DNA of 64,000 nucleotides from a virus (lineage: Duplodnaviria; Caudoviricetes). The notes below the pieces were generated by a model, which did not search any database, was not told where the DNA came from, and worked only from the letters and a program-made list of their open reading frames with translations. The stretch is from the IMG/VR virus record IMGVR_UViG_3300021387_000106, positions 45,801-109,800 of that record; one strand, written 5' to 3'. Made by a program: the position numbers and the translations under genes. Positions 1 through 64,000 of this stretch are shown here, piece after piece. Positions within the stretch are counted from its first letter, which is position 1. The number at the start of each line of letters is the position of its first letter.

Positions 1-81
1 TGTAGTTTGTGGCTTTGTTGCTGCATGGCTCTACGATATGATTACATTCATTTATGTTTTTCTTCTATTCAAATATTTGCT

Positions 82-261
82 ATGGAAACAAAAAAAGAGA
101 TCACAATGATACGAAACTACCCAAGTGAAGTTGGAAATGGGGAGTTTAAGAAAAAGGTAAATGAGTTCCTTAAAGCAGCCAACTTCAACGTAAAGTTTAA
201 TGGTGACGATGTTATTGTATTCGCACAAAACCAAAAAATCGACAAGAGGTTCATTAAATAA
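82..261 (+). CDS. Small hypothetical protein (METKKEIT...)
   Basis: ORF track 7..261; the ATG at 82 looks the most plausible start. It converges on the terminator at 266-289. Confidence 0.5.
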   Translation: METKKEITMIRNYPSEVGNGEFKKKVNEFLKAANFNVKFNGDDVIVFAQNQKIDKRFIK

Positions 262-302
262 AAAAGCGGTTGTCCTCACGGATGACCGCCTCCCTTTTTT
301 TT
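262..302. terminator. Bidirectional intrinsic terminator
   Basis: Hairpin GCGGTTGTCC-TCAC-GGATGACCGC with an A-run on the left and a T-run on the right, between convergent genes. Confidence 0.75.
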
Positions 303-326
303 ACTAACTAATTTTAAACGTATGAA

Positions 327-878
327 TCAGAAATTATATCCTGCACCAAAACCGATACCAGGTTGAACACCTTTAGGAGTCAGATATAAGCCTCCCTGCA
401 AGCCAAAAGTCCATTTCTTTTTCCTCGTTATCGTTGTGGTTATATTATTGGTGATAATCTTACTTCTTACAAAAATACTATCCAATGAGGCATGATAACC
501 ACTCACATAAGCGGTATAGCAACTATCCTCATAAATCTTCTGAGTAATAGGTATCTCGTAGGTTGAATCCGTCTCGGTAATATCCCCATCGGAAATAGTC
601 TCAGGAATAGAGTCGGAACTAACCCCATTCTCAGAGATTAATTCCAACTTAGGTTTCTTAATCGGCTTCTTAACGCTGATTGTATTCACTTCTTTCTCAC
701 TCACTGGCTTTGGATCAATAAAAGAGTCAGTCTTGATTTCCTCTTTCGTTTCCTTAACCACCTCTACCTTCTCAACTGGCTTAGCCTTGGCATCCCTATA
801 CTGCTTGTAATTGAAGAATAGAGAAATGCCAAGACCAACCACCAAAAAGAGTATTACATAAAATACAGATTTCTTCAT
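327..878 (-). CDS. Membrane-anchored lysis accessory protein (spanin-like)
   Basis: N-terminal transmembrane segment (SVFYVILFLVVGLGISLFF) and C-terminal beta strands ending in Phe (GIGFGAGYNF). The start overlaps the endolysin stop. Confidence 0.55.
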   Translation of the reverse strand: MKKSVFYVILFLVVGLGISLFFNYKQYRDAKAKPVEKVEVVKETKEEIKTDSFIDPKPVSEKEVNTISVKKPIKKPKLELISENGVSSDSIPETISDGDITETDSTYEIPITQKIYEDSCYTAYVSGYHASLDSIFVRSKIITNNITTTITRKKKWTFGLQGGLYLTPKGVQPGIGFGAGYNF

Positions 879-1336
879 ACCTTCATTTCTTGAATGTCTT
901 TGTACTCCTCCATTGCTGAAAAACAAGGGCATAGTTTTATAAATTCTGATGGATCAATCTTTCCGTTATGGTTCTTATCGGGAGAAATATCCCTATGACC
1001 CATAATCTTTGCGTTGGGGTACTTCTTATGCAGCTCAGTAAGAACACGACGCAATTCTGCCTTTTGTGCATCAGTGCGGTTGTCAATACCATTTGGATGC
1101 TGCTTGTCAATACCACCAATCCATGCAATGTTTATCGACGTTGAGTTGTAACCCTTCACACCATTACTAACGTAATCCTCATGGAGAATCTGAGTAGTCT
1201 TACCTTCCTTGTCTATCAGATAGTGATAGCCTGGATAACGCCAACCCTTGCGCCTGAACTCTGCCAAAATGGATTGAACAGAAGCGTTTAAGGAACTGGC
1301 TGTGCAATGTACGAAAATCCTATTAATCGTTCTCAT
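875..1336 (-). CDS. Endolysin, N-acetylmuramoyl-L-alanine amidase (Amidase_2, T7 lysozyme-like)
   Basis: Motifs HCTA, GYHY, GVKGYNSTSINIAWIGG, GHRD and KLCPCF. Confidence 0.92.
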   Translation of the reverse strand: MRTINRIFVHCTASSLNASVQSILAEFRRKGWRYPGYHYLIDKEGKTTQILHEDYVSNGVKGYNSTSINIAWIGGIDKQHPNGIDNRTDAQKAELRRVLTELHKKYPNAKIMGHRDISPDKNHNGKIDPSEFIKLCPCFSAMEEYKDIQEMKV

Positions 1337-1388
1337 ATAGCATAATTATTTATTGGTTCTACAAAATCTTCTCCACAAAATTACCTTC

Positions 1389-1727
1389 TTAGAAATCGTC
1401 GCGGTCAAGAATAGTGCGAGACTCTTCTTTCTTGCGACCACGTTTTTTTCTCGGCGATACATCGGGCATGACTGGTTTACCATCGTTACCATACTGGCGT
1501 GTAAACTGATACCCAGCAACTAAGGCAGCACTCGCTCCTATCAGATACGGATATATCGTTATCCACCATTCGGGCATGATAGCACCCGACATCATGCAGG
1601 CTGAGTTAATACCAAGTGCAACCGTTGAGATAAAAGCACAGACCCATTGGACTCTCCTGAATACCTTTGGAGTCCGTGCTTTCCATCTGGATTTGGCTTC
1701 CTGCCACCACATCTTAATCTTCTTCAT
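1389..1727 (-). CDS. Putative holin (two transmembrane segments, basic C-terminal tail)
   Basis: Two hydrophobic segments and a charged C-terminus, directly upstream of the endolysin. Start moved to MKKIKMWW. Confidence 0.6.
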   Translation of the reverse strand: MKKIKMWWQEAKSRWKARTPKVFRRVQWVCAFISTVALGINSACMMSGAIMPEWWITIYPYLIGASAALVAGYQFTRQYGNDGKPVMPDVSPRKKRGRKKEESRTILDRDDF

Positions 1728-1731
1728 AAGT

Positions 1732-2001
1732 TTAACCTTTGTCGATGATACATAATGTTGTGTTAATCTTAGCAACATTGACTTTAATCTCGTTGATACC
1801 TTCAAGAATCTCGTCAATCTTGCCAGAGTGGGAATCCACGCGGTTTTTCAAACTTTCCGCCAGCACCTCCAACACGGCAATACGCTTCTCCGCATTAAAA
1901 ACTTCGTCCTTTAATTTGTGAATCAGCGTAAAGTACGTGCCGAACACCGAAATCAGCACCGTAATGATGTACGGCCACAACTCATTAGCAACTGCTGACA
2001 T
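1732..2001 (-). CDS. Single-TM coiled-coil protein (holin/antiholin-like)
   Basis: N-terminal TM segment followed by a heptad coiled coil, within the lysis cluster. Confidence 0.55.
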   Translation of the reverse strand: MSAVANELWPYIITVLISVFGTYFTLIHKLKDEVFNAEKRIAVLEVLAESLKNRVDSHSGKIDEILEGINEIKVNVAKINTTLCIIDKG

Positions 2002-2013
2002 GATAGCAAATAA

Positions 2014-2487
2014 TTAATGAATGAAACAATAAGCAAAGATGGTAAGCATACAAGCAACCTCAACCCAGAAAAGGTTCTTGCTTCCATCCTTTGCAGCGAG
2101 AGTGTAACCAACGTATAAGAACCAAAGCAACAGCAAATGAGGGTGGTTGAAATATACCAACATCTGCGAAGCGAGTCCTGCAACGATGGCGGCGACGTTG
2201 TGCATGGTGTTCTTTTCATTGGCAAGCAACGGAGTAGCACCAACAGCACCAATTCCTACTATTGTAAGGAAAGCGAGAAATTCAGTCATTGGAGTAGCCA
2301 AATCTAAAAGCACGGGAGCCAAAAGAGCTGCAACGGCAAACATGACAGCACTGAATATCCACTTACCAGTAGTAGGTAGAGTGAATACCGTAGAGGAAAT
2401 ACTATTAGGTATCTCCTTGGTATGGTATATCATTGCCCCCACGTAGAGAGCAATGATAACCAATGCGATTACAACTAACAGAGTCAT
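2014..2487 (-). CDS. Multi-pass membrane protein
   Basis: About 5-6 hydrophobic segments in 157 aa. Confidence 0.65.
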   Translation of the reverse strand: MTLLVVIALVIIALYVGAMIYHTKEIPNSISSTVFTLPTTGKWIFSAVMFAVAALLAPVLLDLATPMTEFLAFLTIVGIGAVGATPLLANEKNTMHNVAAIVAGLASQMLVYFNHPHLLLLWFLYVGYTLAAKDGSKNLFWVEVACMLTIFAYCFIH

Positions 2488-2490
2488 AGA

Positions 2491-3033
2491 TTATTCCTCC
2501 ACAGTTTCAGAGTTGTTGTAAGGGCTGAAATCGAAGTTGTCCTTGATAGTCCAACCTTCCTGATAGCAGGTCTCTATGTAAGCCAAGCCACCGAGATAGA
2601 ACTGAACCAGTTCCTCGAACGACTGGAAAATCTCGTAGAGAGCCTTTCCTTCTTCGTCCTCAGAAACTTTGTACTTCATGGGGAACGTTACGAGATTAGG
2701 ATATTCCTTGGCAGCATCGTGCTTTGCCTTGAAGTTTTCCTGATTCTCATTAGAGAGCCAAACCTTAACAGTCTTACCCTCGTCGTCACCATGAAGGATA
2801 GTCCACTCATAGCCATTGAGAATCTTTTCATCAGTCGTAGCGTTGATGTCGTCGATGATGGCTTTCTTGATTTCAGCAAAGTCAAGATGTGAACGCTGCT
2901 TTTTGTAAACATACACCTCAACCCACTCTGCATGAGTGTCATCAACCTCTGTAAGGTTGTAACTGATAACAATGCGGCTTGCGTCCTCTTTGAGGTAAGC
3001 AAATTCCGACTTCAAACCAAAAACCTTGTTCAT
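2491..3033 (-). CDS. Tail-fibre-associated protein (DUF4376-like)
   Basis: The segment VWLSNENQENFKA...FPMKYKV resembles small proteins that follow tail-fibre genes. The start overlaps the RT stop (ATGA). Confidence 0.5.
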   Translation of the reverse strand: MNKVFGLKSEFAYLKEDASRIVISYNLTEVDDTHAEWVEVYVYKKQRSHLDFAEIKKAIIDDINATTDEKILNGYEWTILHGDDEGKTVKVWLSNENQENFKAKHDAAKEYPNLVTFPMKYKVSEDEEGKALYEIFQSFEELVQFYLGGLAYIETCYQEGWTIKDNFDFSPYNNSETVEE

Positions 3034-4235
3034 AATCGTTTCTTTTTAAATTGTTTATAAAAAATGAATTTATCTGTAAACTTCGTCAGATCTTGATTGA
3101 ACACTCCTATTTTCAAAATATCTTTCTTTAGGAATAGTTTCCTGCAAAGATTGTATGATTTGGTGTGTTGGAATATACCTAAATACGAATTGATGGAACG
3201 GACAATCTTCCAAGGTTTTGAGAAATCGAACTCCAAAATCTTTTTCTTCATTCTCTCCAGTGAATGATTCGATATGTATGTTCGCCAAGGCTTGATGTAC
3301 GCTCCCAAGAACTCTGTTCCGTTGTGTACCTCCGAAATCTCCAATTTTCCTCTGTGCAATTCCAATCCTAAGTTTTCTCGAAGGAAATCTATTATTTTTG
3401 GAACTAAGCTCAGAAGCCATTCTTTGTCGGAACTCACTACTGCCGCATCGTCCACATAACGACCATAATAACGGCATTTCATTTCTCGCTTCATGAACTG
3501 GTCGAAAACATTCAGGTAAACGTTCGAGAATAACTGACTTGTCAAATTGCCTATTGGTAATCCAAGACCATCTTCCAAGTGCAGCATACTCTTTGCAGGG
3601 TCTAAACCATCCCAATCGGACTTGTCGCCACAAATGACACAATTCTCCTTGGGATTCAGCATAACGATAACTTCCGTAAGCCATATTACAAAGTCCATAT
3701 CCAAAACTTCGCCCCACGTAGTATCTTCGTATTTCGATATAGCGTGAGTTTCCATTTTTCTCAAACTTCCAATAGCTATTTCCAAAAGCCGTTTCCTCAC
3801 GATGTGCATAAAGTAGCCCCTTATATCGAGGTGCATCACATAGCACTCTCTTTGCCAGTTGTGACTTTCCTTTCTGCAAAAATCCGTAATTCTCGCTATT
3901 CCATAATGAGTACCACGATTCTTGATGCAACTGTACGTGTCCTGAATAAAAGTCCTCTCGTATAGCTGATGCGTATAGTTGAAATACAAGTGGTGTACTA
4001 TTCTGTCTCTGAACATTGCAGCGAATATCTCTCGCTTTTTGGGATAATCCACAATGAAACATTTCGATGGAAGAGGTTTGTAATTCCGCGAATACAAATC
4101 CTCGCAAAGTCCTTCCATATTCCGTTTGAGATTCTTTTCCCAAGAGACTACATAACACCTCGCACTCTTGTTTATTTTCGCATCGTAGAACGCTTGATAG
4201 AGGTCGAGTAGAAGCTGTTGCTTTGTAAGTTCCAT
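3030..4235 (-). CDS. DGR reverse transcriptase
   Basis: PKKREIFAAMFRDRIVHH, LDIRGYF, GLPIGNLTSQLFSNVYL (DGR-type IGxxxSQ) and RYVDD motifs; adjacent to the TR. Confidence 0.96.
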   Translation of the reverse strand: MELTKQQLLLDLYQAFYDAKINKSARCYVVSWEKNLKRNMEGLCEDLYSRNYKPLPSKCFIVDYPKKREIFAAMFRDRIVHHLYFNYTHQLYERTFIQDTYSCIKNRGTHYGIARITDFCRKESHNWQRECYVMHLDIRGYFMHIVRKRLLEIAIGSLRKMETHAISKYEDTTWGEVLDMDFVIWLTEVIVMLNPKENCVICGDKSDWDGLDPAKSMLHLEDGLGLPIGNLTSQLFSNVYLNVFDQFMKREMKCRYYGRYVDDAAVVSSDKEWLLSLVPKIIDFLRENLGLELHRGKLEISEVHNGTEFLGAYIKPWRTYISNHSLERMKKKILEFDFSKPWKIVRSINSYLGIFQHTKSYNLCRKLFLKKDILKIGVFNQDLTKFTDKFIFYKQFKKKRL

Positions 4236-4272
4236 AAAAGAAAAGTAAAAAAAGGATGATTAGTACTGTTAG

Positions 4273-4459
4273 CTGAACCGGGCGCACAGCAAAACCGTTG
4301 TACCGATTGTTGTTGTTCTGCGGATTGACACCACCAGAGTTGAAGTTCAAGTTGCGAGCATTGCGCGCAGAGTTGAACGAAGCAGACCAGTAGTTGCCGT
4401 TCGAACCGCGATTGTTCCAACTCGTACCATTGCCGTTGCCACTACAAGCAAAAAAGAGT
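4273..4459 (-). ncRNA. DGR template repeat (TR)
   Basis: 187 bp colinear with 5313-5499 and rich in AAC codons. All 17 differences I counted are at minus-strand adenines of this copy. Confidence 0.95.
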
Positions 4460-4611
4460 TTTCGACCACAACCTTGCACGATAGCCAAAAGGGACCAAAG
4501 GAACCATTCGGCATCTTTGATTTTTCCCGACTCTAAAAGAGTAAGGACGTGTAGCCTATGTAAATCATACTGAACCATCCTTCATTAATTACTATTTTTT
4601 CTAATAATCTG

Positions 4612-5172
4612 TTAGAACAAAGCAATCAAACGCTTGCGAACATCACGCAAAGTATCTAACGCATCCTTGGGCGACAGCTCATCAATAGGCAACGCTATGA
4701 TGTATCTGTAAATATCCGATATGCGCATAAACTGAGGAACTTGCTGCTGAATTTCTCGTTCTTCACGTTTCTTTTTCTTGCTCTCGATAATAGGAAGTGA
4801 TTCTTTCCATTCCTCTTTCATGGCGATTAGTTCTTCAAGAGACTTCTCGTAGAAATCTGAGGGCATTGGAATAATCACGTCAACACGATTGTCATCAACT
4901 GGCAGGAACGTTACGCTACCATCATTGGGGATATACTTCTCAATTGACTTTGCAGGGAATCCCACAAATGCGTCAATTGTTTCATCTTTCATTTTCTTGG
5001 CGATAACCTTCAAAGGATTATTAACCGACTCACCAAATGGATATTTGCTCATTAACCATGCGCTCCAGTCGTGAGCGTGATAGAAGTTACCTTCCTTAAC
5101 GAAGTGAATAATGTTCCACTGAGATTGTTCCTGCCTGGAACTCTCCAAATTTATGATTTCAGATAAATTCAT
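4612..5172 (-). CDS. DGR accessory protein, MutS-domain-I-like (MSL type) rather than Avd
   Basis: Occupies the accessory-gene slot between VR and TR. IIHFVKEGNFYHAHDWSA resembles the MutS_I GxFY motif. Confidence 0.65.
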   Translation of the reverse strand: MNLSEIINLESSRQEQSQWNIIHFVKEGNFYHAHDWSAWLMSKYPFGESVNNPLKVIAKKMKDETIDAFVGFPAKSIEKYIPNDGSVTFLPVDDNRVDVIIPMPSDFYEKSLEELIAMKEEWKESLPIIESKKKKREEREIQQQVPQFMRISDIYRYIIALPIDELSPKDALDTLRDVRKRLIALF

Positions 5173-5209
5173 CCTTATCTTTGTTTTTATTATTTTTATT
5201 TTATTTATT

Positions 5210-5284
5210 AACCAATTCCATTACGGAGGTGGTCTTAGGCCGCTTGGTGCGGCCTTTGTCCGACCACTCCGAATGGATTGGGTT
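5210..5284 (-). promoter_or_regulatory. Nested hairpin/cruciform downstream of VR (DGR target-recognition element)
   Basis: Inner AGGCCGC-TTGGT-GCGGCCT (5237-5255) nested in CGGAG(G)TGGTC/GACCACTCCG and TCCATT/AATGGA arms. Confidence 0.65.
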
Positions 5285-5309
5285 GTTGTTCTGATTGGCT
5301 CAGTATGAT

Positions 5310-6413
5310 TTACTGAACCGGGCGCACAGCAAAACCGTCGTACCGACGGTCGTAGTACTGCGGATTGACACCACCAGAGTAGAAGACCAAGTTGCGAGCA
5401 TTGCGCGCAGAGTAGAACGAAGCAGACCAGTAGACGCCGTACGAACCGCGACTGCCCCAACTCGTACCATTGCCGTAGCCACTACAAGCAAAAAAGAGTA
5501 AGTTACCATTAATCTTCGACTTCAAGTAGATACCAACAACACCATTCACGGTTACACGCTTGTCAGTAGTACCAGCAGCGATTACCGTAGTGCCATCAGC
5601 CTGAACGAAGTCGCAATTATCGAACAACTCTTTAAATTCTTCCGTAGTAGGCATTCGCCAAGGTGCGCCAAGATTAGCGCGTGCAGCATCCTGAGAGGGA
5701 GCCATGTTAGCGGTCAACTTGTTACCTGGTGTGTCACCATAAACTTGTCCGTCATACCAAGGCTCTTCTGCATTAACACCACCCCAATTGTAATCGAATG
5801 AAGAGGTATCTTTCGGATTGTGTCCGTCAGTGTTACCCCAAGAGAAGAATGTTTTCTCGTACTGGAAGGCACTGGCAGCGAACTTGTCAGCCTGAGTGAG
5901 GTCAATATCAGAATCAGCCCAAAGCAAGCCACTTGGCAGACCCATATCTACAAGGTGGTTAGTTGGAGTTTGGCTCTGTTCGAGACCCAACATTCCTACC
6001 ATATTCCAAGCAGAACCATCATACTGGAATTGTACGATAGTCTGAGCCTTGATAAGACCAGGCTGAACAGCTTGACCGTTTACCTTAATGGATTTTGCGC
6101 CAGTGCTATTCACGTTAAGCGTTGCTCCTGCTGCCTGATTAGCATACTTGAAGAATACGCTCACGATACCATTCTTTAGCAGAACGAAGTTGGAAATAGC
6201 GACAGTCTTTGCAATCGTTGTTGCGGCTGTTTCGCAATTACCATATCCGTTACCAGACTTCGCCATATCCTGAACCAACTGCTGTGCAGGGTATTTACCC
6301 GCAGGAGTTCCGTCAGGATTGTACAGCATGACCTCCTGAGTTGCACCAGGTGCAGCCTGAGTGAGACCCGATTGAACCGCTTTCAAAGCGTTAATCATAG
6401 AAATACTTTCCAT
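5310..6413 (-). CDS. DGR target protein: tail-fibre/receptor-binding protein with C-terminal CLec-like domain
   Basis: VDMGLPSGLLWA and WRMPTTEEFKEL motifs, C-terminal YWSAS...GFAVRPVQ, and the VR at its 3' end. Confidence 0.9.
   Translation of the reverse strand: MESISMINALKAVQSGLTQAAPGATQEVMLYNPDGTPAGKYPAQQLVQDMAKSGNGYGNCETAATTIAKTVAISNFVLLKNGIVSVFFKYANQAAGATLNVNSTGAKSIKVNGQAVQPGLIKAQTIVQFQYDGSAWNMVGMLGLEQSQTPTNHLVDMGLPSGLLWADSDIDLTQADKFAASAFQYEKTFFSWGNTDGHNPKDTSSFDYNWGGVNAEEPWYDGQVYGDTPGNKLTANMAPSQDAARANLGAPWRMPTTEEFKELFDNCDFVQADGTTVIAAGTTDKRVTVNGVVGIYLKSKINGNLLFFACSGYGNGTSWGSRGSYGVYWSASFYSARNARNLVFYSGGVNPQYYDRRYDGFAVRPVQ
5313..5499 (-). repeat. DGR variable repeat (VR)
   Basis: Matches TR 4273-4459 at offset 1040, with only A-to-N changes. 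Confidence 0.95.
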
Positions 6414-6452
6414 AAATACTTATTTTTAATTAATAAAAAAACAATTTCCTTT

Positions 6453-6977
6453 TTAACCCTGAGTGACAACGTTCTTTGGCATCAGTTTGACTAATGCTTT
6501 AAACATATCATCTACGGTATAGTTGACACCATTGAAGGCGTAAGTATCAGTGGGCTTAACGGCATTAGTGGCATTGCTACGTATTGTAGCAAGGTCATTA
6601 ATAGCATCCTGCTTTGCAGAGAGAGCAGTATTAATGCTATTAACCCAATACTCAATAGATGCGTCCGTAAATATCTCCCAATCGGTATTAGCTGCACCAT
6701 TTGACACTACAAACGCTATCTTTCCGTTTACGGTATGGTAAACGAAAGCACCACTCACAATCACCATCGTACACGGCAGATTACTCGTTGCCTTTGTAGA
6801 GCGATACAACACACCGTTAATACCTACGACAGCGTTCTTGACAAACGTACTCGACGGTGTAAGCGAGTTGACATTTACAGGGTGCAGCATTTCATCAGAG
6901 AGTAAACTTTCCTTAAATTCAAGAAGTTCGCGCGCTCTGATAATTCTATTTGGGTTTGTAAGTTCAATTTCTGCCAT
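6453..6977 (-). CDS. Tail-fibre module protein
   Basis: In the tail-fibre operon; N-terminus is paralogous to 7068..7739. Confidence 0.6.
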   Translation of the reverse strand: MAEIELTNPNRIIRARELLEFKESLLSDEMLHPVNVNSLTPSSTFVKNAVVGINGVLYRSTKATSNLPCTMVIVSGAFVYHTVNGKIAFVVSNGAANTDWEIFTDASIEYWVNSINTALSAKQDAINDLATIRSNATNAVKPTDTYAFNGVNYTVDDMFKALVKLMPKNVVTQG

Positions 6978-7067
6978 AATCTCTTACTTTCTTTTAATTG
7001 TTCAACATAATCAGTTTCTTGTGTAAGGTGCGAGGGATATTGCACCCTCACACCTTAGAGAAAAAGA

Positions 7068-7739
7068 TTAATCAGAGGGGAACATTTCGGCAATGTCCTC
7101 AGAGGTGGCATAAATCACACCATCCAGCTTCTCTTTGTCAGCAGCAGAAAGCAGACCTGCCTGACCGCCAACGCCAGATGCGGAAGGAGTCGCGCTTTGC
7201 ACGGTCTTCTTGTGCGGAGTGATGACACCCTGCGCGTTCTGGCTGATGCTGTCGATGAAGGTCAGACCGCTACCATCGGCTGAAGGATCAGAAACGGCAC
7301 TCTGAACGGTCTTGTAGCCACTCAGGTCAATCTTAACCGAGTAAGCGTTGAACTTGTAAACGGTAGTACCATCGTTGTCAACGGCAACGATACCAACGTC
7401 AGTACCAGCCTTAACCGTCTCACCTGCACCATCTACCCAATCAGAAGTAGTGGTAGCATCGGTAGTCAGGTTGTAAACCTTACCGAGGTTAGCTTCAACA
7501 AGCAGAGCCGAAGTCAGCTCATCAGCAGTCTTGTTACCACCGGGCTTGTAAACAGCCGAAATCTCAGTACCAATCTTAGTGAGCAACTCTGCGAGAGCAC
7601 CCTCTACGGTTGATGCGTTAAGACCCTGAATTGTTGCAATAGCCTTGCTCTGGAGAATAGCCTCCAAGTAGCCTTTGAACTCCAAGAGTTCGTTCGCGCG
7701 AATAATGCGCTGCGGATTTGTCAGATTAATGTCTGCCAT
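7068..7739 (-). CDS. Tail-fibre module protein
   Basis: Ala/Thr/Gly-rich fibre-like sequence (GLLSAADKEKLDG); shares terminal motifs with both neighbours. Confidence 0.65.
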   Translation of the reverse strand: MADINLTNPQRIIRANELLEFKGYLEAILQSKAIATIQGLNASTVEGALAELLTKIGTEISAVYKPGGNKTADELTSALLVEANLGKVYNLTTDATTTSDWVDGAGETVKAGTDVGIVAVDNDGTTVYKFNAYSVKIDLSGYKTVQSAVSDPSADGSGLTFIDSISQNAQGVITPHKKTVQSATPSASGVGGQAGLLSAADKEKLDGVIYATSEDIAEMFPSD

Positions 7740-7804
7740 AATACCTAAGTTTTTTAATTTAACAATAAAGTGAACTATACTGAGTGTGTATTGCTACACG
7801 TTAC

Positions 7805-8053
7805 TCATTCTGTTTTAGGAAACATTTCCTGAATGTCCGATGACGAAGCAAAGGTGTCAGGATTCATGTCATCGATTTCGATAGTACCATCCTTGATAGC
7901 ATCAGAATCAATGCTATCATGTGCAGGTATTCCGCCATTGGGGAACTCGAAAATCTTACCCCAAATTTCGAGGCTCAAAAGATGGAGTTTTCCATCCCTT
8001 TCCTCAAAGTGGTATTTTACACCACCATTGATGTAGATTTTTTCTTTAGCCAT
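7805..8053 (-). CDS. Small tail-fibre module protein
   Basis: C-terminus (FASSSDIQEMFP) is paralogous to that of 7068..7739. Confidence 0.55.
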   Translation of the reverse strand: MAKEKIYINGGVKYHFEERDGKLHLLSLEIWGKIFEFPNGGIPAHDSIDSDAIKDGTIEIDDMNPDTFASSSDIQEMFPKTE

Positions 8054-8082
8054 AATTTTTATTTTTTTATTGTTCTACAATT

Positions 8083-11000
8083 TTAGTTTACAGGTTCAGC
8101 ATAATCAATAACCTTCCAATAGATAATTTCCTTTCCATCGTTATCATCTGCTTTCAAACAACACTCCAATTCAACACAATTTCCGTTATGTAGTGTTCCG
8201 CTTGTAGTTGACCCATCAGAATTGTATCTTAGTGTCATTGGTATGTTTTGACCAGATTTGTTGTATATCAACAAGGTCGTTCCAACAAAGGAACGAATAT
8301 CATCAATTTGCTTTGAAGTATATCTTGAAGCCAAATATGCTGACATTAGCGGCAAAGTCAAATATCCATAAGTACCAGTAGAAAGTTCGATGAAACTACC
8401 ACATTTATCAAAATCCAATACGGTAGCACCGGCTATATCGTCACGTTTGTACTGGCTGATATTTGATGTGGTGATAATGGTCTTTTTCTTGCGAATGAAA
8501 CCATTGATAAAACAATCTTTCTGATACGATCTTCCCGTCAGCAGGTCAACTGCAAAGTTTGGTGCAAAACCAAATTCAGTAGCCACTATATTCGACACCT
8601 TGCTACTTCCATTTTCAGAACTACTTGACGTTGTATGTTCAACTCTCAGATAGTAAGTGCCACTCTCCATAACCGTGAAAGTGAGAGTTTTTTCAGTTTC
8701 AGTAAAAGAATCCCATACCAATGAAGCAGCGAATATGTATTCCCATACTCCAGTTGTTGCATTTACCTTGAGCTGATAGAGTTTTAAGTAAACCTTATTA
8801 GTCGAATAGTCGTTGCGATAACCCTTCGCTTTAATAACCAAGTCACGACCCTGCGTAAGTGTCATGCTACCAAAATATCCAGAATCAGCAACATTGTATG
8901 CAAGTGTCTTCGTTACGTCATTAACCTTTATGATTCCGTTTCCCAATGGGTCATTACCATTGAAAGCCATATAAGCAGCAACACCTCCATGAGTGTTACT
9001 ATCATTATAAACCGTTCCGTTAATCGTACCTTTTGCAGAGAAAAGCCAATCTCCGCTAACCACACCTGAACCTAACTTTGCAAAATCAGCAAATAGATAC
9101 TTCGTGCGAAGAAGGTTATAGCGATTCAGCCCTTCCTCCCAATAATCAGTGTCAGAGGGACCGTGATGCACACCGTCGCCATCAACATTAGTGGAAGTCT
9201 TTAGAACATATAGTTTGGTTTCGGTAGAACCTGCAACTGGAACTTCAACAGCAACGGTCTGGGTGTCGTTACTACGATAGATAAATGCCGGATCATATTC
9301 TCCTGCTATATAGCACATCTTTCCAGTATCACCCTTGATACTTTGTCCGTTTATACCATATATTTCTATCTGAATACTCTCACGGGCAACCTCAACACCA
9401 CCGACTCGTAATACAGCAAGGAAGATTTCTTCTTCACTCCACCCTTGATTGTTATACAGCGTAGTAGAGAATGTTCCTGCATTTGAACCAGTTCCAACAC
9501 TAAATTCTCCAGTATTGAAGTTATATACGTCACCATCCTTTTCAATATAGTACAAATCAAGCATGGATGAAGTAAGAGAGGTAAAAACAGTTGTATTACC
9601 GCCCTCTACCTTATATACTTTCCCCTTGATGTTGACGTGCATCTTACCGCCTGAGTAGTTTGGATCGTTGGCAAACACGCTTCCTGCAAGGGAAATTTTA
9701 TAGGTTACAGCATCGTCACCTTTCGCACCATCGTGAGTATGGCTAATGCAAGTACCAGTTATAGAACTTGCGCTAACACTCGTACATTTATATGTTGCAG
9801 TATGCGTAAGCAAAGAATCACTTGCTTTACCAGTAACTACAAAATAATCACCGACACGACACGTAGTTAGGTCGCTATCTCCAGTACGTTTTGAATAACT
9901 CTCAGAATGACCTAATTCAGCATAAGTATTCCAGTTTGCTTCTGTGTATAGATTGTTTCGAGTCAAAGTTAATGCAATGCTATAACCAATATCGCCAGTA
10001 GCACCATTCTGTACACTACCTATTCCTTCTCTATCAAGCAAATTACCATCCTTGCGTAACACCCAATCTATCACACCATCGTAATTGCTATAAAGAGTGA
10101 TTATGTCGTGATAATTGATTTCCGAATCTGCATTACCCATATACGACTGAGTAACTTCCTGCTCAGAGTTGTTTCCTTTTTTATAGAACAATTTAAGTCC
10201 TTCTGTAAAGAATCCCAAAACAGTATTTATCTCAGTTTCGGTATTTCCGACTCGCTTAATAACTTTAAAAGTTATATAGTCTGATAGAGGTGTTCCACTA
10301 TTATCCTTTGTTACTACGTCTGTTGATGGTAATAAACTATACAATGTTACTGGATCACCATTTGCTCCTGCACGTACTCCGTTTAGGATGAAGTGTAATG
10401 TTTGGTCGCCACTGCCAGTACCAGCGATAATGATTGTAATATCGTTGGTTTCTGCAAGAGACTTGTTGTTTTCTACACGAATCCGAATTGTCTTTGCACT
10501 CGAATTAGGAGTAACCTTAATGTTGTTGATTGTTTGTTCGGTGGTTTGTTCAGTGCCATTATTGACCTTGTATGACAACTTTGTTAAGTCCATTGGCGAA
10601 GAGCCGTGCCACAACTTTAGATTGATAGTCTTGTCATAAGCACTCGAAGTGTTTCCGTCATGCGTACACGCAACACTATCTATTTCGTTATCCAAGTCGG
10701 CAAAGTAAGGACTCGTACCATCAGTACCATCAGTAATAAGACCGATAGTTTCCCTATCTACGACAACATTATTAACACGAAGGATAAAAACAACATTACT
10801 CGTAACCTGATTAACCTTAATACTTGTTGCCGTGTAATCAGTTTCACTACCACCATTAAGGCTGTATTTCAGAGAATACTCAGAAGCAGCAGGAGTACTT
10901 TGCGTACCACCAACATTCTTCGTTACGTCACAAGTAATATAAGTGTTGCCAGTAGGAACGTAGGTATTATCTTTCTTCTTTACGATTTCCTTAATACTTG

Positions 11001-12006
11001 GTACTAAGCGATACAAAGCGGCATGGTCGCCATTGAGGGAAGCACGTACACCATTGACCTTGAAATAAAGGTTACGAGTAATTGTCTCACCATCAACAGT
11101 AGCAGTAAGCGTAATACAGAACGTGGTGACATTTGCTAAAGTTGGAGTAGTCGAGAACTTAACCTTAATATTACCAGTAGTATTATTCCAAGTAATCGTT
11201 ATTCCACCTTTGGCAGTTCCATTGGTATATGCAGCACCAGACGGACTATCATCACGAACTGATATAGTTGGTGTTAGCTTAGTAGAACCATGATAGAGAG
11301 AAACATTTGTTTCAACAGTTTGGTCACTCGAAGGTTTTCCGTCATGCGTACACGCAACACTATCTATTTCGTTATCCAAGTCGGCAAAGTAAGGAGAAAT
11401 GCCATCCTCCAAGAGCTTCGTTGCAGGGTCGCTCCACTCCGACGCATTGATAACGTCAGTATTGCCGTTGCTGACAGCCATTGCCTGACGTACCCAACAA
11501 GGATAATGATTATTGTCAGTAGCAGGAATTTGCGTACTCCAACCATTCAAAGTGCCTGAAAGCGTACCAGCCTCAGTACTACCTACTTTCTTGAAATAAT
11601 AGGTAGCACCATCGGCAGGCTTATCAGTCGGCTGCGTCTTATTGCGCTTGTAGATGAATACTGGAGCAGAATTTACACCGTCAGCAACATACTCCACTGG
11701 AGTACTCCAATCAGATGCAGCAATATCATCAGTGTCAGACTGACTACGAGCAATAGCCATGATAACATACAACTTTGTTCCTGCAACCGTCTCAGGGATA
11801 GACTGACTCCAACCATTATAATAAGACGACGCACCCGAAACCCTACCAGTACTGAAAGTATATGTTAGAGTACCAGTAGGGCGGTCATTATTTGTCAAAG
11901 CAGTAGCCGAACGACGATAAAGGGCAACTTGGGCTGTGTTATAACCGTTATCGCCATTATTACCGTCGATAACACCTTCAAATACAATGCCTCCTGATGC
12001 TTTCAT
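8083..12006 (-). CDS. Large tail-fibre/tail-tip protein with internal domain duplications
   Basis: 1307 aa, beta-rich; repeated SPYFADLDNEIDSVACTHDG...NGVRA...LY.L.PS module and GxxG linkers. Confidence 0.75.
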   Translation of the reverse strand: MKASGGIVFEGVIDGNNGDNGYNTAQVALYRRSATALTNNDRPTGTLTYTFSTGRVSGASSYYNGWSQSIPETVAGTKLYVIMAIARSQSDTDDIAASDWSTPVEYVADGVNSAPVFIYKRNKTQPTDKPADGATYYFKKVGSTEAGTLSGTLNGWSTQIPATDNNHYPCWVRQAMAVSNGNTDVINASEWSDPATKLLEDGISPYFADLDNEIDSVACTHDGKPSSDQTVETNVSLYHGSTKLTPTISVRDDSPSGAAYTNGTAKGGITITWNNTTGNIKVKFSTTPTLANVTTFCITLTATVDGETITRNLYFKVNGVRASLNGDHAALYRLVPSIKEIVKKKDNTYVPTGNTYITCDVTKNVGGTQSTPAASEYSLKYSLNGGSETDYTATSIKVNQVTSNVVFILRVNNVVVDRETIGLITDGTDGTSPYFADLDNEIDSVACTHDGNTSSAYDKTINLKLWHGSSPMDLTKLSYKVNNGTEQTTEQTINNIKVTPNSSAKTIRIRVENNKSLAETNDITIIIAGTGSGDQTLHFILNGVRAGANGDPVTLYSLLPSTDVVTKDNSGTPLSDYITFKVIKRVGNTETEINTVLGFFTEGLKLFYKKGNNSEQEVTQSYMGNADSEINYHDIITLYSNYDGVIDWVLRKDGNLLDREGIGSVQNGATGDIGYSIALTLTRNNLYTEANWNTYAELGHSESYSKRTGDSDLTTCRVGDYFVVTGKASDSLLTHTATYKCTSVSASSITGTCISHTHDGAKGDDAVTYKISLAGSVFANDPNYSGGKMHVNIKGKVYKVEGGNTTVFTSLTSSMLDLYYIEKDGDVYNFNTGEFSVGTGSNAGTFSTTLYNNQGWSEEEIFLAVLRVGGVEVARESIQIEIYGINGQSIKGDTGKMCYIAGEYDPAFIYRSNDTQTVAVEVPVAGSTETKLYVLKTSTNVDGDGVHHGPSDTDYWEEGLNRYNLLRTKYLFADFAKLGSGVVSGDWLFSAKGTINGTVYNDSNTHGGVAAYMAFNGNDPLGNGIIKVNDVTKTLAYNVADSGYFGSMTLTQGRDLVIKAKGYRNDYSTNKVYLKLYQLKVNATTGVWEYIFAASLVWDSFTETEKTLTFTVMESGTYYLRVEHTTSSSSENGSSKVSNIVATEFGFAPNFAVDLLTGRSYQKDCFINGFIRKKKTIITTSNISQYKRDDIAGATVLDFDKCGSFIELSTGTYGYLTLPLMSAYLASRYTSKQIDDIRSFVGTTLLIYNKSGQNIPMTLRYNSDGSTTSGTLHNGNCVELECCLKADDNDGKEIIYWKVIDYAEPVN
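10652..11395. repeat. Perfect 60-bp direct repeat (10652-10711 = 11336-11395)
   Basis: TTTCCGTCATGCGTACACG...CAAAGTAAGGA is identical in both copies, 684 bp apart and in frame. Confidence 0.9.
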
Positions 12007-12024
12007 GTATGTTTCTTTAATTGA

Positions 12025-13290
12025 TTAGAACTCTGATGATTGAGCGTGAATCTTAACAGGACGTTGTACCTTGTTGCCGTTCGCATCCGTCAGAATCACG
12101 TCCTGATAGCGGAGTGAGCAATAAGTCTGACCTGATGTAGAAGGAACACCAGGCAAATCGCTGATTGTCTCTCCAGTATTGGCATCGTCAGCATTGAACG
12201 TCCAAGTAACGTTTGCGGCACTACTGCCTTCGGGGAACGTGTCTCCCTTATCGGTGTAAAGTTTCGGGAAGATGTACTTCGTCTGTCCTGTCCTCATACG
12301 GAAATGAGGTTCAAGACCAGTCAGTTCAGTACCGCCAGTACCAGCGACATTATCACAGATAAGCCACTTTACAGCGTAAGGGTCTGACAAGTCATAAACG
12401 GCAGAAGTACCACTTGCGAGTTCATTGCCTGATGCGTCATAAACACGGCAACGAATCGTCATAAGACAATCTACTGCCTCAGGCCCGATTGTAATCAAGT
12501 CGCCTGCTACTGCACTCTGACCTATCGTAATACCAGGAGTACCGCCAGTTGCGCTATGGTCTTTCAGTTCAACTTCCGTCGGGCCTGTAATGTCGAAGAA
12601 CTTGAATACTACACCAGTCAGTTCAGACGTATTGACTGCAACACCATTGTAGTAGAGTCGAGCCAAACGCTGAGTTGACTGAATAGAATTGTTGTTGTTC
12701 GTCATTATGAACTTTGGAACATTCAACGGAACGTGAAGTTCAACTGAATATCCTGCATTTGCATCAGCAATAGGACGGATTGCAATATCCTTACCGATTT
12801 CAGAGAAACTAATTTGACCGCCACTGCTAACAACAGTACCATCAAAGGAAATGCGGTCATCATCAGGATTCAGAACAGCATCGGCAGGATTGCCAATGAA
12901 CATAATACAAGGAATATCAGTGCCACCATAGCTATATGTGGTACGCATCAACAAACCTTCAACACCGCCCTGACTCGTAGAAATACCAGTCTCGCCATCG
13001 AAACCAACAACAGCATCGTTATAGCGAACGGCAGTAATGTTGAGAGTGTTGGTAATATCCTGACCGCTACTTGTATCATAAGCACGGATGATGATTCGAG
13101 GTAGCGTAGCTTTCTCTTCTGCTGTACCATGCTGCCAAATGTTAGCCCAATCTGGAGTACATTTCGCTTCATCGTAATACTGAGTAAGCGATACTGGATT
13201 ACCACTGGCATCAACAACAGCAATGTCATAAACAACGGTAGTTCCGTCGATAACGCCTGACAATACCAGGCCTGCATTAACTCTATTCAT
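12025..13290 (-). CDS. Minor tail/structural protein
   Basis: 421 aa, beta-rich, within the tail operon. Confidence 0.6.
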   Translation of the reverse strand: MNRVNAGLVLSGVIDGTTVVYDIAVVDASGNPVSLTQYYDEAKCTPDWANIWQHGTAEEKATLPRIIIRAYDTSSGQDITNTLNITAVRYNDAVVGFDGETGISTSQGGVEGLLMRTTYSYGGTDIPCIMFIGNPADAVLNPDDDRISFDGTVVSSGGQISFSEIGKDIAIRPIADANAGYSVELHVPLNVPKFIMTNNNNSIQSTQRLARLYYNGVAVNTSELTGVVFKFFDITGPTEVELKDHSATGGTPGITIGQSAVAGDLITIGPEAVDCLMTIRCRVYDASGNELASGTSAVYDLSDPYAVKWLICDNVAGTGGTELTGLEPHFRMRTGQTKYIFPKLYTDKGDTFPEGSSAANVTWTFNADDANTGETISDLPGVPSTSGQTYCSLRYQDVILTDANGNKVQRPVKIHAQSSEF

Positions 13291-13291
13291 A

Positions 13292-13477
13292 CTACTTTAC
13301 TCCTTTCGTGACTTTTGAGCGAAGTTCATTAAGAACTGCTGAGTTTGGTACTAAGGTAACTCCTTCAAGGGCTCCCATCGTTCTTGCCTCACGTCCGCTA
13401 ACGATAGCACGACCATCAGGCATTGTCTCATAATGTCGGTCTTTGGGTAATCGTGACCTTTCAATCAGTATATACAT
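13292..13477 (-). CDS. Small tail-operon protein
   Basis: Fills the gap between neighbouring tail genes with tight spacing. Confidence 0.55.
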   Translation of the reverse strand: MYILIERSRLPKDRHYETMPDGRAIVSGREARTMGALEGVTLVPNSAVLNELRSKVTKGVK

Positions 13478-13495
13478 ATCTCTTAATTTTTAGTT

Positions 13496-14815
13496 TTAAT
13501 TGAATGTGGGTGCAATGACAAACTGATTATCCTCAACAACCTTTTCGCCACCATGAACTACCACAGAACAGCCGTTGTAAGTGGAAACATCAGCAAACAC
13601 AGAGTAACCTTCCGGGAAGGAGAAACCTTTATCTTTCGGGATAAAGGAGAGATTGGGTGCAGTACCCATACTATAAATAGTGCCAGTTTTCAAGTCCTGA
13701 GCTTTCCAATGAACACGGAACAGACAAAGTTTGTTCTGAGGAACTGGCTTGCTGTTATACATGATATTCATTTCAAAGGATGCAGGAATACTCATTTCAG
13801 TATCTTGCTTTGCACCAGTCAATTGTACGGGGTCTGCCTGCAACGTGTCATTCAGAGACATTGTAAGCTGTGTGGCATAGAATGGATTGATTTCCGATAA
13901 AGGACTCTTCCATTCGTCAGTTTCTTCTTTCCAACAGCCATAACAGCGAACACGGAACTTCGTATGAATCATACGAGCGTCGAGTGTCAATATCTTTGTC
14001 TTAACACCAGTAAGGCGATATGTCTCTATTTCTTCATCGGTAAATGGTCGCCAACCAGTAACGGCTGTGCTATCCTCAGTAACCCACAAGTAACTTGCAT
14101 TGGCATCGGCAACGTTTCCGTCAACACCAACCAACTGCGCCTTGATTGTGCGAGTCCAAGGAATATCAAGAATGGTGCTTCCTGATGGGATAGTGTCAGT
14201 GAATGACAATGGATCAAGCAATACTTCATCACCACTATCACCTTTCATGACTGTCATTTCGGTATTGTAAACCTCAGTGCTAAAGTCAATACTACGCTCT
14301 ACTCTAACCGTCAGTCCAGTGCGTACATCTGTAAATTTCAATACGGCATAGATGGGAATAGCAGTAAGCTGTGGCACATTCCGATGTACTATCAAGCACA
14401 TATCGGGTACATTGTCACACCAAGGCGCATCACTTCCATCACTAATCAGATAATTCTCAGAACGCCATGCGGCTTCATGTGTCAACTCTCCAGTCTCAGG
14501 GTCGTAAATATCAACATCGTCGAGTATTTCCTGAGAGGGATTAACAATACGTCCAGTCTGATAGTCGCCATCTATCGGCATTTGCGTGTACCACTCAATA
14601 CCAGTAAGGGTAGCCCACCCATTCATTAAGTTGGCAGGGTCGTTTACGAATACCTTACCACCGAGAATACAAGGAACCCACTTTCTATCGTCCTCGTAGG
14701 TTTTCTCAGTAGTATAGTACATTTGTCGTACACTGCCACCAAGAACGGCAATCTCCGCACTTAAAGAAAGCGCGTCGAAAACTTGGTCGTTGGTATTTGT
14801 TCTACTTTTTATCAT
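13496..14815 (-). CDS. Minor tail/structural protein
   Basis: 439 aa, within the tail operon. Confidence 0.6.
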   Translation of the reverse strand: MIKSRTNTNDQVFDALSLSAEIAVLGGSVRQMYYTTEKTYEDDRKWVPCILGGKVFVNDPANLMNGWATLTGIEWYTQMPIDGDYQTGRIVNPSQEILDDVDIYDPETGELTHEAAWRSENYLISDGSDAPWCDNVPDMCLIVHRNVPQLTAIPIYAVLKFTDVRTGLTVRVERSIDFSTEVYNTEMTVMKGDSGDEVLLDPLSFTDTIPSGSTILDIPWTRTIKAQLVGVDGNVADANASYLWVTEDSTAVTGWRPFTDEEIETYRLTGVKTKILTLDARMIHTKFRVRCYGCWKEETDEWKSPLSEINPFYATQLTMSLNDTLQADPVQLTGAKQDTEMSIPASFEMNIMYNSKPVPQNKLCLFRVHWKAQDLKTGTIYSMGTAPNLSFIPKDKGFSFPEGYSVFADVSTYNGCSVVVHGGEKVVEDNQFVIAPTFN

Positions 14816-14827
14816 ATCTTGTCAATT

Positions 14828-17800
14828 TTAGAATACATAATCGGCGGGCATCGTTACTACTTGCCCCTCGTAACTGAATGATACGGTGCAACTGATAAGG
14901 ACTTTTCGGTATGTTATCATCCATCCGCTACCCATATCGCTGCGTACAACCTTAATCTTGTTAGTTCCAACGATTGTAGGAGTCCACGACAAATCTTCAC
15001 TCTGCTGCACAAACTCTTCTGTTACGCTATTATAGCCAGTAGAACGTTTCCATGCAATAGAGTAGTCAACGGCAGTTAATATCTGGTCTGTGATTTCCTC
15101 GTCACCAAACCATATACGCATAGTCAGAACAGTATCAATATTGCCGTTACTGAATGTGCGTCCGTTACTTGTCGTAATCTCACCTTTGTAAATAGCATCA
15201 CCACCAATAGCCTGCCAGTGAGTGCATCCCCAATGTGGCTCTTGTGTAGTTCCGTCGACAAGGCATTCCCATAAAATGCCATAGTTCCAACCCCTGCTTA
15301 TCTCTAAGTCAACTTTCAAGACTTTCATCATCTGCTCATGCAGTTGCTCGTCAGAAAGTGATGCAAATGCAGGATTATTGCGGTACAGCCTCCACATCGC
15401 CATTGTATAAGTCTTGAAATGATAGGGGTCGAAAATTTGGCTACCATTATAATCAATGGTTGGCTGTGGAATAGAGCTATCTGGGGCTACCCACTGACCT
15501 CTATCCTCTTTGATGATTTTCGCAGGATAGTTGGCAGCGTGTTGGTTGTCATAGAAAATGGTATTGACATACAACGACGGCAATTCCACATTCCAAAGCG
15601 GGTTGCCCTGTTGGTCATGCGGAAGGTTTGCCAAGTCAGGAAGAATACCAAGACAAAGAGCATAGTTGTTATCCTCAATGATTGGCTTGTCAACATTCCA
15701 AAAGAAGCTCAGTCGCTTATCGGTTGTAGAGAGAACCCATGACTGCTGCCTACCTAACTGGATTTTCTTTACAGAATCGCTATAAGAAGTCGGGTCGTCG
15801 CCGTTCTCCAGTCCGTCAGCAATATTACCACGTCTCGTAAGCGTGATGATTTTCTCGTAACCATCAGGATAGTTGGTATAATCTTCAAGCAATGCCTCTG
15901 TGTAGTCATCCGTAATCTCAGTACCAAGGAATGTGAAGTTTTTGGCTCCTGGCACTTCGGGGTCGCCATTGGGCTTCACACCATTGTAAGGTACAACCTT
16001 CATCGTGTTATTCGTGAGGTCAACACTTACAACTCTGACATAGCAAGTATAGTATGTTCCGTGGTCGAGTAAGTCATTTATCTTAGCGTAGAGAATATCA
16101 CCCGGATAGAAAGGAGTATGGTCGTTATCGTGGTCTTTGTGCATTGTAAGAACCATACGCTGACCATTATCAGAGAAATCTACCCTCTCTGTTGTATCGC
16201 CCTCAGTAAACGAATAGTCTGACTCCATCAACTGCAAGCGGTTGATGATAAGTTCCATGATTCTCAAAAATCCTCTGAACTCGCCTCCGTCTGCTTCGAT
16301 AACGCCTGATTTGGCATCCATCCAAATGCCATTACCATCAATAAAGCCTTGACGCGCATCCTTAGACTTTGCGATTCTGTCAAAGATAATATCAAGGAAT
16401 GTGGAATTGCCATCTGCGGTAATGCCATAACGCTCGCCACCGCCAACAAGAATACCATTCAAGAAGGTAATCAGTCCTGCTGCAACGTCATCAGTCAGTT
16501 TCGACAAGAAATATTCCTGTCCGTAACGCTTGATGAAAGCATTAATCTGAGATGCGCTGTAACCGCCACCGCCATTATATACATAGGAAGAAAGGCTGTT
16601 TACTTGCTGCTGAACACGCTGCAACGAACCAACTTGTTTGTCATTTCTCAGAACAACTTCATAAGTAGGTACTCCGTTATTGCCATTCTCCTTGATAGTA
16701 ATATTGTCGATGAATACGCTTCCTTCAACGTCCAAGTCCTCGTCATTGAACAGCATGAGCATACCAGCCTTTAGCGTATCATGCAGACTGATAGTAGTTA
16801 AAGGATTCTGTTGCGCCCTCTCATGCTGACGTGCCATGAATATTTCATCTATCTTTGGAAGATAGGTAAAGCGAGTATAGTTATTGTTGAGAAGCCAGTA
16901 AATAGACTTACGCAACATCTTCACGCTTGCAGCCCATATATAGCTGCTATCGGATATATCAATATCCAAAAGCACAAAGTGGTCGCCAACACGAATCTGA
17001 TATGCTTCATCGGCTCTTGCAGCCTCACCAATTGCTGCGTGAGAGGAATAAGGAAACCAAAGGTCAAGTGCATCATCGTGATAACGATCCAAAGTCAGAA
17101 TCCAACCATTGTTGCCATCCTTCACGATGTTCTTTACTTCGAAATCCCTTGCACCGCAATAGCCATCCTTCATAGAGATAGTAAGGCTACCAGTGTTTTC
17201 AACAGCCTCTTCAAGGTCGAAGCCAATATCTTTGAGTTTGATTTTAAACGGCTCAATTTCTGCTTCTGGCTCAAAAACACCATTATCTTGAATGACATCA
17301 GCAGAACGGATTTCATCAAGACGTTCAGTAGATGAAGTGCCGAACACGTCACCAACTGTCAAACCTTCAATGCTTGGGTAAACCTCTTGCAGTCCATTAT
17401 CGTCATTTTCCTCGTTGAACTGGATATTACCCTCTTTGATTCCTATTTCGTCCGCATTGCCACTTGTAATATAAGGACGCAAACGTTCATTAGAGAAACG
17501 AAGGATATGCTCACCCTCAATGTTCATAAGAGGCTCACCCCATGCAGTTTCAGGATTCTTCCTCACATAGACATGAGTGATACCATCAACAATTTCAGTC
17601 TTACACAACTCACTGAGTGCATATCTTGGGAAACCAGGGAGCATAAGGGTATTGACCGCCATATTGTTAGGCATACCATATTCGGCATAGTCTATATGGT
17701 TTGTAGGCCAATAATTCTTATCTATACCACTCTTGATGATAACCTTATCGCCAACCTTGATAGCTGCAACGAAGCCGTTCATCTGTTCAGGGCTACGCTC

Positions 17801-18907
17801 GTCTCTGTCATCATGGTCTGGGTCTGAACATTCTGCATACAGACGACATCTATTATCTGAACTTGTATATTTGGTGACATAGCCTTTAATGGTATATCCG
17901 TTAGCTTCCATCGTAATGATGTAGTAAGGAGATTCATCATCACCTGGATAATCAGAAGAACGCTTTGTAAACAGAATAGCCGAAAAATCTATATCAAAGA
18001 GTAATTCAACTCCAATATAGCCACTAACAGAGTTGTACTTGTTCTTAATCTCTACAACGTTTAAGTAGAATTGCTTGTTCAAGTCGGCATAATAGCGGAT
18101 AGGCAAATTCTTGTCAGAACCATAAGCAAACAATCTCGTTACTACTTGTTGGTCTTGTTCTGCCTTACGCTCAATGGCATAAAGTCCTTTGTTCTTTCCG
18201 TATCGGAAAACGTGGTCGACGGGCAAACCCTCACCACCGACAATCAAAGCACGACCTTTAGTAATGAAATTCAGTCCGAAATTATTCTTGATGAACTCCA
18301 ATCCCTGACTTACCGAAATCTTGTCAACTGAGATATTCACATTGAACTTCTCATTATCAACGGCAGCAGTCGGGTTGCTATGGTCTGTACCAAAAGTTTG
18401 CTCCCATAAAGCGATTGCAGCAGCTTTCTTTGTGGGATTGTCGGCATATCGTTGAATGGTTCGGTTATAGTTGGGAGTGATATAAAGCCATTCGCTATTG
18501 TAGCGGTCTGTATTGGCTTGCAGTCTATCTACAAGGTCATCTATGGTTTCCGCATAGAATGAGAAAGTAGGCAGACTGGTATAGTGTATGTTGTTATCGT
18601 ACAGAACAACATCAAGAAAGCGCACCTCAGACAATTCGGCTGAACGTGCGGACATCTTAACATTCTCGTACTTGAAAGCCTCGCCATTGCTACTTTTACG
18701 GGCTTGCTTCAATGCAGAAGGTAAAGTGTAGATACTATAAACGTCATCACGATATATCAGATAATCGCCTATCTCCAGTTCAATAGGTGTAGGCGAAGTA
18801 ATCTTGATTGTAACATATTCCTCGCCCATCCAAATATCGTGATACTCCAAGTCGGTTGCAATGTACTTTACAACTCCACTCTTGTTATATATCGTCCACT
18901 TCTCCAT
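14828..18907 (-). CDS. Tail-tip/baseplate hub protein
   Basis: FRYGKNKGLYAIER...VVTRLFAYGSDKNLP resembles siphophage tail-tip hub proteins; follows the Dit-like gene. Confidence 0.7.
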   Translation of the reverse strand: MEKWTIYNKSGVVKYIATDLEYHDIWMGEEYVTIKITSPTPIELEIGDYLIYRDDVYSIYTLPSALKQARKSSNGEAFKYENVKMSARSAELSEVRFLDVVLYDNNIHYTSLPTFSFYAETIDDLVDRLQANTDRYNSEWLYITPNYNRTIQRYADNPTKKAAAIALWEQTFGTDHSNPTAAVDNEKFNVNISVDKISVSQGLEFIKNNFGLNFITKGRALIVGGEGLPVDHVFRYGKNKGLYAIERKAEQDQQVVTRLFAYGSDKNLPIRYYADLNKQFYLNVVEIKNKYNSVSGYIGVELLFDIDFSAILFTKRSSDYPGDDESPYYIITMEANGYTIKGYVTKYTSSDNRCRLYAECSDPDHDDRDERSPEQMNGFVAAIKVGDKVIIKSGIDKNYWPTNHIDYAEYGMPNNMAVNTLMLPGFPRYALSELCKTEIVDGITHVYVRKNPETAWGEPLMNIEGEHILRFSNERLRPYITSGNADEIGIKEGNIQFNEENDDNGLQEVYPSIEGLTVGDVFGTSSTERLDEIRSADVIQDNGVFEPEAEIEPFKIKLKDIGFDLEEAVENTGSLTISMKDGYCGARDFEVKNIVKDGNNGWILTLDRYHDDALDLWFPYSSHAAIGEAARADEAYQIRVGDHFVLLDIDISDSSYIWAASVKMLRKSIYWLLNNNYTRFTYLPKIDEIFMARQHERAQQNPLTTISLHDTLKAGMLMLFNDEDLDVEGSVFIDNITIKENGNNGVPTYEVVLRNDKQVGSLQRVQQQVNSLSSYVYNGGGGYSASQINAFIKRYGQEYFLSKLTDDVAAGLITFLNGILVGGGERYGITADGNSTFLDIIFDRIAKSKDARQGFIDGNGIWMDAKSGVIEADGGEFRGFLRIMELIINRLQLMESDYSFTEGDTTERVDFSDNGQRMVLTMHKDHDNDHTPFYPGDILYAKINDLLDHGTYYTCYVRVVSVDLTNNTMKVVPYNGVKPNGDPEVPGAKNFTFLGTEITDDYTEALLEDYTNYPDGYEKIITLTRRGNIADGLENGDDPTSYSDSVKKIQLGRQQSWVLSTTDKRLSFFWNVDKPIIEDNNYALCLGILPDLANLPHDQQGNPLWNVELPSLYVNTIFYDNQHAANYPAKIIKEDRGQWVAPDSSIPQPTIDYNGSQIFDPYHFKTYTMAMWRLYRNNPAFASLSDEQLHEQMMKVLKVDLEISRGWNYGILWECLVDGTTQEPHWGCTHWQAIGGDAIYKGEITTSNGRTFSNGNIDTVLTMRIWFGDEEITDQILTAVDYSIAWKRSTGYNSVTEEFVQQSEDLSWTPTIVGTNKIKVVRSDMGSGWMITYRKVLISCTVSFSYEGQVVTMPADYVF

Positions 18908-18920
18908 TGGCTATACAGGT

Positions 18921-19433
18921 TTATGATACAACAAGAAAGTGTTCGTCAAGAGTAGTCACGGGGTCTGTAACACGGAACTTTACCTTGAAACTGGCAATGG
19001 CATTGGGGTTTACGTCATCATAGAAATACATATCATTGGAAATATCCTTAACATAGATACCCCTTCGCCCAATTTTGGTGTACTCGTCATAAATGGCAAG
19101 CATGACTCCAGCAGTACTACCACTACTATCAGAGATATAGTCGATGAAGTTTCTGAGGTCTGATGAAATATCAGCCTCTACACCATCATACAAGAAAGTC
19201 ACATCTATATCATAAGCCTGGAACTTCAATCCATCCTTTGAAATGAAAACATCTTCGCCATCTTCATCTTTCCAGTCTCTCGTAGCCAACTCCTTAGTCT
19301 TTGGCTTGTGCATGAATGGCATTTCCTGACAAAGGACGTGATACTTCTGATATACATCAACAACGTCACCAACGTTCGTATAGTTAGTGCCGTCAAAAGT
19401 TTGTTTCTGTATAAGTATCTTCTTTGGTTCCAT
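18921..19433 (-). CDS. Distal tail (Dit-like) protein
   Basis: Position after the tape measure; DWKDEDGED...FKVKFRVTDP pattern. Confidence 0.55.
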   Translation of the reverse strand: MEPKKILIQKQTFDGTNYTNVGDVVDVYQKYHVLCQEMPFMHKPKTKELATRDWKDEDGEDVFISKDGLKFQAYDIDVTFLYDGVEADISSDLRNFIDYISDSSGSTAGVMLAIYDEYTKIGRRGIYVKDISNDMYFYDDVNPNAIASFKVKFRVTDPVTTLDEHFLVVS

Positions 19434-19449
19434 CGTTTAAAACTTTGCG

Positions 19450-19550
19450 CAAAAATAGTAATATATATTTACAAAAGAAATTATGATTTTCTAAAATCTT
19501 GACATTTAAGAGAGGTAAATTTGATTTTAGAGGCTCTTTGATTATCTTTG
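19450..19550. promoter_or_regulatory. Divergent promoter pair around a 22-bp motif
   Basis: Minus-strand TATTTTTG at 19450-19457, motif ATTTTCTAAAATCTTGACATTT at 19486-19507, plus-strand TATCTTTG at 19543-19550. Confidence 0.7.
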
Positions 19551-19574
19551 CAGCGATTGATTATTTTGAGACGT

Positions 19575-20090
19575 ATGGATAAACTTAACAAAACACTCAG
19601 GAATGATGCAATTGGATTCGGTCTCTGCCAACAGTGGCAAGGCGACTGGAAAAGCAATTGGGATAAGGAGAAAATGGTAGCCAAATTCTTTCAGGGAATG
19701 GATTTCTGCCTAAAGCACCGATTCCCGACAAACCAATTCATCATTGACAATTTCGATTTGGATTTCAGACGCAAGAGTAACGTACTTGTTGATGACAAAT
19801 ATTCTTTGCTGAATCCTATCCACGCTCTGATACTCGGCAGCTCTGAGAGTACCATACGCATGAACGCAAGAAATGGCTCTACCATATACATGAGAGATAA
19901 CAGCCACGTCAAACTACTGGCATCCGGCAACTCATTCGTAGTAGTCCATTTGCTCGACAATTCACAAATTGAGGTCAAAACACAAGATAAGGCTCACGTA
20001 GCTGTAATTACTCACTCAAAAGACGCAATACTTATCACAAATTGCAAGGACGTTGTTCTTAGAGAAGAATACAACTGGTTAAAAGAATAG
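19575..20090 (+). CDS. Hypothetical protein in opposite orientation within the tail module
   Basis: MDKLNKTLR start lies after a plus-strand -7 element; C-terminal beta-solenoid-like repeats (DNSHVKL, DNSQIEV). Confidence 0.7.
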   Translation: MDKLNKTLRNDAIGFGLCQQWQGDWKSNWDKEKMVAKFFQGMDFCLKHRFPTNQFIIDNFDLDFRRKSNVLVDDKYSLLNPIHALILGSSESTIRMNARNGSTIYMRDNSHVKLLASGNSFVVVHLLDNSQIEVKTQDKAHVAVITHSKDAILITNCKDVVLREEYNWLKE

Positions 20091-20181
20091 TTTTTTCATT
20101 GAACAATTGTTTTAGGTTAGTAGTAATATTTAGTAGTTTGTTTTTTCTGCAACATTATGTGTGTAATGTTACCGAAACGAG

Positions 20182-20214
20182 GAAGCGGAGATTCGTGAGA
20201 ACCCCCGCTTCTTT
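20182..20214. terminator. Terminator between convergent 19575 gene and tape measure
   Basis: GAAGCGGAG..TTC-GTGA-GAA..CCCCGCTTC followed by TTT. Confidence 0.55.
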
Positions 20215-20247
20215 GCAACTTTGCGACTTTTAAATATAGATATGAAA

Positions 20248-23200
20248 TTATTGAACTGAAATCTTATCTACACCATTTGCGAACTTGTCAAGACGATTGC
20301 TGATATTCTCTATCATACCATAGATTTTACCTGCCTCACTAAATGTTAGTGCCATTGCAGCTACGTTTCTGTCAATGTTTCGCAAGGTGGTATGTACCGA
20401 AGTGATTTGTTCGATGTACGAAGCCCAATACTCCTGAATGAACATTGTAATAAACATTCTGTTCATAGCAACATCAGCTCTGATAGCATTGACATAGCTT
20501 GCTATGATGTCGGCAGTTTCCTCAGTAATACTCTTAATAGAACCACTAAGTGAACTTTCGTCTCTATTCTTAATAGAGAGTCCAGCCTGATTAACACCAC
20601 GCTCAAATTCAGCCAAGAAAACCTCTCCTGCTTTGATTGCAGCCTCACCTTCACCTCCCTTTCCAAAGAACTTAGCAATAATATTTGTAACTTGCTTTGC
20701 ACTCTTTTCGGGATTATCTATGTCAAAAACGCCACCACTCCATGTTCCATCTGCGTTTTGAGTACCAAATAGCTTGTTCTGCAATTTCTGCATAATAGGC
20801 TCAATAATTGCCAATTGCATCATCTTGCCTGCAAGACTGCGAAGAATATCTTCAACAGCTTTCTTATATGCTTTAGCCATATTAGTACCATTTTCAAATG
20901 CAGTAGCAAGAGCATCAGTAAGTTGTTGCGCCCAACCTTTCATGTCAATGCTCCACAACTCATTTGCGAGATCAAGAGCGAAGTAATGTATTTGGTCGTC
21001 GAGTTCGGCAATTTTCTTTTTGTACTCTTCCATTGCCTCGCCCGAACTATCCTTCTTATCTTCTTCCTCATTGTACATTTGCATATACTTCTCTCTTTCG
21101 GAACGAAGATTGGCGAGTTGTTGTTTATAACCAGAACCCTCACCATTTTGCTGATAGTAGTTATACATGGCTTCCTCGGCAGCAGAATTAAATCCTCTAC
21201 CATATCGACTACCCTTTATTATTGCACCCGCAAGACCTGTCAACTTACTTGCGAAATCAACATTTTCTTGATGGTAGTATTGATTGGAATACAATTGACG
21301 CAAATTTCCTGAGTCATATCCTAACGTGCGCTGTCTTGTTTTCAGTATCAGTTCAGTATTGTTAGCAATACGAGACACTTCTTCCTTCAACTCCTGAATC
21401 CTACGTTCACGGCGCTTGTCATGGAGTTTTGCAAAACCAGTAATCGGAGCTGCAATCATGTCGATGGGTGAAGATATAACGCTACTTACAACACCACCTA
21501 TATTACCAGACATAGCGTTTTGCACAATATTGTTTGCAGGAGCAAGGAAAGAAGTACCAGCCTTGATACCATCACTCAAATCTCCCCAGAAGTTTGCAGC
21601 ACCAGTATTGCCTAATGCCTGGAACATATTAGCAAGAGATTGAGTAGCGTTTACCAATCCGTCAGCCACACCAGTAGCCATTTGCAGAATAGTTGCAAAA
21701 CTGCTAAGACTACCAATTACCTTTGATAGCTTGTTTTGCAAATCAACAAGATGCTTCTTTTCTTTCTCTTCATCTTCTGTAAGACCGCCATTTTTCTCTT
21801 TTGTTTCAAGAGCCTGCAATCTGTCTTTTGCAAATTCATTAGAACCTTTTAATCCACCTTGCATAAAGGCAGTAATGGTATTCTGAACACCAAAGAAAGA
21901 ATCTTCACGGAACTTATCAACAACATCACGAATCTTACGCATTTGTTCTGCGTAGGTCTTTGCGTCAATAGTTCCCTTTTTAACGGCTTTATTCAGAGAG
22001 TTTTCAACAGCTTTGGCAGCATCTTCAATAGCTTTCTTTGTCTGACCGATTGCGCCATTCATAAAGTTTATGTATTGCGCACCCATTTGGAATGTTTTCC
22101 ATTCCTTATCAGAATCAAGTTTAGCCATTGCAGCCTTATACTGTTCCTCAGTAATACCAAGAAGATTGCCGTTTGCATCCTTTTCACCATTCTTACGTTG
22201 GTCTCGCAATCTTGTAATAGCCGCAACCTCACGCTCATATTCGTCATTGATACGTCTAAGTTGTGCTTCATAGGTCATTACACTGCCAGTAACCTTTGCG
22301 AATATCTGAACGTCGTTTTTGTAAACGTCACGCTGCAAATCACGCCATTTCTGATATTCTTCAACAAGTCCTTTGATTTGCTCCTGATACTTCTTAACAG
22401 ATGACTCCAGTACTCCCCACCTTTCAGTATCTTCAAAAAGTTTCTGTATTTCGTCATCAGAAAGATTTATATCAAATTCAAGAGAATATCGCCCTCCTGC
22501 TTCCTCAAAGTCCTTTTCTATTTTTTGACGTGTAGCATCAGCAAGATTCTGAGTATTTCCATTCTTGTATTTTGCACCACTGAGCTGATTAGCCAAGGCA
22601 ACATCACCAGTAGATTCACGAACGGAATTGAATAAATCCCACGAACGGGTAAGATTGTCAAGTTGGATTTTAACCTTGCTTGCGAACTCGTCCATTTTGC
22701 GGTTGGCTTCCTCATAGTCCACGTTGCTGATAGCATCACGCAACTGCTTGATAGCCTCTACCATGTAAGAGTTCTTATGCTTTGGAGTCTTATACAACTT
22801 CATTGCCTCGTTGAGCAATTCAGTGAGATTCTTCTTATAAGTAGGAATGGAATCCAAAGTAAGATTGGTTTTCCAAGTCTTATTGAACTCGTCAAACAAT
22901 GGTTGGAACTGAGCCTGAACTTTCTTCAAAGCACCAGCCTCACCAACTTGTTTCTCGTACTTGTTATACCAGTCGTAGGCATCCTTGTAGAGTTTTGCAA
23001 TCTCACGCAAGCGTTTAGCCTCTTTATCCTCTTGCTTACCCTTGTTGCCTTTAGTCGGGTCTGTTTCAGGATAGCCCTCTTTCTTTAGCCAACTCTTATC
23101 TTCCTGAACAGCCATCAAAGCATCATAGTAAGGCTTGATTTCTTTGTCGATACGACTATAAATAGCTTGCGCACCATCCCAATCACCATTCATGGCTTTC

Positions 23201-26200
23201 TTCTGACCTTCAATAGCCAATTTATCCATAAGAGCGCGTAACTTATCTGCGTTCATCAGCACATCAGTATCAATGTTCAAAGTCATTTTAAGATGTGCTT
23301 GATTGCGTTTAAGATAGGCTTGCTTTTCCTTCAAGTCTTTCTGAACAGCTTGTGCAAATTCATCAAGACTCTTATCAAAGTTAGTCTTTATGGCGATATT
23401 CTCAACAAATACTTGTGATGCACGTTTCTGCCAGTCAGTTTTCAACTTAACGGCATTTAATTTTGCATCCAAACCATCACGATATGCCTCTGCATGATTC
23501 ATTCCAAGTTTCTCCATATCGTAACCCATAGACTCACCCCACTTAATAGTAAGTTCAGAATATTTCTGCAAGGCCTTTTCTGCCTCTTCTGGTGAAGTTG
23601 ATTCCTTGATGGTATTACCAACGAGACCCATGAATTGCTCCATTAATATACGCTTCTGCATTTCGTCGATAATACTACCCTGCATATTCTTAGGAAGGTA
23701 CTCACGCATAGCTTCAAGCATTAATCGAGTTGCATCTTCCATAACACGCGGGTCTGTAATACCTGACATAGAAAGCAGTTTCTTCATGTAGGTACTTATT
23801 GCATAGATAGCACCATCGGGATCATTACTGAACTCGTTCACGATAATGGATGACATTTTCTCTGCCATTTCCTTTGTGTCTGCTTCGAGTTGTTGATATT
23901 GACCTCTAAGTGTTCTGCCAAAACCACCCTGAGTTGCATTTCTAAAGACTTTCCCTGCAAGAGTATCATATATGTCTCTATTCGGAACACCATTCTTAGC
24001 CCAATCTGCAAACAAATGGGAAAGTGCATCATTCTTTGAGCCAAGAGAATATTTCTTCTGCAATTCAGCAATTTTACCGCCTAATTGCTTATCAATTCTA
24101 TCTATGATTTCTTCGTTGATGCCGCTAATATCTTTCTCAGCATCATTCAGTCTCTCGGCATAATCCTTAATATCGGTAGTATAAGAATCTCCAAACAGAC
24201 GAGTAAACCAGTTAGAGCCTGCCACATCAACATCAGCATCAGTTATGACATTCGACATTGCTTCTGTCACATCGTTTGCATGACGAATACTTTCAAGTTT
24301 ACGGACAATTAACTTGAATTGCTCTACCTGATTGTTCATCTTGTCAATATCTACGAGGTCGCCCTCATACATTGGTGACAAATCGGCAAGTTTATTCTTT
24401 AGTTCCTCAATCCTTTGTGTCAAGTCCTCTTTGCTCAGTGCGTCGTCATTGAACTCTACAAGATTGGAAACAACACGTTTGCCTGCAACAAACTTTCCTG
24501 ATGCTTCATCAATACTCTTGATAAAGTTATCATCCTGCAATTCCTTGAATATATCACCAAGTACTTTCAAGTCGGAAGTTGCTTTCTCTGCAAGATCGTG
24601 ACTTGCTTCCTCTGCCTTACTCTTCATTTCGCTAACACGGGCAAACATATCCATAATGACCGTCAATGCAGCCATTGGTAAAGCAATCTTTCCAAAACTC
24701 CATATAGCCGAACCAGCCTTTCGGATTGCATTGCCTAATGTTATCCATGCAACACGCATCTTCGATACTGATGTTACACTTCTAAGTTCCCAAAGCATAA
24801 CAGCTTTTGCGTGACGTTCCTCTGCTGTTGCTGCCTTCATTGCAAGAACGGCTTCAAGGGCTAATTCCTTATTGATTTTACCCAAGGCAACTGCACGGAA
24901 CAATTCTTCCTGAGAGAGTTTCTTGGTACTCAGCAATACGGCAAGGTTACTTGCAGTCAGTTTGCCAGAAGTGGCATACCAGTGAGAATGAGTAGCAAGG
25001 AGTTTCCATTCCTCTGCTGTCAAAGCACGATATTCTTTTGCAAGACGTAGAATGTTGACCTCTTCTTTCTGATGCGCTGCTGCTTGATTCAGAACAGAAA
25101 CGGTATTAGCACCGATAGCTTGATTATACGCAAGAGTGGCTATCTTTGCAACACCTAATACTCCTACGACACCTAACATATCCTTACCATATCTTCCCCA
25201 TTCCTTTGCGCCTGCTGTAAGCGTTTCTGCAATTTTCTTCAATGCAGTACCAACACCACTTTCAGCAATTTCGCCATACATAATATCAAATGCGTCGCGC
25301 AAGTTCTTGAATTTGGCGTTAAGAGCCTGAGACATAACTTCCTGTGCCTCGTAGAACATACCACCTTCATCAGTCAACTGGCGCAAAACTTCCTGAACGT
25401 CCTCATAGGAAATTTCCTTCTTGCGGACTTTCTCACGAACTTGCTTTGTGCTGATACCAAGATTCTCAGAAAGCATCCTCAGTACTGGCACGTTACCCAT
25501 AGCGAACTGTCTCAGAGTGTAGCCGGACAAAGCACCCTCAGAACGAACGTGACCTAATGCCAAAGCGAGTCGGTCAACACTCGTACCAGTTGCAGCCGAA
25601 ATGTCTGCAAGTCGCTTAGTCCAATCGTAAAGTTCCTTGTATTCAAAGCCGTATGCGGTGAGTTGCTTTGACATCTTATCAAGTTCAACTACACCAAAAG
25701 GCGACTTAACAGCCAATGCTTTGATTTGTCCGAACAATTCCGTTGCCTGACCTGCATTTTGCAAGATAGCACCGATAGACAAACGCTGTTGCTCCAACAA
25801 ACCGCCAGTCTCAATAATACTATTAATAAAGGATTGTGCGCCCCAAACGGAAATATACTGCATAGCCAGCATCTTCAAGTCAGAAAGTACCTGAGATTGC
25901 CCCTTCATGGAATCGGTAGCACCTCTAATTGAATTGGCAAGACGTTGCTCTGATTCTGTAAGTTGGTTATTCACATTGGCAGCTACACGTTTATTTATAT
26001 TGAGCTGATGAATTGCATCGTTAGCTTCCTTATTTGCGGCATTGAGACCCATATTGCTTGCAATCTCTTTGCCAGAGGTGCCGTATGAAGAGAAACCAGT
26101 ACGTCCGAAGTTTGCCAATTCCTGCTGAATGGCACGAATCTTATCAATAGCGTTCTGCAAAGGAGTGGTATCAATGCCAGCCTTTGCGAAGTCAACCTTT

Positions 26201-29200
26201 ACGAGATTTAGCTTATCAATCCTATTACCAAGATTCTCAGCAGTACGCTGTGCAGCCTTCATTCTGCTTTCAGCATCCCTCAAATCCTGAGTAAACTGGC
26301 TCAGATTATTCTTATTGTAGAAAGAACTTGATTTGACGTTATTGTGTGCCAAAGCCTCAGAAGCCAACATTCCCTGACGGATTCCGAAATCCTGAACGGT
26401 GGCAGTATTGGAAGTACGACCATTATTGCTATAAATCTCCTTCATCAACTGGCGAACCTTTTCAAGATACTCGATGTATCTGTCAAGACCAGACACGTCA
26501 ACATTAGCCGTAATACCTCTTGCACGAAGGGCTTGCAACTCATTCAGCTTCGCACCAAGTTCATTATACTTAACGTAGGCATCATTTACGCTCTTGATTT
26601 CGTCTTTCAGACGTTTATCATCGGCTCTATCAGAACGTCTATTAGACTGTTGCTGTGCAGTAGTCAAACGTTCCTCAGACTTACGGAGTGCATCGGTATC
26701 ATCACGAAGTGTACGGATATTCTTAATACGCTTCTCAACAAGCACGTTGTTCTGCATATCGGCAGGAGTCATACCTTTCAGCAAGTTCAACTGACCCTGC
26801 AACTTGCTACGTGCATCAGTGAGAATAGTCATATCACGTCCTGGGGTGGCAGTACCGCGACTGATAGCGGAATCCAACTTACGCATTTGCGCCTCAGTAC
26901 GCTCTATTTCCTTCTGAATATCCTTTTGAGCCTGAATAGCCGCTTTAGCCTTTTCTTGCTCTGCCTTTGCGTAGGTTTTCATCTGAGACTCCTGCCAACG
27001 CTCAACATTCTTCTGGTATTCCTGTTCCTGCCTTGCAGCTTCTTTCTTCGACTGGTTGGTAAAACGCTCTACCTCTTTATTATATTCATTCTCTGCCTTG
27101 ATGCGCTCCCTTGTGAAAGCGTTCAAGTCAGTAACCATTTGCTTAGAGTCTTTAAGCGTATGGGTATTGTCGGGATTGATGACGGAAGCATAGCCGTGAC
27201 GAGTACCAAGCAATTGCTCATTCGTCATGGCAGTAAGAATCTCCTGCTTGATAGCGTTCAATCGGTTAATCTGCTGTGCAACGGCTTTCGTCATATCTTC
27301 ATCAGCATACTGCGAAGCGTTGCGCCATGCTCTCATAATACCTTGAATGGCATCCTGAACGTTATAAAGTCCAGTTTCAAGACGTGTGGTATTCCATTGC
27401 TTGATAGAGGCATTGGCATCAGTCAATGACATATCCTTTACCAATTGCCTTGCGGCGGCAGACGTATCGGTAATGCTATGTTTCAACTTGTCGTAATGAG
27501 CATTGAACATAGCAACATCATCGGCTCTACCAGGCAACGGCAACTTCAATGACTGAGGTGTATTCAGGAATCGGATAATATCGGGATTGTCACGATTCTG
27601 CAAGATAAGGCTTATCCATCTGTTGAGCGTTTGCAGATAGTTCATATTGGAATCTTGAACAGCTTGCAGCTTATCCATTCCTGCAACCTTATGACCTTCC
27701 ATATACTTAGAACTACCCTCTGCAAGTTTCATCATGCGCTCAATATGAGCTTGCTCCTTGATAAGTGTCTGAATGTTCAACTCACCAACACGATTGATGG
27801 TTTCCATAGCAGCACCTACACCGCCAAAGCCTTTCGAGCCAGTGGAATTGAACTCTTCAACACGCTCTTTGAGTTTCTGAATGGCAGTCTCAAAGGATTC
27901 GGCAGCACGACGACCAGAAAGAATTTCCTCAACTATCTTTTGGAAATCCTTAACGGCTTTGTCGCTCCACATTTCCTTAGTCTGCTTACCCATCAGCAAC
28001 TCACCATTGAACTTAGTGGCATCGGCTTTCAATGCACCAGGCTTAGAGAGCGTATCAGTCATAGTGGCTACCTTCTGCAACCACTCGTAATACTCTCTGA
28101 GCTTCAATAGTCTTTGCTCCAGTCCGTCATCACGAAGTTTCTGATTGCTCAGTTTCTCGTACTCAACGGCAATCTGAGTCAGAGCCTCATAGACATTCTT
28201 CGTATGGTTCTTTAATACGTCGAGGTTTGCATTAAGGGTGGTTTCGCTACCTTTCTTCTCTGATTGCATCTTCATACCCTCAACACTCTTCGAGAGTTCA
28301 TCAACCTTCTGCTTTGCACTGGCAGCATCACTTTCTACTTTCTTGAATGTCTCAGGTGTGACAATGGCTTTCAGAGACGATTCCATGCGATTTGTCGATT
28401 CCCACAACAAATCCATTGACTTTTTTAGTTGAGCAACTGCCTCATTGAGAGTCTTGATAGTAGGCTCAATAGATGACAAGTCAATGTTGAATGAAGGAAC
28501 TTGCACGTTCTGAACACCAGTTGCCTTCACCATTGCCAGTTTCTCCCATTGCTCTACGACCTGAGTAATCTTCTTACGCAGTTCCTCGAATTGGGCTACC
28601 ATCGTAGCAATAGTTCCTTTATCCTGACCCCATGAGCCGATAGCCATTTTGAGGTTATTGGTGGCAGTAGTCAGTTCTTGCGTAGCCGTAAGGAGTTTCT
28701 GAATAGCTTCTGCATTGGCTTTTGAGGCAGATGCAGCCTTATCTTCGGCAGAAGAAGTCTCATCAACTGCTGCTGCATTCTTTTTACGGGCCTGAGTTTC
28801 TTTCTGAATAGATTCGGTAGTCTGATTTTTCGCACGATTGGCACGTTCCTGACTCTCCGATATTTTTTCGAGATTCTTTGCACCTTCGCCAAGTGATTTC
28901 AAGTTCTTGGTACTCTCCTTAACGGAAGTGCCAGCAGCAGTAAGTACCTCAGAAAGATTCTTAAAGGCAGTGGCGAAGGAATCAATGATAGGACTGCCAG
29001 ACAACCCGGATTTCTTCAATTCATCCATCTGTGACTGAACAGCCTCCATTTCCTTTTTGACCTCAGTGAAAGCCCCCATCTTACCACCTGAGAACGATTC
29101 GCCTGAGCTCATGATGTATGCTGATTTCCTACTCAGCATATCCATTGTGTTAGCGAGTTCAAGGAACTTCGCAATATCCTCACGATTACCTCCCAATATG

Positions 29201-30108
29201 GTATAGAGATTCTTTGTAGCTAACGTGGCAACGGAAATCGAATCAGCGACACGAAGGATAGAAGCGGCAGTAGCTTGTGCCTGCGCTTCCTCGGCTTTCA
29301 AAGCGGCAGCAGCAGTATTCGTAGCAGTAGCCAAAGAATCCTCGCTGACCTTCACATCGGCTTTCTTCTCATTAAGATTGCCAAAGGCTTTAGCCAAAGC
29401 CTGCGCCATCTTGGAAGTTCCTTCATCTACCTTTGCGACATCAGTAGCCATATCCTTAACACCACTTCCAGTACCAAGGCTCTTCAACTGGCTAACCAAG
29501 GAACTGAAAGCATTGACAAGGGCATCTACCTTTGTAGTAAGACCGCCAACCTCACCAGAAAGCGACTCCATACCAGCCTTTGAACCACCGATACGAGCCA
29601 TATTCTCCTGAATGGTGTTACCCATATTCTTGAAGGTGTCCATTGTGGCACGGGCTACATTCTCGCTCAAACCAAATTCCTTCTCCAAGTTGGCTCTTGC
29701 GGTACGATACACCTGACCTAATGCCATAGTGGGACCAGTGACATCAGCCTGACCTTCTTTCAGTCCTGCTTTCTCCCTTGCTTTCTGATAGTTCTCATAG
29801 GCAACAGTCACTTTCTGCAACTGCTTTTCGAGATTGCTATAATCAATATCCTTTGGAATCATGCCAAGACGAACCATTGAGGCCTGCAAATTGTCAATCT
29901 TATGCAGCAACGGCTCTAACATCTTACCATCACCCAACTGCTTCAAAGCATCAAGGAACGTCTTTAAGTCGTTGGATTTCTCCAATTGCACCTTTAGACT
30001 GATAGAGTTGTCGGCCATCTTAGCAAGAGCCTTTACCTCTTCCAGTATCTTGTTGTATTCCTCGTTGGCACGTTTGATACCAACTTCAAACATGAGAGTG
30101 TTAGCCAT
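20248..30108 (-). CDS. Tape measure protein
   Basis: 3286 aa, helical; core LFGQIKALAVKSPFGVVELDKMSKQLTAYG...RLADISAATG; follows the tail chaperones. Confidence 0.92.
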   Translation of the reverse strand: MANTLMFEVGIKRANEEYNKILEEVKALAKMADNSISLKVQLEKSNDLKTFLDALKQLGDGKMLEPLLHKIDNLQASMVRLGMIPKDIDYSNLEKQLQKVTVAYENYQKAREKAGLKEGQADVTGPTMALGQVYRTARANLEKEFGLSENVARATMDTFKNMGNTIQENMARIGGSKAGMESLSGEVGGLTTKVDALVNAFSSLVSQLKSLGTGSGVKDMATDVAKVDEGTSKMAQALAKAFGNLNEKKADVKVSEDSLATATNTAAAALKAEEAQAQATAASILRVADSISVATLATKNLYTILGGNREDIAKFLELANTMDMLSRKSAYIMSSGESFSGGKMGAFTEVKKEMEAVQSQMDELKKSGLSGSPIIDSFATAFKNLSEVLTAAGTSVKESTKNLKSLGEGAKNLEKISESQERANRAKNQTTESIQKETQARKKNAAAVDETSSAEDKAASASKANAEAIQKLLTATQELTTATNNLKMAIGSWGQDKGTIATMVAQFEELRKKITQVVEQWEKLAMVKATGVQNVQVPSFNIDLSSIEPTIKTLNEAVAQLKKSMDLLWESTNRMESSLKAIVTPETFKKVESDAASAKQKVDELSKSVEGMKMQSEKKGSETTLNANLDVLKNHTKNVYEALTQIAVEYEKLSNQKLRDDGLEQRLLKLREYYEWLQKVATMTDTLSKPGALKADATKFNGELLMGKQTKEMWSDKAVKDFQKIVEEILSGRRAAESFETAIQKLKERVEEFNSTGSKGFGGVGAAMETINRVGELNIQTLIKEQAHIERMMKLAEGSSKYMEGHKVAGMDKLQAVQDSNMNYLQTLNRWISLILQNRDNPDIIRFLNTPQSLKLPLPGRADDVAMFNAHYDKLKHSITDTSAAARQLVKDMSLTDANASIKQWNTTRLETGLYNVQDAIQGIMRAWRNASQYADEDMTKAVAQQINRLNAIKQEILTAMTNEQLLGTRHGYASVINPDNTHTLKDSKQMVTDLNAFTRERIKAENEYNKEVERFTNQSKKEAARQEQEYQKNVERWQESQMKTYAKAEQEKAKAAIQAQKDIQKEIERTEAQMRKLDSAISRGTATPGRDMTILTDARSKLQGQLNLLKGMTPADMQNNVLVEKRIKNIRTLRDDTDALRKSEERLTTAQQQSNRRSDRADDKRLKDEIKSVNDAYVKYNELGAKLNELQALRARGITANVDVSGLDRYIEYLEKVRQLMKEIYSNNGRTSNTATVQDFGIRQGMLASEALAHNNVKSSSFYNKNNLSQFTQDLRDAESRMKAAQRTAENLGNRIDKLNLVKVDFAKAGIDTTPLQNAIDKIRAIQQELANFGRTGFSSYGTSGKEIASNMGLNAANKEANDAIHQLNINKRVAANVNNQLTESEQRLANSIRGATDSMKGQSQVLSDLKMLAMQYISVWGAQSFINSIIETGGLLEQQRLSIGAILQNAGQATELFGQIKALAVKSPFGVVELDKMSKQLTAYGFEYKELYDWTKRLADISAATGTSVDRLALALGHVRSEGALSGYTLRQFAMGNVPVLRMLSENLGISTKQVREKVRKKEISYEDVQEVLRQLTDEGGMFYEAQEVMSQALNAKFKNLRDAFDIMYGEIAESGVGTALKKIAETLTAGAKEWGRYGKDMLGVVGVLGVAKIATLAYNQAIGANTVSVLNQAAAHQKEEVNILRLAKEYRALTAEEWKLLATHSHWYATSGKLTASNLAVLLSTKKLSQEELFRAVALGKINKELALEAVLAMKAATAEERHAKAVMLWELRSVTSVSKMRVAWITLGNAIRKAGSAIWSFGKIALPMAALTVIMDMFARVSEMKSKAEEASHDLAEKATSDLKVLGDIFKELQDDNFIKSIDEASGKFVAGKRVVSNLVEFNDDALSKEDLTQRIEELKNKLADLSPMYEGDLVDIDKMNNQVEQFKLIVRKLESIRHANDVTEAMSNVITDADVDVAGSNWFTRLFGDSYTTDIKDYAERLNDAEKDISGINEEIIDRIDKQLGGKIAELQKKYSLGSKNDALSHLFADWAKNGVPNRDIYDTLAGKVFRNATQGGFGRTLRGQYQQLEADTKEMAEKMSSIIVNEFSNDPDGAIYAISTYMKKLLSMSGITDPRVMEDATRLMLEAMREYLPKNMQGSIIDEMQKRILMEQFMGLVGNTIKESTSPEEAEKALQKYSELTIKWGESMGYDMEKLGMNHAEAYRDGLDAKLNAVKLKTDWQKRASQVFVENIAIKTNFDKSLDEFAQAVQKDLKEKQAYLKRNQAHLKMTLNIDTDVLMNADKLRALMDKLAIEGQKKAMNGDWDGAQAIYSRIDKEIKPYYDALMAVQEDKSWLKKEGYPETDPTKGNKGKQEDKEAKRLREIAKLYKDAYDWYNKYEKQVGEAGALKKVQAQFQPLFDEFNKTWKTNLTLDSIPTYKKNLTELLNEAMKLYKTPKHKNSYMVEAIKQLRDAISNVDYEEANRKMDEFASKVKIQLDNLTRSWDLFNSVRESTGDVALANQLSGAKYKNGNTQNLADATRQKIEKDFEEAGGRYSLEFDINLSDDEIQKLFEDTERWGVLESSVKKYQEQIKGLVEEYQKWRDLQRDVYKNDVQIFAKVTGSVMTYEAQLRRINDEYEREVAAITRLRDQRKNGEKDANGNLLGITEEQYKAAMAKLDSDKEWKTFQMGAQYINFMNGAIGQTKKAIEDAAKAVENSLNKAVKKGTIDAKTYAEQMRKIRDVVDKFREDSFFGVQNTITAFMQGGLKGSNEFAKDRLQALETKEKNGGLTEDEEKEKKHLVDLQNKLSKVIGSLSSFATILQMATGVADGLVNATQSLANMFQALGNTGAANFWGDLSDGIKAGTSFLAPANNIVQNAMSGNIGGVVSSVISSPIDMIAAPITGFAKLHDKRRERRIQELKEEVSRIANNTELILKTRQRTLGYDSGNLRQLYSNQYYHQENVDFASKLTGLAGAIIKGSRYGRGFNSAAEEAMYNYYQQNGEGSGYKQQLANLRSEREKYMQMYNEEEDKKDSSGEAMEEYKKKIAELDDQIHYFALDLANELWSIDMKGWAQQLTDALATAFENGTNMAKAYKKAVEDILRSLAGKMMQLAIIEPIMQKLQNKLFGTQNADGTWSGGVFDIDNPEKSAKQVTNIIAKFFGKGGEGEAAIKAGEVFLAEFERGVNQAGLSIKNRDESSLSGSIKSITEETADIIASYVNAIRADVAMNRMFITMFIQEYWASYIEQITSVHTTLRNIDRNVAAMALTFSEAGKIYGMIENISNRLDKFANGVDKISVQ

Positions 30109-30186
30109 ATCTTCTATATTTTAATTATTGTCGCAAAATTTTCGTTCCAATCCACTTTCTACCAATAGCAAATGCAGAGCGTACTA

Positions 30187-30474
30187 TCACCCTGCATCCT
30201 TATCATTAGGAATCTTCTCTCCAGTAGCAAGGAAATGAGCCATATTGTACTTTCGCTTTGCCTTACGCTCTTTCCATTTCTCAACGGCTCTCTTCATCTT
30301 CACTTCATCGGGTCTGTAATTTGGATCGCCTGGTTTTGGTTTGTTGTTGTCATCATGTTTATACACCACAATAGGTTGGTCGATTGAACGCAACTCAATC
30401 TGCGCCGCAGTCCTGCCCCATAGCCATTCCCAATCATTAACCGAATACAAACCGAAGAAAAAATCCTTACGCAT
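30187..30474 (-). CDS. Tail assembly chaperone, second (-1 frameshift) segment
   Basis: In the -1 frame relative to 30474..31031, and that frame is open back to the A10 run. Confidence 0.65.
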   Translation of the reverse strand: MRKDFFFGLYSVNDWEWLWGRTAAQIELRSIDQPIVVYKHDDNNKPKPGDPNYRPDEVKMKRAVEKWKERKAKRKYNMAHFLATGEKIPNDKDAG

Positions 30475-31031
30475 TAGGAGGTACTGTCGGGCTTTTCCGT
30501 CGCCGCCTGCTGCTCCGTAGCGAGTCCTTGCAGGATAGCTTCTGCTTCCTCTGTCCTCATGTTCATCAGCGTAGCCCTCGCCCCTGTCAAGGACATGGTA
30601 GTCAACAAGAACGGAGTGAGCGGAATTTTTTTTTTGCCCTCTTCGATAAGTTCTTGCAGTTGGATATTATCGTACTGCCTGACATAATAGAACCAACGCC
30701 ACAAGTACCAGTAACGGAACTTTAATTTCCAGAAGCCATCAAGAACGATTATCGCAGCAGCCTTACAAGCCAACTTCGAGTCCTCTAAGATAGCATCCAA
30801 AGCGTTATCCTTTGCACCATCCTCATTGTCAGTATCGCCCTTGCGTATCAGCAAACGGCTCAACTTGTCTATCTGTCCGTTCTTCATCCAACGTACCTTG
30901 TACTTCTTCTTTGTACCAAGAATACCGACAATGGTAGCGTCGTTGTCACGGATGGAGGCGTATGTTCGCTGTGCCTCTACGGATGGTTGTTCCACCTTTG
31001 GTTCCTCAGTTTTCTTTCCCATAAAAGCCAA
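30474..31031 (-). CDS. Tail assembly chaperone
   Basis: Between the major tail and tape measure genes; contains a GGC-A10 slippery run at 30626-30635. Confidence 0.7.
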   Translation of the reverse strand: MAFMGKKTEEPKVEQPSVEAQRTYASIRDNDATIVGILGTKKKYKVRWMKNGQIDKLSRLLIRKGDTDNEDGAKDNALDAILEDSKLACKAAAIIVLDGFWKLKFRYWYLWRWFYYVRQYDNIQLQELIEEGKKKIPLTPFLLTTMSLTGARATLMNMRTEEAEAILQGLATEQQAATEKPDSTS

Positions 31032-31058
31032 GAATTAAATCAGTAATTTCTTAAAATT

Positions 31059-31098
31059 GAAAAAGGGCAGCGACGGCTCGAAGCAGTCACCGCCCCCT
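31059..31098 (-). terminator. Terminator after major tail gene
   Basis: Imperfect GC-rich hairpin with a minus-strand U-run. Confidence 0.45.
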
Positions 31099-31131
31099 CA
31101 TGAAGTAGGTATTTTGTGGAAAAGAAATTCC

Positions 31132-31710
31132 TTATGCCTGGAGTGACAGAACACCCAGAGCGTCGGCGGCAGCACCTTCCTGAATAGAACCAGTCAGTGT
31201 TACGCACAGAGGCTTGTTGGAACCGTCGAATACCACAGCAGCCATCAGCTTTGCCTTCTTTACGAAGAAAGCGTTCTCCTCGGTGTCGTCGAGAGCGAAC
31301 AGACCAAGGATGACAGCCTTGCGGATGCCAGAGAATACCTTACCCTGATAGGTCTTACCCTTGAATACGTTTCCTTCGCCGGAAGCGCCGTTGATGGTGA
31401 GGTCAGCAGAAGTGAATCCGCAGAACGTCAGAATGTCGGTGTCATGGCAAGGAATCTCAATGGTGATCTCAGTGTCACCAGGAGTCATCTTGCTCGTCCA
31501 GTACACACCCAGACCATGAATCTTGAATCCATCAGTCGTAGGAGTACCCTCAGAGTAGTTGAAACCAGAGTCCTCAGAGCAAGGGAACTCACACATCTTA
31601 GTCTCGTCGAGAGTGATAACACCCTCAGTAGCGGTGAAGCCACCCTTCATTGCAAAGAGCGAACTAATACCAGTCAGGACGTTAGCCTGCATTTGAGCCT
31701 TTGTTTTCAT
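31132..31710 (-). CDS. Major tail protein
   Basis: Position, size (192 aa) and strongly biased codon usage typical of highly expressed genes. Confidence 0.7.
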   Translation of the reverse strand: MKTKAQMQANVLTGISSLFAMKGGFTATEGVITLDETKMCEFPCSEDSGFNYSEGTPTTDGFKIHGLGVYWTSKMTPGDTEITIEIPCHDTDILTFCGFTSADLTINGASGEGNVFKGKTYQGKVFSGIRKAVILGLFALDDTEENAFFVKKAKLMAAVVFDGSNKPLCVTLTGSIQEGAAADALGVLSLQA

Positions 31711-31723
31711 AATCTAATCTTAT

Positions 31724-32152
31724 TTAATTGTTATTAAATGAATTAACCTTAGTCCTTAAATCGAAAGTAACCGTATAGACAAAGAAATTGTTTCCGTCAT
31801 AACCGCGAGAAAGCACAACTGGATTCGTAATCTTTATGTGCTGTGCGCTATATGGAAAATTGCTCTTTACGTCATGTACCAAATCGGAAATCGAATTTCC
31901 GTTCAAAGTAGAGTCAGTTTTAGCACGGGCGAAACAATAGAAAACACCAGTGGTTTTGAGCGAGAAATCGCTATTGCCAACAACAATGTCATCAATGTCA
32001 GTAGGCAGGTCGATAACAACAAACGTTTTCATCTTATCAGAGACAGCATCAGGACGTTTGCCCCAAAAGATATAGTCCTCTGACATGAACTGAGCGAGAT
32101 AGTCCGTCAGCTCATTGTAGATGATTGAGATTGGTGTTTTCGGTGCTGCCAT
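31724..32152 (-). CDS. Tail terminator/completion protein
   Basis: Synteny and size. Confidence 0.55.
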   Translation of the reverse strand: MAAPKTPISIIYNELTDYLAQFMSEDYIFWGKRPDAVSDKMKTFVVIDLPTDIDDIVVGNSDFSLKTTGVFYCFARAKTDSTLNGNSISDLVHDVKSNFPYSAQHIKITNPVVLSRGYDGNNFFVYTVTFDLRTKVNSFNNN

Positions 32153-32155
32153 AAC

Positions 32156-32734
32156 TTACGCTGCCTTTAAGCCTATAAACTGAACTGCTGCCTTTTCGGT
32201 AGCTTTCTTTATCTGCAAGTAACCCGCCGTATGCCTTTGTTGCTCGATGAACTCTGCATATTCCACCGTATAAGCTACCACGATAGTAAACGGAACGTCC
32301 ATTGTCGGTGAATAGCTGTTGGCGAACTTCGCTGCATCCTCATAACCCCAACGTCCGTTGACTGGAATAGTCGGGCGATACCTTGAATCGCGTTGGTCGT
32401 AGTCGGGATGGAAATGATACAGATTCTTTCTCGCTTTACCCCTCGTAGTCACAGATGACATCTTTGGCGCAATTGCAGGCTTTACCTCTTCTGCTGCAAA
32501 GAAGAAATCCACAGTCTTGGGAATCCTCTTAGTCCTCGTATAGAGAATGACAACAATAGAGTTTAGCAAGTTACCAGTGAAGTTGTGCGCATTTCTATCA
32601 CGCTCCCTGAACTCAATGGCAAGGTCGAGAGTCTGACCGCACCACTTGAAAAGAGTGTCGTAGATGGTTTGCTCCATCAAACGCTCAAAATCGCGTGCAG
32701 CCTTTTTGACTACCATTACATTAGTTCCTGCCAT
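32156..32734 (-). CDS. Neck/tail-completion protein (HK97 gp10-like)
   Basis: NFTGNLLNSI and VEYAEFIE motifs; synteny. Confidence 0.6.
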   Translation of the reverse strand: MAGTNVMVVKKAARDFERLMEQTIYDTLFKWCGQTLDLAIEFRERDRNAHNFTGNLLNSIVVILYTRTKRIPKTVDFFFAAEEVKPAIAPKMSSVTTRGKARKNLYHFHPDYDQRDSRYRPTIPVNGRWGYEDAAKFANSYSPTMDVPFTIVVAYTVEYAEFIEQQRHTAGYLQIKKATEKAAVQFIGLKAA

Positions 32735-33080
32735 AATTCCAAAGAATGTGAGTTCCTAAATTACTCGGCATAATGTCCTTCACAAGTCCGTATTCAGTAT
32801 ATCCGAATTTCTGAACCTCAACTATATCACCTTCTTGCGGTATTGTCTCTTCCGTCCATTCATCCTGTTTCTGAGGCAGTGACAGCTTTCTGTTAGAAGA
32901 AATAAGTTCTCCACTGCTTGATGTAGTATTGAAGTCGAAACTCCTGCAAACCCCCTCATAAATAACAACAGATTCCTGCTCATCGTCATCGTTGCGAGGG
33001 CTTTTACTCTGTGTGGCACTGCCTCTTACGACTCTGCTGATTTTGCAAGTATGCGGAAAACGAGGGTTATCTACTGGCAT
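32721..33080 (-). CDS. Head closure protein
   Basis: Synteny; RFPHTCKI start; beta-rich. Confidence 0.55.
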   Translation of the reverse strand: MPVDNPRFPHTCKISRVVRGSATQSKSPRNDDDEQESVVIYEGVCRSFDFNTTSSSGELISSNRKLSLPQKQDEWTEETIPQEGDIVEVQKFGYTEYGLVKDIMPSNLGTHILWNYGRN

Positions 33081-33085
33081 AGTGA

Positions 33086-33508
33086 TTATCTTTTACGGGT
33101 TCCTCCGTAGTGACGGATATTGTGAAAGCCATGACCGACCATCCCCCAGGCATTGTTCCCGATTGTATCAAGATTATACTTGGCGAATATATCGTTAGCC
33201 ATGCGCAAAAAACGATTCAGAACGTTAGCCGACATCTGTTCACCACCTTCGGCATGAGACCAGTCACCATCCTTATCAGAACGTTTCTCGGACATAGTTG
33301 GAGAGCCTGCAATCCAAACATACAAGAACGCAGTAGATAAATCCAACTGCTTCTCAGAAAGGGTTGAAACCTCTGTACCTGCCTTAATAGTTCCTGCCTT
33401 TACGGATGCGTCGGCAAGAATGGTTTTCAAGGCATCGTCCGTAACGAGAATGTTACGGACTTTGCCTCTCAGGTATTGCTCTATCGTGAAAGAATTTTCA
33501 GTAGGCAT
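33086..33508 (-). CDS. Head-tail adaptor protein
   Basis: Immediately follows the major capsid gene. Confidence 0.55.
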   Translation of the reverse strand: MPTENSFTIEQYLRGKVRNILVTDDALKTILADASVKAGTIKAGTEVSTLSEKQLDLSTAFLYVWIAGSPTMSEKRSDKDGDWSHAEGGEQMSANVLNRFLRMANDIFAKYNLDTIGNNAWGMVGHGFHNIRHYGGTRKR

Positions 33509-33543
33509 ATTCTTTGTCGCTTAATTACTTCCAATAACAGAGA

Positions 33544-34686
33544 TTACTCGTGATATACGGTTGCGATACCGTAGTCGTGAGTGTTGTTGAACACCGGGCC
33601 TGCGTAGAGTTCGCAATCCACGATATTCATCATAGGACGATCCTGCCAAACATTCTGAACGGCAATACGACCCTCTACGAAAGAGGTACGAACGCTGTCA
33701 TTGTGTGCGCCAGCCTCGGCACGGTCTTTCAGGATGGAGTTCATGCACTTCATCTCGAATGGACGATATGCGCGGCTTGCAGCAACCATGTTGTGAATGT
33801 CGAAAGCTGGTTCATCGTTCACGGGCTTTCCGTCCTCTTCGTGGCGAGACTTGAAGTCGATGACCTGGAAAGGCCAAATCTTCATGTCGTTGTGCAACCA
33901 CTGGAGAACGTCAGAGTCAACTACCTTAACCAGCGTTGGTGAGAAGTAGTTCTTAGAAGCAGTGTAAGCGTTGCGAACGCTTGGGTGCTTGATAATCAGG
34001 TCGAGCAGACTCTTAGACAGCTTCCAGTGATCCACACCAAGATTCAGGGTCTCAGTGTAATACTTTTGGAACGCCTTAACATCCTCGATGATGTCAGCAT
34101 CCTCGTTGGCAACGAGTTTACCACCCTCATACTTGAACCACTCCTTACCAGTGTCGGGAGAAACAAAGTTCTCGTCGGGAATCTGGAACTTGAAGTCGAA
34201 CTTGTAGCCATCAACGGCAACATCGTGAATCTCACCAGTTGACATTGCCTGCAACGTCATATAGGTAAGTTCGTTGTGTACGCCGCCAAGCATATTCTGT
34301 GAGTTGGTGATGAAGCAGTCAACCAACGACTCGCCAAACGTCATATCATTGAGCTTCGAGATACGACGAAGTTCAATCATGTCGTCCTGAGTGATGTTGA
34401 AGCCATGACCTACCTGGGGCAGAGTTCCACCGTAGATTTCCCAACCCATAGTGCTGCGCTGTGGCTTCTCAGAGTGAGTACCCAGAACAGATGCACGAAC
34501 GAGAATAGGAGTCTTCTTGATGCCCTGCTTCCACTCACGCTCATTGGTCGGTTTACCCCAAGACGCAAACTGACGCCAAAGTGCCTGATTGTACTTTGCG
34601 TTAGCGTTGTCGAGGATAAGACCAAAATTCTCAGCATCTACATACTGATGCAGACCGCTGATTCCGTAAAGTCTTGCGTCTCTCAT
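33544..34686 (-). CDS. Major capsid protein
   Basis: 380 aa with high-expression codon bias; ELTYMTLQAMSTGEI resembles lambda gpE-type capsids; follows the scaffold and decoration genes. Confidence 0.8.
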   Translation of the reverse strand: MRDARLYGISGLHQYVDAENFGLILDNANAKYNQALWRQFASWGKPTNEREWKQGIKKTPILVRASVLGTHSEKPQRSTMGWEIYGGTLPQVGHGFNITQDDMIELRRISKLNDMTFGESLVDCFITNSQNMLGGVHNELTYMTLQAMSTGEIHDVAVDGYKFDFKFQIPDENFVSPDTGKEWFKYEGGKLVANEDADIIEDVKAFQKYYTETLNLGVDHWKLSKSLLDLIIKHPSVRNAYTASKNYFSPTLVKVVDSDVLQWLHNDMKIWPFQVIDFKSRHEEDGKPVNDEPAFDIHNMVAASRAYRPFEMKCMNSILKDRAEAGAHNDSVRTSFVEGRIAVQNVWQDRPMMNIVDCELYAGPVFNNTHDYGIATVYHE

Positions 34687-34707
34687 AATGCAAATCTCCT
34701 TTTAGTT

Positions 34708-35358
34708 TTACTTGCGGTTCGAGAATCGGAAGAAGCAGCCATTGTCTGCCAAAGCCTTTTTGAGGCTTGCTGTCAGAGGCGGCATACGACGCTCAAGAAC
34801 GGGTTTGTCGATACAGTTCCAAACCGCATCTACGTCAATGGCGTAGGCATCGGGGTCGAGAACATTGTCACAATAGGTCAAAGCGTTAGGAACAACCTTC
34901 ACCTTCTTGTCTGCACCAGCCTCGGCGAGAACATCACCAACTGAGATTCCTTCGACAGAATCAACAGTCAGAACGTCAACGTCAAGTGCGCTTGCGTCAA
35001 TGCTTGCAATGGTAGCAACCTTGGCGGCAGCAGTGGCGAGGTCAGAACCTACGACGATGAGTTTCATGCCAGACTTAGCAATACTGCCAGTCTCAAACTT
35101 CTCTACGGTGATAGTGTTGTTCTCAGAATCAACAGCAGTCACCTTGAACGTGAACAGAGGAACGATAGAACGTACTCCTGCGGTCTCGTCTGCGAACACC
35201 AACGTGCCTGCTGCCATCGCATTAGGATAGAGAGGCATATCGGCAATCTTGCAGTCAAAACCACCAACGAGCAAAGTAGGTTTAGCCTCGTAGCACTTAC
35301 GGACACCACCCCAATTCTTCGACCACTTCACGTAGTTGTTGATAGTTCCTTGTCTCAT
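34708..35358 (-). CDS. Head decoration protein
   Basis: Between the scaffold and capsid genes; high-expression codon bias. Confidence 0.6.
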   Translation of the reverse strand: MRQGTINNYVKWSKNWGGVRKCYEAKPTLLVGGFDCKIADMPLYPNAMAAGTLVFADETAGVRSIVPLFTFKVTAVDSENNTITVEKFETGSIAKSGMKLIVVGSDLATAAAKVATIASIDASALDVDVLTVDSVEGISVGDVLAEAGADKKVKVVPNALTYCDNVLDPDAYAIDVDAVWNCIDKPVLERRMPPLTASLKKALADNGCFFRFSNRK

Positions 35359-35418
35359 TTTTGAAAAATTTTTATATTACACAATAAATGGTTTTTGAAT
35401 CCACCTCAACTTAGAGTT

Positions 35419-36288
35419 TTAACAGAAGGTTTCTTCCATCTGTTTTGAATAGTTCTGGTTATCCTCGGCTTCCTTCTTCAATTGCTCAATACGGCTCTTT
35501 ACGTAGGAATTGTCGCCACCTGCTTCACCGCCAGTACCATCACCGCCGAAAGGTTTGCCACCGTCGCCATAGGCTTCCTTGTAAACGGATTCGTACTCCT
35601 TTTTCACTTTGAGTTTCAAAGCGTCGATGTCTGCATCGGCAACCTTCTCGATTCCTGCAACAACATTCTTTACAGCGAGGTTGATTGCAAAATCCTTTGT
35701 GGCTTTCTCACCAGTCAGGAAATCTTTGAGTTCCTTACCGATAGAAGCAAGTTTAGCCTGCTCCTGTGCGGCTGTCTGGGTCTTGATGAACTCAGATGTG
35801 GCATTGAGCTGAGTGCCAAGCAATCCACTCTTGCCATCCTCACCAAAAAGTTTCTTGTTGTAATCTTCGAGAGCCTTGGTAACGATATTAGCAACATCAG
35901 TGTTTTCTCCACCTTTGCCACCTTCGCCGCCAGTGCCTCCAGTACCGCCAGTGCCACCGCTTCCACCAGTACCGCCACTGCCTGCATGGTCTTTCTCCCA
36001 CTGGGCTTTAGCTGCTGCAACGGCATCGTCGATAGCTTTCTGCTGTTTCGTCTTGTTCTGAGTCTCGAAGTCTTGTGCGAACTTCATGCGGCTCGATTTT
36101 GCCTGACCCGCAAAGTTGGTTAGAACCGTGATAGGCTCTTTCCAAGTGTCATCAACAATCTTCGTATCGTCAGCGAAACGAGGTAAATACAAATCGGCCA
36201 TAGCCTCAAAGGTCTGGTCGCTGATGAACTCTAAGTTGTCTTCTCCAACGCGAGTTCTGAACTCTGAAATTAAGTTTGTCTTCTCCAT
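35419..36288 (-). CDS. Capsid scaffold protein
   Basis: Helical, with a GGTGGSGG linker. Start moved to MEKTNL, downstream of the promoter at 36321-36328. Confidence 0.65.
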   Translation of the reverse strand: MEKTNLISEFRTRVGEDNLEFISDQTFEAMADLYLPRFADDTKIVDDTWKEPITVLTNFAGQAKSSRMKFAQDFETQNKTKQQKAIDDAVAAAKAQWEKDHAGSGGTGGSGGTGGTGGTGGEGGKGGENTDVANIVTKALEDYNKKLFGEDGKSGLLGTQLNATSEFIKTQTAAQEQAKLASIGKELKDFLTGEKATKDFAINLAVKNVVAGIEKVADADIDALKLKVKKEYESVYKEAYGDGGKPFGGDGTGGEAGGDNSYVKSRIEQLKKEAEDNQNYSKQMEETFC

Positions 36289-36320
36289 ACTTAATGTTAA
36301 ATTGAAGTAAAAATTCGTGA

Positions 36321-36422
36321 CAAATTTAAATAGAAATATGTGTTCTGAGATTTGGAATTTTCTAAAATCTTGACATTTTAGACGCAAATAACCCTTTTAA
36401 ATAGGCATTTGTCTTATTTTTG
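36321..36422. promoter_or_regulatory. Divergent promoter pair around the same 22-bp motif
   Basis: Minus-strand TAAATTTG at 36321-36328, motif at 36357-36378, plus-strand TATTTTTG at 36415-36422. Confidence 0.7.
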
Positions 36423-36449
36423 CACTGATTTGTAAAGATTTATGCTTAT

Positions 36450-39104
36450 ATGGAGAAATTTACAGGACTTACGACTACCGATGGAAAACCCGTAATATCC
36501 AATGAATTTATTGCGGACTTACGGGAGCGTGAAAAAGACAAGATTCAATCAAATAATTTTGTCGCTCAGGTTGGTCCCCAAGAGGATGACCTTCACGCTT
36601 CCGTTGACATTCTGATTACTGGCGGTAATCGTGGTGGTGGAAAAGCCAATACTTACTATACCCCGATAGTTACTCCCTATGGTTATAAGAGAATGGGCGA
36701 ACTTGAAGTTGGTGACGAAATATGTACTCCATACGAAGGTGTGCAGAAAGTCACTAACATATTCGAGCAAGGCGAAAAAACCATTTATAGTTTCCATTTC
36801 GATGACGGAACAAGTGTTCAATGTATGGACGAACACCGATTTTGGGCTAAACTGACAGCATCTGGCGACTATAAGGAACTGACTGCAAGGGAGATTATGA
36901 ACAACTACAAGTTGGGATTGAAGAATCCGCAATCTCTACGTTCAGGTCGTGAATACACCGAGATTCCTCTTTGCGGAGAGGTGAAGATGCAGGAGAATGT
37001 AACTCCTATTGACTTACCTATCCACCCATTCCTCTTTGGTCTTATAGCAGGGAAAGGTGTTTGGCATTTCGCAAAGATTGGTGTATCAATCGTAAACGCT
37101 CCAAGAGTATTGCAGTTTGCCTACAAAATGGGTTACAAGCCAAAGAAGATTAATGGTTTCTATTACCTCAAAGGAATAACCGATGAAAACAGACGGATGA
37201 TTACGAAATGCCGTGCAGAGGAACCATCCTTTATACCTCAGGAATATTTGACTGCAAGCATAGAAGCACGTTGGGATTTGGTACGAGGTATTTTGTACTC
37301 TGGAGGTAGATCAAAGAATAAGCATCCTTATCTTGCACTGCCTAACAAACGTTTCGTTACGCAATTCGCTGAACTTGTCCGTAGTCTTGGTGCTTGGGCG
37401 AAAGTGTCAGAAATTACCGATGACCCTGAAAAGGTTGGGTACTGGCAATGTATAATGATTTTCCCCAATGACAAGGAAGCATGGCAGAAGTGCGATTATA
37501 AAAACATGGCACACATCAATGCCGATAAGATGGTTAGCCCGACACAAAGAGGCTGTTTGACAAAGAAGATTCTCTATATCACAAAACAAGACCATAAGCA
37601 AAAATGCAGATGTATAACGGTTTCTGGCAAGCATCACTTGTATATGACTGATGCTTTCACTATCAACCACAACACGTTTACTTTGCTCATGGAACCATTA
37701 TATGACATCGACAATCCACGATTCAATGGTGTCATATTCCGAAAAGAGAAAGATGACCTTAATAATATTATACGCACGTCGCGCCTGATGTATAGTCCTT
37801 TCGGACACTTCAACAAGTCTAAGGATGATTTGACCTGGTACTTCGATAACGGCTCTGAATTGTCATTCCAGTACTATGCTGATGCGTTTGATGACTTCAA
37901 AGACAGATTCCAAGGACGTGAGTATTCCTTTATCGGTGTGGACGAGATTACGCAGATTGAGTTTGAAAAGTTCAAGTATCTCGTAACGAACAACCGAAAT
38001 TCAGCTTTCATCAAGAATAGGATGATTGGCACTTGCAACCCTGACCCTCTTTCATGGGTACGCAAGTTCATTGACTGGTGGATTGATGAAGATGGATTCC
38101 CAATCAAAGAGCGAGACGGAGTTATCCGCTACTGCTACATGAAAGGCGATTCCGTTGATACAATCGTTTGGGGTGATACCCGTGAAGAGGTCTATGAGCA
38201 ATGTAAGGAAGAGATAGATAAACTATGGGAACCTGAATATGAGGAAATGGGCTATACCAAGGAATCTATGTTCACGAAAGCCGTTACATTCATTCGTGCT
38301 GAGCTGAAATACAACCGCAAGCTGTTGCAGACCGACCCATCGTATTTAGGAAACCTCGCACAACAGGGAGAGGAACAGCAAGCCCGTGACCTTCAAGGAA
38401 ACTGGAACTTCATGGCAATGGGTGATGACCTTATCAAGATGATTCATTTGCAGCGTTGCTTTGAGAATCCGCAAATGATTGGTGACGGAATACACAGAGC
38501 CAGTTGTGACGTTGCTTTCACTGGTGGCGACAATTGCGTACTTTGGCATTGGATCGGTTGGCACGTAGCTGATGTGTTCGTCTGTAAGCTCGATTCGGTG
38601 AGTACTTGCAATGCTATCAAGGCGAAACTCGACGAATGGGGAGTGCTGGAAAAGAATTTTGTATATGACCTCAACGGATTAGGACAGACTTTCAAAGGTT
38701 TCTTCAAACAAGCACGTCCGTTCAATAACGTTGAGGCTGTGGAACAGAAATACAAAAACATCTACGACAGCAAGAAGTCGCAGTGTATGTATCTCTTTGC
38801 AAAGAAGATTATCGACGGAGAAATCAGTTTCTCACCTGAATTGCTCGATAGAAAGTTTGAAGTTGGTAAGAGAAATGGAAAGAAAGGTCAAGTGATGCGA
38901 CTCAGAGACATTCTGATGTTAGAGCGCAAATGCGCACGTCAGGATGAATCGAAAGCCGATAAAGGATGGTGTGTCATCAAGAAGGAACAGATGAAGCAAC
39001 TCGTAGGTTGGTCGCCTGACTTCTTTGAATCCTTGATGATGCGGCAGGACTTTGATGTAAGTCGCAAAACCGTGACTATTCCCGGTTGGGTTCGTAATTT
39101 CTAA
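36450..39104 (+). CDS. terL: Terminase large subunit with intein
   Basis: Walker A GGNRGGGK/T split by the intein, Walker B FIGVDEITQ, GTCNP, and nuclease-domain CDVAFTGGD and SPDFFES. Confidence 0.92.
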   Translation: MEKFTGLTTTDGKPVISNEFIADLREREKDKIQSNNFVAQVGPQEDDLHASVDILITGGNRGGGKANTYYTPIVTPYGYKRMGELEVGDEICTPYEGVQKVTNIFEQGEKTIYSFHFDDGTSVQCMDEHRFWAKLTASGDYKELTAREIMNNYKLGLKNPQSLRSGREYTEIPLCGEVKMQENVTPIDLPIHPFLFGLIAGKGVWHFAKIGVSIVNAPRVLQFAYKMGYKPKKINGFYYLKGITDENRRMITKCRAEEPSFIPQEYLTASIEARWDLVRGILYSGGRSKNKHPYLALPNKRFVTQFAELVRSLGAWAKVSEITDDPEKVGYWQCIMIFPNDKEAWQKCDYKNMAHINADKMVSPTQRGCLTKKILYITKQDHKQKCRCITVSGKHHLYMTDAFTINHNTFTLLMEPLYDIDNPRFNGVIFRKEKDDLNNIIRTSRLMYSPFGHFNKSKDDLTWYFDNGSELSFQYYADAFDDFKDRFQGREYSFIGVDEITQIEFEKFKYLVTNNRNSAFIKNRMIGTCNPDPLSWVRKFIDWWIDEDGFPIKERDGVIRYCYMKGDSVDTIVWGDTREEVYEQCKEEIDKLWEPEYEEMGYTKESMFTKAVTFIRAELKYNRKLLQTDPSYLGNLAQQGEEQQARDLQGNWNFMAMGDDLIKMIHLQRCFENPQMIGDGIHRASCDVAFTGGDNCVLWHWIGWHVADVFVCKLDSVSTCNAIKAKLDEWGVLEKNFVYDLNGLGQTFKGFFKQARPFNNVEAVEQKYKNIYDSKKSQCMYLFAKKIIDGEISFSPELLDRKFEVGKRNGKKGQVMRLRDILMLERKCARQDESKADKGWCVIKKEQMKQLVGWSPDFFESLMMRQDFDVSRKTVTIPGWVRNF
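36645..37673 (+). mobile_element. Intein (343 aa, Ala1, degenerate LAGLIDADG domain)
   Basis: Begins ANTYYTPIVTPYG...GDEI and ends CRCITV...TINHN/T. Removing it restores GGGK-T. Confidence 0.9.
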
Positions 39105-39116
39105 ATACATAACGTT

Positions 39117-40883
39117 ATGGAGACTATAAAAGAAACTATCAAGATGCCACTAAGGGAACTTCTTACCAAGAGACCCTTCACACGCATCATGCCTGATGGT
39201 CATTACGATCATGGCGAATTTACGGGAGAGGTGAAAGAGGAATCTCCAGTAACCGACTTCCTATTGCGTAAAAGGGTCACTCAGGAGGATTTTCTTCGTG
39301 AACTCGACCCATGCGGACACCTTATCAATGACCGCGAATATTATCCTGACATTTGGCGCAAGAGCGAAGATGGACTTTGGTACTTAGAGGAAGTACCTCG
39401 CTATTCATTCGCATACCAATGGATAATCTTGCAGAACCAACTCACGCACTTAACTGGTAACGACGTTCAATTTGAACTCGCAGAGGAAGAAAGCGAAGAG
39501 CATTTAGATGTGTTCTCGGCTTTCAAGGCAGGATGGGCTGACAAGAATATGGAAGTTGCCTGGTATCAGTTCGCAAAATCGGTCAAATCAACTGGCGACG
39601 CTGCCTTTGTCGCTTACCTCGACAAGGGAGAGTTCGGTTGGAAGGTGCTTTCTTTCCTCAATGGTGATAGATTGTTTCCTCACTACGACAACAAGACTGG
39701 TAAACTGAGTACCTTTGCACGTACTTACAGCAATTTCGATGATGAAGGTCGTATCAGCAAGCGTTACATCGACGTTTGGGATAACAAATACTATTATCGC
39801 TTTGTTGCCGATGGCGACCCGAAGAATACCATTGAGAAGGTAAAACAGAGCATCTTCAATTTCTTCAATATTGATGGTTACAAACTGGAGTATGCAGAGG
39901 AACATGGATTTGACGAGATTCCTGTTTCATACCAACGTGACGATTTCGGGCCATGTTGGACTCTCTCGCAGGAAACTATCGACAACTACGAAATGGCTTT
40001 CTCTCGTCTCGCACAGAGCAACCACAATTTCGGACTGCCTATCATGTATGTCAAAGGCGAAGGTTCTCAGGAAGTGTCCTCAAAGGACATGAGCCATGCA
40101 AGCAAGGTATTCTTCCTGCCCTCAGACGGTGAAATGGGATTCCTAAACCGTCAGGATGCTTCCAATGCCTATAAGACGGAACTTGACATCTTGGAGAATC
40201 AGATTTATTCGCAGTCTAACGTTGTTAAGACTCCTGAACTGAAATCCGGCGACCTGCCAGCAGCAGCTATCAAGTTGCTCTATACTCCTGCATACAACAA
40301 GGCTATGTCTGACAGCAACGAGTACGCTCTCAGTCTTGACAAGATTGTGTATTTGTTCAAGTTCGGTTTCGGTATCGAGTCATTGCACCGCCTTGACTTC
40401 ATGAATACTCGAATCAGTCACTTCATCAAGCCTTACGTTCACCTGAACGAAACTGAGCTGACTACCAACCTCTCTATGCAAGTTCAGAACGGCTTCCTCT
40501 CTAAGCAGACAGCATCGGAGAAATCTCCATACGCTACACCGCGTGAGTGGGACCGCATCATTCGTGAGAAGAAGGAAGAGCAACAGCAGGAACTTCTACT
40601 TGAAGAGCAGAGACTTGAAATCCAGTCAGTGCAGCAAGTAGATACTCAGGAACAACTTTCGGAGATCAATACCGAACAGCAGATTGAGGTTGCAAAGGCG
40701 GAGAATCAGCTTAACGGCAATCAGCAGACCACTGACAAGAAAACAAAGAAAGTGAAATCCCATAAAGGTTCGTCCGCTACTGGTCGTGGACGTGGCAGAA
40801 CCAATCGTTCAGGTCGTAGATATGACGAAAACGGCAATTGGGAAGGTCGCAATAATTGGGATAATTGGAATCGCAACCATTAA
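39117..40883 (+). CDS. Portal protein (SPP1-like)
   Basis: Follows terL; HLTGNDV, EHGFDEIPV, IDNYE and GFLSKQTA features. Confidence 0.82.
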   Translation: METIKETIKMPLRELLTKRPFTRIMPDGHYDHGEFTGEVKEESPVTDFLLRKRVTQEDFLRELDPCGHLINDREYYPDIWRKSEDGLWYLEEVPRYSFAYQWIILQNQLTHLTGNDVQFELAEEESEEHLDVFSAFKAGWADKNMEVAWYQFAKSVKSTGDAAFVAYLDKGEFGWKVLSFLNGDRLFPHYDNKTGKLSTFARTYSNFDDEGRISKRYIDVWDNKYYYRFVADGDPKNTIEKVKQSIFNFFNIDGYKLEYAEEHGFDEIPVSYQRDDFGPCWTLSQETIDNYEMAFSRLAQSNHNFGLPIMYVKGEGSQEVSSKDMSHASKVFFLPSDGEMGFLNRQDASNAYKTELDILENQIYSQSNVVKTPELKSGDLPAAAIKLLYTPAYNKAMSDSNEYALSLDKIVYLFKFGFGIESLHRLDFMNTRISHFIKPYVHLNETELTTNLSMQVQNGFLSKQTASEKSPYATPREWDRIIREKKEEQQQELLLEEQRLEIQSVQQVDTQEQLSEINTEQQIEVAKAENQLNGNQQTTDKKTKKVKSHKGSSATGRGRGRTNRSGRRYDENGNWEGRNNWDNWNRNH

Positions 40884-40902
40884 TCTCTAATATATTGTAG
40901 GT

Positions 40903-41787
40903 ATGAGTGGAAAAGTAATAATAAACCTCGACACAGACCTCTATGTTGCGCCAACCCAATCAGAGATTAGCGCAGCTAAGAGGTTTGTACGTCAGAGAAC
41001 GGATAATGCAATCCACCTATCGGAACTTATCGACGCATTATTGCAGCAAGCAGCGAAATCAATCACGCTCGTTTGCTACAAATACAATATTGCGCCTGAG
41101 AACTTCGAGTATTCCGCCAATAAGGACTTGAAGAAAGAAGTCTATGAAATTCTTGATAACCTGGAGGATGAAATATACGCTCTTATAGAGGAATATTCCA
41201 CGAATATCACCAAGGATAAGGAAAGGAAAAAGGCTCTACTGGCTTGGTTGGTGCTTCTGAAAAGCAAAGGATTCGATGATTTGCGTTCATCATTGCACGG
41301 AAAGCTGATGCAGTTCGCATACGACCTCGAAGCGCAGATAGCTGCACAGAAATTAGTCGGAAACAATTCCGTAACAGCAGTTAGCCGCATACTGACAACT
41401 CTCCATAGCGTATATACGGCTCCTGAGATTCTTGCAGCGTTCAAAAAGAAGTCAAAAGCGTACTATATTCAGCAAAAAGGTGTGCATGAGGGTGGTAAAG
41501 GTCACTCTGCCAGTGGTGCTAATAACGTCATGTCATTCGGCAGACTTACCGCAGATATGGCATGGATGCACGAAAAGTACACCGAATTGAAGGATAATGA
41601 GCAAATTGCAGGCTTCTATGTTCTGAGAGGCAGCAATTACCCTTGCGATTTGTGCGATTCAATGGTAGGATTCCACTATATCAACGAAGTAGAGGCTTTC
41701 CCACCATTCCATGCGTATTGTAAGTGCTATATAGTGCCTATCAAAGGAAAGAGTTACGAAGAAACTATTGAACAAAACTTGATGTAA
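40903..41787 (+). CDS. Head morphogenesis protein (Mu gpF/SPP1 gp7-like)
   Basis: C-terminal CDLC...PPFHAYCKC motif; follows the portal. Confidence 0.75.
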   Translation: MSGKVIINLDTDLYVAPTQSEISAAKRFVRQRTDNAIHLSELIDALLQQAAKSITLVCYKYNIAPENFEYSANKDLKKEVYEILDNLEDEIYALIEEYSTNITKDKERKKALLAWLVLLKSKGFDDLRSSLHGKLMQFAYDLEAQIAAQKLVGNNSVTAVSRILTTLHSVYTAPEILAAFKKKSKAYYIQQKGVHEGGKGHSASGANNVMSFGRLTADMAWMHEKYTELKDNEQIAGFYVLRGSNYPCDLCDSMVGFHYINEVEAFPPFHAYCKCYIVPIKGKSYEETIEQNLM

Positions 41788-41788
41788 T

Positions 41789-42304
41789 ATGGTTTTTACA
41801 GAGAAATTGAAGAAAGAGGCGAAATCGGCAGGAGTAGAGCCGCAAAGCCTGATAATGGCTGATTTGCTGAGTATCGGCTACTCAGAATCAGACGCATATA
41901 ATATCGCATATCCTGAACGTGAGGTGTGGAATATCGAAAAGAATATGTCAACTCGCGACGGAATACTCAATGATAAGAAATTCAAGTCCGTTCTTGAACA
42001 GAGAATCCAAAGACAGCGTTCTGGTGTGATGATTCCACAGAAACTTTCGGAAATCGAACTCATTAGCCGTGAGGAATCGCTGAAAGAAATCCTTATGGCA
42101 GCTCAGAAACTCGCAATAGGATCTAAAGAGCGTGGTGATATGTTCATCAAGTACCAAGAGGCACTTGCTAAGATGCAAGAAACTACTGGCAATGGTGACA
42201 CAGTGAATATCTATCTCCCTCTGAAATGTATCAAATGCCCTTTATACGCTGATTTCTTGGAGAAAAAAGCGGAGAAAATAGAAGAAAGCCTTAATAAAAA
42301 ATAG
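41789..42304 (+). CDS. Hypothetical protein, possibly terminase small subunit
   Basis: HTH-like N-terminus (GYSESDAYNIAYP) and C-terminal CxxCP; last gene of the packaging block. Confidence 0.45.
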   Translation: MVFTEKLKKEAKSAGVEPQSLIMADLLSIGYSESDAYNIAYPEREVWNIEKNMSTRDGILNDKKFKSVLEQRIQRQRSGVMIPQKLSEIELISREESLKEILMAAQKLAIGSKERGDMFIKYQEALAKMQETTGNGDTVNIYLPLKCIKCPLYADFLEKKAEKIEESLNKK

Positions 42305-42396
42305 TGCATATCACGCAGCACTATCTCTTGCATAAATCTTTCAAGTCGTGGTAGGAGGCCGCCCGTGTCAGGGGTCAGACCTCCTTTAATTATCAC

Positions 42397-42431
42397 AAAA
42401 AACAAGGAGCATCACGTATGACACTCCTTGT
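42397..42431 (-). terminator. Terminator for the minus-strand 42-46 kb operon
   Basis: ACAAGGAG...CTCCTTGT inverted repeat with an adjacent A-run. Confidence 0.5.
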
Positions 42432-42471
42432 CCGAACAACAACAAACGGAACACAGTTTCACACCATGCCG

Positions 42472-43077
42472 TTATTTCTCCAGTACCTCAGATGCTTGCT
42501 CTGCTATCTCGTCCTGCTTTAATTCTTCCTCAGTAGGCTCATACTTAGCCATTTCAGCATCATAAGCAGCACGCCACTCCTGATAATCCTTACAAGTGCG
42601 CTTGACATCATTGATAAGATAGTCGTGTTTTTCGTCTTTCTTATCAAGAATTGTAGGACGTGCATAGATGGCAGAAACTATCTCTACTCCATGATGGAAG
42701 TAGCCGTTGCCAACGGAAGTGACATACAGCATATTCGACAGCAAGGTACGCAAGGCATTGAAAGAACCATCTCGCTCTTCCTTGGTCTTTTCCTCATTCT
42801 TCCAGTCGGCATACAACTGAGTGAGGAAGCCGAACATTTCCATACTCTGAGGAATAGAAATGTTCCAACCGCCAAGTAGGTTACTGATATGGATGCACTC
42901 GATAGGATAGCTGACAGACTTTGCCTTACGAGTACCATTACTCTTCTTTTTGATTTCCTCACGCTCTTCTGGTGTCGGAACACGGGTAATCGTTGACTTT
43001 GTGCGCCAAATCTTGAAGTTGCTGACCCTCTCTGCCTTATTGAAAGGGATAGCCATAGGATTAATGCTTGCCTCCAT
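42472..43077 (-). CDS. Hypothetical protein
   Basis: 201-aa ORF overlapping its upstream neighbour. Confidence 0.7.
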   Translation of the reverse strand: MEASINPMAIPFNKAERVSNFKIWRTKSTITRVPTPEEREEIKKKSNGTRKAKSVSYPIECIHISNLLGGWNISIPQSMEMFGFLTQLYADWKNEEKTKEERDGSFNALRTLLSNMLYVTSVGNGYFHHGVEIVSAIYARPTILDKKDEKHDYLINDVKRTCKDYQEWRAAYDAEMAKYEPTEEELKQDEIAEQASEVLEK

Positions 43078-43756
43078 TGAGTTTTTCCTTTAAGTCATTA
43101 AACAAATCCTCTAACGAAGGGAATAGACATTCCTCACGCGCCTGATAGCGACCATCGGGAGAATACACACGATAGCAGAAACCCTTATTGTCAGATTCGG
43201 CAGAACCGAATATGCGACCTTCCTTAACGATATTGCCAGCCATGAAGAATACCTTATCGTTATTCTTATACTTAGGCTTTGGTCCCTCGTTAATCTCATG
43301 GGCAAACCGACGAATATTTTCCAAAATCTTCTCTGACGGACGGTATCTGAAATTTTTCAGTTCCTCGAAAAAAGTTGGAAATGGTCTTGGTTTCAACTCG
43401 CTAAGATTGACTCTTAGAACAGCAAACGGATTCTCTCGCAAAGCAACACGCATCATTTCTGCATCATGCTTCTTTGCCAAACGCTTCTGCAAGCGGTTAA
43501 TCTTCTTATCCTGAATACGTATAGTTTCAAGAGCATCGGCAAGTGTCGGGTCATCGACAGCACTCTTACAAGCATAGAAGAGTTCCATATCGTCAGAATT
43601 GCCGAATGGATCAACCAACTTGATTGCTTCATTGTCGTCAATATCCTCTCCATCAAGTATAGCCTTACATTGAGCCATGAACTTAAAGCAGAGTTTGACC
43701 TGCGCCCGAAGTTGTTCAGGCGTCAGGTCTTTCAGTGCATCATAATTCTTTTCCAT
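43061..43756 (-). CDS. Hypothetical protein with C-terminal SH3-like segment
   Basis: 231 aa; PKYKNNDKVFF...EECLFPS pattern. Confidence 0.65.
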   Translation of the reverse strand: MEKNYDALKDLTPEQLRAQVKLCFKFMAQCKAILDGEDIDDNEAIKLVDPFGNSDDMELFYACKSAVDDPTLADALETIRIQDKKINRLQKRLAKKHDAEMMRVALRENPFAVLRVNLSELKPRPFPTFFEELKNFRYRPSEKILENIRRFAHEINEGPKPKYKNNDKVFFMAGNIVKEGRIFGSAESDNKGFCYRVYSPDGRYQAREECLFPSLEDLFNDLKEKLNGGKH

Positions 43757-43767
43757 ACGCTACTATT

Positions 43768-44568
43768 TTACTCTTTTGCAGCCTTTGGTGGGCGACCAAC
43801 CTTCTTTTTCTCAGTCTCGGTGGCATTACCAGTACCATCGGTGGGAGTCTCGCCCTCGTCAACTGGCTTCTCGCCATTGTCGGGAGTCTCAACAGTACCG
43901 GGATTCTCAGGATTCTCGGCAACACCAGCACCCTCTCCAGTACTTTCACCAGTACCCTCGCCTGAATTTTCAGCAGCAGCAGCTTCCTTGGCGGCTTCCT
44001 TCAATGGAGCCTCAATATCTTCAAGGCTCTTACCACCGATAGCCTCCATATAGGCAGCAGAAAGGGCTTCCAAGCCGTTCTCGTTCAGGAACAATACACG
44101 CTCATCATTACCCATTTCGGGAGTAGAAGCCTTTTCAAGAACTGCATGAGTGGCTTCATTGGAAATGTCGATGACCTTATACTGATTCAACAACGTAATG
44201 ACAGCAGACCAAATCTTTGCCTCTGCCTGACGCTTGCTCTCAGCAGCAGCCTCTTCATTGAATCCAGCATCAAGCAAAGCGGCAATACGCTCTTCCTCAG
44301 GGAGTGCCATAATCTCGGCAACCTTATCCTTGCGGAGTTCTGCAAGATGTTCCTGGGCGAACTTCTGCTCAATCTCGTCAGCCTCTTTGTCAAGGCCTGC
44401 ACTGCGAAGGGCAGGAATAATCTTGTCCTTTGGCAGACGCATGAGTGAATCAACAAGAGCCTTACGCTCGTCCTCTGTGTAAGTCTGCTTCTGTTTGCCT
44501 ACGTGCAAATTAATAGAAGCATCGCCGTCAAACGGCTTCGGGTTACTTCTTCCAACTCTAATTCCCAT
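43768..44568 (-). CDS. Acidic helical-repeat protein with AT-hook-like tail
   Basis: Repeated units (ALRSAGLDKEA, ALLDAGFNEEA, FLNENGLEAL); C-terminal KKKVGRPPK. Confidence 0.7.
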   Translation of the reverse strand: MGIRVGRSNPKPFDGDASINLHVGKQKQTYTEDERKALVDSLMRLPKDKIIPALRSAGLDKEADEIEQKFAQEHLAELRKDKVAEIMALPEEERIAALLDAGFNEEAAAESKRQAEAKIWSAVITLLNQYKVIDISNEATHAVLEKASTPEMGNDERVLFLNENGLEALSAAYMEAIGGKSLEDIEAPLKEAAKEAAAAENSGEGTGESTGEGAGVAENPENPGTVETPDNGEKPVDEGETPTDGTGNATETEKKKVGRPPKAAKE

Positions 44569-44597
44569 AATCGTAAATATTTAAAGGTGAATAAAAA

Positions 44598-44924
44598 TTA
44601 TTTTCCAATCTGCATTGACTGATATTTCCTATACATTGTCGCAATGACAAGTTTTGAGAGAGTATGACTATGAAATGCGCCGAAAATTCGCAACTTCTTA
44701 GCCACTAACGGCTTCATGAACCAGAAACTATTATCATACATTTTTTGATAATACTCTGTTATGACACGATAGTATTCAAGTTTGGCTTTCAGCAAACCCT
44801 CATACGCCTCGGCAAAGATGACGGAATCAATGCCGTATTCCTCGATAATGAGAAGTGCCCTTGCGCTTTTCTCCAACTCAGCACCTTTCTCTTTCGTGTA
44901 TTCTCTGAATCCATTATAATTCAT
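44598..44924 (-). CDS. Hypothetical protein
   Basis: Start overlaps the upstream stop (ATGA). Confidence 0.6.
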   Translation of the reverse strand: MNYNGFREYTKEKGAELEKSARALLIIEEYGIDSVIFAEAYEGLLKAKLEYYRVITEYYQKMYDNSFWFMKPLVAKKLRIFGAFHSHTLSKLVIATMYRKYQSMQIGK

Positions 44925-45331
44925 TTGCTTTCACTTTTAGTTTCGTCAACAAAATCACATGGTGGCATCGTCTGCAAGCGATAGGCAAGGATGGTCTTCC
45001 TGCCCTCAACAATCGCCCGACATATTCTATGCGCACCATCAGCAATCTGACCCAAATTGTCAAGAATGATAGGTATCTCGATGTCGCAGTCCATGCAACG
45101 CTTCATCTGCCAAATGAATTCGTCCATAGAAGATACGGAGAAATGCAACACAGAGAGGTCGAGACCCGCAAGAGGCAACTCGAACGGCTCCAGTCGTTGA
45201 TTATGGCACGCACGATACAACGTAGTAGCCATCCAGTGCTCACGCCCGCGAGTATAAACGCTTTCGCTGAACTCAAACGCTCCCAAGTCAATAACAGGAG
45301 GCTCATGTACTATTATATTTCCTTTCTTCAT
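44921..45331 (-). CDS. ParB/Srx-like domain protein
   Basis: PIILDNLGQIADGAHRICRA matches the ParB DGxHR motif. Confidence 0.7.
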   Translation of the reverse strand: MKKGNIIVHEPPVIDLGAFEFSESVYTRGREHWMATTLYRACHNQRLEPFELPLAGLDLSVLHFSVSSMDEFIWQMKRCMDCDIEIPIILDNLGQIADGAHRICRAIVEGRKTILAYRLQTMPPCDFVDETKSESK

Positions 45332-46776
45332 ATATACAAATGAGCGAATTTATCATCATCAAAGAACAGATAATAGATATTACCGATGTTCTTATGGTCT
45401 TTCTTCACACCCATACGAGTCATGGCACGTCCGAATCCGTTAAATTCCTCATGCTCATAGCCCATAGAGTCACACCAAAGACAATACTCCTGAAAGAGCG
45501 CATTTGCCAACACAATCTTTGGCTTTTCATCCAAATTGCCGACACGGAACGTCTCTCTGATACCATTATCATCAAAGAATACCCTCACAGTCTGCTTATT
45601 CTCTATCATATACTCACGCTTTGCCGACTCGCTGACACCAGCACCGACAAAAGAGAAATTATCAGCAGCCAACTTCAAATAGCCCTGCATCATCCAGTTA
45701 CGAATACCCGAATACTCACTTCTCAGAACCGAATCAAGGTCACGTCGAATATCCTTGTCCGTCACCTTCGCCCTGAAAGGAATGAATACCAACCTTCGCA
45801 TCATTGCCTTATCAAGATTGCTGTTCGTCGGCTTCCTATTCATGCTGAATATCATAAACGGAATATCATACGCTATCTCGAAATCACCGCCAATGCGTCT
45901 TATCGTCTGAGGTGAACCGCTACATAACGACTTGAAAGCATCCTCATGCCTGGTAATGTCATAACTCTGCACCTCGTCACATATATTGAACGTGCGCCCG
46001 ACAACTCCTGCAAGCAATCTCGCCCTTACATCAGGATTGCCACTGACAAGATTACTCAATGACTCCACGCTGATATTCCAAGCACCAAGCACACCTGTTA
46101 TGACATTCGTGATAGTGGTCTTACCATTACCGCCACCGCCAATCATCCATAAACTCTCTTCGACCCTATGGCTCATAGTGGCACGATTCACACAACCAAG
46201 ACCCAAATACTTCTGTAACGTCAGTATCTCACTATCGGGTAATATCTCACCAAGGAAATGAATCCAGTTCGGGCAGGTAGCATTTGGATCATAATCATAA
46301 TCCAACAACTGAGTAACTGCCATCCTATCCCGGAACTCATAGCGTATCGGATTGCTCACATCGGAGAAATCCCAAACACCATTTCTGAAACCTACCAAAG
46401 AAGGACTTACACACAAAGGACTCATAATAGCACCATCACGCAGACTGCCAGCCAACTTCTGACTACTCTTGACAATATCATCCTTACCAATACCCAACTT
46501 ACGCAAAGCATCACGCAAAGCATACTCCATACAGCTATTAGTGGCTTTGTCAAAAGGCTTCCATACCATGCCATCAAAGTAATACACAACACCATGCAGA
46601 CTTCTCAGACACTTCCTGCCAATATCACATACGAGATTTTGGTAATCATAAAGCCTATCACCATAACGCTGCTGATGGTAAGCCTCTACAACACGCTTCT
46701 TATCAACACCAGATGCAAACTCGTCTCGTAACTGGCGTATCAATCCGTCCTGTGATGATTTTATCCCTTTTTCCAC
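45328..46776 (-). CDS. SF3 helicase, D5/P4 primase-helicase C-terminal type
   Basis: D5_N-like GFRNGVWD...YDPNATCPNW, Walker A GGGGNGKTT, Walker B ICDE, motif C FSMN and arginine finger MRR. Confidence 0.85.
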   Translation of the reverse strand: MEKGIKSSQDGLIRQLRDEFASGVDKKRVVEAYHQQRYGDRLYDYQNLVCDIGRKCLRSLHGVVYYFDGMVWKPFDKATNSCMEYALRDALRKLGIGKDDIVKSSQKLAGSLRDGAIMSPLCVSPSLVGFRNGVWDFSDVSNPIRYEFRDRMAVTQLLDYDYDPNATCPNWIHFLGEILPDSEILTLQKYLGLGCVNRATMSHRVEESLWMIGGGGNGKTTITNVITGVLGAWNISVESLSNLVSGNPDVRARLLAGVVGRTFNICDEVQSYDITRHEDAFKSLCSGSPQTIRRIGGDFEIAYDIPFMIFSMNRKPTNSNLDKAMMRRLVFIPFRAKVTDKDIRRDLDSVLRSEYSGIRNWMMQGYLKLAADNFSFVGAGVSESAKREYMIENKQTVRVFFDDNGIRETFRVGNLDEKPKIVLANALFQEYCLWCDSMGYEHEEFNGFGRAMTRMGVKKDHKNIGNIYYLFFDDDKFAHLYI

Positions 46777-46856
46777 TATATATAAAACAATAATATAAAT
46801 ATTATAATACCCAATTAAGAAATATTACTTCATTTACTTCATTTTGCTTCACAGCA

Positions 46857-46914
46857 CAAAGATAAACACCTTTATTTAAAGGCATTGCGAATGATTTCTA
46901 AAATCTCGCCATTT
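46857..46914 (-). promoter_or_regulatory. Promoter with variant 22-bp motif upstream of the helicase operon
   Basis: Minus-strand TATCTTTG at 46857-46864; TTTCTAAAATCTCGCCATTT at 46895-46914 (18/20 match). Confidence 0.6.
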
Positions 46915-47381
46915 GAGAGCAAAATTGCTTCAAAAACACCCATATTGCTTCAAAACAACCATCATTTAACAATTAATTAACCCAAAAAACACCTCGTTTT
47001 ACCCCAAAATGACGCATTTTTCACACAATATTTACTACACCATTTCACCAAATGTTAAACAATTAACACTCGAAATGTTAAAATTGAAAATTAAAAAATT
47101 AAAATAAAAAATTTTTGTGGGAAGTCACAAACACCGTTTGGTCGATTTTTGCAGGGGGCTCCCCTCCATATTTTGTAAACATTTTAGATAAAAGGTTATA
47201 TTATATGTATAATGTAACTAACTGAAAATCAATTAGTTAGACGTACTTTTGAAGTGGGGAAAATCGTCTCCTTTGTCCTTTATTTTCGTACTTATTGAAG
47301 ATGATAAAAAACGTTTTTTGCTTTCAGGCTTTTAGTTGCAAATAATGAAGTATCTTTATTGCACATATATTATAATGTACG

Positions 47382-47389
47382 TACATTTG
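47382..47389 (+). promoter_or_regulatory. Bacteroidetes -7 promoter element for the right-arm transcript
   Basis: TACATTTG followed by CAG, 165 bp upstream of the first plus-strand gene. Confidence 0.55.
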
Positions 47390-47554
47390 CAGTGCATCTA
47401 CTTAGTAGGTGTGCGCTGTTTGACGTTCTGAGGTTACTGCTAAGGCTGCTGAGGCACTTGCTGAGGCTCTGAGGCTCTTAGTAGACTACTCACGCAATAG
47501 GGCGCTCGTTCTTTGACTTATTTACATTGTTTCACTCTTTAATACATTATCATT

Positions 47555-48634
47555 ATGGAAAAAAAGGTTTTAATTAGTGCACTTGCTGCACTCGTTCGTC
47601 CGAGTTTTAATGTTGCTTCTTATGAGGCTGAGTATTTAACTAAGGCTTTTGCTGCTGCTAAGGGTGATGCTAAGGCATTTGCTGAGGCTGTTGCTGCTAA
47701 GGATTCTGAGGTTGCTAAGGCTGCTGAGGATTGGAAAAAGGCAAATGCTGAGGCACTGGCTAAGGCTGAGGCTGCTGCTACTCCTTATCTTATTATCCGT
47801 ACCTTATTAGATAAAAAGGCTAAGGCTGAGGCACTTGTTGAGGCTAAGGCTGCTAAGTTGGCTAAGGCTACTGAGGCTAAAAAGGCTGAGGCTGCTGAGG
47901 CGCTGGCTAAGGCTAAGGCTGAGGCTCAACCAGTTCGGGCACTTGCTGAGGCACTTGCTGAGGCACTTGCTTTTGTTAGTAGTCCGACTGCTGAGGCTAA
48001 GGCTGAGGCTCTTGCTAAGGCTCTTGAGGTTGCTGAGGCTGAGGCTGCTAAGGGTGTTTTCAATATGTATTGGGATTGTAATAATACTGAGGGCACTCGT
48101 TTAACTGCTGAGGCTGATGTTTACTATTTGCCTACTTCTTTGGGATTCGCTGAGGCTGCTGCTAATTGTCTGCTTAGTTACTCCGTTTTTGCTGAGGTTG
48201 CTGTTAGACGTGCTAAGGCTGCTGAGGCTATTGAGAATCTTCTCAACGGCTTAACTGATAGGATGGTTAAATGCATCGAAAAAGGTGCAAAGATTGAGGC
48301 TGTTAGGGCTAAGTTGTCTGAGGCACTGGCTGAGGCTGAGGCTAAGGCTGCTGCTAAGGCTGAGGCTCTTGCTGCTGAGGCTGCTGCTAAGTTTAAGCGT
48401 GTTTCTCTAACTGCTGAGGCTGCTGAGGCTGCTGCTAAGGCTGCTGCTTGCAAGGTTGGCACTGCTGCTAAGAAAAAGGCTGAGGCTGAGGCTAAGAAAA
48501 AGGCTAAGGCTGCTGAGGCTGCTGCTACTGCATGGAACGTGTTTAAACACGAATACGCTGAGGCTGCTGCTAAGGCTGAGGCTGAGGCTTTTGAGGTTGC
48601 TGAGGCTGTTGAGGCTGAGGCTGCTGCTAAGTAA
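47555..48634 (+). CDS. Ala/Glu/Lys-rich low-complexity helical protein
   Basis: 359-aa ORF with a TTTAATACATT...ATTATG leader and unique non-repeat islands, followed by a terminator. Confidence 0.7.
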   Translation: MEKKVLISALAALVRPSFNVASYEAEYLTKAFAAAKGDAKAFAEAVAAKDSEVAKAAEDWKKANAEALAKAEAAATPYLIIRTLLDKKAKAEALVEAKAAKLAKATEAKKAEAAEALAKAKAEAQPVRALAEALAEALAFVSSPTAEAKAEALAKALEVAEAEAAKGVFNMYWDCNNTEGTRLTAEADVYYLPTSLGFAEAAANCLLSYSVFAEVAVRRAKAAEAIENLLNGLTDRMVKCIEKGAKIEAVRAKLSEALAEAEAKAAAKAEALAAEAAAKFKRVSLTAEAAEAAAKAAACKVGTAAKKKAEAEAKKKAKAAEAAATAWNVFKHEYAEAAAKAEAEAFEVAEAVEAEAAAK

Positions 48635-48657
48635 CTTAAAACTCTCTTTCTAAGTTT

Positions 48658-48712
48658 GAGGCTAAGGCTTAACCAGTCTTAGCCTCTTTCTTACTTTCTT
48701 TTTTTTCTTTTC
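48658..48712 (+). terminator. Intrinsic terminator
   Basis: GAGGCTAAGGCT-TAACC-AGTCTTAGCCTC followed by a long T-rich tract. Confidence 0.7.
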
Positions 48713-49296
48713 TGAGTGAGGCACTTGCTTGTAAATAAGTCGAATTATTAAATATGTATGGTTACTAAAAAGGTTAAGGCTGAGGCACTGGCTGAGGCTG
48801 CTGCTTTTATTGTGTTCGATTCACAAAATATTTGCTATTACCTTTTTGTTTGGTTTTTATTTTCTGAGGCTGCTGCTGAGGAAAATAAATTTTAGTTTAC
48901 TTTGAAAATATTTTTTTCTTAGACTACACAAATAAAAAGGCTGCTCTTTGACAAAATGAAACGAAATAAATATTGTTTGGAAAAGTTTTCATTTAGATTT
49001 TATTCTTTTAGATTTTAATTTTCTTAGATTTTATTTCGTGAACACTGCAAGGCTATTACCAGATTTTACTTTTTTATAAAGATTGATCTTGCGAGCTTTG
49101 CAGAATTGATACAAGATATAATTCATAATTGAGTTTTATCAGATGCAGGAGAGTGCAATACGGCACTCTCCTTTGTTGTTTGGATTTTATTTTTTGTTTT
49201 GATTGGTTATTCCTGATTTCAAAATATTTTTTTGAGATTTGGATTTGAGTTCGATTCTCAATCTTAGCGCAATTAATTTTTAAAACTCAAAAGATT

Positions 49297-49521
49297 ATGA
49301 AAAGAAAAGATTACTATTTAGTTCGTGACAATATCTTAGGAATTGTCATTGGTGGTTTTACTGTGATCGCTGATTACGAGTTACCAATTTCCATTTCCAC
49401 AAAAACATATTTGCAATATGTGGAAAATAAGAGAAAAGCAATTTGCAGAGAAATGCACCTGAAAGCAAATTGTTTTGAATCTTGGTTAGTAGATTTAGTT
49501 ACCTACCGTAACCGCTTATAA
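49297..49521 (+). CDS. Hypothetical protein
   Basis: Preceded by the conserved TAAAACTCA...ATTATG leader. Confidence 0.65.
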   Translation: MKRKDYYLVRDNILGIVIGGFTVIADYELPISISTKTYLQYVENKRKAICREMHLKANCFESWLVDLVTYRNRL

Positions 49522-49662
49522 GATGTATAACTTAAAACTTAATTGAATTATGAAAAATCTATGTGAATTTGCCGAAAGTATTTTGGCACGGAACACGATC
49601 GAAACTTTTATTGAGATTATTTGCAGTTTGTCAGATGATGATGTAAAACAGATAATTGCAGG

Positions 49663-49971
49663 ATGAAAGTTTTGGATGATAGAAAGCGGTTAGACTATCA
49701 GCGTAGTTTAGCCGCACAATTTTTCTGCAAGAATTATTCGAGGGAGCAAAGATACCTGATTATTTTGCAGAGAGATTTGGAGAAAGGATTTCAAGCCATT
49801 ACGAGCTTGGGAATTGAGAAAGCGAAGTCTTTCCAGATATTTTATGATTTTCTTTTGGATTTTGAGAATCTGAATGAAAAGATGATTGAGTTTCGTTGGA
49901 GTGAAGATTTTCTGAATGAAAACGGAATTGACTATTCTGAATTGAAGAGATTATATCTCGCTGCGAATTAG
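49663..49971 (+). CDS. Hypothetical protein
   Basis: Coupled to an upstream 38-codon ORF (49550); its stop is the TAG of the hairpin loop. Confidence 0.65.
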   Translation: MKVLDDRKRLDYQRSLAAQFFCKNYSREQRYLIILQRDLEKGFQAITSLGIEKAKSFQIFYDFLLDFENLNEKMIEFRWSEDFLNENGIDYSELKRLYLAAN

Positions 49972-50017
49972 TTTTTGTGGCGAGGACTATTTATTCACTT
50001 TAAAACTCAATGACATT

Positions 50018-50305
50018 ATGAAAAAGAATCTGATTATTGTAGTGGTTACTGTTTTGTCGGTTTTCGCTATTGAGAGTGCGGTTTACTTTGGCTACTGGTG
50101 TAATAATCTCCACAAGAGATATTCTTTGGTGGTAAATCAGAATCGCAAAATGAGAAATGAGATTCGCAATTACGAGGAAATCTTGGATTCTATTGACAAC
50201 GTGCATCATCACGATTATTTGACAACGATTCGAGGTTACAAGGAATTGCGAGGTTACAATGAGATTCGCCCTGTTTATTCTTCTTTGCAGGTTGCTGCGA
50301 AGTAG
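50018..50305 (+). CDS. Hypothetical membrane-anchored protein
   Basis: N-terminal TM segment; follows a hairpin-leader element. Confidence 0.65.
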   Translation: MKKNLIIVVVTVLSVFAIESAVYFGYWCNNLHKRYSLVVNQNRKMRNEIRNYEEILDSIDNVHHHDYLTTIRGYKELRGYNEIRPVYSSLQVAAK

Positions 50306-50375
50306 AGAATGAATTAAAGATTGTAGCGGATTAGTTTCCGCTACGATTTCTATTTTCACTAATACATTATGAATT

Positions 50376-50663
50376 ATGAAAGCAAAGGATTTATTGAATT
50401 GGGTAGTAGATTTTAATCTCAATGGCGAGGATCTATTTTCCGTAGAGATTTCCGAGAGTGACGAATTTGAAAGTCAGAGTGATTTCATTGAGAAATTCTT
50501 TGGCTGTATTCCAGACAAGGAGATTCCGGCAGGAGATTACATTTACATTTGGTCTGACGTTTTGCCCTACGAGTTCTATGACAAGAAACTGGAGCAAAAA
50601 GCGGAGATTGCATTGAAAGCGCATGAGGATTACAAAATCTACCTTTTCCGAATTGAGGATTAA
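50376..50663 (+). CDS. Hypothetical acidic protein
   Basis: Follows a hairpin-leader element. Confidence 0.7.
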   Translation: MKAKDLLNWVVDFNLNGEDLFSVEISESDEFESQSDFIEKFFGCIPDKEIPAGDYIYIWSDVLPYEFYDKKLEQKAEIALKAHEDYKIYLFRIED

Positions 50664-50741
50664 GTACGATTATTCCTATTTGCTTGCAAAGTACGAGAAT
50701 TACTTTGCGAGTACGATTATAAACTCAAAAGTACGTGAATT

Positions 50742-51134
50742 ATGAATGAAAAGGTATTATCAATGGCAAACGATTCCGTTGCCTGGTATCTCAGAAACTT
50801 TAATGTTATTGGGATAGAGTACGAGAATGATTCGAGTTGGTTCTACGCTATTGGAAAGTACGAAAATTCTAATCAAGTGAATGTGTTATCGGTTGCGAAG
50901 AAAGATTCGGGCTGCAAGACTACTGTATTTGGGGATTTCAATTACTTTGCCATTCTCTATGCGTTACACGCTTGCGGATATTCTGCGAAATGGACTGCGA
51001 AAGGTTACGTGATGTGGCCCGTTTGGTATCTCAATCGTTTTGAAATGCAAAATTTCCTGATTGAGTACGACAAGATTATTTCAAAGTACGGATTTGATAG
51101 GCTATCGGTTGAAAGGAATACTTATCTCTCTTGA
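50742..51134 (+). CDS. Hypothetical protein
   Basis: Follows a hairpin-leader element. Confidence 0.7.
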   Translation: MNEKVLSMANDSVAWYLRNFNVIGIEYENDSSWFYAIGKYENSNQVNVLSVAKKDSGCKTTVFGDFNYFAILYALHACGYSAKWTAKGYVMWPVWYLNRFEMQNFLIEYDKIISKYGFDRLSVERNTYLS

Positions 51135-51194
51135 ATTATTCTGCAAGGATTAGTTTCCTTGCGGAGTACGATTTACTTTAATACATTATGAATT

Positions 51195-51419
51195 ATGAGA
51201 AAATTAGTTATCCTGACAATGGGCAGCGTTATTTTGTTGCCGTTCGTGTTCATTATCTGCAATTCTAATTGGATTTGTGGTATTCTTTCTTTGGTTGCTA
51301 TTTTGGCAATTACTATGACTGGAGATAGAAAGGACAGATTATTTTGGGGTTTGTACTGGAAGTATCTGAAATCTATCGTAAAGAAGTTGTTTCCATTACC
51401 AAAAGAGTATAGTTTATGA
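51195..51419 (+). CDS. Hypothetical two-TM protein
   Basis: Follows a hairpin-leader element; coupled to a 43-codon ORF at 51416-51547. Confidence 0.65.
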   Translation: MRKLVILTMGSVILLPFVFIICNSNWICGILSLVAILAITMTGDRKDRLFWGLYWKYLKSIVKKLFPLPKEYSL

Positions 51420-51628
51420 GGCAGCGTATTTGTGTGCAAACTCCCAATGGCGGATTTGCAGAGATCGCCGCTAAATGCGACGGAAAGAAATTGTGGACTG
51501 ATGGAATTAGATTTTGGCGAGGAAAGTTCTTGTGGTTTCCTTGGTAACTTATTGCTCTGAGCTGATTAGTTTCGGCTTGGAGTACGAGAAATTTATCTCA
51601 TATTGTTTAATTTAAAACTCGATTAATT

Positions 51629-52135
51629 ATGAAAAAGATTCAGAAAGAAGTCGTAATCAAGCGTTACGACACAATGTTTGTTGCCAACGATGGCACGGAG
51701 TTCACAACGGAAGAAGAGTGCAAGAAGTACGAAGAAAGTGCAAAGTGTGCTTTGATGGCACGTTACAATTTGCTTGTCATCAAGGAATCAGATTGCTTTT
51801 CCCTCTTTGGTTTTGGCTCTGACGAAGATGTTATCAATGTTGTAAAGGTTGAGTCTAAAGAAGATATAAATCTGATTCTGCAACTTTTGATTATCGAAAA
51901 TCCTTGGCATTACGATGAAAACAAGGCTGAAAATCCCGATGCTGCTGCAAGTAAGAAAGAAAATCTGAGAAAAGTAACTGAACGCCTGACGAAAGCATTG
52001 CAGGAAAAGGATTTGATTTTCATCGGACGTGGTTACGATTCTGATGGATTCTATTTCGAGGGAACTCGCAATGAGCATATCCGTGTGCTGGAGAATATCG
52101 GAAAAGAGAAATCGGAATCTGAAACTGGCGAATAA
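51629..52135 (+). CDS. Hypothetical protein
   Basis: FVANDGTEFTTEEECKKYE motif, common in small phage proteins; follows a hairpin-leader element. Confidence 0.75.
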   Translation: MKKIQKEVVIKRYDTMFVANDGTEFTTEEECKKYEESAKCALMARYNLLVIKESDCFSLFGFGSDEDVINVVKVESKEDINLILQLLIIENPWHYDENKAENPDAAASKKENLRKVTERLTKALQEKDLIFIGRGYDSDGFYFEGTRNEHIRVLENIGKEKSESETGE

Positions 52136-52207
52136 TCTATCTCTATTGTCGGAATGGAATTAGTTTTCTATTCCGATGCTATAAAACTCTAAAAGAAAGG
52201 AAATATT

Positions 52208-52345
52208 ATGAAGACGTTTGAACAGATTGCGTCACAATGTGAGCGCATTGCCAGACTTTACTACAAAGGTTTTGGCACAAAGAAGATGTTAGAAACGGCT
52301 GAGAGATTTTTCTTTTCTCAGCAGAAAGTCGGACTATGTTTTTAA
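52208..52345 (+). CDS. Small hypothetical protein (45 aa, below ORF-track cutoff)
   Basis: ATG follows the hairpin-leader element with loop at 52160. Confidence 0.5.
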   Translation: MKTFEQIASQCERIARLYYKGFGTKKMLETAERFFFSQQKVGLCF

Positions 52346-52356
52346 TCTGAAATATT

Positions 52357-52677
52357 ATGGATGCAATTAAGATTTCGCAAGAAAGTTTGGATGCTTTCAA
52401 GATTCAGAAAGAATCTCCATGTTGGCGAGAGGATGAAGTCTGCAATATGATTTCTGATTCTATCAATGAGCATTTTCGTGAAGAGAATAACGGATGCGAT
52501 TCTGACGTTTTCGTTGATGAAGTGATTGAGGATGGTGTGATTGCTTTGAATTGGCACACATTTTTAGATTGCTACGTTACGACTGACTACGTTACGAGAG
52601 TTGCAGCGTTTGTCTTTGAGAAATTCCCTGACGTTAAAACTATCATGTCGCCTTGCAAGGATTTTGAAAGGAATTGA
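52357..52677 (+). CDS. Hypothetical acidic protein
   Basis: ATTATG start; followed by a 47-codon ORF at 52680-52823. Confidence 0.65.
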   Translation: MDAIKISQESLDAFKIQKESPCWREDEVCNMISDSINEHFREENNGCDSDVFVDEVIEDGVIALNWHTFLDCYVTTDYVTRVAAFVFEKFPDVKTIMSPCKDFERN

Positions 52678-52888
52678 ATATGAAACAGATTGTTAAGAAT
52701 TTCCCTACTTTGCGGAAAGCGCAAAATTTCCTGCAAGGTTTGTATTCTCGCTACAATTATGTGAGATTGTCCGATTTTCCTAAATTCTCAGAAAATGGCG
52801 AATATGTTTTCACTGTTGACTGATTCCTTGACTTTGTGCGGATTAGTTTCCGCATGAAGTACGATTGTTTAACTCAAATGGATTAATT

Positions 52889-53068
52889 ATGGCTAAGATG
52901 TCTTTAAACAAACTGGTTGCTGTCAATTCGTACAATGCAAATAGTAATCTGATGTACGAATTGGAACGCAAGGGAGAAAAAGATAGTGTGCAATATCTTT
53001 GCTTGAAGAATGAGAATGAGCGTTTAGAAAAGCGTTATCCGAGTTTGCGCACAAATCTCTATTGCTGA
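52889..53068 (+). CDS. Hypothetical protein
   Basis: Start reassigned to the ATTATG after the hairpin. Confidence 0.6.
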   Translation: MAKMSLNKLVAVNSYNANSNLMYELERKGEKDSVQYLCLKNENERLEKRYPSLRTNLYC

Positions 53069-53127
53069 TTATATTTCCCTCTGATTAGATTCTGAGGGAA
53101 GTACAATTTAATTAAACTCAAACGATT

Positions 53128-53616
53128 ATGAATACAAACGATTTATGGAAGATTTTCACTACTGACAAAAGTATTGTGATTCTGACTGATGTGCCGAGAA
53201 ATTACCACAATGGCGACGGAGTTTATATCCTGATGAAACAATTGCAGGAGATATACGGAAGTAACCTTTGCAGTACACAAAAGTTTGATGAAAGATTCGA
53301 TAAGATTGAAGATTTCAATATCATTCTCAAAACTGGTTATAATCTCGACGGAAACAGATTGATTTGTGCGCATTTGTTCGATTTCGACCCTAAAACGAAT
53401 TTGCTTTTGGTAGATAATACCAAGAGTTTGCGGATGAAAGAAGATAACGAGTTTGTGTATCGTATTCAGAAAACGCAAATAAAATGTATTGATGGTTGGA
53501 ACGGATTGCGAAAGCACATTCTTTGGACTATGGGTAGAGATACCTGTTGGACTTTTTGGGGAGATGCACAATTTGGCGAACAAAAGATTATCTCACTTGA
53601 AAGAAAGTGCGCTTGA
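53128..53616 (+). CDS. Hypothetical protein
   Basis: Follows a hairpin-leader element. Confidence 0.7.
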   Translation: MNTNDLWKIFTTDKSIVILTDVPRNYHNGDGVYILMKQLQEIYGSNLCSTQKFDERFDKIEDFNIILKTGYNLDGNRLICAHLFDFDPKTNLLLVDNTKSLRMKEDNEFVYRIQKTQIKCIDGWNGLRKHILWTMGRDTCWTFWGDAQFGEQKIISLERKCA

Positions 53617-53677
53617 TTACTTTGGTGCAATTAGTTTTGCACCTAAGTACAATTTACTCACTTAAACATTATGAATT

Positions 53678-53950
53678 ATGATGTACGATTTCACTTTATT
53701 CTTTGAAGATTGCAATTCTAACTTTGCAGATTTCGATGAATTTGCAGAGAAGTGCGAGAACTTAGATTCAGTTTGTGATGTTGATTATGACAACGAGGAC
53801 GTTACTTTCTATGACTTTGCGTTTGGTTGTGACTATCGTCAAGGTTTCTGCGAAAAATCTCTCAATGCTGACAAGGATTTCAAGGATATGGCAAAACACC
53901 AGATCAAAGTTCAGAGCGAGTTTCGTTCTGCAATGGGAATGTGGTTTTAA
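53678..53950 (+). CDS. Hypothetical highly acidic protein
   Basis: Follows a hairpin-leader element; D/F-rich; followed by a 57-codon ORF at 53963-54136. Confidence 0.65.
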   Translation: MMYDFTLFFEDCNSNFADFDEFAEKCENLDSVCDVDYDNEDVTFYDFAFGCDYRQGFCEKSLNADKDFKDMAKHQIKVQSEFRSAMGMWF

Positions 53951-54187
53951 ATCTCAGAGAATATGAACGGAAAGAATTTCATTGTGGTGTATCAAGGAAT
54001 GTATTACACCAAACCGATGTGGGGACCGACATTTAGCCCTCACAAGAAAGATGCAACTCTTTTTACTGAAAAGCAGGCGAAAGAAGTTTGTCGTGATTTA
54101 CATGATTTCAAAGGAATCAGTTATCAAGCAGCGTGAGCGATTTGGGCATTAGTTTGCCCGAATCGTACCAATTAAAAACTCAATATT

Positions 54188-54379
54188 ATGGTTACAAAGA
54201 GTTACACCTACAAAGGTTATGAGATTCAGCGAAAAAGAGTAGTTGAATTGAAAAATGGACATTGGGAGCCAACAAAGCAATACGAGATTTATTCTTGTGG
54301 CTACATGATTCCCTGCATCGTTGATACGTTGAAAGAGGCGAAAGCTGAAATCAACCGAAGAATAGAATTATATTCATAA
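54188..54379 (+). CDS. Hypothetical protein
   Basis: Follows a hairpin-leader element; TLKEAKAEI motif. Confidence 0.65.
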   Translation: MVTKSYTYKGYEIQRKRVVELKNGHWEPTKQYEIYSCGYMIPCIVDTLKEAKAEINRRIELYS

Positions 54380-54455
54380 TTCGATAATGTATTTCCGGGT
54401 GCGCTCTATGAGAATAGTGCGTGCCTACTATTTATTAACTAAAACTCAGTGAATT

Positions 54456-54968
54456 ATGGAAAAATTAGCAGATTACGGAATCAGAATCATTAATCATGGC
54501 GAATGGAGTGACCCAGAAGTTCAATGGAAGAAATCAAGGTTTCAGACTTTGCTTTTCAACTATTGGGATTGTGTGGATTGTTTCGAGAATGACGATTACG
54601 ATTTTGACAACGAAGAAGATTGCGAATTGTTCTATCAGAATCTATTCGAGCTTACTCCAAGTGAGTATGATTATCCGCAAGTTTCTTACGAGTGGACTGT
54701 ATGGACTGATTCTGGCGACGGATTCTACGACGAAACTCTCTTTGATGATGCAGATTACTATAAAGTATATAAGCTATCTCCAAAGAAAGATTTCGTTTTG
54801 CACACGGCAGGGCAGGCATTAAAGCAGGCTTTGAGTTATGTTTTCGATTGCGGAATGAAGAATGTGGAAATTTCCGTTTTCCGTAGGGATGACAGACAGC
54901 GTGAGCGTGTTGCTCATTACATCATGCAGGGTTCTACTTTGCGAAATCAGATGAATTACACAAAGTGA
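54456..54968 (+). CDS. Hypothetical acidic protein
   Basis: Follows a hairpin-leader element. Confidence 0.7.
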   Translation: MEKLADYGIRIINHGEWSDPEVQWKKSRFQTLLFNYWDCVDCFENDDYDFDNEEDCELFYQNLFELTPSEYDYPQVSYEWTVWTDSGDGFYDETLFDDADYYKVYKLSPKKDFVLHTAGQALKQALSYVFDCGMKNVEISVFRRDDRQRERVAHYIMQGSTLRNQMNYTK

Positions 54969-55021
54969 GAGGGATTAGTTTCCCTTTCGCTTACTATTGT
55001 TTCACTAAAACTTTATGAATT

Positions 55022-55402
55022 ATGAGTAAATTACCTACGACTGGCAGAGAATTGCCAAGTCTTTACGTTACGATTATCCGTTCTTTCAGATGGACGCATT
55101 TCAATGGTACTGGAGAGGATAAATTTCCTGCAAAGAGCGTATTCTTTGAGATAATGAAGAAATATCGCTGCAAGAAACCTCAAACCGTTGCAAAGCACAT
55201 TCTAAAAGGCTACAAACCTTCCGCACATGAAAGAAAGTATTGCGCAAAGATTCTTACGGCTACACAATTCCTGAAAACGTTGCAGTTCATGCGCTACAAT
55301 GGCTATATGGAACGTGAACTTGCAAACATGATGATTCTTCCGCTTTCAGAATGGATTGTTTCGAGGACGAAAGAATATGATGAAGCGAAATGGTGTCTTT
55401 AA
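55022..55402 (+). CDS. Hypothetical basic protein
   Basis: Follows a hairpin-leader element. Confidence 0.7.
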   Translation: MSKLPTTGRELPSLYVTIIRSFRWTHFNGTGEDKFPAKSVFFEIMKKYRCKKPQTVAKHILKGYKPSAHERKYCAKILTATQFLKTLQFMRYNGYMERELANMMILPLSEWIVSRTKEYDEAKWCL

Positions 55403-55460
55403 ACTTTCGGGAGATTAGTTTCTCCCTGAGGTTCTACGTTTAACTTAACTCAATTTGATT

Positions 55461-55835
55461 ATGGAACATTTAACCGTTTATGTTTATCGTGACAAAACTA
55501 TTGGAGATTGCACTGCACATGGTGTTACGTCACGTCACGATAGAATTACGTTGCTTTGGGATTGTACTAAGACAGAAGCAATCAAGTATTGTGTTGATAA
55601 AGGAATCGACGTTGATGCTGCATTATGGCTGAATCCGAGAGTCCTTTGGAATGAATATTTGCCATTTGCAGAGCCATTGATTAAGCCAGCAGGTTCAGCA
55701 GGCCCAATGTTTGGTGGCAATTATATTTGCACAAGTGATTCTCGCTTTCCTTGTGTATGCGGAAAGTACGGCAAATATCCTATTCCCGTACATGACCGAT
55801 TTGAAACGCAGGAGTATTGCAACTCTATGGACTAA
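55461..55835 (+). CDS. Hypothetical phage protein
   Basis: GPMFGGNY..TSDSRF...PIPVHDRFE; start reassigned to the ATTATG. Confidence 0.7.
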   Translation: MEHLTVYVYRDKTIGDCTAHGVTSRHDRITLLWDCTKTEAIKYCVDKGIDVDAALWLNPRVLWNEYLPFAEPLIKPAGSAGPMFGGNYICTSDSRFPCVCGKYGKYPIPVHDRFETQEYCNSMD

Positions 55836-55893
55836 AACTTTCGGGCTATTAGTTTAGCCCAGAAGTTCAATGTTTCACTTAAAACTCAGAATT

Positions 55894-56130
55894 ATGTATT
55901 TAGAAACGACTTGTTGTGGGTGTGGAATCGAAAGATGGAACGCTCTAATGAAAGGAGCAAGAAAATGCTCTTACAAAAGACTGGTTGCACGTATAAAGAA
56001 AGAATTACCTGACTTGTACGAATCACTTGCATTGAATTTCTATAATCCTTGGGATGAACAATGCCAACAAACAAAGACGCATTTCATATTAGTACATTCG
56101 GGAATTGAGTATTTTATCCGCAAAAGTTGA
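55894..56130 (+). CDS. Hypothetical protein
   Basis: Start reassigned to the ATTATG after the hairpin. Confidence 0.65.
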   Translation: MYLETTCCGCGIERWNALMKGARKCSYKRLVARIKKELPDLYESLALNFYNPWDEQCQQTKTHFILVHSGIEYFIRKS

Positions 56131-56184
56131 GGGAGATTAGTTTCTCCCTCAACTACTATTGTTTCACTTAAAACTCATTGAATT

Positions 56185-57102
56185 ATGGAGAATTTTGAAG
56201 ATTTCAAGAAACGTAATGTTGGTTTCGATGAAGGCCGTTGGTATGGCTTGGACGAGTATTTTGACAAGACTATGCGTAAATGCTACGATGTGGCTCTGAA
56301 AGTAGAACAAACCTACAATGAATTGCATCCAAACATTAACGAGCCTCAGATTCTCGACATTGTGGAATTTGCAGACGATTTCGAGGTTTACAAGCGTGGA
56401 ATGATTTGCGAGAATCTTTATGGTAAAAGCGAGTTCGGTATGCTTTGTATTTGTGAACATGGTTGCTCTCACACAGATGGGAAATATTTCTCTACTGGTG
56501 GTGGTGCTTTCCGTCATATCCACAAATCTAAGTTGCGCTACGCTGGCGAAACTGAGAATGTAGTTTGGACTTGGGGTTGTTATGGTTCGGGCGCACATCA
56601 ATGTATATATTTCCCTCTGAAAGTTCGCAAATGGATTATTCCTTACGAGCAGCCAAAATTCGGCAGCAAAGTGTATATCAAGGGAAAGAACGCTAAAGAT
56701 ATGTACGGACGTGATTTAGATGCGGTTTGGATTGAGAATTTCGGTTCTTATTTCGGTCACGCTAAATCGTTCAATTCTATCAAGGCTTTCAAGGCATGGG
56801 CTGAATATGTTGGCTACAATAGTTATGCGTTTGACGGAACTTTTGAGCGTAGAAGTCAGCAGAAGATTCAACATCGTTGCATCGTTAAGATGGAAGATTT
56901 GCCAGAAAATGCAAAACCGATGAAAGTTATCGCTAATGGCAGAGTTCACGACGGATGGGTAGTAAACGACGGAATAACCATTACTGAGCTTTGGCTGAAC
57001 GCTTATGACCCTAACGAGGTACGACCTAAGTACGGCACAAAAGAATGGGATGATGAAATACAATTGTTCCACAAGTATTGTCGCAATCCTATGGGTGTTT
57101 AA
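56185..57102 (+). CDS. Hypothetical protein, possibly DUF4121-like
   Basis: STGGGAF...LRYAG...WTWGCYGSG...IYF pattern. The family assignment is from memory only. Confidence 0.6.
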   Translation: MENFEDFKKRNVGFDEGRWYGLDEYFDKTMRKCYDVALKVEQTYNELHPNINEPQILDIVEFADDFEVYKRGMICENLYGKSEFGMLCICEHGCSHTDGKYFSTGGGAFRHIHKSKLRYAGETENVVWTWGCYGSGAHQCIYFPLKVRKWIIPYEQPKFGSKVYIKGKNAKDMYGRDLDAVWIENFGSYFGHAKSFNSIKAFKAWAEYVGYNSYAFDGTFERRSQQKIQHRCIVKMEDLPENAKPMKVIANGRVHDGWVVNDGITITELWLNAYDPNEVRPKYGTKEWDDEIQLFHKYCRNPMGV

Positions 57103-57164
57103 CTCTCTTTGCTTTGCAGGGATTGATTTCTCTGCAAGGTACAATAATTCTAAAACTTTCAATT

Positions 57165-57710
57165 ATGAGACAAGAAGTGTATGATTTGAGGAAATTGGGC
57201 GATAATGCCTATAAGTTCCTGAATGAATGTAACGGACATACTGGAGTATTGTTCGAGAAGAATGTAGAATCTCACATTAACGAAATGTGGCGGTTGTGGC
57301 ACTCTCTTGATGGCACTTGGGATGAATCTTATCGTTACACAAAAGATTATCTTACGAAGATGTGCGAGGATATGCGTAAAAAGAAAATCCGCACAAAAGG
57401 TAAGTGTTTCCCTTTAAAGTCGGGTAATTCTATCTGCAATCAAATGAATCGTATTGTTGTGCTTGCAGGTGGTTATTCCTATGGCAATCCTAATGTTCAT
57501 CTGAAAAGAGCAATCAGTATCGTAGAGCATTACGGAAAGAATATTGCAGCAACAAAGGAATGGAAAGATGCCTATAAAGCTGGATATGATTGGGTAACAT
57601 CTGACATTACAAAGGTAGGATTTAGTTCCGTTGAATCAGAAGCCGTTACATCGGGCTATGCAAAGGCTTACGCTGTAAAGTTTCCCCGTGAGGTCTATGC
57701 AGCACATTAA
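57165..57710 (+). CDS. Hypothetical protein
   Basis: Start reassigned to the ATTATG after the hairpin. Confidence 0.7.
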   Translation: MRQEVYDLRKLGDNAYKFLNECNGHTGVLFEKNVESHINEMWRLWHSLDGTWDESYRYTKDYLTKMCEDMRKKKIRTKGKCFPLKSGNSICNQMNRIVVLAGGYSYGNPNVHLKRAISIVEHYGKNIAATKEWKDAYKAGYDWVTSDITKVGFSSVESEAVTSGYAKAYAVKFPREVYAAH

Positions 57711-57769
57711 CAACTTTGCAGGGATTAGTTTCCCTGCATTGTTCTAATTTAACTTAAACTCAAAGAATT

Positions 57770-58003
57770 ATGGAAGTAAAGAATTTATTCGTGAATTTCG
57801 AGAATGGCGAGAATTGCTTGGTTTACACCTACGATTTGTCTGAGGATGAAGTAAAGCAGTGGTGCGAGAAAGCAACCGACAACAAGGTAATTGAAGTATA
57901 TCATGTTCCTCAAAACGATTTGCAATACTACTGCATCGACGGAAGAGTTTGGGCAGATACGCCAGAACAAGTAGCCAAAGTCAGAAAGTATTTGGCAAAC
58001 TAA
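57770..58003 (+). CDS. Hypothetical protein
   Basis: Follows a hairpin-leader element. Confidence 0.65.
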   Translation: MEVKNLFVNFENGENCLVYTYDLSEDEVKQWCEKATDNKVIEVYHVPQNDLQYYCIDGRVWADTPEQVAKVRKYLAN

Positions 58004-58059
58004 ATGCTTAGAGGGATTAGATTCCCTCTGAGCTTCAATAAACTTTAAAACTTACAATT

Positions 58060-58467
58060 ATGGAGAAAACAAATTTATGGCCCAGACCATTAGACGAAAA
58101 GAATCTAACAACGGACTGGATTGAAGAAATGTTTGAAAGTGGCGGTTGGATGCCTACACCTTACTGCAAGAATGGTACATATCAGTATCTCACTTACATT
58201 GGCGAAACACTGGTTAAAGTTTCGTGGAAATTTGGCGAGAATCAGCTATCATTTATCGTACTTGTAGATATTGAGGGTTGTGATAAATATCTCAGTGAAA
58301 AGGCAAAGACAGCCATTGATAAGATTATTTCTATGATTGAGAATTGGGAGAAAGAAGTCAATGAGTACGCATCTGAGAGTTGTGAGGATATGCTTACTAT
58401 CCGCTACAATGAGGAAAAGAATCGTATTGATTTATTCTTCTACTGGTTGCCAAGCGAATCTCGCTAA
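58060..58467 (+). CDS. Hypothetical acidic protein
   Basis: Follows a hairpin-leader element. Confidence 0.7.
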   Translation: MEKTNLWPRPLDEKNLTTDWIEEMFESGGWMPTPYCKNGTYQYLTYIGETLVKVSWKFGENQLSFIVLVDIEGCDKYLSEKAKTAIDKIISMIENWEKEVNEYASESCEDMLTIRYNEEKNRIDLFFYWLPSESR

Positions 58468-58525
58468 TCGCTTGCACTCTCTTAATTGAGGGTGCGAGTA
58501 CAATTACATTTAAACTCAAAGAATT

Positions 58526-58666
58526 ATGGATGAATACAGAAAAGAACAAATCGAGGCTTTGGAAAAAGCTATTGAGTATTGTGAGAAAGGCGGTTGTACT
58601 GACGTTATACCTCGTATCAACCTGAGAATACACTGGTTAAAAGAAAATTGCAATTTCTACGATTAA
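58526..58666 (+). CDS. Small hypothetical protein (46 aa, below ORF-track cutoff)
   Basis: ATG follows the hairpin-leader element with loop at 58482. Confidence 0.55.
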   Translation: MDEYRKEQIEALEKAIEYCEKGGCTDVIPRINLRIHWLKENCNFYD

Positions 58667-58678
58667 AATGCTGATTCT

Positions 58679-58894
58679 ATGACTATCGGTTACTTTTACA
58701 AAGAGTATGTGATAAACGGAACAAAGTATTTCGTTTCTCAGTATGCAGATAAACCACATTTCGTAAAGCTATGGGAATATGGCTACGTTTATGAGAACTA
58801 TCGTATTGGCAATATGGTTTATCCTACAATGTGCGTCTCTATCAGTCGTGGGCTACGCTCACGTCCGAATCTCAAAAGACTATTCGGTGGTTAG
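58679..58894 (+). CDS. Hypothetical protein
   Basis: Its stop is the TAG of the hairpin loop at 58891. Confidence 0.6.
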   Translation: MTIGYFYKEYVINGTKYFVSQYADKPHFVKLWEYGYVYENYRIGNMVYPTMCVSISRGLRSRPNLKRLFGG

Positions 58895-58931
58895 TTCCAC
58901 TGGATAGCACATTAACTTAAACTCAGTAATT

Positions 58932-59198
58932 ATGAAGAAATTTAAATTCTACAAATGCCTATCAAGTCATGGTGTTTTCTTGGTAGCAAGAGATTGGGCG
59001 AATAACATTCTTGCAGAGTATTATCCACTCTACAAGGAGTTTCATCTAATCGACAAAAGCTATCCTGAACTGGAGCGTTATATGCGCTCTTACCATTTCG
59101 ACCATCAATTCGACGAGATTCCGAGATTCCGTCAGATGAACGAGTTCTTACTAAACAAAAGGAGAAATAACTATGCACTACAAGGATTACGACATTAA
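58932..59198 (+). CDS. Hypothetical protein
   Basis: Follows a hairpin-leader element. Confidence 0.6.
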   Translation: MKKFKFYKCLSSHGVFLVARDWANNILAEYYPLYKEFHLIDKSYPELERYMRSYHFDHQFDEIPRFRQMNEFLLNKRRNNYALQGLRH

Positions 59199-59523
59199 CA
59201 TTCGCATCAACATCAAGAGTTGGTTGTTAGGTGCTTACTCTCTTAGGAAGTTGCAGGAGTTTACCTATCTCGCAAGCGAGTTTGGTATGCACCCAAAGAC
59301 AAAGAATTGCTTTGAATACGGAAAGGCAGCATGATTAAGATTAGCGGACAGAGGATTAATCAAGAATATCTCAAACAAGATTTCTATCCTCACGAAATGG
59401 CAAATGGCACTATCATTATGGTTTCCTACGATGGTCGCTATTATTATTGATTTGTTCTTTTACCTACAAAGCTATCCTGATTAGGTTCGGGATTGCTTAC
59501 CATTAACTTTAACTCAATGAATT

Positions 59524-59841
59524 ATGTTACGGAAAGAACTTGTTGCAAAATTGGAATCTTTGGTACATAACAGATATTCCAAAGAGAGTTTAACCAAGAG
59601 GATTAATGAAATCTTTGGTGTAAATGACATCGAAATTGACTGGCATTGCTTTGAGGAAGAGCCATTCCTTACTGATTTTAATGCTATGTTCACTACCTAC
59701 GACAACGAAAAGGTTGCAAAGAATCTACGTGGAGATTTCGACATCTACTATTTAGAGTGCAAACAACCCAATCACATGAGCATGGAAGTTTACGTTACTG
59801 AGGTCGGCTACGAATTTAAGTACCGCCATTTCGATAAGTAA
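59524..59841 (+). CDS. Hypothetical protein
   Basis: Follows a hairpin-leader element. Confidence 0.7.
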   Translation: MLRKELVAKLESLVHNRYSKESLTKRINEIFGVNDIEIDWHCFEEEPFLTDFNAMFTTYDNEKVAKNLRGDFDIYYLECKQPNHMSMEVYVTEVGYEFKYRHFDK

Positions 59842-59916
59842 CATTACCTCTCTAATCTTACCCTTATCAGTTTAAGGGTGGGATTCCAATATTTATTAAC
59901 TTAAACTCAATAGATT

Positions 59917-60105
59917 ATGAACGAAAAATTAATGTGGCTTTTGGAGATTCACTTTAATCTCTTTCACTCTGATTTAATCAGCAGAGCATTTCACGATGAC
60001 AATGTATCTCTCGAAGATTTCATTTCCGGCTGCGAGAAAATAGGACTTGCAGAGAATGAAGATGAAGATTGCGAGTTTGTACCTGATGAATTTAAAAACG
60101 TGTAA
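59917..60105 (+). CDS. Hypothetical acidic protein
   Basis: Follows a hairpin-leader element. Confidence 0.6.
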   Translation: MNEKLMWLLEIHFNLFHSDLISRAFHDDNVSLEDFISGCEKIGLAENEDEDCEFVPDEFKNV

Positions 60106-60108
60106 GCT

Positions 60109-60606
60109 ATGAATAAGGAAGAAATTATCAAGCAGGCTAAAGAAGAGTTCAAAGATTTCTGTGCCGTTTTCTTGGGTAAGTCACTCGACGAAGTAGATAA
60201 TATCGTTCAGAGAAACGAAAGATTCTGTTTCGGAAGTGCAGATCCAAACACTGAGGAAGATATGCGTGATATTAATTACAAGCATATTCTTGCTACCGTT
60301 TGCCGAATTAACGGCAAAATGCGAATCTCAGAAAATGTGGAGTATTATCCTGATGATAGTTCAGAGTGTATTCGACTTGAATTGCCAGTGCTTGCAAAGC
60401 GTACTATAAAGATTGAAGTAGAAATCGAGTACGAGTATAACGTAAATCATCGTGCTTTGGTTGGTATGGATGAATCTTACATCGACGCTTGCGCAAAGGA
60501 CTTAGCCATTCAGCCTAATGGTAACTCTATCGTGGATGGTGTGAAACTGATTCACGTCTGCAATCGTGAAGAAAATGCCTGGTGGCTTATCAATAACGAT
60601 AAGTAA
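60109..60606 (+). CDS. Hypothetical protein
   Basis: Starts 3 bp after the upstream stop. Confidence 0.7.
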   Translation: MNKEEIIKQAKEEFKDFCAVFLGKSLDEVDNIVQRNERFCFGSADPNTEEDMRDINYKHILATVCRINGKMRISENVEYYPDDSSECIRLELPVLAKRTIKIEVEIEYEYNVNHRALVGMDESYIDACAKDLAIQPNGNSIVDGVKLIHVCNREENAWWLINNDK

Positions 60607-60661
60607 CTACTGGAGAGCGTGATTAGTTTCACGCTTTCTTGCTAATATAAACTCAATAATT

Positions 60662-60952
60662 ATGGAAACAAAAGAATGGTACATCAAGCATGGTTATACG
60701 AGTGAAGAGTATGCTAACCTCATGCGCTTTCACTCAGACCATAAGCGACGCATGGAAAAGCGACGTGCAATAACGAGAATCTGCAATCAGTTAGGACTAC
60801 AATTCCTTTCGTGTGATAGGAGTGTGAACGCTGATAGCTTAGAGAGTATCAAGGCTGCAATATCGGTGCTTAGAAGTAAGAAAATAGAGCCAGTAAAGGT
60901 ATTAGTATCTACGTGTGGTAGTTATCAGTATTCCGCTTTCTATGATTTCTGA
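60662..60952 (+). CDS. Hypothetical protein
   Basis: Follows a hairpin-leader element. Confidence 0.65.
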   Translation: METKEWYIKHGYTSEEYANLMRFHSDHKRRMEKRRAITRICNQLGLQFLSCDRSVNADSLESIKAAISVLRSKKIEPVKVLVSTCGSYQYSAFYDF

Positions 60953-61005
60953 GGGTGCAATCAGTTTTGCACTCCCAGACTATGTTTCACTAAACGTTAT
61001 GAATT

Positions 61006-61251
61006 ATGGCAAAGGTTACTGTTATTTATCTTAGTGTGAATCCAAGTTTCTATGACGTGCATAAATTAGCGAAGTTATCCTTTGACGAGGCAAAGAAGTT
61101 CATTGAGGATGACACTATCGGAGCTTGCTCTCACAAAGTAGTTGAACTGGATATGACGAAGTTTGCAGACTACAATTATTGTGCTGATGGTGCTGACTTA
61201 GGCGACTGGACTGATTCACTCTTAATGTGGATTCGGGTTAGTGGAGATTAG
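61006..61251 (+). CDS. Hypothetical protein
   Basis: Follows a hairpin-leader element; its stop is the TAG of the next loop. Confidence 0.65.
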   Translation: MAKVTVIYLSVNPSFYDVHKLAKLSFDEAKKFIEDDTIGACSHKVVELDMTKFADYNYCADGADLGDWTDSLLMWIRVSGD

Positions 61252-61291
61252 TTTCTCCACCTTCCCCATAAATACTTAAACTCAAACGATT

Positions 61292-61546
61292 ATGAAAACA
61301 AAGTACGAAAACGGATTACTCACATTTACTGAGGATTCTAAGAACGAAAAGATTTTTAGTGTCAATGGTACGAAGTATGGCGACGGAGATAGATTTGTTC
61401 GCCTGATGACTGAAAATGAGTTGAAGGAAGAAATTCCTGACGATTCCGATTGGAGTATGCCATTCGACAAAATGGAAGTAGGAGATACATCTACCTATGG
61501 CTACTGGTTCTACGACAAAGCAAACGTTATTGTTCGTGTTGCCTGA
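61292..61546 (+). CDS. Hypothetical protein
   Basis: Follows a hairpin-leader element. Confidence 0.65.
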   Translation: MKTKYENGLLTFTEDSKNEKIFSVNGTKYGDGDRFVRLMTENELKEEIPDDSDWSMPFDKMEVGDTSTYGYWFYDKANVIVRVA

Positions 61547-61608
61547 CTACTGAGGAAAAGCGGATTAGTTTCCGCTTTCCTGCAATTATTAACTTAAACT
61601 CAATGATT

Positions 61609-61992
61609 ATGGATAAAGATTATTCTCACATGGCAGGTAAGCACATCGTTATTGATGGTGTGAATTACTTTAGTAATGAGTATTTCGGCGACGGACTTTC
61701 AAACGGCTACGTTTACAAGAATGAGCAAGCCTTTTGCGAGAATCCTGATGAAGTATGTTACATACCAGAAGCCGCTTTCTCTGATGCTACGCCAGTAACT
61801 ATCGACGGAGTGGATTACTACTCACAAGAGGAAGTTGGCGGTTACTCTCGAAACGACCTAAAGGATTTAGTGACAGACGAAGAAGGAAACTATTTCGAGG
61901 ATTCAGAAGGAACTCTTATCGACGAAGAGATTCTTTTCTACTCTATCTTTTGGTGTTGCCCTGAAACAAGGTTGAACGAAATATACGATTGA
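61609..61992 (+). CDS. Hypothetical highly acidic protein
   Basis: Start reassigned to the ATTATG; internal IDGVxY repeat. Confidence 0.7.
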   Translation: MDKDYSHMAGKHIVIDGVNYFSNEYFGDGLSNGYVYKNEQAFCENPDEVCYIPEAAFSDATPVTIDGVDYYSQEEVGGYSRNDLKDLVTDEEGNYFEDSEGTLIDEEILFYSIFWCCPETRLNEIYD

Positions 61993-61994
61993 CT

Positions 61995-62249
61995 ATGAAA
62001 AGAGAAAAAGTAAAAGAATTGCTTACTGAGCTTATCGAGAGAGATTTCACTATCGAAGAGATTTCAAACCTCATGGGCGACGTGAAAAATTATCTCGACG
62101 AAAAGAGAGAATCTGAGCGTAAAGAGGAAGATGAAGAATATCGGAAAATTCATGCTACAAGTATTCCTCTCTATCGTAAATGGTTGCAAGAAACTCTTGA
62201 TTCGTATGGACTTGACTACACTATTGAAGATTTTGAAGAAGAGTTCTGA
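61995..62249 (+). CDS. Hypothetical acidic protein
   Basis: Directly follows the upstream stop. Confidence 0.65.
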   Translation: MKREKVKELLTELIERDFTIEEISNLMGDVKNYLDEKRESERKEEDEEYRKIHATSIPLYRKWLQETLDSYGLDYTIEDFEEEF

Positions 62250-62312
62250 CTATCGGTTAAGCAGATTAGATTCTGCTTAATCACTATTATTTACCTTTAA
62301 AAGTTGTGAATT

Positions 62313-62615
62313 ATGGAACAGAATCAAATTTGCGTATTGTTTTGGGTAAAGTTTACTTTCAACTACCCCGACATCAAAGAAGTAATCAAGTGGATTTGTG
62401 AGAAAACCGACAAAAACTGGCTCTACGACCATCTTTTGAACAAATTCTATCACTTGTACGACACATTCGGCAGTCATGCAGTTATGGGAATGTTCTACTG
62501 CGAAATCGACAAGGATTTGCGCGACGCTCTCACGGAATACGCTCTGACTGTTTGGGCTCCCGTTGGTATGTGCCATACATACGAGGAAGTTAAAGGCCTG
62601 CTTGGAATCAAGTAA
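62313..62615 (+). CDS. Hypothetical protein
   Basis: Follows a hairpin-leader element. Confidence 0.7.
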   Translation: MEQNQICVLFWVKFTFNYPDIKEVIKWICEKTDKNWLYDHLLNKFYHLYDTFGSHAVMGMFYCEIDKDLRDALTEYALTVWAPVGMCHTYEEVKGLLGIK

Positions 62616-62682
62616 AGCAATCTCCAGTTCCTTTAGGTAGGACTGGAGAACGAATTTAGTATTAACTTAAACTCATTGAATT

Positions 62683-63132
62683 ATGAAATTTATCACAACT
62701 TTAACAGACATCACTCACGATGACTTAGTAAATCTGCTTTGTACTGCAACGTATGGTAGTAATTACTTTATGTGTGCTATCAAGAAAGCTGACTATTATG
62801 GTACTGAACTTGAAAATCCTGATGATTGCCGAGAAGATAAATGGGCGAAAGTCCTGCTATCGGGCAAGCCTATCATTGTCAGAGATTACTATGCAGAAGA
62901 TGACAAAGATTTCTACGGAAACTTGCCGCATGATTACGATTGGAACAAGGAATGTATGAACTACACCGTCACGCTCGACGACATCAAGAAAGGACTTGAA
63001 AGAATTTTCCGTGAAGGTGGTTGGGGTGCATCTTACGTTATGGACTTGGTAGAGGATAACGGAGGGTTTGACTTGGACGAAGCGGAATCTGTATTGCAGC
63101 GTATCATTTTCGGTCAAGAAATCTACGGCTAA
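62683..63132 (+). CDS. Hypothetical acidic protein
   Basis: Follows a hairpin-leader element; C-terminal D...AESVLQ..IFGQEIYG. Confidence 0.7.
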   Translation: MKFITTLTDITHDDLVNLLCTATYGSNYFMCAIKKADYYGTELENPDDCREDKWAKVLLSGKPIIVRDYYAEDDKDFYGNLPHDYDWNKECMNYTVTLDDIKKGLERIFREGGWGASYVMDLVEDNGGFDLDEAESVLQRIIFGQEIYG

Positions 63133-63189
63133 CAACTGAGGGAGATTAGTTTCTCCCTTGGTTACTATACTCACTTAAACTTATGAATT

Positions 63190-63408
63190 ATGAGAAGAAT
63201 TGATTTAATCAAATGTAAGGTTGCAAGATTGGAAGTGCTTACTGGCATTGACTTTCAAGTGCTTGGTTGTAATGGAGAGTATAGTGTAACTACTAAAAGT
63301 GGAGTTCCTATTACGGCTTTTAACTACATGGGCTACTATCGTAAATCCAAAGACTTAGAAATCTATCTCGACGGAGTGATTGCAGGACTTGAATTTAATC
63401 AGAAGTAG
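63190..63408 (+). CDS. Hypothetical protein
   Basis: Follows a hairpin-leader element. Confidence 0.65.
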   Translation: MRRIDLIKCKVARLEVLTGIDFQVLGCNGEYSVTTKSGVPITAFNYMGYYRKSKDLEIYLDGVIAGLEFNQK

Positions 63409-63410
63409 TT

Positions 63411-63638
63411 ATGTATATCGTTAAGACTAACTATCCAATGGCTATGCACGATGTTGCAGAGTTCAAAAGAAAACGTGACGCAATGCGACGCTTTGCGAGA
63501 TTCCAAAGGTTCTTTGATAAGAATCGTAATCCCTACAAGTTATTCATACGAAATGACGGAAAGAAGCCATTGAGAGGCAGAATCCAAGTGGAGTATGGCG
63601 GTTTTTACTATTACGTTGAACTTTATAAGAAGGACTGA
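63411..63638 (+). CDS. Hypothetical basic protein
   Basis: Tightly spaced in the operon. Confidence 0.6.
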   Translation: MYIVKTNYPMAMHDVAEFKRKRDAMRRFARFQRFFDKNRNPYKLFIRNDGKKPLRGRIQVEYGGFYYYVELYKKD

Positions 63639-63640
63639 CT

Positions 63641-63862
63641 ATGATGTTAGACAGAGAACAATTGTCATGTGACCACGAAATCGCATTGACTAACCTAATT
63701 GAACTCGTCAGAGATTTGGGTCTTTTCGAGGAAGATGAAAGCGATGACACGTCGCTAATCACAACTGGAAAGACTCTCAATCTCGAAACGTTTTCAAAGA
63801 ATGACTGGCTATTATGCCTTGATGCTATTGGGGAGAAGGAAAATCCCTTCACAAAGGGTTGA
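63641..63862 (+). CDS. Hypothetical acidic protein
   Basis: Tightly spaced; its stop lies in the left arm of the next hairpin. Confidence 0.6.
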   Translation: MMLDREQLSCDHEIALTNLIELVRDLGLFEEDESDDTSLITTGKTLNLETFSKNDWLLCLDAIGEKENPFTKG

Positions 63863-63915
63863 GGTGGTTAATTCCACCTCTGCCTACTATTGTTTAACTC
63901 AAAACTCTATGAATT

Positions 63916-64000
63916 ATGGCAAACTTAGATTTAATCCAGAAGCGTTTCAATGAAACAAGAAAGATTTTCGGACACAGCGACGAGATTACAACAGCCTCAG
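63916..64000 (+). CDS. Hypothetical protein (truncated by window edge)
   Basis: ATG follows the hairpin-leader element with loop at 63868. Confidence 0.55.
   Translation, partial: MANLDLIQKRFNETRKIFGHSDEITTAS

Follow-up and report, generated by a model that had tools for sequence, protein, structure and literature searches.

The window (the whole 64,000-nt stretch of DNA analysed here) lies within a complete phage genome of 109.8 kb with direct terminal repeats, and bovine-gut sequencing runs contain this phage or near relatives of it. On the minus strand, a segment of the late operon carries, in order, a target gene with the variable region (VR), an accessory gene, a leader, the template repeat (TR), a spacer, the reverse transcriptase (RT) gene and a DUF4376-like gene (Table 1). 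Of 187 aligned positions, TR and VR agree at 170; each of the 17 mismatches falls at a TR adenine, a pattern also found in nearly all related loci. In comparison with a 99%-identical genome (L003), 22 of the 55 substitutions in 4.6 kb fall inside the 187-nt VR; from this, and from the adenine-only mismatches, the DGR is taken to be active. By every criterion tested, a recognisable Avd excepted, the element is a DGR.

The best phage relatives of the RT are annotated as DGR or retron-type RTs, Bordetella phage records among them. Residues 208–366 of the target gene product give weak Fib_succ_major and Lcl_C matches, below the Pfam cut-offs. The accessory gene is conserved in position in the relatives, and its 186-aa product has no sequence match in Pfam, PHROGs or PDB and is not recognisable as an Avd from its sequence. 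The gene downstream of the RT is assigned on a Pfam DUF4376 match (E = 4.7e-4, below the cut-off), on phrog_19239 and on DUF4376 clusters in the ESM Atlas. Neither the window nor the 109.8-kb genome showed a second copy of the RT region (a hidden target) or a concatemer. A sigma-70 promoter and terminator scan of positions 1800–6700 gave nothing convincing on the minus strand, with fewer hits than in shuffles, and is uninformative for a probable Bacteroidota-type host.

Table 1. Features of the DGR locus and of the long open reading frame (ORF) that crosses it, in window coordinates.
Feature	Position	Strand	Description
DGR target gene	5310..6413	-	367 aa, from the ORF list; VR at the C-terminus
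Variable region (VR)	5313..5499	-	187-nt repeat of the TR, 90.9% identity
DGR accessory gene	4612..5172	-	186 aa, from the ORF list; stop 33 nt before the ATG of the 502-codon ORF
Structured leader RNA	4460..4611	-	about 150 nt, 5' of the TR; carries ORF codons 1 to ~40
Leader-spacer helix, 5' strand	4568..4584	-	contains the ATG of the ORF
Long ORF	3070..4578	-	502 codons; leader, TR in the VR frame, RT gene in the -1 frame
ORF start codon	4578-4576	-	inside the 5' strand of the leader-spacer helix
Template repeat (TR)	4273..4459	-	repeat pair with the VR
U-rich spacer between TR and RT		-	37 nt, read from the sequence
Leader-spacer helix, 3' strand	4250..4266	-	CAUCCUUUU motif, between the TR and the RT start
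DGR reverse transcriptase (RT)	3030..4235	-	401 aa; RVT_1, E = 3.8e-10
ORF stop codon	3070..3072	-	36 nt upstream of the ATG of the DUF4376-like gene
Downstream DUF4376-like gene	2491..3033	-	180 aa; ATG overlaps the RT stop (ATGA)

An open frame across the RT gene

A first-pass annotation, made without database searches, had described an ORF starting at an ATG at 4578, just after the accessory gene, and reading the TR in the frame of the VR; its coordinates and frame are exact, and the stop-free overlap in the -1 frame of the RT, put there at about 388 codons, is 387 by direct count. For a stop to arise in this frame, a T-ending RT codon must be followed by AA, AG or GA. With 109 T-ending codons and 127 codons starting with AA, AG or GA, the RT gene is expected to have 34.4 such junctions. 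Just three -1-frame stops are observed, all within the last 15 codons (387, 392 and 395), and the 387 codons of this frame within the ORF have none. The +1 frame of the same gene has 30 stops. The Poisson probability of a stop-free frame is about 6e-13.

Synonymous-codon permutation of the RT, which had been proposed as a check, leads to the same result. In 20,000 permutations the mean number of stops was 29.2 (sd 3.7, minimum 16), and the longest open run averaged 50 codons and never exceeded 172, so that not one permutation approaches the observed 387. Nor is there anything comparable elsewhere in the window, as the annotation had also remarked: for the other ~35 long ORFs the ratio of observed to expected -1-frame stops is about 0.4–1.4, mostly 0.75–1.0, compared with 3 versus 34.4 for the RT. 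Keeping the frame open costs the RT zero amino acids, because every NNT codon has an NNC synonym and a T-to-C change is enough.

Distribution among related loci

Related DGR loci, 164 in all, were gathered from IMG/VR and metagenomes; their contigs come from many independent studies and assemblers. The open frame was observed in about 37 distinct RT sequences with 54–100% RT identity to the window. These form about 25 lineages that share less than 90–97% RT identity with each other, the most diverged being at 54–58% to the window. The distribution is bimodal. Open sequences have 0–1 stops before codon 360, where 12–36 are expected (5–8 in the most GC3-rich), while the others have at least five, scattered, in roughly the expected numbers; half-length forms are absent. 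In the non-redundant open lineages T precedes AA, AG or GA at just 3 of 2,394 junctions; closed lineages from their own clade have 229 of 1,258. The two groups do not differ in how often T stands before the 13 non-stop dinucleotides. Scattered stops in close homologues, which would have refuted selection on the frame, were not found: it is still open at 58–81% RT identity. That it is held open by selection, as first inferred from the window alone, is strongly supported by the permutations and by this conservation in many diverged lineages. Phage records were of no help here. A blastn search of 50,697 of them with the TR-RT region gave no match, and tblastn found only relatives with less than 35% identity, too distant for a comparison of frames.

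In an RT tree of the first set of loci, all open rows are in one clade of 47 (SH-aLRT 95), which also holds 15 closed rows; all 25 outgroup rows are closed. A tree with 134 rows needs about 10 changes between open and closed, at least five of them forced by well-supported branches. The only open rows outside the main clade are the pair L160/L161, which come from GC-richer phages and are in a different RT clade, so the frame may have arisen twice. The simplest history compatible with these trees would be one gain, possibly two, and several losses. In lineages after a loss, stops build up to the expected number.

Position of the ORF ends relative to neighbouring genes

In open relatives with a start codon in the leader, the ATG is observed 340–360 nt before the RT ATG and 10–65 nt after the accessory stop. 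Seven relatives (L027, L029, L031, L041, L066, L075 and L102) are different: the ORF ATG is 7 nt before the RT ATG, in the arrangement ATGAnnnATG, and in most of them the TR is outside the ORF. The RT-overlapping part has thus persisted with a new ATG at -7 after continuity with the TR was lost. The first-pass annotation had given prominence to translation of the TR. The ORF does read the TR in this phage, but this is not the conserved part, since most of the relatives with the -7 ATG skip it; what is conserved is the traversal of the RT gene.

At the other end, the ORF extends to RT codon 363 or beyond (at least 363) in 25 of 25 open lineages, and between its stop and the downstream ATG there are 2–87 nt or, in L052 and L054, a 4-nt overlap (ATGA). 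Both start and stop are therefore within reach of neighbouring genes, as would be required of an ORF that serves to pass ribosomes through. Every one of the 25 open lineages has a homologue of the DUF4376-like gene, as do 7 of the 12 closed lineages in the clade. The reading frame of the RT itself continues 23–272 nt into the downstream gene in 14 of the 25 open lineages but in none of 17 closed ones (18 with L036), where the RT stop abuts or overlaps that ATG (Fisher p ~1e-4, open versus closed; the lineages are not phylogenetically independent, and this is uncorrected). Such run-on of the RT in open lineages fits coupling to the downstream gene via the ORF rather than via the RT. The idea that closed lineages simply have no downstream gene on the same strand was rejected: most have one, including the DUF4376-like gene in the 7 of 12 noted above.

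The start contexts of the two frames are quite dissimilar. That of the ORF has 11 A residues between -20 and -1, like the phage's real genes; that of the RT has one and ranks as the poorest in A among 37 ORFs of the window. The possibility that closed lineages have a better context at the RT start was considered as well and rejected, the same U-rich context being found in both groups.

Constraint on the encoded product

The first-pass annotation had offered three possible roles for the frame, the first being an overprinted protein. A functional but loosely constrained one, such as an accessory or anti-host factor that evolves fast or is disordered, is unlikely, although it remains the best placed of the alternatives. 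An overprinted gene should have an alternative-frame ORF with a start codon that is open in diverged homologues, and this is the case; the ORF is long, its ATG is conserved, and its full length is kept in every open lineage. It should also have reduced synonymous variation or amino-acid conservation, and this was not found. Where an RT junction cannot give a stop, third-position identity is 0.46–0.475 in open pairs and 0.41–0.44 in closed pairs, with synonymous sites near saturation in both groups and third-position composition equal between them. The slight excess in open pairs (+0.03–0.05), which is seen even away from the risk junctions, is in favour of a protein, and because of it a weak constraint at the protein level is not excluded. 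A sliding window along the ORF revealed no locally conserved segment, and amino-acid identity is 35–38%, compared with a background of 28–33%.

The N-terminus is a poor guide in this respect. Its conserved look (MVQ.D.HR...) is a feature of the RNA, since loci without the ORF have it too, and the N-terminal part differs in kind among open lineages, consisting of leader and TR in most and being absent in those with the -7 ATG. No foldable or recognisable product emerged from the searches made: an AlphaFold2 model of the ORF product from a 21-sequence alignment had a mean pLDDT of 27.8 and a pTM of 0.14, there was no Pfam match, and among 5.8 billion protein clusters there were only seven relatives, all about 500 aa long as the query is, and of unchecked genomic context. 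It speaks for a protein that viral proteins which arose recently by overprinting tend to be disordered and little conserved (a review in this field is PMC8227390). Even so, two sister lineages, L016 and L053, have replaced the ORF with an in-frame TR-RT ORF, and with neither amino-acid conservation nor a predicted fold nor a family match the proposal of a functional protein is disfavoured. Rather, it appears from the comparisons above that only stop codons are avoided, while the encoded amino-acid sequence drifts.

Leader RNA and the leader-spacer helix

An RNAalifold analysis of the leader in 30 loci gave 32 pairs, 18 of them with compensatory changes, and the structure is kept in loci with and without the open frame. 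A second element joins the leader to the spacer: RNAduplex gives -15.7 kcal/mol for positions 4568–4584 against 4250–4266, and a corresponding helix of 14–17 bp is predicted in 27 of the 30 loci (z mostly -3 to -4.6), again with compensatory changes. The MFE fold of the whole region is not distinctive (z = -0.86); covariation backs specific helices only. One strand of this conserved helix is formed by the U-tract before the RT start, which is equally present in relatives without the ORF. It also follows that use of the ORF ATG as a start is not assured, since this ATG is conserved for RNA structure and is sequestered in the folded RNA.

The U-tract had suggested another of the three roles, a TR-RT fusion made by slippage. 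More generally, the frame could be open for the sake of trans-frame products, either TR-peptide-RT fusions or RT/X hybrids, arising through slippage in translation or transcription at a site such as the T7 tract. The RT frame is indeed open from just 5' of this tract to the RT ATG, so that a +1 slip would give a fusion; only a +1 slip reaches the RT frame, a -1 slip from the ORF entering the stop-rich RT +1 frame. There are natural precedents of a sort, in the in-frame leader-TR-RT ORFs of L016, L053, L048 and others and in a 1-nt deletion in L003 that creates an X/RT hybrid ORF. However, a fusion requires openness only as far as the slip site, not over 387 codons; the T-tract is accounted for by the leader-spacer helix, in loci without the ORF as well; every locus keeps the RT ATG and N-terminus; and the share of in-frame TR-RT ORFs among closed loci is about that of a chance phase. 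Slippage therefore lacks specific support and is very improbable as the reason for the frame. The in-frame TR-RT ORFs of closed loci were also considered as a selected alternative route and rejected, being indistinguishable from chance phase.

Hardly anything is left of a third alternative, that the frame is not selected through translation at all but is a by-product of composition, codon-pair bias, a mutational process or chance: the scarcity of T-ending codons in L020, L084 and L160 (only 5–8 stops expected) does allow a chance origin in a GC3-rich ancestor, but as a cause of maintenance it is effectively refuted already, by depletion limited to three stop trinucleotides in one phase (T before AC, AT, GG, GC and GT is normal), by sister lineages from the same habitat that have the same third-position composition and carry the expected stops, and by the 30 stops of the +1 frame and the absence of any similar outcome in 20,000 permutations.

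A possible role in ribosome passage

Only translation tells reading frames apart, and selection on ribosomes reading this frame is for that reason the only reasonable explanation of its openness. That passage matters rather than the product is suggested by the free drift of the sequence, the all-or-none occurrence of the ORF, the closeness of its ends to neighbouring genes and its survival of a restart at -7. The bimodal distribution and the stop-specific depletion are the pattern expected of selection on openness alone, with the full length required. The interpretation adopted here, held with confidence that is no better than evenly balanced, is that the ORF is genuine, under selection and most likely translated, a pass-through in which the uninterrupted passage of ribosomes is preserved and not a polypeptide; translation is untested. 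Of the roles first proposed, one based on ribosomes is consequently the best fit, given the avoidance of stops only and the ends abutting neighbouring genes, though that ribosomes translate the ORF remains an inference. What passage would achieve, whether downstream expression or transcript integrity, is likewise inferred.

Under this interpretation, ribosomes would load at the A-rich leader ATG, 33 nt past the accessory stop, or in some relatives at the ATG 7 nt before the RT ATG instead. They would then traverse the TR, the RT start and the RT gene in the -1 frame, and terminate 36 nt before the DUF4376-like ATG. Such a by-pass lane would cover the ~1.6-kb TR-RT stretch with ribosomes and so might guard the late operon against polarity or decay, and it would deliver ribosomes to the downstream gene (the host, with its Rho and reinitiation behaviour, is unknown). 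The weakly initiated RT would be left off the main flow of ribosomes, with translation of the ORF competing with RT initiation.

On any one transcript, the template RNA should not be able to fold while the ORF is being translated, and vice versa, because the ATG and the U-rich spacer are the two strands of the helix that brackets the TR. Two modes can be imagined. In an mRNA mode, ribosomes would travel from accessory to downstream gene, the helix around the TR would be melted and RT initiation occluded; in a template mode, the helix would be formed and the RNA free of ribosomes, leaving the TR to be copied by the RT. It is a tentative suggestion, somewhat short of an even chance, that this is a new kind of overlapping ORF, about 500 codons long, maintained by synonymous changes only, selected for openness, and switching each transcript between these modes. 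Against the by-pass reading are the cost of a junk polypeptide of about 55 kDa and the fact that raising RT translation would seem simpler. The by-pass must also be dispensable or compensable, since closed lineages with the same downstream gene exist. RNA evidence is limited to bovine-gut metatranscriptome libraries containing a ~97%-identical relative, in which one 2.1-kb contig bridges positions 2231–4331. These are assembled contigs, which show no strand, ends or translation, and DNA carry-over is not excluded.

Comparison with known systems

The template repeat of a DGR, together with its surrounding RNA, is usually treated as non-coding, and large dsDNA phages are considered to have few long same-strand overlaps. 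Embedded phage genes are well known, such as phiX174 B within A and E within D, or lambda Rz1 within Rz. Like the ORF here, each is a same-strand ORF in a shifted frame, lying wholly or almost wholly inside another gene and kept open by selection. These are ORFs of at most about 120 codons, with defined protein functions and constrained sequences; the ORF here, in contrast, overlaps 387 codons, is without amino-acid constraint or a predicted fold, and has ends that adjoin its neighbours. DRT2 has another stop-free frame tied to a reverse transcriptase, whether bacterial or phage-borne, and to its template RNA: 'neo', a never-ending ORF made by a defence reverse transcriptase. It exists only in the concatenated cDNA and has no stop, whereas the frame here is genomic, lies across the RT gene itself and has a defined stop at its end.

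The canonical DGR, of the Bordetella phage BPP-1 type (surveyed in PMC5758913), has the same one-strand layout of target with VR, accessory gene, TR and RT, with adenine-specific TR/VR differences and structured RNA around the TR, as here. According to that survey, 'The TR is not translated in vivo' (PMC5758913). The present locus departs from the canonical type in two respects: the TR, there assumed to be untranslated, is inside a selected second frame along with the whole RT gene, and the accessory protein has no match to Avd or any other family. A similarity of another sort exists with translational coupling, with termination-reinitiation, and with leader or upstream ORFs whose peptide is unimportant: there, too, translation matters over its product, stop and start are tens of nt apart or share ATGA, and translation competes with RNA structure. 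Papers in this field deal with re-initiation in E. coli (PMC2268962) and, in a review, with Rho polarity (PMC12360218). The known examples are short ORFs or ordinary genes, whereas here an ORF of about 500 codons, two orders of magnitude longer than coupling or leader ORFs, is threaded synonymously through an enzyme gene. A literature search found no description of such an ORF.

With a 387-codon overlap held open at ~100 synonymous sites per genome in dozens of diverged phages while the sequence drifts, the locus shows, in nature and with unusual clarity, selection acting on translation as such and not on a protein. If the by-pass is real, it would be a means by which a phage places an enzyme that is weakly expressed and potentially mutagenic, along with a structured template RNA, within a tightly coupled late operon, and would add a layer of translational control to DGR activity. 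There is a practical side as well: gene callers sometimes choose the longer ORF over the RT, and the seven relatives of about 500 aa are already in protein databases.

Structured RNA around the template repeat

The leader RNA that separates the accessory gene from the TR shows strong covariation (alignment A3 of related DGR loci, columns 60–173), with nested helices and compensatory changes at 18 of 32 pairs. This structured RNA occurs in DGRs that have the overlapping ORF as well as in those that lack it, and it probably belongs to the DGR template RNA. The TR is itself bracketed by a long-range helix formed by leader AAGGAUGGUU... and spacer ...AAUCAUCCUU; of 30 loci, 27 are predicted to form this helix, and it shows compensatory changes. 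This leader-spacer helix accounts for the conserved ATG and also for the U-tract that precedes the RT start.

Frame variants in related loci

In L003, a 99%-identical IMG/VR genome, a single nucleotide is deleted from the RT (CC to C, at L003:3404, corresponding to window position 3831). Because the -1 frame of the RT is open, this deletion yields a single hybrid ORF of 515 codons, in which the N-terminal part of the overlapping ORF is followed by the last 266 residues of the RT. The deletion may be genuine, giving a variant with an inactivated RT, or it may have arisen through misassembly. In other related loci (L016, L053, L048, L056/L046, L035, L057, L068, and L084) the VR frame of the TR continues into the RT reading frame with no intervening stop, so that leader, TR and RT form one ORF of about 510 codons. 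The frequency of such in-frame ORFs is about that expected from chance phase.

The same architecture as in the window (accessory gene stop, ATG, TR, RT read in its -1 frame, and a stop codon, here 33–42 nt ahead of the next gene) is found in L160 and L161, on IMG/VR contigs of 134–135 kb with a locus GC content of 53–58%. The L161 RT appears to start with GTG. These two loci fall in a different RT clade, and their open frame may therefore have originated independently.

RT 3' ends

Many open-frame lineages (L009–L013, L017, L021–L023, L031, L040, L051, and L052) lack the RT stop codon at its usual position, and the RT ORF then runs 23–272 nt into the downstream gene in a different frame. Several of these extensions stop at a similar point, about +116 to +119.

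Other features of the window

The accessory protein (186 aa) had no sequence matches in Pfam, PHROG, or PDB, and these searches lend no support to a MutS-like identity. Directly 3' of the VR and the target gene stop codon is a GC-rich inverted repeat, at the position, 3' of the VR, where DGR target-recognition hairpins have reportedly been described.

Positions of features in the window
Feature	Position	Strand	Remarks
Leader-spacer helix	4568-4584 with 4250-4266		brackets TR
Leader RNA	4460-4611	-	nested helices
Accessory gene	4612-5172	-	
Inverted repeat	5245-5290	-	GC-rich
Single 3,286-codon ORF	20248-30108	-	within same late-strand block
Terminase large subunit gene	36450-39104	+	upstream of 3,286-codon ORF
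Portal gene	39117-40883	+	upstream of 3,286-codon ORF

Follow-up and report, generated by a model that had tools for sequence, protein, structure and literature searches.

A co-oriented word array spans the first early gene of a rumen phage

Why should one phage gene be written almost wholly in a single short DNA word, and does the word serve the protein, the nucleic acid, or both? The locus that raises this question lies in the window, the 64,000-nucleotide stretch analyzed here, which derives from the ~110-kb (109.7-kb circular) genome of a rumen Bacteroidales phage, and its gene at 47555-48634 is the first early gene. An earlier note on this DNA described several dozen copies of GCTGAGG and GCTAAGG, nearly all in one orientation, and proposed that selection acts on the word as well as, or instead of, the protein. 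The description is accurate: from 47439 to 48881 there are 58 copies of GCT[GA]AGG on the + strand (37 GCTGAGG and 21 GCTAAGG) and none on the − strand. A per-strand count over the remaining ~108 kb, as the note proposed, gives one forward and one reverse copy, whereas base composition predicts ~3-5 of each word on either strand. The core of the word, T-R-A-G-G or RAGGCT, occurs 75 times forward and twice reverse in 1.5 kb; direct 6-mer pairs number 7507 at the locus, 16 times the genome median, and inverted pairs number 280, below the genome median of 353.

The words are not confined to the gene (Table 1). Inside the ORF lie 51 of the 58, all in frame as GCT, then GAG or AAG, then G, and the spacings (6 nt 13 times, 9 nt seven times, 12 nt 11 times, then 15, 18 and so on) are all multiples of 3 there. 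The other seven are in the leader (47439, 47448 and 47460), the terminator 5′ arm (48661), and downstream (48779, 48791 and 48875). No start codon precedes the leader words, as the note had it, and a TGA closes their Ala/Glu/Lys-like frame just upstream. The word also forms the terminator stem, whose 5′ arm GAGGCTAAGGCT is built of it and whose 3′ arm CTTAGCCTC is the sole antisense copy in the locus. A possible 45-codon ORF across the downstream blocks does exist, but the allele of L026, a near-identical phage, has none at the aligned place, which suggests that it is probably not a gene.

Table 1. Features of the word-bearing locus, in window coordinates
Feature	Position	Strand	Remarks
Putative early promoter -7 element, TAcaTTTG	47382..47389	+	Sequence identical in L026; would put the word-bearing leader at the transcript 5′ end
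Leader word block, non-coding	47428..47476	+	Five copies of YTRAGG, three of them full GCT[GA]AGG
Leader module, copy 1: CTTAGTAGACTAC ... TTCTTTGAC (boxA-like)	47477..47517	+	Aligns with copy 2 (48918-48952) and with both L026 copies
Gene for 359-aa Ala/Glu/Lys-rich, all-helical protein	47555..48634	+	51 in-frame words; opens the rightward early arm
Intrinsic terminator	48658..48712	+	12 pairs, then a T-run; hairpin 48658-48686 found by terminator scan
45-codon ORF across both downstream blocks	48758..48895	+	In the ORF list; no ORF at the aligned L026 place
Downstream word block 1, non-coding in L026	48770..48805	+	Same position in L026, word number differs
Downstream word block 2	48864..48881	+	Two words here, three in L026
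Leader module, copy 2: CTTAGACTAC ... (T)GCTCTTTGAC(AA), boxA-like	48918..48952	+	Precedes small early-gene cassettes

The array spells a conserved helical protein

The earlier observation that Ala, Glu, and Lys are written almost only as GCT, GAG, and AAG is confirmed (109/122, 44/47, and 35/44 codons), and Val and Thr are nearly as uniform (GTT 20/21, ACT 12/13). With genome averages of 38% for GCT, 49% for GAG, and 62% for AAG, the gene is the extreme codon-usage outlier among 93 ORFs. Its product is 34% Ala, 13% Glu, and 12% Lys, and has collinear homologues (P0001-P0005 and L025-L027) at 47-64% identity, which align almost without gaps at 57% identity and share a non-repetitive core, FNMYWDC...LG.AEAAANCLLS, with Trp, Cys, and Tyr. 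Identity is 51-59% for P0001, P0002, P0003, and P0005, and L027 has a natural nonsense allele. Judged by these alignments, the gene encodes a real protein, with conservation across five or more diverged members of the family, and dN/dS is 0.22 between the close alleles of the window and L025; the idea that selection acts on the word instead of the protein is thus not supported. Searches of Pfam, PHROG, the PDB and BFVD fold collections, and the ESM Atlas gave no match, GenBank phages gave none by DNA or protein, and relatives were absent from IMG/VR and GTDB genomes; the protein represents a new, narrow, unannotated family of helical Ala/Glu/Lys proteins of ~330-480 aa.

Long Ala/Glu/Lys-rich helices are familiar from EAAAK-type single alpha helices and TolA domain II, and the 359-aa protein shares their composition and a predicted all-helical structure. 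It differs from them in matching no family by sequence, profile, or fold and in having the Trp/Cys/Tyr core, and its AlphaFold2 model (mean pLDDT 73.6, pTM 0.51) is of twelve packed helices rather than one rod.

The note reasoned that homologues keeping the protein with mixed codons, together with neutral recoding, would speak for simple slippage expansion. Instead, the diverged L026 allele, whose product has 63% amino acid identity to the window protein, keeps both the vocabulary (GCT 149/162, GAG 51/55) and the flanking blocks, with 56 forward and no reverse words when the non-coding blocks are included. At positions conserved between the two proteins, the codon differs at 10 of 149 Ala, Glu, and Lys residues versus 29 of 78 others (p = 3e-8), and of the 15 synonymous changes that separate the window from L025 only 3 are in Ala/Glu/Lys codons, which make up 59% of synonymous sites (p = 0.0025). 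Synonymous change at these codons is thus suppressed 5-6 fold at two divergence depths. Even in the unique core none of ~20 conserved Ala/Glu/Lys codons has changed, versus 16 other codons changed synonymously, and drift from one allele to the other is free in the codons for Cys, Asn, Arg, Leu, Pro, Gly, and Ser. Since L026 keeps the codons and synonymous change is so strongly suppressed, the third positions are held by something more than protein sequence; that part of the proposal of selection on the nucleic acid stands, alongside a protein that is itself conserved. By these comparisons the spelling is actively kept and is not the fossil of a recent repeat expansion.

The constraint depends on context. 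Ala between two Glu or Lys residues is GCT in 52 of 52 cases (22/22 and 30/30 in the two alleles), versus 5 of 37 in the rest of the genome, where GCA accounts for 23 of 37. Ala before Leu drifts, with four of eight aligned GCA positions changed, whereas Ala before Glu, Lys, or Ala is stable. Where a codon can end in T, it does in 75 of 79 cases before Glu or Lys versus 130 of 182 elsewhere (p = 6e-6), and the spelling opposes the genome's own codon-pair habit (p = 9e-12).

The reading we lean to, tentatively, is that the array is the codon vocabulary of a genuine helical Ala/Glu/Lys protein gene whose third positions are locked by a constraint at the nucleotide level.

Restriction-site avoidance accounts for part of the vocabulary

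The genome lacks dozens of 6-bp palindromes, and CTGAAG is observed once against 88 expected. Avoided sites bear directly on how Ala and Glu can be spelled: GAA after NCT creates CTGAAG, a mixture of GCT and GCA before G creates CTGCAG or CAGCTG, and GCC after G creates GGCC. Replacing GAG with GAA would yield CTGAAG at 36 of 44 codons, replacing GCT with GCA would yield CTGCAG or CAGCTG at 37 of 109, and replacing GCT with GCC would yield an avoided site at 46 of 109. The GCT/GAG/AAG vocabulary contains 3-5 strongly avoided 6-mers, the fewest of 16 pure vocabularies, versus 6-75 for the other 15. Restriction-site avoidance accounts for the choice of GAG, for the missing GCC, and for the lack of GCT/GCA mixing; the rest is left over. 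About 65% of GCT-to-GCA changes and 94% of AAG-to-AAA changes are free of avoided sites, yet every Ala flanked by Glu or Lys is GCT, so avoidance is only a partial cause. On the tentative reading above, the array is a constraint-locked coding vocabulary plus a residue beyond restriction avoidance.

In a gene of such low complexity, every codon choice would be repeated dozens of times, so that mixed spellings would be penalized and a single sense-strand vocabulary would result. The residue would comprise GCT wherever Ala stands in [Glu/Lys]-Ala-[Glu/Lys], along with AAG before G. Either the many identical word strings of 12-23 nt preserve it through short-tract copying, or the sense-strand word is itself under weak selection. 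If this locked-vocabulary reading is true, a low-complexity gene can have its synonymous sites frozen by extreme avoidance of restriction sites, and both dN/dS-based inference and the hunt for motif-based signals in phage genomes would call for caution.

Two related explanations were discarded: a lock by avoidance of AGCT, which is just 2-fold depleted, and a general island of un-purged restriction sites, for which the locus is no outlier.

The word itself has the form of a restriction site. Read on the opposite strand, GCTNAGG becomes CCTNAGC (Bpu10I) and GCTGAGG becomes CCTCAGC (BbvCI), with the recognition sequences CC^TNAGC and CC^TCAGC, as the note stated (PMC4081073). Outside the locus CCTNAGC is ~5-fold depleted (six observed versus 25-34 expected), ranking third in depletion among ~2000 NNN-N-NNN patterns under an order-5 model, and GCTNAGC is also depleted ~5-fold in the genome; the vocabulary nonetheless creates 58 CCTNAGC sites at the locus. 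A match to a Bpu10I/BbvCI-type recognition sequence is what the note's suggestion of a decoy for host restriction or methylation calls for. However, relatives G003 and G004 are depleted of CCTNAGC too (G001 and G002 are not), and because array-free relatives share the depletion it probably reflects ordinary host restriction pressure and lends the decoy no support.

The phage resembles known cases of restriction-site avoidance in the dozens of 6-bp sites missing from its genome, in the ~5-fold depletions, in a codon choice of the gene that shuns CTGAAG, CTGCAG, CAGCTG, and GGCC, and in the common orientation of all 58 asymmetric sites. Orientation bias of asymmetric sites is known from T7, in which all EcoP15I sites are on one strand. 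The differences are that a single gene here accumulates a depleted site 58-fold instead of losing it and that immunity by orientation would be incomplete, with one reverse copy elsewhere in the genome.

Slippage, translation, and overlapping frames

The purity could also arise without selection, if slipped-strand mispairing and short-tract conversion continually remade the helical segments and the flanking words were spill-over. Tandem Repeats Finder (TRF) reports numerous short and imperfect arrays with periods of 6, 9, or 12 (2-8 imperfect copies per array, 63-100% matches), the L025 leader block lacks one 8-nt unit, CTGAGGCT, flank-block word counts differ by one unit between alleles, and the window and L026 proteins differ in length by 121 aa. 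A single step separates the favored Val, Thr, and Ser codons (GTT, ACT, and TCT) from GCT, other phages commonly have small arrays of the same word, and the positional analogues in related phages, a neighboring family, carry (ACT GAG AGC)n, that is (TES)n, tandem repeats. All this is as such a process would have it, but the 8-nt leader indel is the sole unit slippage seen between the window and L025; the 1077-nt ORF has no indel beside 25 substitutions, which makes copy-correction a conjecture. The collinear, almost gap-free family, the Ala/Glu/Lys codons frozen in the old non-repetitive core, the GCA codons kept at orthologous positions before Leu, longest exact internal repeats of only 23-30 nt, and the mixed Ala codons in other phage genes bearing the word also weigh against pure concerted evolution, which we regard as unlikely. 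Identical head-to-tail units, as in a microsatellite or minisatellite, are not seen, given the same imperfect arrays and a longest exact repeat of 23 nt.

Cryptically simple, low-complexity coding repeats generated by replication slippage are among the closest known systems. The (Thr-Glu-Ser)n repeats of the positional analogue L010 likewise use few amino acids with one codon each, and such repeats have unit-sized indels, a uniform coding orientation, and fast variation between close genomes; silk-type repeat genes are a further parallel in near-single-codon usage. The gene here differs in having no tandem unit, exact repeats of at most 30 nt, a stable length between close alleles, purity at conserved positions while other synonymous sites differ by 37%, and words at conserved non-coding sites.

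Translational selection on a very highly expressed early gene, favoring whichever codons are best supplied (NNU for four-fold boxes and NNG for Glu and Lys), would agree with the preference for GAG and AAG in capsid and tail genes (74-93%) and with the near-exclusive GTT and ACT in the ORF, but other codons make it a very improbable cause. Two-fold Y codons are 26% NNC and 74% NNT here versus 57-85% NNC in capsid and tail genes, and TTA encodes 6 of 28 Leu (21%) versus essentially none in those genes (0 in the capsid gene); in both respects the gene resembles the unoptimized helicase gene and not the structural genes. Of the 24 Ala codons in the capsid gene only 8 (33%) are GCT, and the free drift of the seven other codon families between alleles is not what optimization would leave. 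The phage encodes a single tRNA, tRNA-Ser, which also dismisses phage tRNA supply as a cause.

An overlapping reading frame, either a +1 frame rich in Leu and Arg or an antisense frame rich in Ser and Leu or Ala and Ser, could fix the third positions, which are the second positions of CTR and AGG codons in the +1 frame; by the same logic Glu-to-Lys changes would be silent there, and the ORF list does contain alternative-frame ORFs of 40-94 aa. These are nevertheless split into four or five pieces by stops, have no conserved starts, and owe their openness only to the words' lacking stops in those frames, which makes this the least credible of the explanations considered.

Other constraints on the RNA or single-stranded DNA fit in part. 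The native sequence folds less than versions recoded at Ala, Glu, and Lys (z = 4.6 and 6.8), but single GCT-to-GCA changes stabilize the fold no more than other NNT-to-NNA changes, and GCA/GAA/AAA or GCC/GAA/AAA vocabularies fold even less than the native one; structure avoidance was therefore rejected. Hidden stops in the -1 frame (TGA or TAA at each word) would fit T before Glu or Lys but fail for GCT-GCT, GAG, and AAG, and avoidance of Rho loading at YC would fit GCA before CTN but fail for GCT versus GCA elsewhere.

The flanking words and a possible cis-acting role

Because word blocks hold their positions in non-coding DNA, the coding argument cannot cover the flanking words. The leader block of L026 is of equal size with a different word order, and both arms of the terminator stem are kept in L026 while the loop differs. 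Upstream, the TAcaTTTG element presumably matches the Bacteroides TAnnTTTG consensus, and downstream the boxA-like element at 48918-48952 matches the rrn boxA consensus at 12 of 13 positions. The flanking blocks may be part of a leader module (words, CTTAGACTAC, and boxA-like box) duplicated on either side of the gene, with the terminator merely borrowing one word as a stem arm.

The sense-strand word, T-R-A-G-G or RAGGCT, might itself be a selected cis-element of the first early transcription unit. It would form a multivalent platform, of RNA or DNA, that starts in the leader, runs across the terminator, and extends to the next boxA-like box, and the helical protein would be overprinted on it. 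As RNA it could serve as a platform for multivalent binding or belong to a nut-like antitermination leader; as DNA it could act as an array of binding sites, mark an R-loop or origin region, or work as a sink for an enzyme specific to CCTNAGC. The slow evolution of Ala/Glu/Lys third positions, the stability of Ala before Glu, Lys, or Ala but not before Leu, the excess of T before Glu or Lys, and a spelling against the codon-pair habit all argue for such an element, as do the placement of the word blocks in both alleles next to boxA-like boxes, the sense orientation of every copy within one transcription unit, and the apparent cost of 58 copies of a site depleted elsewhere.

Other observations keep us from giving this role more than a rather low probability. 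No candidate reader is supported, the spacings are irregular multiples of 3, the leader fold is unremarkable (z = -0.36), and Rfam has no matching family. The CCTNAGC depletion in array-free relatives gives no pointer to a locus-specific reader, an identical 21-mer word string is found in more than 113 unrelated viral contigs, with the same word strings in their genes, where the word is a common by-product, and more distant relatives of the phage live without the gene and without the array. If the residual constraint is nonetheless real selection on the word, the locus would give a clear example from nature in which every codon is shared by a protein and a nucleic-acid signal of kilobase scale.

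The specific protein-loading arrays proposed in the earlier note (iteron, parS, packaging or injection signal) fare less well, and we found no evidence that the array acts as an iteron, parS, packaging site, or decoy. Genes with DNA signals overprinted on them are known, such as the lambda ori iterons in gene O and the P4 ori/crr octamer iterons bound by the primase-helicase, and the present locus likewise has short direct repeats in or beside a replication module, with an SF3/D5-type helicase gene 780 bp away and a strand-composition switch at ~47 kb. Iterons are ~17-22 bp repeats (or octamers), helically phased, beside an AT-rich unwinding element; here there are 58 copies of a 7-nt unit at spacings of 6, 9, 12 nt and so on, with no period of 10-11 or 21-22 nt and no helical phasing, in a locus of 40-43% GC. 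Phages with a 38-69% identical helicase of the same family have no words at this position, and the intergenic region at 46840-46960, with separate iteron-like ATTGCTTCA repeats, is a better iteron candidate. A parS site is likewise unsupported, as no ParB-family gene was found nearby: for the neighbor at 44921-45331 that the note called ParB-like, Pfam gave nothing at E <= 0.01 and the only match was to a PHROG of unknown function, and in L026 a different 130-aa gene takes its place while the array persists. A Chi- or KOPS-like polar signal would be over-represented and strand-skewed in the host chromosome; scans of genome contigs yielded no Bacteroidales locus, and the Chi sequence of Bacteroides fragilis AddAB was not known in PMC2887965. 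Overall, a dedicated loading, partition, packaging, or decoy role may be superfluous to explain the array, a view we hold with some reserve.

The gene stands where a Bacteroidales phage expresses its first gene, and phages that are otherwise near-identical differ sharply in it, as is usual for genes of host takeover or anti-defense. At the same position, L019 and L003 encode a 211-aa protein that is not a homologue (BLASTP E = 21; hhalign probability 0.6%). Their DNA at the corresponding place has a weak enrichment of AGGCT.

A polar word field in a gene with one codon vocabulary

The word GCT[GA]AGG occurs 58 times on the forward strand between 47439 and 48881 (37 GCTGAGG and 21 GCTAAGG) and 0 times on the reverse strand, with one forward and one reverse copy in the rest of the genome, confirming in full the one-orientation field described in the earlier note. 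Fifty-one words lie within the ORF at 47555-48634, all 51 in frame as Ala(GCT)-Glu/Lys(GAG/AAG)-G, and, as had also been described, the field runs beyond the ORF, with three words in the leader, one in the 5′ arm of the terminator, and three downstream. The near-exclusive use of GCT (109/122), GAG (44/47), and AAG (35/44) is borne out, and is accompanied by GTT (20/21) and ACT (12/13); the gene is the extreme codon-usage outlier among 93 ORFs. Direct 6-mer pairs at the locus are at 16 times the median, and inverted pairs are below the median.

The gene encodes a real protein, locked into one sense-strand codon vocabulary. Database searches identified only a handful of relatives (P0001-P0005; 333-479 aa, 47-64% identity), which are collinear and have in common a conserved, non-repetitive core; searches of Pfam, PHROG, a fold library, and the Atlas with the protein gave no match. 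The AlphaFold2 model of the 359-aa protein has twelve helices (mean pLDDT 73.6). Comparison with the 97%-identical allele in contig L025 gives a dN/dS of 0.22, with a dS of 0.069 that is equal to that of the neighboring genes.

The spelling is maintained in a diverged allele

Two metagenome contigs, L026 and L027, have backbones 93-97% identical to the window and carry a 480-aa allele whose protein is 63% and whose DNA is 82% identical to the window's. Homologues with mixed codons would have counted against the earlier note's reading; the L026 allele has the same spelling (GCT 149/162, GAG 51/55, AAG 49/56) and 56 forward words versus 0 reverse, and L026 also retains the leader block, the terminator arm, and two downstream blocks. 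No ORF is retained in L026 at the possible 45-codon downstream ORF. Inside the ORF, L027 differs from L026 solely by CT to AG at L027:5240-5241, which changes the conserved Cys codon of AANCLLS to TGA and truncates the protein at 323/480 aa; the allele may be null in nature, or the change may come from misassembly.

At aligned same-residue positions of the window and L026, the codon differs in 10/149 Ala/Glu/Lys versus 29/78 other degenerate residues (p = 3e-8). Within the unambiguous core, all of the ~20 conserved Ala/Glu/Lys codons are unaltered, and 16 other codons have synonymous changes. Between the window and L025, only three of the 15 synonymous differences are at Ala/Glu/Lys codons, which hold 59% of synonymous sites (p = 0.0025). 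These low rates of codon change show that the spelling is maintained and is no fossil of a recent expansion. The suggestion that selection acts on the nucleic-acid word as well as, or instead of, the protein is supported in so far as something other than the protein sequence holds the third positions of these codons; its second half is not supported, given the dN/dS and the collinear homologues.

Candidate causes of the spelling

Translational optimization does not fit: 26% of two-fold Y codons are NNC here versus 57-85% in structural genes, TTA (6/28) is used here and avoided in structural genes, GCT makes up only one third of Ala codons in the capsid gene, and the sole phage tRNA is a tRNA-Ser. 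The native gene is predicted to form less RNA structure than versions with recoded Ala, Glu, and Lys codons (z = 4.6 and 6.8). Structure avoidance is nonetheless rejected as the specific cause, since single GCT to GCA changes are no worse than other NNT to NNA changes, and other pure vocabularies (one codon each for Ala, Glu, and Lys throughout; 16 possible) fold less than the native one. Slippage has left traces: the leader has an 8-nt unit indel, and flank blocks differ by one unit. No ORF indels were found between the window and L025 beside 25 substitutions, exact repeats in the gene are ≤30 nt, and family members at 57% identity are nearly gap-free. From these comparisons, slippage is real but limited.

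The genome's restriction-site avoidance is extreme, with CTAG and ~30 six-base palindromes absent genome-wide. Recoding GAG to GAA in the gene would create CTGAAG at 36/44 codons, GCT to GCA would create CTGCAG or CAGCTG at 37/109, and at 46/109 GCT to GCC would give an avoided word, in most cases one that contains GGCC; the native vocabulary has the fewest avoided 6-mers of the 16 pure ones. Avoidance accounts for the spelling in part, as most GCT to GCA and AAG to AAA changes stay free. The only ATGCAT of the genome lies in the gene, which also has GTGCAC (positions 48271 and 47577); this ATGCAT is common to L025 and is not in L026.

CCTNAGC, the reverse complement of GCTNAGG, is seen six times outside the locus versus 25-34 expected, and is the third most depleted of ~2000 NNN-N-NNN patterns (order-5 model); GCTNAGC is depleted similarly and CCTNAGG is not. 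The same depletion is found in array-free relatives (G003 and G004) and not in the relatives G001 and G002, which argues for ordinary host-dependent restriction avoidance with nothing array-specific. A site shed by the backbone is thus present 58 times in the gene, which is either a cost paid or a sign that the gene moves as a cassette and has a separate history; the cassette view is supported by the presence of two very different alleles within one backbone.

Ala preceding Ala, Glu, or Lys is GCT in 90/91 (window) and 107/108 (L026) cases, and GCA occurs chiefly ahead of Leu CTN. Isolated [Glu/Lys]-Ala-[Glu/Lys] uses GCT in 22/22 and 30/30, versus GCT 5/37 and GCA 23/37 in the rest of the genome, and only 1/86 Ala-[Glu/Lys]-[G-starting] tripeptides outside the gene is spelled as the word. 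Where the codon permits, 75/79 end in T ahead of Glu/Lys versus 130/182 otherwise. We propose that the lock is partly restriction-site avoidance multiplied by low complexity, and that the remainder would come either from copy-correction over short tracts or from selection acting on the word.

Genome setting and flanking elements

The window covers bases 45801-109800 of a circular-assembling 109.7-kb contig (41.5% GC) whose ends overlap by 107 bp. The contig is that of a tailed phage, with genes for a large terminase, a portal, a major head protein, and a tape measure of 3286 aa; the terminase shares 58% identity with its counterparts in Bacteroides and Phocaeicola phages. To the right of 47.5 kb the genes run rightward, cumulative GC skew turns at ~47 kb, and the word-bearing gene is the first of the rightward early arm.

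Coordinates of features and counts of avoided sites
Feature	Location	Details
SF3/D5-type helicase	45328-46776	leftward; last of leftward genes (left of ~46.8 kb)
Three direct copies of ATTGCTTCA-containing 17-mer	46840-46960	AT-rich intergenic, beside SF3 helicase gene
Module CTTAG(TAG)ACTAC ... boxA-like (T)GCTC(GT)TCTTTGAC	47477-47517 and 48918-48952	both sides of gene, both alleles
Different-family first gene opposite helicase	L010:1459-2238, L012:155-823, L022:1157-1849	minus strand
AAGCTT	whole genome	0 vs 96 expected
ATGCAT	outside gene	0 vs about 100 (101) expected
TGATCA, CATATG, GATATC, GTATAC, CTTAAG, CTGCAG, GCATGC, and others	whole genome	absent
GATC, GGCC, CCGG, and asymmetric CTGAAG, CTCAAG, GAATGC, CACGAG, CTCCTC	whole genome	0-18% of expectation
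GGTNACC	whole genome	0 vs 27 expected

In the leader, the word block is followed by CTTAG(TAG)ACTAC and then boxA-like TTCTTTGAC. The second copy of this module lies after the terminator and ahead of small early-gene cassettes in both alleles, and agrees at 12/13 positions with the rrn boxA consensus; the module may be a nut-like antitermination site heading the early arm. The terminator's 5′ arm is the word and its 3′ arm the sole antisense copy.

The backbone is mosaic: the 136-aa gene at 44921-45331 gives way in L026 to one for an unrelated protein of 130 aa that bears an HEVSH motif (L026:1655-2047), and the 168-aa gene at 51629-52135 has a very diverged L026 allele (dS about 2). The former is the neighbor that the earlier note called ParB-like; it has no Pfam match, leaving that reading unsupported, and, being replaced, it is dispensable. 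The iteron, parS, packaging, and decoy functions offered for the array are unsupported. The 17-mer repeats beside the helicase gene are a better, more conventional origin/iteron candidate, and related TGAAGCAA...ACGTCAC repeats lie at the same place in L019, a related phage with a different gene at the word locus.

Recurrence of the word

An identical 21-mer word string (GCT-RAG-GCT-RAG-GCT-RAG-GCT) is present in >113 unrelated IMG/VR viral contigs (L029-L141), nearly always in coding orientation, and this way of spelling (Ala-Glu/Lys)n tracts therefore recurs in phage genes. Those arrays are small (median five words, maximum 24), in ORFs with mixed Ala codons. In more distant relatives of the phage, the first gene at the locus is unrelated, and in some it contains tandem (Thr-Glu-Ser)n repeats; the different-family gene in L010, L012, and L022 has a variable acidic tandem tract, (ACT GAG AGC)n or (ACC GAG)n, and a basic Lys/Arg tail. 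A tendency toward low-complexity early proteins that change fast seems to mark this locus.

In L019, the sequence on either side of its unrelated 211-aa gene (L019:3880-4240 and 5200-5400, minus strand) contains numerous CAGGCTTTTAT / GGGCTTAAGCC-type words, which occur in both orientations, and AGGCT is mildly enriched there (~10 per kb versus ~1). Two 99%-identical IMG/VR contigs, L001 and L002, both stop just before the word locus, ~450 nt upstream of where the helicase gene starts, which suggests assembly breaks in or close to this region.

Follow-up and report, generated by a model that had tools for sequence, protein, structure and literature searches.

A rumen Bacteroidales phage of 110-kb carries about 45 small early genes, between which lie about 35 two-part junctions, each made up of a 30-base RNA hairpin that closes one cassette and a conserved start signal that opens the next. 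In the window, which denotes the whole 64-kb stretch of DNA analysed, thirty-one sense-strand hairpins were found, and a covariance model built from 32 copies gave matches there on the plus strand only, from 49684 to 63893. The array had been predicted to end at 63918, but it continues across the 107-bp terminal repeat for about 6 kb more, to genome position ~5950. The expected pattern of one hairpin per cassette, confined to one strand, was borne out; every cassette has a hairpin behind its last ORF, and each intergenic gap of at least 38 nt in the array contains one. The first base of the hairpin falls at most 18 nt ahead of the upstream stop codon and at most 19 nt behind it; this codon lies inside the 5' arm or the loop in seven copies. 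The bare TTAGTT hexamer is no more frequent in the window than expected (47 observed, 47.5 expected), and the specific signal is this hexamer placed in a 12-bp stem. With a stem of at least 6 bp required, TTAGTT-class hairpins number 32 on the plus strand and 4 on the minus strand genome-wide, 28 of the former belonging to the array when its extension across the terminal repeat is counted in. Another hairpin follows the last plus-strand gene, facing convergent genes, with no start block behind it (genome 5937), and solitary copies stand behind the SSB gene on the other strand (genome 23015) and at the close of a tRNA/non-coding region (genome 27236).

The original prediction had counted thirty copies by loop sequence, and its tally is exact, with eighteen TTAGTT, three TTAGAT, two TTAATT, two TCAGTT, two TTAGGT, one TTGATT and two of the GAGAA type. 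Outside these stands a thirty-first copy at 49686..49715 (+; all hairpins given by range here and below are on this strand), which is composed of a 13-bp stem and a TCAG tetraloop followed by AC, is matched by the covariance model at E=3.5e-4, and has an ortholog with compensatory changes in G006. The TTAGTT loop is found at 50319..50348, 51138..51167, 52148..52177, 52831..52860, 53619..53648, 55403..55432, 55837..55866 and 60611..60640, as well as at 54137..54166 and 56125..56154 (-20.6 kcal/mol), where the two examples quoted earlier indeed sit. Further TTAGTT copies have features of their own: a 12-6-12 hairpin at 49956..49985, in which the upstream ORF ends on the TAG of the loop; four G-U pairs at 51554..51583; the upstream stop TGA within the 5' arm at 54963..54992; a loop TAG serving as stop codon above a weak outer stem at 61236..61265; and an 11-6-11 form at 61554..61581, in which the following N-C is shifted along with the stem base. 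The TTAGAT loop occurs at 53073..53102, with a single T-T mismatch, and in an 11-6-11 hairpin at 62255..62282; TCAGTT at 59855..59884 and at 60949..60978, the latter with the stop codon within the 5' arm; and TTGATT at 57111..57140. At 62621..62649 a hairpin with one bulged T and the loop TTAGGT, followed by AC, was recognized by eye and missed by the covariance model. The GAGAA type comprises a 12-7-12 hairpin with the loop CGAGAAT at 50682..50712 (E=0.004) and a 12-6-12 hairpin with the loop TGAGAA at 54397..54426, whose G006 ortholog shows compensatory inner-stem changes. Four AGTACGA copies surround the hairpin at 50682..50712.

The claim that the stems differ between copies and yet keep their pairing holds as strong, register-specific covariation. 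Paired cells amount to 94.5% in the stems, against 51.2% (sd 2.2) in shuffles, pairing falls to 40-53% when the stem register is slid by 1-3 columns, and all twelve stem pairs change on both sides. The stems contain 284 Watson-Crick, 50 G-U and 11 A-C pairs, and the excess of G-U over A-C indicates that the fold is formed in plus-sense RNA, where the mean hairpin folding energy is -16.2 kcal/mol. Pairwise identity reaches 0.87 in the loop, compared with 0.35 in the stem arms, while the closing pairs (A-U in 28 and G-C in 20 of 32 copies) and the outer stem bases (ACTTT...AAAGT) are semi-conserved. The helix stops abruptly, without a lower stem, and the bases right after it read N-C-N-A, of which the C at +2 is invariant and unpaired and tracks the stem base, not the promoter block. 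Across lineages the total hairpin length is constant at 30 nt, realized as 13-4-13, 12-6-12 or 11-8-11.

Behind the hairpin, a comparable start block precedes the first gene in most cassettes; the example at 56155..56187 (+) consists of A-C, a spacer, a TTCAC box, an A-rich leader (TTAAAACTCA...) and ATG. The block is missing before the second genes of cassettes and is present without a hairpin at the first array gene (47555), and a TTCAC-type box was detected in about 18 of 29 copies. It is a rigid unit of about 27 nt, whose spacing is fixed to the ATG rather than to the hairpin: TTCAC stands anywhere from 3 to 14 nt past the stem, but in G000, G001, G002 and G006 TTCAC (xxCAC) lies 20-23 nt and TAAA 14-16 nt from the ATG. 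An A-run at -12 to -16 precedes late genes as well. As a candidate promoter, the block does not match the sigma-70 consensus, for which 52 promoter-like sites were counted where 46.6 are expected, and has no conserved -33 element. Bacteroidetes promoters have the consensus TAnnTTTG/TTTG, which it does not match cleanly. Neither a sigma-70 region 2 domain nor a T7-type RNA polymerase was found, and the 3286-aa protein is a tape-measure protein without a DxDxD motif, so the host polymerase is expected to act here.

The same arrays occur in related phages of 105-110 kb, always with a total of 30 nt and with other loops. The covariance model found 12 matches in G001 (35.5-48.0 kb) and 8 in G006 (36.9-48.1 kb), on a single strand in each, and more distant relatives have equivalent arrays with other loops. 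Loops in G001 include TTAAWT, CCAATC and ATAATA, and those in G006 include TTAATT, GAGA and GNRA. Among the sister phages, TTAAWT, CCAATC, GNRA, GAGA or 8-nt loops fill the 30-nt frame, several classes coexisting per genome, and consequently the conserved loop cannot be upheld as a universal recognition feature. One orthologous hairpin has kept its stem while bearing TTAGTT in G000 and TGGAAT in G006, and at the orthologous junctions of G001 and G002 the loops differ at about the background rate.

A comparison of related genomes for gene gain or loss with breakpoints at the element had been proposed, and breakpoints at the junctions were found. Between G001 and G002, 12 of 27 BLAST homology-block ends lie in junction windows, which make up 13% of the array (P=7e-5). 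In strain L170, which is 98% identical, whole cassettes have been replaced with seams inside the junctions; seven junctions are seams, and one was kept whole, stop codon through ATG, with the genes on both sides replaced. The kept junction contains the TTAATT hairpin at 58470..58499, both flanking genes being different in L170. Seam positions vary: some fall within the 3' arm or on the stem/AC boundary, others 3 nt past the stem, at the stop codon or the ATG, or 10 nt upstream. Seams are located at the hairpins 57713..57742 (TTAGTT, with a compensatory G-C to A-U change) and 58005..58034 (TTAGAT), 10 nt upstream of 59469..59498 (TTAGGT), 3 nt past the stem of 63134..63163 (TTAGTT) and exactly at the stem/AC boundary of 63856..63885 (TTAATT), while at 58879..58908 (TTAGTT, loop TAG as stop codon) a compensatory T-A pair is inserted in L170.

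As regards termination, the remark that no U-tract follows the stem is right insofar as no U-run abuts it, N-C-N-A standing there instead, but the tail is U-rich, with a mean of 4 U in 10 nt. About 10 hairpin copies pass a simple terminator scan, which returned 26 sites in total against 10.2 (sd 2.3) expected, and in the relative L128 a T8 run directly follows the hairpin of the same junction, succeeded by AGTACGAT...TTCAC. The late-region terminators of the present phage (49147-49172 and 48658-48686) have U-runs abutting the stem. Efficient canonical termination is doubtful at the array hairpins, because the four nucleotides beside the stem are N-C-N-A rather than U. A plain terminator does not account for a total length held at 30 nt, for the invariant C at +2, or for a loop that within one genome is conserved far above the stem, and the dominance of a single loop type per genome has no ready explanation either.

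The reading that we consider somewhat better than even is that each junction joins a terminator or 3'-end hairpin to a promoter and leader, in analogy to the PeSLs of T4-type phages, and is used as a recombination seam. The first module, a stable 30-nt hairpin with unpaired N-C in plus-sense early RNA, would most likely form or protect the 3' end of the message from the cassette upstream, whether as a 3' exonuclease barrier, a partial intrinsic terminator (attenuator) or both. The second module, with its TTCAC box, A-rich Bacteroidetes-type leader and ATG, most likely supplies a promoter or transcription start for the host RNA polymerase and also the translation-initiation region of the next cassette. 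Since the junctions resemble one another, they also act as seams at which recombination replaces, inserts or deletes whole cassettes.

A possible, if rather unlikely, reading is that the hairpins are ruler-read RNA processing sites, at which a nuclease measures the 13-layer helix, needs the unpaired N-C and cuts one or more long early transcripts; in one variant they would mimic a tRNA acceptor/T-arm minihelix and be processed by RNase Z, RNase P or a comparable enzyme of the host. A cut on the 3' side would leave the hairpin capping the upstream message, as with RNase III on T7 early mRNAs. A ruler is consistent with a total length held regardless of loop size, with a +2 C that moves with the stem base, with the sharp helix end and with a stem that no U-run abuts, and the cassettes all point the same way, which a polycistronic transcript would need. 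RNase P model hairpin substrates have the same geometry, with their 12-bp acceptor plus T stem, discriminator base and C74 (PMC11143913). However, descent without indels could equally give a constant length, the cassette-specific TTCAC block hints at separate promoters for the individual cassettes, and the T7-type lower stem for RNase III is absent. Neither tRNA nor any other Rfam family matched at E<=10, the loops are not T-loop-like, C75 is not conserved, and the +1/72 pair is A-U or G-U instead of G-C. For RNase Z, an invariant C74 acts as an anti-determinant, which argues against that enzyme, and a 5'-side cut of the RNase P type would make non-stop messages because of the stop codons inside seven hairpins.

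It is improbable that the hairpins serve as RNA operators, whose loop and stem top would be read by a phage RNA-binding protein co-regulating the early cassettes, for instance through early translation shut-off, altered mRNA stability or antitermination. The contrast in identity between loop and arms, the semi-conserved closing pairs and the dominance of one loop class in each genome would suit such a protein, and the exchange of TTAGTT for TGGAAT on an orthologous stem fits genome-specific loop selection. UUAG and UUAA also fit YUNR, the U-turn pattern. On the other hand, multiple loop classes persist side by side in G001 and in G006, loops at orthologous G001/G002 junctions diverge at near-background rate, and the hairpin lies 20-45 nt upstream of the ATG and therefore does not overlap the initiation site. 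Pfam/PHROG scans of the larger array proteins yielded no candidate RNA-binding protein, and a search for a complementary RNA partner found none.

Two further roles proposed in the original prediction are disfavoured. It noted no integrase in the window; a tyrosine recombinase gene lies just outside, at the far end of the array (genome 4574-5425). In G000, G001 and G002 such a gene closes the array or stands one place before its end (36-37% identity), and in G000 a gene for an FtsK-like ATPase adjoins it. This recombinase, the cassette exchange at junctions, the 12-bp inverted arms around 6 bp that resemble a recombinase core site and the semi-conserved outer stem bases could suggest attC-like DNA sites, the folded plus strand being the substrate on which cassettes are moved. 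We regard this as very unlikely, in that the seams occur at many different positions, the arm sequences are unconserved and lack attC R/L boxes, the recombinase, with 27 bits, is far below the integron-integrase cut-off of 265 bits, single hairpins occur at gene ends elsewhere in the genome, and each cassette seems to carry its own start block. Moreover, a Bacteroides LoVEphage has the same small recombinase beside ParA at the array end without a hairpin array, an arrangement that points to a putative role in plasmid-like partition and resolution. Least probable of all are N4-like promoters, in which an extruded DNA hairpin would be read by an RNA polymerase starting near the conserved A-C: a hairpin before almost every cassette of an early-gene region and a fixed distance from stem base to A-C would agree, but neither a virion nor a phage RNA polymerase turned up, the G-U bias marks a fold of the sense (non-template) strand with A-C mismatches weakening the template-strand arm, the rigid block keeps its spacing to the ATG and not to the hairpin, the hairpin at genome 5937 has nothing downstream to transcribe, and 12-13 bp stems with 4-8 nt loops are unlike N4 promoter hairpins, which have a 5-7 bp stem and a 3-nt loop.

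Among known systems, attC sites share with the junctions one imperfect palindrome at the cassette 3' end, conservation of structure above sequence and a neighbouring tyrosine recombinase gene. They are much longer than 30 nt, and the present hairpins differ further in lacking R/L core boxes and extrahelical bases, in variable crossover points, in a recombinase that is not an integron integrase and in cassettes that seem to bring their own start signals. T7 RNase III sites likewise place a hairpin at each gene boundary of a co-oriented early region, where it would stay at the 3' end of the upstream message, whereas the present hairpins have no lower stem or internal loop, their 12-13 bp helix is short for RNase III, and their cassettes seem to have their own start blocks. 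RNase P model hairpin substrates, in which helix length is the ruler, also combine a 12-bp helix and loop with one unpaired base and then C (PMC11143913). They differ from the present hairpins, which measure 30 nt and not 31, have neither a T-loop motif nor a conserved second C of CCA, begin with an A-U or G-U pair, contain stop codons in some copies and give no covariance-model match to tRNA. Intrinsic (Rho-independent) terminators are approached by a stable GC-rich sense-strand hairpin right after stop codons, with a U-rich tail in many copies, but here the U-run is set off from the stem by N-C-N-A, and length and loop are constrained far beyond the needs of termination.

No Rfam family matched the hairpin, even at E<=10. 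The original remark that the element was not recognised from any described family is nevertheless not borne out in that form: the architecture as a whole is that of PeSLs, the promoter-early stem-loops of the T4-type phages RB49/phi1, T4/PST and KVP40/nt-1 (PMC2839356, PMC4122927). Experiments on PeSLs demonstrated that the stem-loop terminates transcription, that the promoter is active and that crossovers occur in or beside the loop (PMC2839356). The present phage differs in being about 110 kb and siphovirus-like with a host in Bacteroidota, and its junctions, whose terminator and promoter activities are putative, have no sigma-70 -35/-10 pair, Shine-Dalgarno sequence or AT-rich UP region, place the start block 3-14 nt past the stem, and combine sequence-unrelated stems of constant 30-nt length with an invariant unpaired C and a genome-typical loop class. 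What the two share is the order of stop codon, stem-loop, early start signal and ATG, repeated in many co-oriented copies among small orphan genes of a plastic early region, with crossovers in or beside the stem-loop and junctions that remain conserved islands between unrelated genes.

The roughly thirty hairpins and their loop tallies claimed in the original prediction were all recovered, with 30 copies lying at window positions 49956-63885 and every tally exact, and an additional 31st copy with a tetraloop was found at 49686. Four more copies are located beyond the window, where the array crosses the terminal repeat and reaches genome position ~5950. The bare TTAGTT hexamer is not enriched; what is non-random is the hexamer enclosed in a 12-bp stem on the plus strand. 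The proposed covariation of the stem was borne out by the alignment of 32 copies from this phage, in which 94.5% of the cells pair vs 51.2% (sd 2.2) in shuffles, double changes are found in all twelve stem pairs, and slid registers drop to 40-53% pairing. The stem pairs comprise 284 Watson-Crick, 50 G-U, and 11 A-C combinations, and the predominance of G-U over A-C therefore indicates that selection for folding acts on the sense strand. The mean stability of the hairpins is -16.2 kcal/mol, and the pairwise identity amounts to 0.87 in the loop vs 0.35 in the arms. A search of Rfam gave no gathering-score match in the whole window and nothing relevant at E<=10 in 49000-64000, and an RNA complementary in trans to the loop or to AGTACGA was sought without a result beyond chance.

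Three further hairpins stand outside the array on the opposite strand, one after the SSB gene, one closing the tRNA-Ser/non-coding region, and one just upstream of that tRNA. The latter region (genome 27000-28250, minus strand; L147:7000-8250 in its contig) is a 1.2-kb non-coding stretch that harbors a tRNA-Ser(GCT) and two hairpins with the common loop CTTGTGAAAGTC, ends in an isolated TTAGTT hairpin, and matched no Rfam family besides tRNA. In the late-gene region, a 12-6-12 hairpin with the loop ATAGTA, followed by G-C-T-A-T-T, is situated just upstream of the tape-measure gene (window 30158-30187, minus strand), and the geometry of 30 nt plus N-C therefore occurs at least once among the late genes.

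Each junction is constructed from two modules, the first being the 30-nt hairpin with its unpaired N-C and the second the TTCAC box, an A-rich leader, and the ATG; array copies preceding a gene keep the order of hairpin, TTCAC block (or a close variant), and ATG. All 32 aligned copies have a C located 2 nt past the stem; this C is nearly invariant in the related phages G001 and G002, and it is present in the copies of a third relative, G006, the scan of which demanded it. In two copies with 11-bp stems, the C shifts along with the stem base, and the 5' flank of the hairpin avoids G, so that the C stays single-stranded. Pairing between the two flanks does not exceed background (0.5 or less), and no lower stem like that of T7 RNase III sites was detected. 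The second module is rigid in four genomes, with TTCAC (or a close variant) 20-23 nt and TAAA 14-16 nt before the ATG; the spacer between stem and TTCAC varies from 3 to 14 nt. The start block occurs without a hairpin ahead of the first array gene, and it is missing before the second genes of cassettes and past the terminal hairpin. Its A-run is probably a general translation-initiation context, because an A-run at -12 to -16 also precedes the late genes.

In L170, a strain 98% identical to the phage, the spacer after one hairpin (L170:6498-6560, a variant of window 63163-63190) is enlarged ahead of the start block by three tandem AATAACTTAAT-like repeats, and the spacer length is therefore plastic. 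The sequence AGTACGA, a frequent stem base of the hairpins that also appears within some loops, is present as AGTACGA(T) in four to five close direct copies in each of two intergenic regions (window 50663-50742 and L149:5480-5600, on another contig), and it may represent a binding site. The motif TAC.ATT at the stem base was considered as the -10 box of each cassette and rejected, as its distance to TTCAC...ATG ranges between 3 and 14 nt and copies lacking a start block retain the N-C.

Phages whose primase is 38-69% identical carry the same co-oriented arrays, in which the loops are TTAATT or TTAAAT in G001 and G002, accompanied there by a block of others such as CCAATC and ATAATA, and TTAATT, GAGA, and GNRA in G006. 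More distant relatives combine GNRA tetraloops with 13-bp stems, ACGAWA or ACAATA hexaloops with 12-bp stems, and 8-nt loops with 11-bp stems, and the hairpin totals 30 nt in all of these relatives. The lengths of the array hairpins peak at 30 nt (84 cases) and also at 32 nt (46 cases), and these peaks are absent elsewhere in the genome. In one orthologous hairpin the stem is kept, with the loop TTAGTT in the phage vs TGGAAT in G006. In the complete genomes of G001 and G006, the covariance model matches only one strand of a single region of 11-12 kb. A pattern scan of viral contigs returned 113 stretches, mostly lone chance matches, with real arrays only in L015 (G006) and L114 (a further relative, G007). 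Bacteroides LoVEphage possesses no hairpin array, even though the corresponding locus encodes ParA and a small recombinase.

Gene gain, loss, and replacement were seen to coincide with the junctions in comparisons of G001 with G002 and of L170 with the phage. Between G001 and G002, the junctions are kept as islands of 60-70 nt between unrelated genes, and of 27 BLAST homology-block ends, 12 lie within junction windows vs 13% expected (P=7e-5). Five cassette replacements or indels distinguish L170 from the window, and seven junction seams were located: inside the 3' arm of the hairpin at 57713-57742, where a G-C pair has become A-U by compensatory change; within 58005-58034; around 58470-58499, from stop codon to ATG, where both neighboring genes are replaced; at 58879-58908, with insertion of a compensatory T-A pair; 10 nt before 59469; 3 nt after 63163; and precisely where the stem of 63856-63885 meets the AC. 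Relative to the hairpin, at least six different seam positions are thus represented, a pattern that agrees with homologous or illegitimate exchange among junctions of similar appearance and not with a site-specific cut.

The most economical reading, which we regard as moderately probable, is that the hairpin is a 3'-end element followed by the promoter and leader of the next cassette. The 3' end of the upstream cassette's message would be made or protected by the hairpin acting as an attenuator and/or exonuclease barrier, and the second module would supply the promoter and leader for the following cassette. This reading is preferred because of the gene-end position, the sense-strand fold, the U-rich tails, and a T8 run in the same slot of one relative. 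The tails begin with N-C-N-A and are U-rich beyond, and ~10 of 31 copies pass a lenient terminator scan. Sigma-70-type promoter sites are not enriched, no conserved -33 element was found, and the start block resembles the consensus of the Bacteroidetes -7 box only approximately. In the search for a phage RNA polymerase or sigma factor, the profiles PF04542 and PF00940 gave no match, the positive control of PF00940 being silent too, and PF08281 gave a single weak match (E=0.003) to a 63-aa HTH protein adjoining the isolated hairpin at genome 23015. The largest protein, the tape-measure protein, displayed no DxDxD/polymerase motif and has no relative in the PDB. As neither an RNA polymerase nor a sigma factor of the phage was found, the array is expected to be transcribed by the host polymerase. 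Three features are left unexplained by the 3'-end and promoter reading, namely the constant length of 30 nt, the invariant unpaired C, and the single dominant loop class of each genome.

The main rival, which is nevertheless rather unlikely, holds that the hairpin is an RNA processing site read by a ruler. Its geometry equals that of the RNase P model hairpins (PMC11143913), and the constant 30-nt length points in the same direction; descent without indels could explain the latter, yet a compensated pair insertion was seen. Processing of the RNase P type is disfavored by the lack of a T-loop, a second C, or a match to the tRNA model, and a 5'-side cut is made less likely by the seven copies that include the upstream stop codon. 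A more elaborate proposal, which we judge improbable, is that the hairpin with its unpaired N-C serves as length-measured RNA punctuation rather than as a terminator. A 13-layer helix would mimic the tRNA acceptor/T-arm minihelix or be read by a ruler nuclease, cuts at the stem base would turn a long early transcript into messages of one cassette each, with a hairpin capping the 3' end, and the dominant loop class would be tuned to a phage-specific factor; if true, this would constitute a tRNA-punctuation-like system in a Bacteroidota bacteriophage. An RNA operator likewise has quite a small chance of being correct. It is very doubtful that the hairpins are attC-like recombination sites, one of the roles originally put forward, for the integron-integrase model TIGR02249 scores 27.3 bits on the neighboring recombinase vs a cut-off of 265, this 283-aa protein has a generic Phage_integrase fold, and there is no fixed crossover in conserved core boxes (six or more seam positions, arm identity 0.35). 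The hairpin promoter of the N4 type, also suggested at the outset, is hardly credible, given that the sense strand folds better than the template (G-U 50 vs A-C 11) and that no virion RNA polymerase was found (PF00940 without a match, though its positive control was silent).

The source record is a complete virus genome of 109.8 kb with a 107-bp direct terminal repeat, of which the window is the final 64 kb, and it encodes a terminase, a portal, a major head protein, and a tape-measure protein of 3286 aa (window 20248-30108, minus strand), the size of which implies an exceptionally long tail. DNA identical to the phage occurs in ENA metagenome assemblies, whose sample labels read as sheep rumen, and near-identical DNA was not found in the GenBank phage collection. 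Among the Logan and ENA contigs with array genes, those matching the phage exactly were uninformative. We infer that the host would belong to the Bacteroidales, because the portal shares 43% identity with its counterparts in Bacteroides LoVEphage, BI-TP1, and Phocaeicola PV4-TP1, the phage genes have A-rich leaders without Shine-Dalgarno sequences, and the sample labels read as rumen. Amphibacillus, the sole match when host contigs were searched, was judged irrelevant.

At the end of the array (genome 23-5919) lie genes for a ddrB-ParB-domain protein (574 aa), an FtsK/SpoIIIE-like ATPase (468 aa), and the tyrosine recombinase of 283 aa, which is kept at the same place in G001 and G002, where LoVEphage has the ParA and small integrase; these genes suggest a plasmid-like partition and dimer-resolution module. 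The heptamer GCTGAGG occurs 37 times, on the plus strand only, at window 47448-48881 (5.4 expected), filling a 359-aa Ala/Glu-rich gene (47555-48634) and its flanks, and one might speculate that these are polar motifs orienting the FtsK-like translocase (genome 2632-4038). A 19-nt motif, TTCTAAAATCTYGMCATTT, which is part of a small inverted repeat, was observed at window 19489-19507, 36360-36378, and 46896-46914 (0 expected), only in divergent or large non-coding regions before the tail, packaging, and replication/early blocks, and probably acts as an operator or as an element of a middle/late promoter. Two array proteins (window 56185-57710) gave weak, sub-threshold matches to DUF4121 and LPD11, domains that occur in polyvalent proteins and in proteins of conjugative elements; this would agree with an involvement of the cassettes in anti-defence or host takeover.

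To our knowledge, the gene-expression signals of Bacteroidales phages are almost unmapped. The ~35 natural variants of one compact putative expression junction could serve as genetic parts for Bacteroides/Prevotella, and the strain comparison affords a single-nucleotide view of the swapping of early genes, probably for host takeover or anti-defence, between rumen phages. Moreover, a helix that is constant at 30 nt, together with an unpaired C that does not vary, hints that a host or phage factor measures the hairpins.

Among known systems, the RNase P model hairpins have a helix of 12 bp that acts as a ruler and is followed by a discriminator base and C74 (PMC11143913), and the junction hairpins resemble such tRNA-like minihelices, as described there, in their 12-bp stem (13 bp with a tetraloop), N, and invariant C. 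They differ in having loops of 4, 6, or 8 nt rather than UUCRANY and a variable +3 position, hence no full CCA, and none matched the tRNA covariance model at E<=10 in 49000-64000. The extended or two-part helix of upper stem, internal loop, and lower stem that characterizes T7-type RNase III sites is absent. A closer parallel is offered by the promoter-early stem-loops (PeSLs) of T4-type phages, whose architecture of stem-loop and promoter was demonstrated experimentally (PMC2839356; PMC4122927). Here, too, a stem-loop stands directly before an early start signal and is repeated between small early genes, and the junctions are seams of gene insertion, deletion, and replacement in related phages. 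The PeSL promoter of T4-type phages follows the housekeeping consensus of their host, sigma-70 -35/-10. The host of the present phage belongs to another phylum and no motif is shared, so the resemblance is an analogy of design and not one of homology or descent. By this analogy, the comparison suggests that the PeSL principle may reach beyond the T4-like myoviruses of Proteobacteria into another host phylum and a phage group unrelated to them through convergent evolution of portable junctions, among which the present array is set apart by its Bacteroidota setting and its ruler-like hairpin.

Follow-up and report, generated by a model that had tools for sequence, protein, structure and literature searches.

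In which molecule, and on which strand, does a hairpin that recurs between consecutive phage genes fold? The hairpin at 51553-51584 raises this question. It lies in a stretch of 64,000 nucleotides (the window), which is the right part of the complete 109.8-kb record of a rumen Bacteroidota-type phage of about 110 kb. The phage is siphovirus-like and of Bacteroidota type, with the host type predicted from the leader profile and from its portal relatives, which are Bacteroides, Phocaeicola and Parabacteroides phages. A preliminary description had noted G-U wobble bias in the stems and proposed that the hairpins fold on the plus strand only, under selection for a single-stranded plus-sense structure in either mRNA or top-strand ssDNA.

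An array of hairpins between small genes

The 5' arm of the target hairpin (51553-51565, + strand) is 13 nt long, including the base of the closing A-U pair, and in the minimum free energy (MFE) structure it pairs with the 3' arm (51572-51584, + strand), which ends in the AGTA of a conserved AGTAC motif. Between the arms lies the hexaloop TTAGTT (UUAGUU in RNA; 51566-51571, + strand). The hairpin thus has 13 bp and four G·U pairs: the 12 pairs of 51554-51565 with 51572-51583 include four G·T appositions (G54·T83, T58·G79, G59·T78 and T63·G74), and T53-A84 is the 13th pair. The four wobbles in 12 pairs counted in the preliminary description are borne out by the sequence, and the numbers that it gave for the copies at 49957, 52831 and 54963 hold. 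A spacer and an A-rich, G-poor leader (..TTTAAAACTCGATTAATT) fill 51585-51628 (+ strand) up to the next ATG; the spacer is unusually long, with a gap of 43 nt against a median of 25. The downstream gene (51629-52135, + strand) is small, encoding 168 aa without a Pfam family.

This hairpin is a member of an array of about 32 co-oriented copies between small early-type genes. The 32 copies extend from genome 95.7 kb to 5.9 kb, crossing the record end, past which they lie at genome 1765, 4056, 4517 and 5936. Within the window the other copies are all on the + strand, and we give for each, in a copy frame of 13 + 8 + 13 nt, the RNA MFE (sense/antisense, kcal/mol) and the R1 score (bits). Upstream of the target are 49954-49987 (four G·U; -15.5/-5.7; 30.0), 50317-50350 (-18.8/-13.5; 36.5) and 51136-51169 (-19.4/-11.5; 35.8). 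The array continues with 52146-52179 (-16.4/-9.6; 28.8), 52829-52862 (-17.6/-11.9; 37.1), 53071-53104 (loop TTAGAT; -15.6/-11.3; 31.6), 53617-53650 (-15.3/-14.5; 37.8) and 54135-54168 (-20.4/-13.7; 32.6). The copy at 54395-54428 (-16.7/-7.2) has the variant loop TGAGAA, with a GNRA core, and is orthologous to a copy of the same loop type in the related phage G001, within a homology block at 54175-54463. It is followed by 54961-54994 (-18.6/-9.9; 33.3), 55401-55434 (-15.4/-11.0; 35.6), 55835-55868 (-15.5/-14.7; 37.0) and 56123-56156, which has no wobble and folds on both strands (-21.6/-20.2; 40.5). Further copies stand at 57109-57142 (loop TTGATT; -18.8/-8.1; 31.9), 57711-57744 (-17.6/-15.4; 34.1), 58003-58036 (loop TTAGAT; -20.4/-15.6; 33.5), 58468-58501 (C-G closing pair, loop TTAATT; -20.1/-10.0; 31.2), 58877-58910 (G-C closing pair, loop TTAGTT; -15.7/-8.6; 27.3), 59467-59500 (loop TTAGGT; -14.2/-8.8; 27.7) and 59853-59886 (loop TCAGTT; -16.9/-11.1; 30.5). 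The remainder comprises 60609-60642 (-16.8/-11.0; 29.5), 60947-60980 (loop TCAGTT; -16.6/-15.8; 28.2), 61234-61267, one of three copies in which the antisense strand is slightly better (-16.6/-17.8; 27.1), 61551-61584 (-15.9/-14.5), 62252-62285 (loop TTAGAT; -15.4/-10.6; 23.7), 63132-63165 (-17.9/-13.2; 36.2) and the last copy in the window, 63854-63887 (G-C closing pair, loop TTAATT; -18.9/-14.3; 31.7).

A Pfam scan of 21 early-arm proteins found none with a family above its cut-off, and the conserved small early proteins encoded at 57770-58003, 54188-54379 and 49663-49971 showed no evident RNA-binding character by eye. The array end holds a 283-aa tyrosine recombinase (Phage_integrase domain), an FtsK-like ATPase and a ParB-like protein. 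The tape measure protein of this phage has 3286 aa; comparison of this protein with solved structures, with a virion RNA polymerase fused to the tape measure protein in mind, gave no sequence match.

No match was found in a nucleotide search of 49500-57000 against GenBank phages. Loop-plus-leader scans of the collection returned mostly chance single matches, the real relatives being G001 and G002 only; one further genome (L048) has the leader alone, with no hairpin. The ParB-like relatives L004 and L005 (44-48% identity) are without such hairpins. Bacteroides phage BI-TP1, which is cultured, LoVEphage-like and 44% identical in its portal, has the same gene order and no hairpin-model match, and there is therefore no tractable isolate. 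Gene content is mosaic between relatives. G000 and G001 are collinear with scattered common blocks, two of which start at a leader just past a hairpin. A rumen RNA-library contig joins 61588 to 56160; in each of the two cassettes the junction falls 4 nt beyond the 3' arm. In another rumen contig the ORF at 52357-52677 is replaced.

Wobble bias and the sense strand

The preliminary description had reported that non-Watson-Crick stem positions are mostly G-T on the plus strand, and our counts agree. We pooled 52 copies (32 from this phage, 20 from the relatives G001 and G002), chosen by strand-symmetric criteria and read in a fixed register over 11 stem positions, and obtained 441 Watson-Crick, 100 G·T, 11 A·C and 20 other positions; G·T accounts for 17.5% of stem positions, A·C for 1.9% and other mismatches for 3.5%. 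The ratio of G·T to A·C was 55 to 9 in this phage and 45 to 2 in the relatives. A loop-anchored count, in which copies were chosen by the loop motif with no pairing criterion, gave 196 Watson-Crick, 33 G·T, 5 A·C and 18 other positions (21 window copies, 12 positions each). Four distant relatives (L052, L068, L054 and L062) showed 38 G·T to 2 A·C in 21 model hits, a ratio obtained with a detection that leans towards G·U.

In the pooled set, G·T made up 0.90 of G·T plus A·C, where 0.55-0.67 was expected (binomial p <= 7e-9); the null share was 0.545 from regional composition, 0.61 from third codon positions and 0.665 with the arms themselves shifted by 1-3 columns. Local G/T skew, against which the preliminary description had proposed testing the excess, fails to explain it. 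The G of the G·T appositions fell 49 times in the 5' arm and 51 times in the 3' arm, so the bias is not a composition effect of one arm. The G>C skew of the array region (+0.12 to +0.23), the richness of the hairpin arms in G+T and the hand-drawn helices of the preliminary description, which admitted G·T, could suggest that base composition, or the extension of helices through G·T and not A·C, created the excess with no selection involved, but we rejected this reading as having virtually no chance of being correct, given the null shares, the 33:5 ratio that persists in fixed-register counts of copies picked without a pairing rule, and the same bias in relatives read on the other record strand.

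The two strands also fold unequally. As RNA, the 52 copies had an MFE of -17.4 kcal/mol (sd 1.8) in sense and -11.4 kcal/mol (sd 4.0) in antisense, the sense fold being better in 49 of 52 and lower by 6.0 kcal/mol on average (Wilcoxon p 2e-9); for the target the values were -18.5 kcal/mol (z -6.0) on the + strand and -6.4 kcal/mol (z -2.3) on the - strand. With DNA parameters the + strand was better in 39 of the 52 copies and the strand difference was -1.4 kcal/mol, with the target at -5.0 kcal/mol (ensemble frequency 0.24) on the + strand and -1.5 kcal/mol on the - strand. The sense bias proposed earlier is real, but folding on the plus strand "only" was an overstatement, as wobble-poor copies such as 56123-56156 fold nearly alike in antisense.

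Members outside the + strand run clarify what the bias follows. Two members, at genome 23016 and 27237, lie on the minus strand and have their G·U pairs in the sense of their own genes, and "sense strand" is therefore a more correct term than "plus strand". Another member lies directly 5' of a tRNA-Ser gene, in the tRNA's sense, and keeps the loop. The last copy of the array (genome 5923-5956) closes the + strand arm and also keeps the loop, with no downstream box or gene; on the minus strand it comes after the convergent gene 6019-6903 and before a run of seven T. Its wobble polarity is reversed, with A·C on the + strand, and the minus strand folds at -24.4 kcal/mol against -18.4 for the + strand. 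Wobble polarity tracks gene sense, and not the + strand as such. The proposed selection on a single-stranded plus-sense structure is supported by these data once its polarity is refined to gene sense.

The copies share one fixed stem length but have unrelated stem sequences; the lower stem and its basal AGUAC are semi-conserved. Covariation was found at 13 of 13 pairs, with 273 double-change cells, and 91.6% of cells were paired, compared to 51% in shuffles and 40-52% in slid registers. The loop-flanking pair (alignment columns 14 and 21) was AU in 35 copies, GC in 10, CG in 5 and GU in 2, and was never unpaired; because this pair covaries, the loop is 6 nt and not 8. Stems that are unrelated yet covary at every pair, around a conserved centre that is no palindrome, uphold the earlier argument against a dsDNA palindromic operator or a symmetric cruciform.

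The loop consensus over the 52 copies is U-N-A-N-N-U, with the U, A and U of positions 1, 3 and 6 at least 90% conserved; UUAGUU (22 copies) and UUAAUU (7 copies) are the commonest forms. Relatives with a 66-69% identical primase have UUAAUU, UUAAAU or UUAAGU, and about one third of the G001 copies have quite different loops. Many variant loops are a GNRA core between pairable bases (UGAGAA, AGAGAU, AGAAAU, UGGAAU and UGAGAG), and a GNRA core in a loop stabilises RNA. Across phages whose primases are 66-69% identical, loop conservation is beyond what a simple terminator or stabiliser accounts for. The stop codon of the ORF at 49663-49971 is the loop TAG of copy 49954-49987; this is the single upstream ORF that ends at a loop TAG, and we rejected the idea that the loop is conserved because it supplies a stop codon. 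Rfam covariance models gave no match at E <= 1 over 48600-64000.

Of the two molecules named in the preliminary description, mRNA is favoured over top-strand ssDNA because the stems accept G·T almost as they do a true pair, the RNA energies vary little (sd 1.8), wobble-rich copies are marginal as DNA (-5 kcal/mol) and loops with GNRA cores occur. GC skew is positive from about 47-48 kb, beside the primase gene, and transcription runs in the same direction as the replication inferred from this skew; strand bias alone therefore cannot split RNA from lagging-strand-template DNA.

Cassette layout and candidate roles of the hairpin

Each cassette has the same order. Gene n ends in its stop codon, and the hairpin, with AGUAC at its 3' base, starts about 2 nt later; a short AT-rich spacer, a leader and the AUG of gene n+1 come next. 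Median distances are 2 nt from the upstream stop to the hairpin and 25 nt from the hairpin to the next ATG. The leader is A-rich and G-free (..CAC UUAAAACUCAA..AUU), of the Bacteroidota type that lacks a Shine-Dalgarno sequence; no Shine-Dalgarno was found at the cassette 3' end, where the A-rich leader takes its place and a start codon is present. A occupies -3 in 97% of copies and -12/-13 in 93/83%, and G is absent from -11 to -22. This A profile agrees with that of Bacteroidetes mRNAs without a Shine-Dalgarno, in which A is enriched at -3, -6 and -11 to -15 (PMC7366714).

A sigma-70-type scan showed no enrichment (39 found, 43.5 expected). The stem is followed by a box, T-A-C-n-A-T, whose C is the best-conserved base and which partially matches the Bacteroidetes -7 consensus TAnnTTTG. 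Bacteroidetes promoter elements are spaced by roughly 20 nt. The TTTG of the 5' arm lies 22-23 nt upstream of the TAC box, and we rejected the two as a -33/-7 pair since this is too far apart. No sigma region 2 was found in the genome, the search returning only a weak region-4-like match at genome 22885-22941. The profile of T7-type RNA polymerase (PF00940) likewise had no match in the genome, a result that is uninformative because the profile was silent in every control genome too. The early arm may be one long operon.

The copies have one feature of intrinsic terminators, a G+C-rich RNA hairpin on the sense strand. However, T makes up only 43% of the 10 nt that follow the stem, a run of four T occurs in 5 of the 52 copies, and a lax T-rich rule is satisfied by only about 10 copies in the window; lacking the U tract, they are not canonical intrinsic terminators. 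Hairpin-plus-T-run terminators are used elsewhere in the same genome. In rumen RNA-library runs, parts of the arm appear as short assembled contigs, which carry no ends, strand or level, and many of which stop near the repeated leader, as assembly breaks would.

We favour the explanation that the hairpin is a 3'-end element of the sense RNA, acting as an attenuator, a stabiliser or a processing signal, and that the next gene's expression signals are joined to it, and give this a probability of about 0.6. The hairpin would fold in the sense transcript as the 3'-end element of each gene cassette, where it may attenuate or end upstream transcription, protect or define the 3' end of the upstream message, or both, and the sequence after it would supply the expression signals of the next gene. 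If the structure matters in RNA only, G-C and A-U pairs could drift freely into G·U and changes that give A·C in RNA, and G·U in the antisense alone, would be removed, from which the wobble bias would result. The conserved flanks may double as linkers for gene exchange between related phages. Termination, attenuation or stabilisation by the hairpins is our inference, as are a separate promoter in each cassette and a factor that reads the loop.

An overlapping explanation, with the same strand and molecule, gives the main role to the loop: the hairpin would be a sense-RNA site for a dedicated hexaloop-reading factor, phage- or host-encoded, and the stem would only present the loop. Such a reader could be an endoribonuclease that splits the early transcript into units, a factor for termination or antitermination, or a regulator of translation or stability. 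This would account for the three loop positions conserved over unrelated stems and for the UUAGUU and UUAAUU copies and the UUAAUU, UUAAAU or UUAAGU loops of the relatives. The fixed stem length with its semi-conserved lower stem and AGUAC, the missing U tract for factor-free termination, and the loop kept both in the last copy, with no downstream gene, and in the copy before the tRNA are also consistent with it. We nevertheless consider such a factor possible but doubtful, as no candidate emerged from the 21 early-arm proteins without a Pfam family above its cut-off, no Rfam family matches, and the quite different loops of about one third of G001 copies suggest that loop identity is not essential there. 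It is with similar caution that we suggest that the hexaloop U-N-A-N-N-U on a fixed 13-bp stem may mark an undescribed RNA punctuation system in a clade of rumen Bacteroidota-type phages of about 105-110 kb.

The conserved "loop" could also be a dsDNA promoter element, namely an activator or sigma box located 11-12 bp upstream of a TAnnAT-like box, with an RNA hairpin wrapped around it to save space, whose stems are still selected in RNA. T4 middle promoters consist of a MotA box, about 12 bp and TAnnnT, and the fixed spacing from loop to T-A-C-n-A-T gives the array the same layout of a box, about 12 bp and TAnnnT. We find this improbable. The downstream box is best conserved at its third-position C, which is no feature of -10/-7 elements, and the copy at genome 5936 keeps the loop without a downstream box or gene. 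That no sigma region 2 was found in the genome also counts against it; the T7-type polymerase was unfound too, with the silent controls making that result uninformative.

It is very unlikely, in our view, that the hairpins fold in top-strand ssDNA, either as priming or assembly signals on the lagging-strand template or as structure-specific, attC-like recombination sites for the tyrosine recombinase at the array end. G·T is the least destabilising mismatch in DNA too, the + strand folds better as DNA in 39 of 52 copies, and the skew turn at about 47-48 kb by the primase suggests that the array + strand would be the lagging-strand template of a rightward fork. Genes appear to be exchanged at the cassettes, and the recombinase, FtsK-like ATPase and ParB-like protein lie at the array end. 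However, the hairpins are weak as DNA: the target reaches -5.0 kcal/mol with an ensemble frequency of 0.24, and the strands differ by only -1.4 kcal/mol. G·T at 17.5% of stem positions fits a counted pair, as in RNA, and not a tolerated defect. Variant loops with GNRA cores, the strict placement between stop and start codons, and the polarity of the terminal copy, which follows the convergent transcript, argue against ssDNA as well. The three array-end proteins are more simply a plasmid-like maintenance and dimer-resolution module, and a related Bacteroides phage with the same arrangement of partition protein and tyrosine-type integrase is without hairpins.

Comparison with known systems

A close described precedent is that of the promoter-early stem-loops (PeSLs) of the T4-type phages RB49/phi1, PST/T4 and nt-1/KVP40 (Arbiol et al. 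2010, PMC2839356; Comeau et al. 2014, PMC4122927). PeSL cassettes place a stem-loop terminator or attenuator and an early promoter between ORFans and mediate shuffling (PMC2839356, PMC4122927), and G-T pairs are marked in the stems of a published figure (PMC2839356). The array has in common with them dense, repeated intergenic cassettes in a hyperplastic run of small ORFans, a stable stem-loop just past the upstream stop with the start codon and expression signals of the following gene behind it, stems with G-T pairs, and, apparently, the use of cassettes as points of gene exchange between related phages. It differs in belonging to a siphovirus-like, Bacteroidota-type phage and not a T4-like myovirus, with a different host phylum, and in having neither sigma-70 -35/-10 elements nor a Shine-Dalgarno. 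Its geometry is fixed (13 bp and a hexaloop) and its loop conserved, whereas the position of PeSL stem-loops varies and polyG/polyC is frequent in them. Activity as promoter and as terminator has been measured for PeSLs (PMC2839356, PMC4122927). The array resembles T4-like stem-loop/promoter cassettes in another phage lineage, except for the conserved six-base loop.

Other RNA hairpins also share features with the array. Hairpins between consecutive early genes of a co-oriented transcript are also found in T7 and T3, where the early RNase III signals (e.g. R1.1) leave a 3' hairpin on the upstream message. The five T7 signals have about two helical turns, an internal loop and no conserved apical loop, whereas the array helix is a continuous 13 bp. 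Like intrinsic terminators, the array copies form a stable RNA hairpin right after the stop, co-oriented with the gene and with G·U on the sense strand only, but 47 of 52 have no run of four T within 10 nt, and they have a conserved loop and a fixed stem length. A nascent sense-RNA hairpin is also formed by lambda-type boxB (nut), whose conserved GNRA-like loop is recognised by a phage protein. The boxB stem is 5 bp long, its loop is a pentaloop, and it occurs once or twice per genome beside boxA, in contrast to the 32 copies with 13-bp stems described here, for which no N-like protein was identified.

Two DNA hairpin systems also invite comparison. The promoters of the N4 virion RNA polymerase (PMC4496689) are likewise early-gene signals in single-stranded form with free stem sequence and a requirement for pairing and loop bases. 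There the hairpin forms in template-strand DNA at three promoters, with a short stem (a construct with a 7-bp stem has been described) and a small loop centred at -11 (PMC4496689). The array template strand, in contrast, carries A·C and folds 6 kcal/mol worse as RNA and 1.4 worse as DNA, and the array has a 13-bp stem with a hexaloop in about 32 copies. Integron attC sites also follow small co-oriented genes, each with a strand-specific imperfect inverted repeat conserved in structure over sequence, and a tyrosine recombinase lies nearby in both cases. However, attC hairpins form in bottom-strand DNA, carry conserved R/L core boxes at their base and contain extrahelical bases, whereas the array conserves the apical loop, uses the sense strand and has a leader in each unit. 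Inverse core sites (RYYYAAC / GTTRRRY) were absent from the hairpin base in the 52-copy alignment, where the 5' side has the consensus TnAnTTT.. and the 3' side ..GTAC.

The balance of G·T and A·C provides a cheap test, requiring no more than sequence, for the molecule and strand in which a repeated phage hairpin works. Here it shifts the array away from readings as a DNA operator, a cruciform or an N4-like promoter and towards a sense RNA element. Expression signals in large rumen Bacteroidota-type phages are poorly known, and the array would extend the PeSL type of design, in which a hairpin and the next gene's signals form an exchangeable linker, from T4-like coliphages to these phages. If the hairpins are indeed an RNA punctuation system, all early messages would be bound or cleaved at them by a dedicated factor of the phage or the host. 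That factor might fix the 3' ends of transcripts with no need for a U tract, or it might control all the early genes together.

Hairpin family and its genomic setting

The hairpin at window 51553-51584 has 12 pairs (51554-51565/51572-51583), four of them G·T, a 13th pair, T53-A84 (51553 and 51584), and the loop TTAGTT; sequence and pairing at 51554-51583 agree with the preliminary description. Between 49.9 and 63.2 kb the plus strand carries 22 occurrences of the loop motif ATTAGNTT, 21 of them flanked by inverted repeats of unrelated sequence (the exception is at 51506). Strand-symmetric detection yielded a larger family, with 32 copies in this phage (G000) and 20 more in two relatives, the 104.7-kb record G001 and the fragment G002, whose cassettes lie on the other record strand.

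When the 52 copies were aligned without gaps, 91.6% of cells were paired, compared with 51% after shuffling and 40-52% when the register was slid; double changes occurred at 13 of 13 pairs (273 cells). What looks like an 8-nt loop has terminal bases that covary (AU 35, GC 10, CG 5, GU 2, unpaired 0), which makes the element a 13-bp stem closed by a hexaloop. In this alignment U, A and U at loop positions 1, 3 and 6, together with the C directly after the stem, are at least 90% conserved. Twenty-two copies carry the loop UUAGUU and seven carry UUAAUU, and deviant loops mostly have a GNRA core between pairable bases. No Rfam family matched the hairpin.

A covariance model built from the alignment retrieved 10 further hairpins in each of two phages with primases 66-69% identical, all co-oriented with the array and with loops UUAAUU, UUAAAU or UUAAGU. 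Its 21 matches in the relatives L052, L068, L054 and L062 had a G·T:A·C ratio of 38:2, which is supportive only, as the model itself favours G·U. The element was absent from the more distant relatives examined, including the cultured Bacteroides phage BI-TP1.

The source record (window, bases 45801-109800) is complete at 109.8 kb with a 107-bp terminal repeat. The phage is siphovirus-like, encoding a 3286-aa tape measure protein, a terminase, an SPP1-type portal and a primase; the closest portals (39-44% identity) are from uncultured human-gut phage contigs and Bacteroides and Phocaeicola phages. From window 49.9 kb to the record end, and then through the record's first 6 kb, all genes are on the plus strand. 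This arm consists mostly of small genes, 21 of which had no Pfam family above the cut-off, and closes with a ParB-like protein, an FtsK-like ATPase and a 283-aa tyrosine recombinase.

Outside the arm, tape measure families match only residues ~1130-2110 of the tape measure protein (20248-30108, minus strand), leaving the first 1100 and last 1200 residues outside, and the protein had no sequence match among solved structures. In the 884-aa terminase large subunit (36450-39104, plus strand) the terminase domain begins near residue 409, and the N-terminal 400 residues gave weak DnaC-like and intein-like matches. A 359-aa protein composed largely of Ala/Glu/Lys repeats (47555-48634, plus strand) is encoded by GCTGAGGCT-type 12-nt periodic DNA, with a canonical terminator (48658-48686) 3' of its gene. 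A weak Fib_succ_major domain match lies at 5310-6413 (minus strand); phage BI-TP1, a relative, encodes a reverse transcriptase at the place matching 3030-4578/5310-6413 (both minus strand).

Wobble polarity and the sense strand

Twenty-one copies were picked by loop alone and read in a fixed register, which left no room for drawing a helix through G·T by choice. Among their appositions at 12 positions, 196 were Watson-Crick, 33 G·T, 5 A·C and 18 other. The 52 copies gave 441, 100, 11 and 20, respectively, over 11 stem positions, with the G of G·T in the 5' arm 49 times and in the 3' arm 51 times. The observed G·T share of 0.90 compares with 0.545 expected from region composition, 0.61 from third codon positions of early genes and 0.665 from the same arms with the partner slid 1-3 columns (pooled binomial p = 7e-9 to 5e-12; 3e-4 for this phage alone under the most conservative null). 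Sense RNA was more stable than antisense in 49 of 52 copies (-17.4 kcal/mol, sd 1.8, versus -11.4, sd 4.0), and the hairpin at 51553-51584 folded at -18.5 (z -6.0) versus -6.4 kcal/mol. Thus neither background skew nor equal folding of both strands, the two counter-explanations named in the preliminary description, accounts for the bias, which shows that selection acts on the sense strand when single-stranded, as had been proposed for the plus strand.

The accompanying view that the hairpins fold on the plus strand only stands as a bias towards the sense strand; it does not extend to two members in a minus-strand block (genome 23016 and 27237), whose G·U pairs are in minus-strand sense. Every member is oriented like its surrounding genes.

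The hairpins may, less probably, act in top-strand DNA: GC skew turns positive beside the primase gene, which may make the plus strand the lagging-strand template as well. RNA offers the simpler explanation, because G·T counts almost as a pair (17.5% of stem positions, versus 1.9% A·C and 3.5% other mismatches), sense-RNA energies are uniform, GNRA-core loops occur and wobble-rich copies are barely stable as DNA. With DNA parameters, the strand difference falls to 1.4 kcal/mol and the hairpin at 51553-51584 reaches only -5.0 kcal/mol.

The arm's last copy (genome 5923-5956, plus strand), which lies outside the window, keeps the usual loop but lacks a following leader or gene. It belongs to the three copies favouring antisense (-24.4 versus -18.4 kcal/mol), and its wobble polarity is opposite to that of all its neighbours. 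On the minus strand (L001:5923-5966, L001 being this phage) it directly follows the convergent gene 6019-6903 and is followed by seven T's. This copy is predicted to double as the canonical terminator of that gene, and its wobble polarity follows the transcript using the hairpin in this way.

Cassette anatomy and transcription

A median of 2 nt separates the upstream stop codon from the 5' arm, and the next ATG lies a median of 25 nt beyond the 3' arm. The stem base AGTAC is followed by a short AT-rich spacer of variable length and then a leader, ..(C/A)AC TTAAAACTCAA..ATT ATG, at a fixed distance to the ATG. The leader has A at -3 (97%), -12 (93%) and -13 (83%) and no G from -11 to -22, the same A pattern as in Bacteroidetes mRNAs lacking a Shine-Dalgarno sequence, which are A-enriched at -3, -6 and -11 to -15 (PMC7366714). 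The same leader (..CACTTAAAACTCAATCAATTATG) precedes a gene without a hairpin at L048:960-1000 (minus strand), in a viral contig that is otherwise unrelated, has a higher G+C and comes from a similar sample, so the leader may be a general host-type expression signal.

No promoter could be assigned in the cassettes, where sigma-70-type sites were not enriched. The cassette box T-A-C-n-A-T-T-(G/T), whose C is its best-conserved base, only partly resembles the Bacteroidetes -7 motif TAnnTTTG. Neither a phage RNA polymerase nor a sigma region 2 came up in searches of the genome, the T7-type search being uninformative since no control genome was positive. A 153-aa open frame, which starts 18 nt beyond the minus-strand hairpin at genome 23016, contains a weak sigma-70 region-4-like helix-turn-helix match (genome 22885-22941, minus strand; L002:2885-2941; E 0.003, below cut-off). 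The arm may be one operon or a series of cassettes each with its own transcript start. One member with loop TTAAGT (L002:7917-7950, minus strand) lies 5 nt upstream of tRNA-Ser(GCU) (L002:7827-7912, minus strand) in the same sense, indicating that the element is not tied to translation of the downstream gene.

Putative function and likeness to T4-type cassettes

Hairpin-plus-T-run terminators occur at operon ends of this genome. Canonical intrinsic terminators were rejected for the array, as a T4 run follows within 10 nt of the stem in only 5 of 52 copies. Since T runs are so few, unlike at the genome's own terminators, we read the hairpins as putative attenuators, 3'-end protecting or processing signals, or both, with the loop possibly read by a factor. 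Hairpin-assisted pausing, described in Bacteroides capsule operons (PMC11685472), is by analogy a further possibility. N4-type hairpin promoters were excluded because those use the template strand (PMC4496689).

Among described elements, the closest is the PeSL of T4-type phages, a small composite cassette of a terminating or attenuating stem-loop and an early promoter, found between ORFans of hyperplastic regions and acting as a recombination linker (PMC2839356; PMC4122927); G-T pairs are marked in PeSL stems (PMC2839356). The array differs in phage lineage, host-type signals, fixed geometry and conserved loop. G000 and G001 have collinear early arms with only scattered blocks in common, two of which start at the leader directly after a hairpin. 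Rumen RNA libraries (bovine and sheep) contain contigs that are 90-99% identical to the arm and that diverge from it or rejoin it at the limits of genes or cassettes (with loose ends at 59337, 60105, 63407-63410 and 63622). One joins 61588 to 56160, points that each lie 4 nt beyond the 3' arm of their cassette, and another has 249 other bases in place of ORF 52357-52677 (window 52357-52680). These are signs that the array may have the same linker role as PeSLs.
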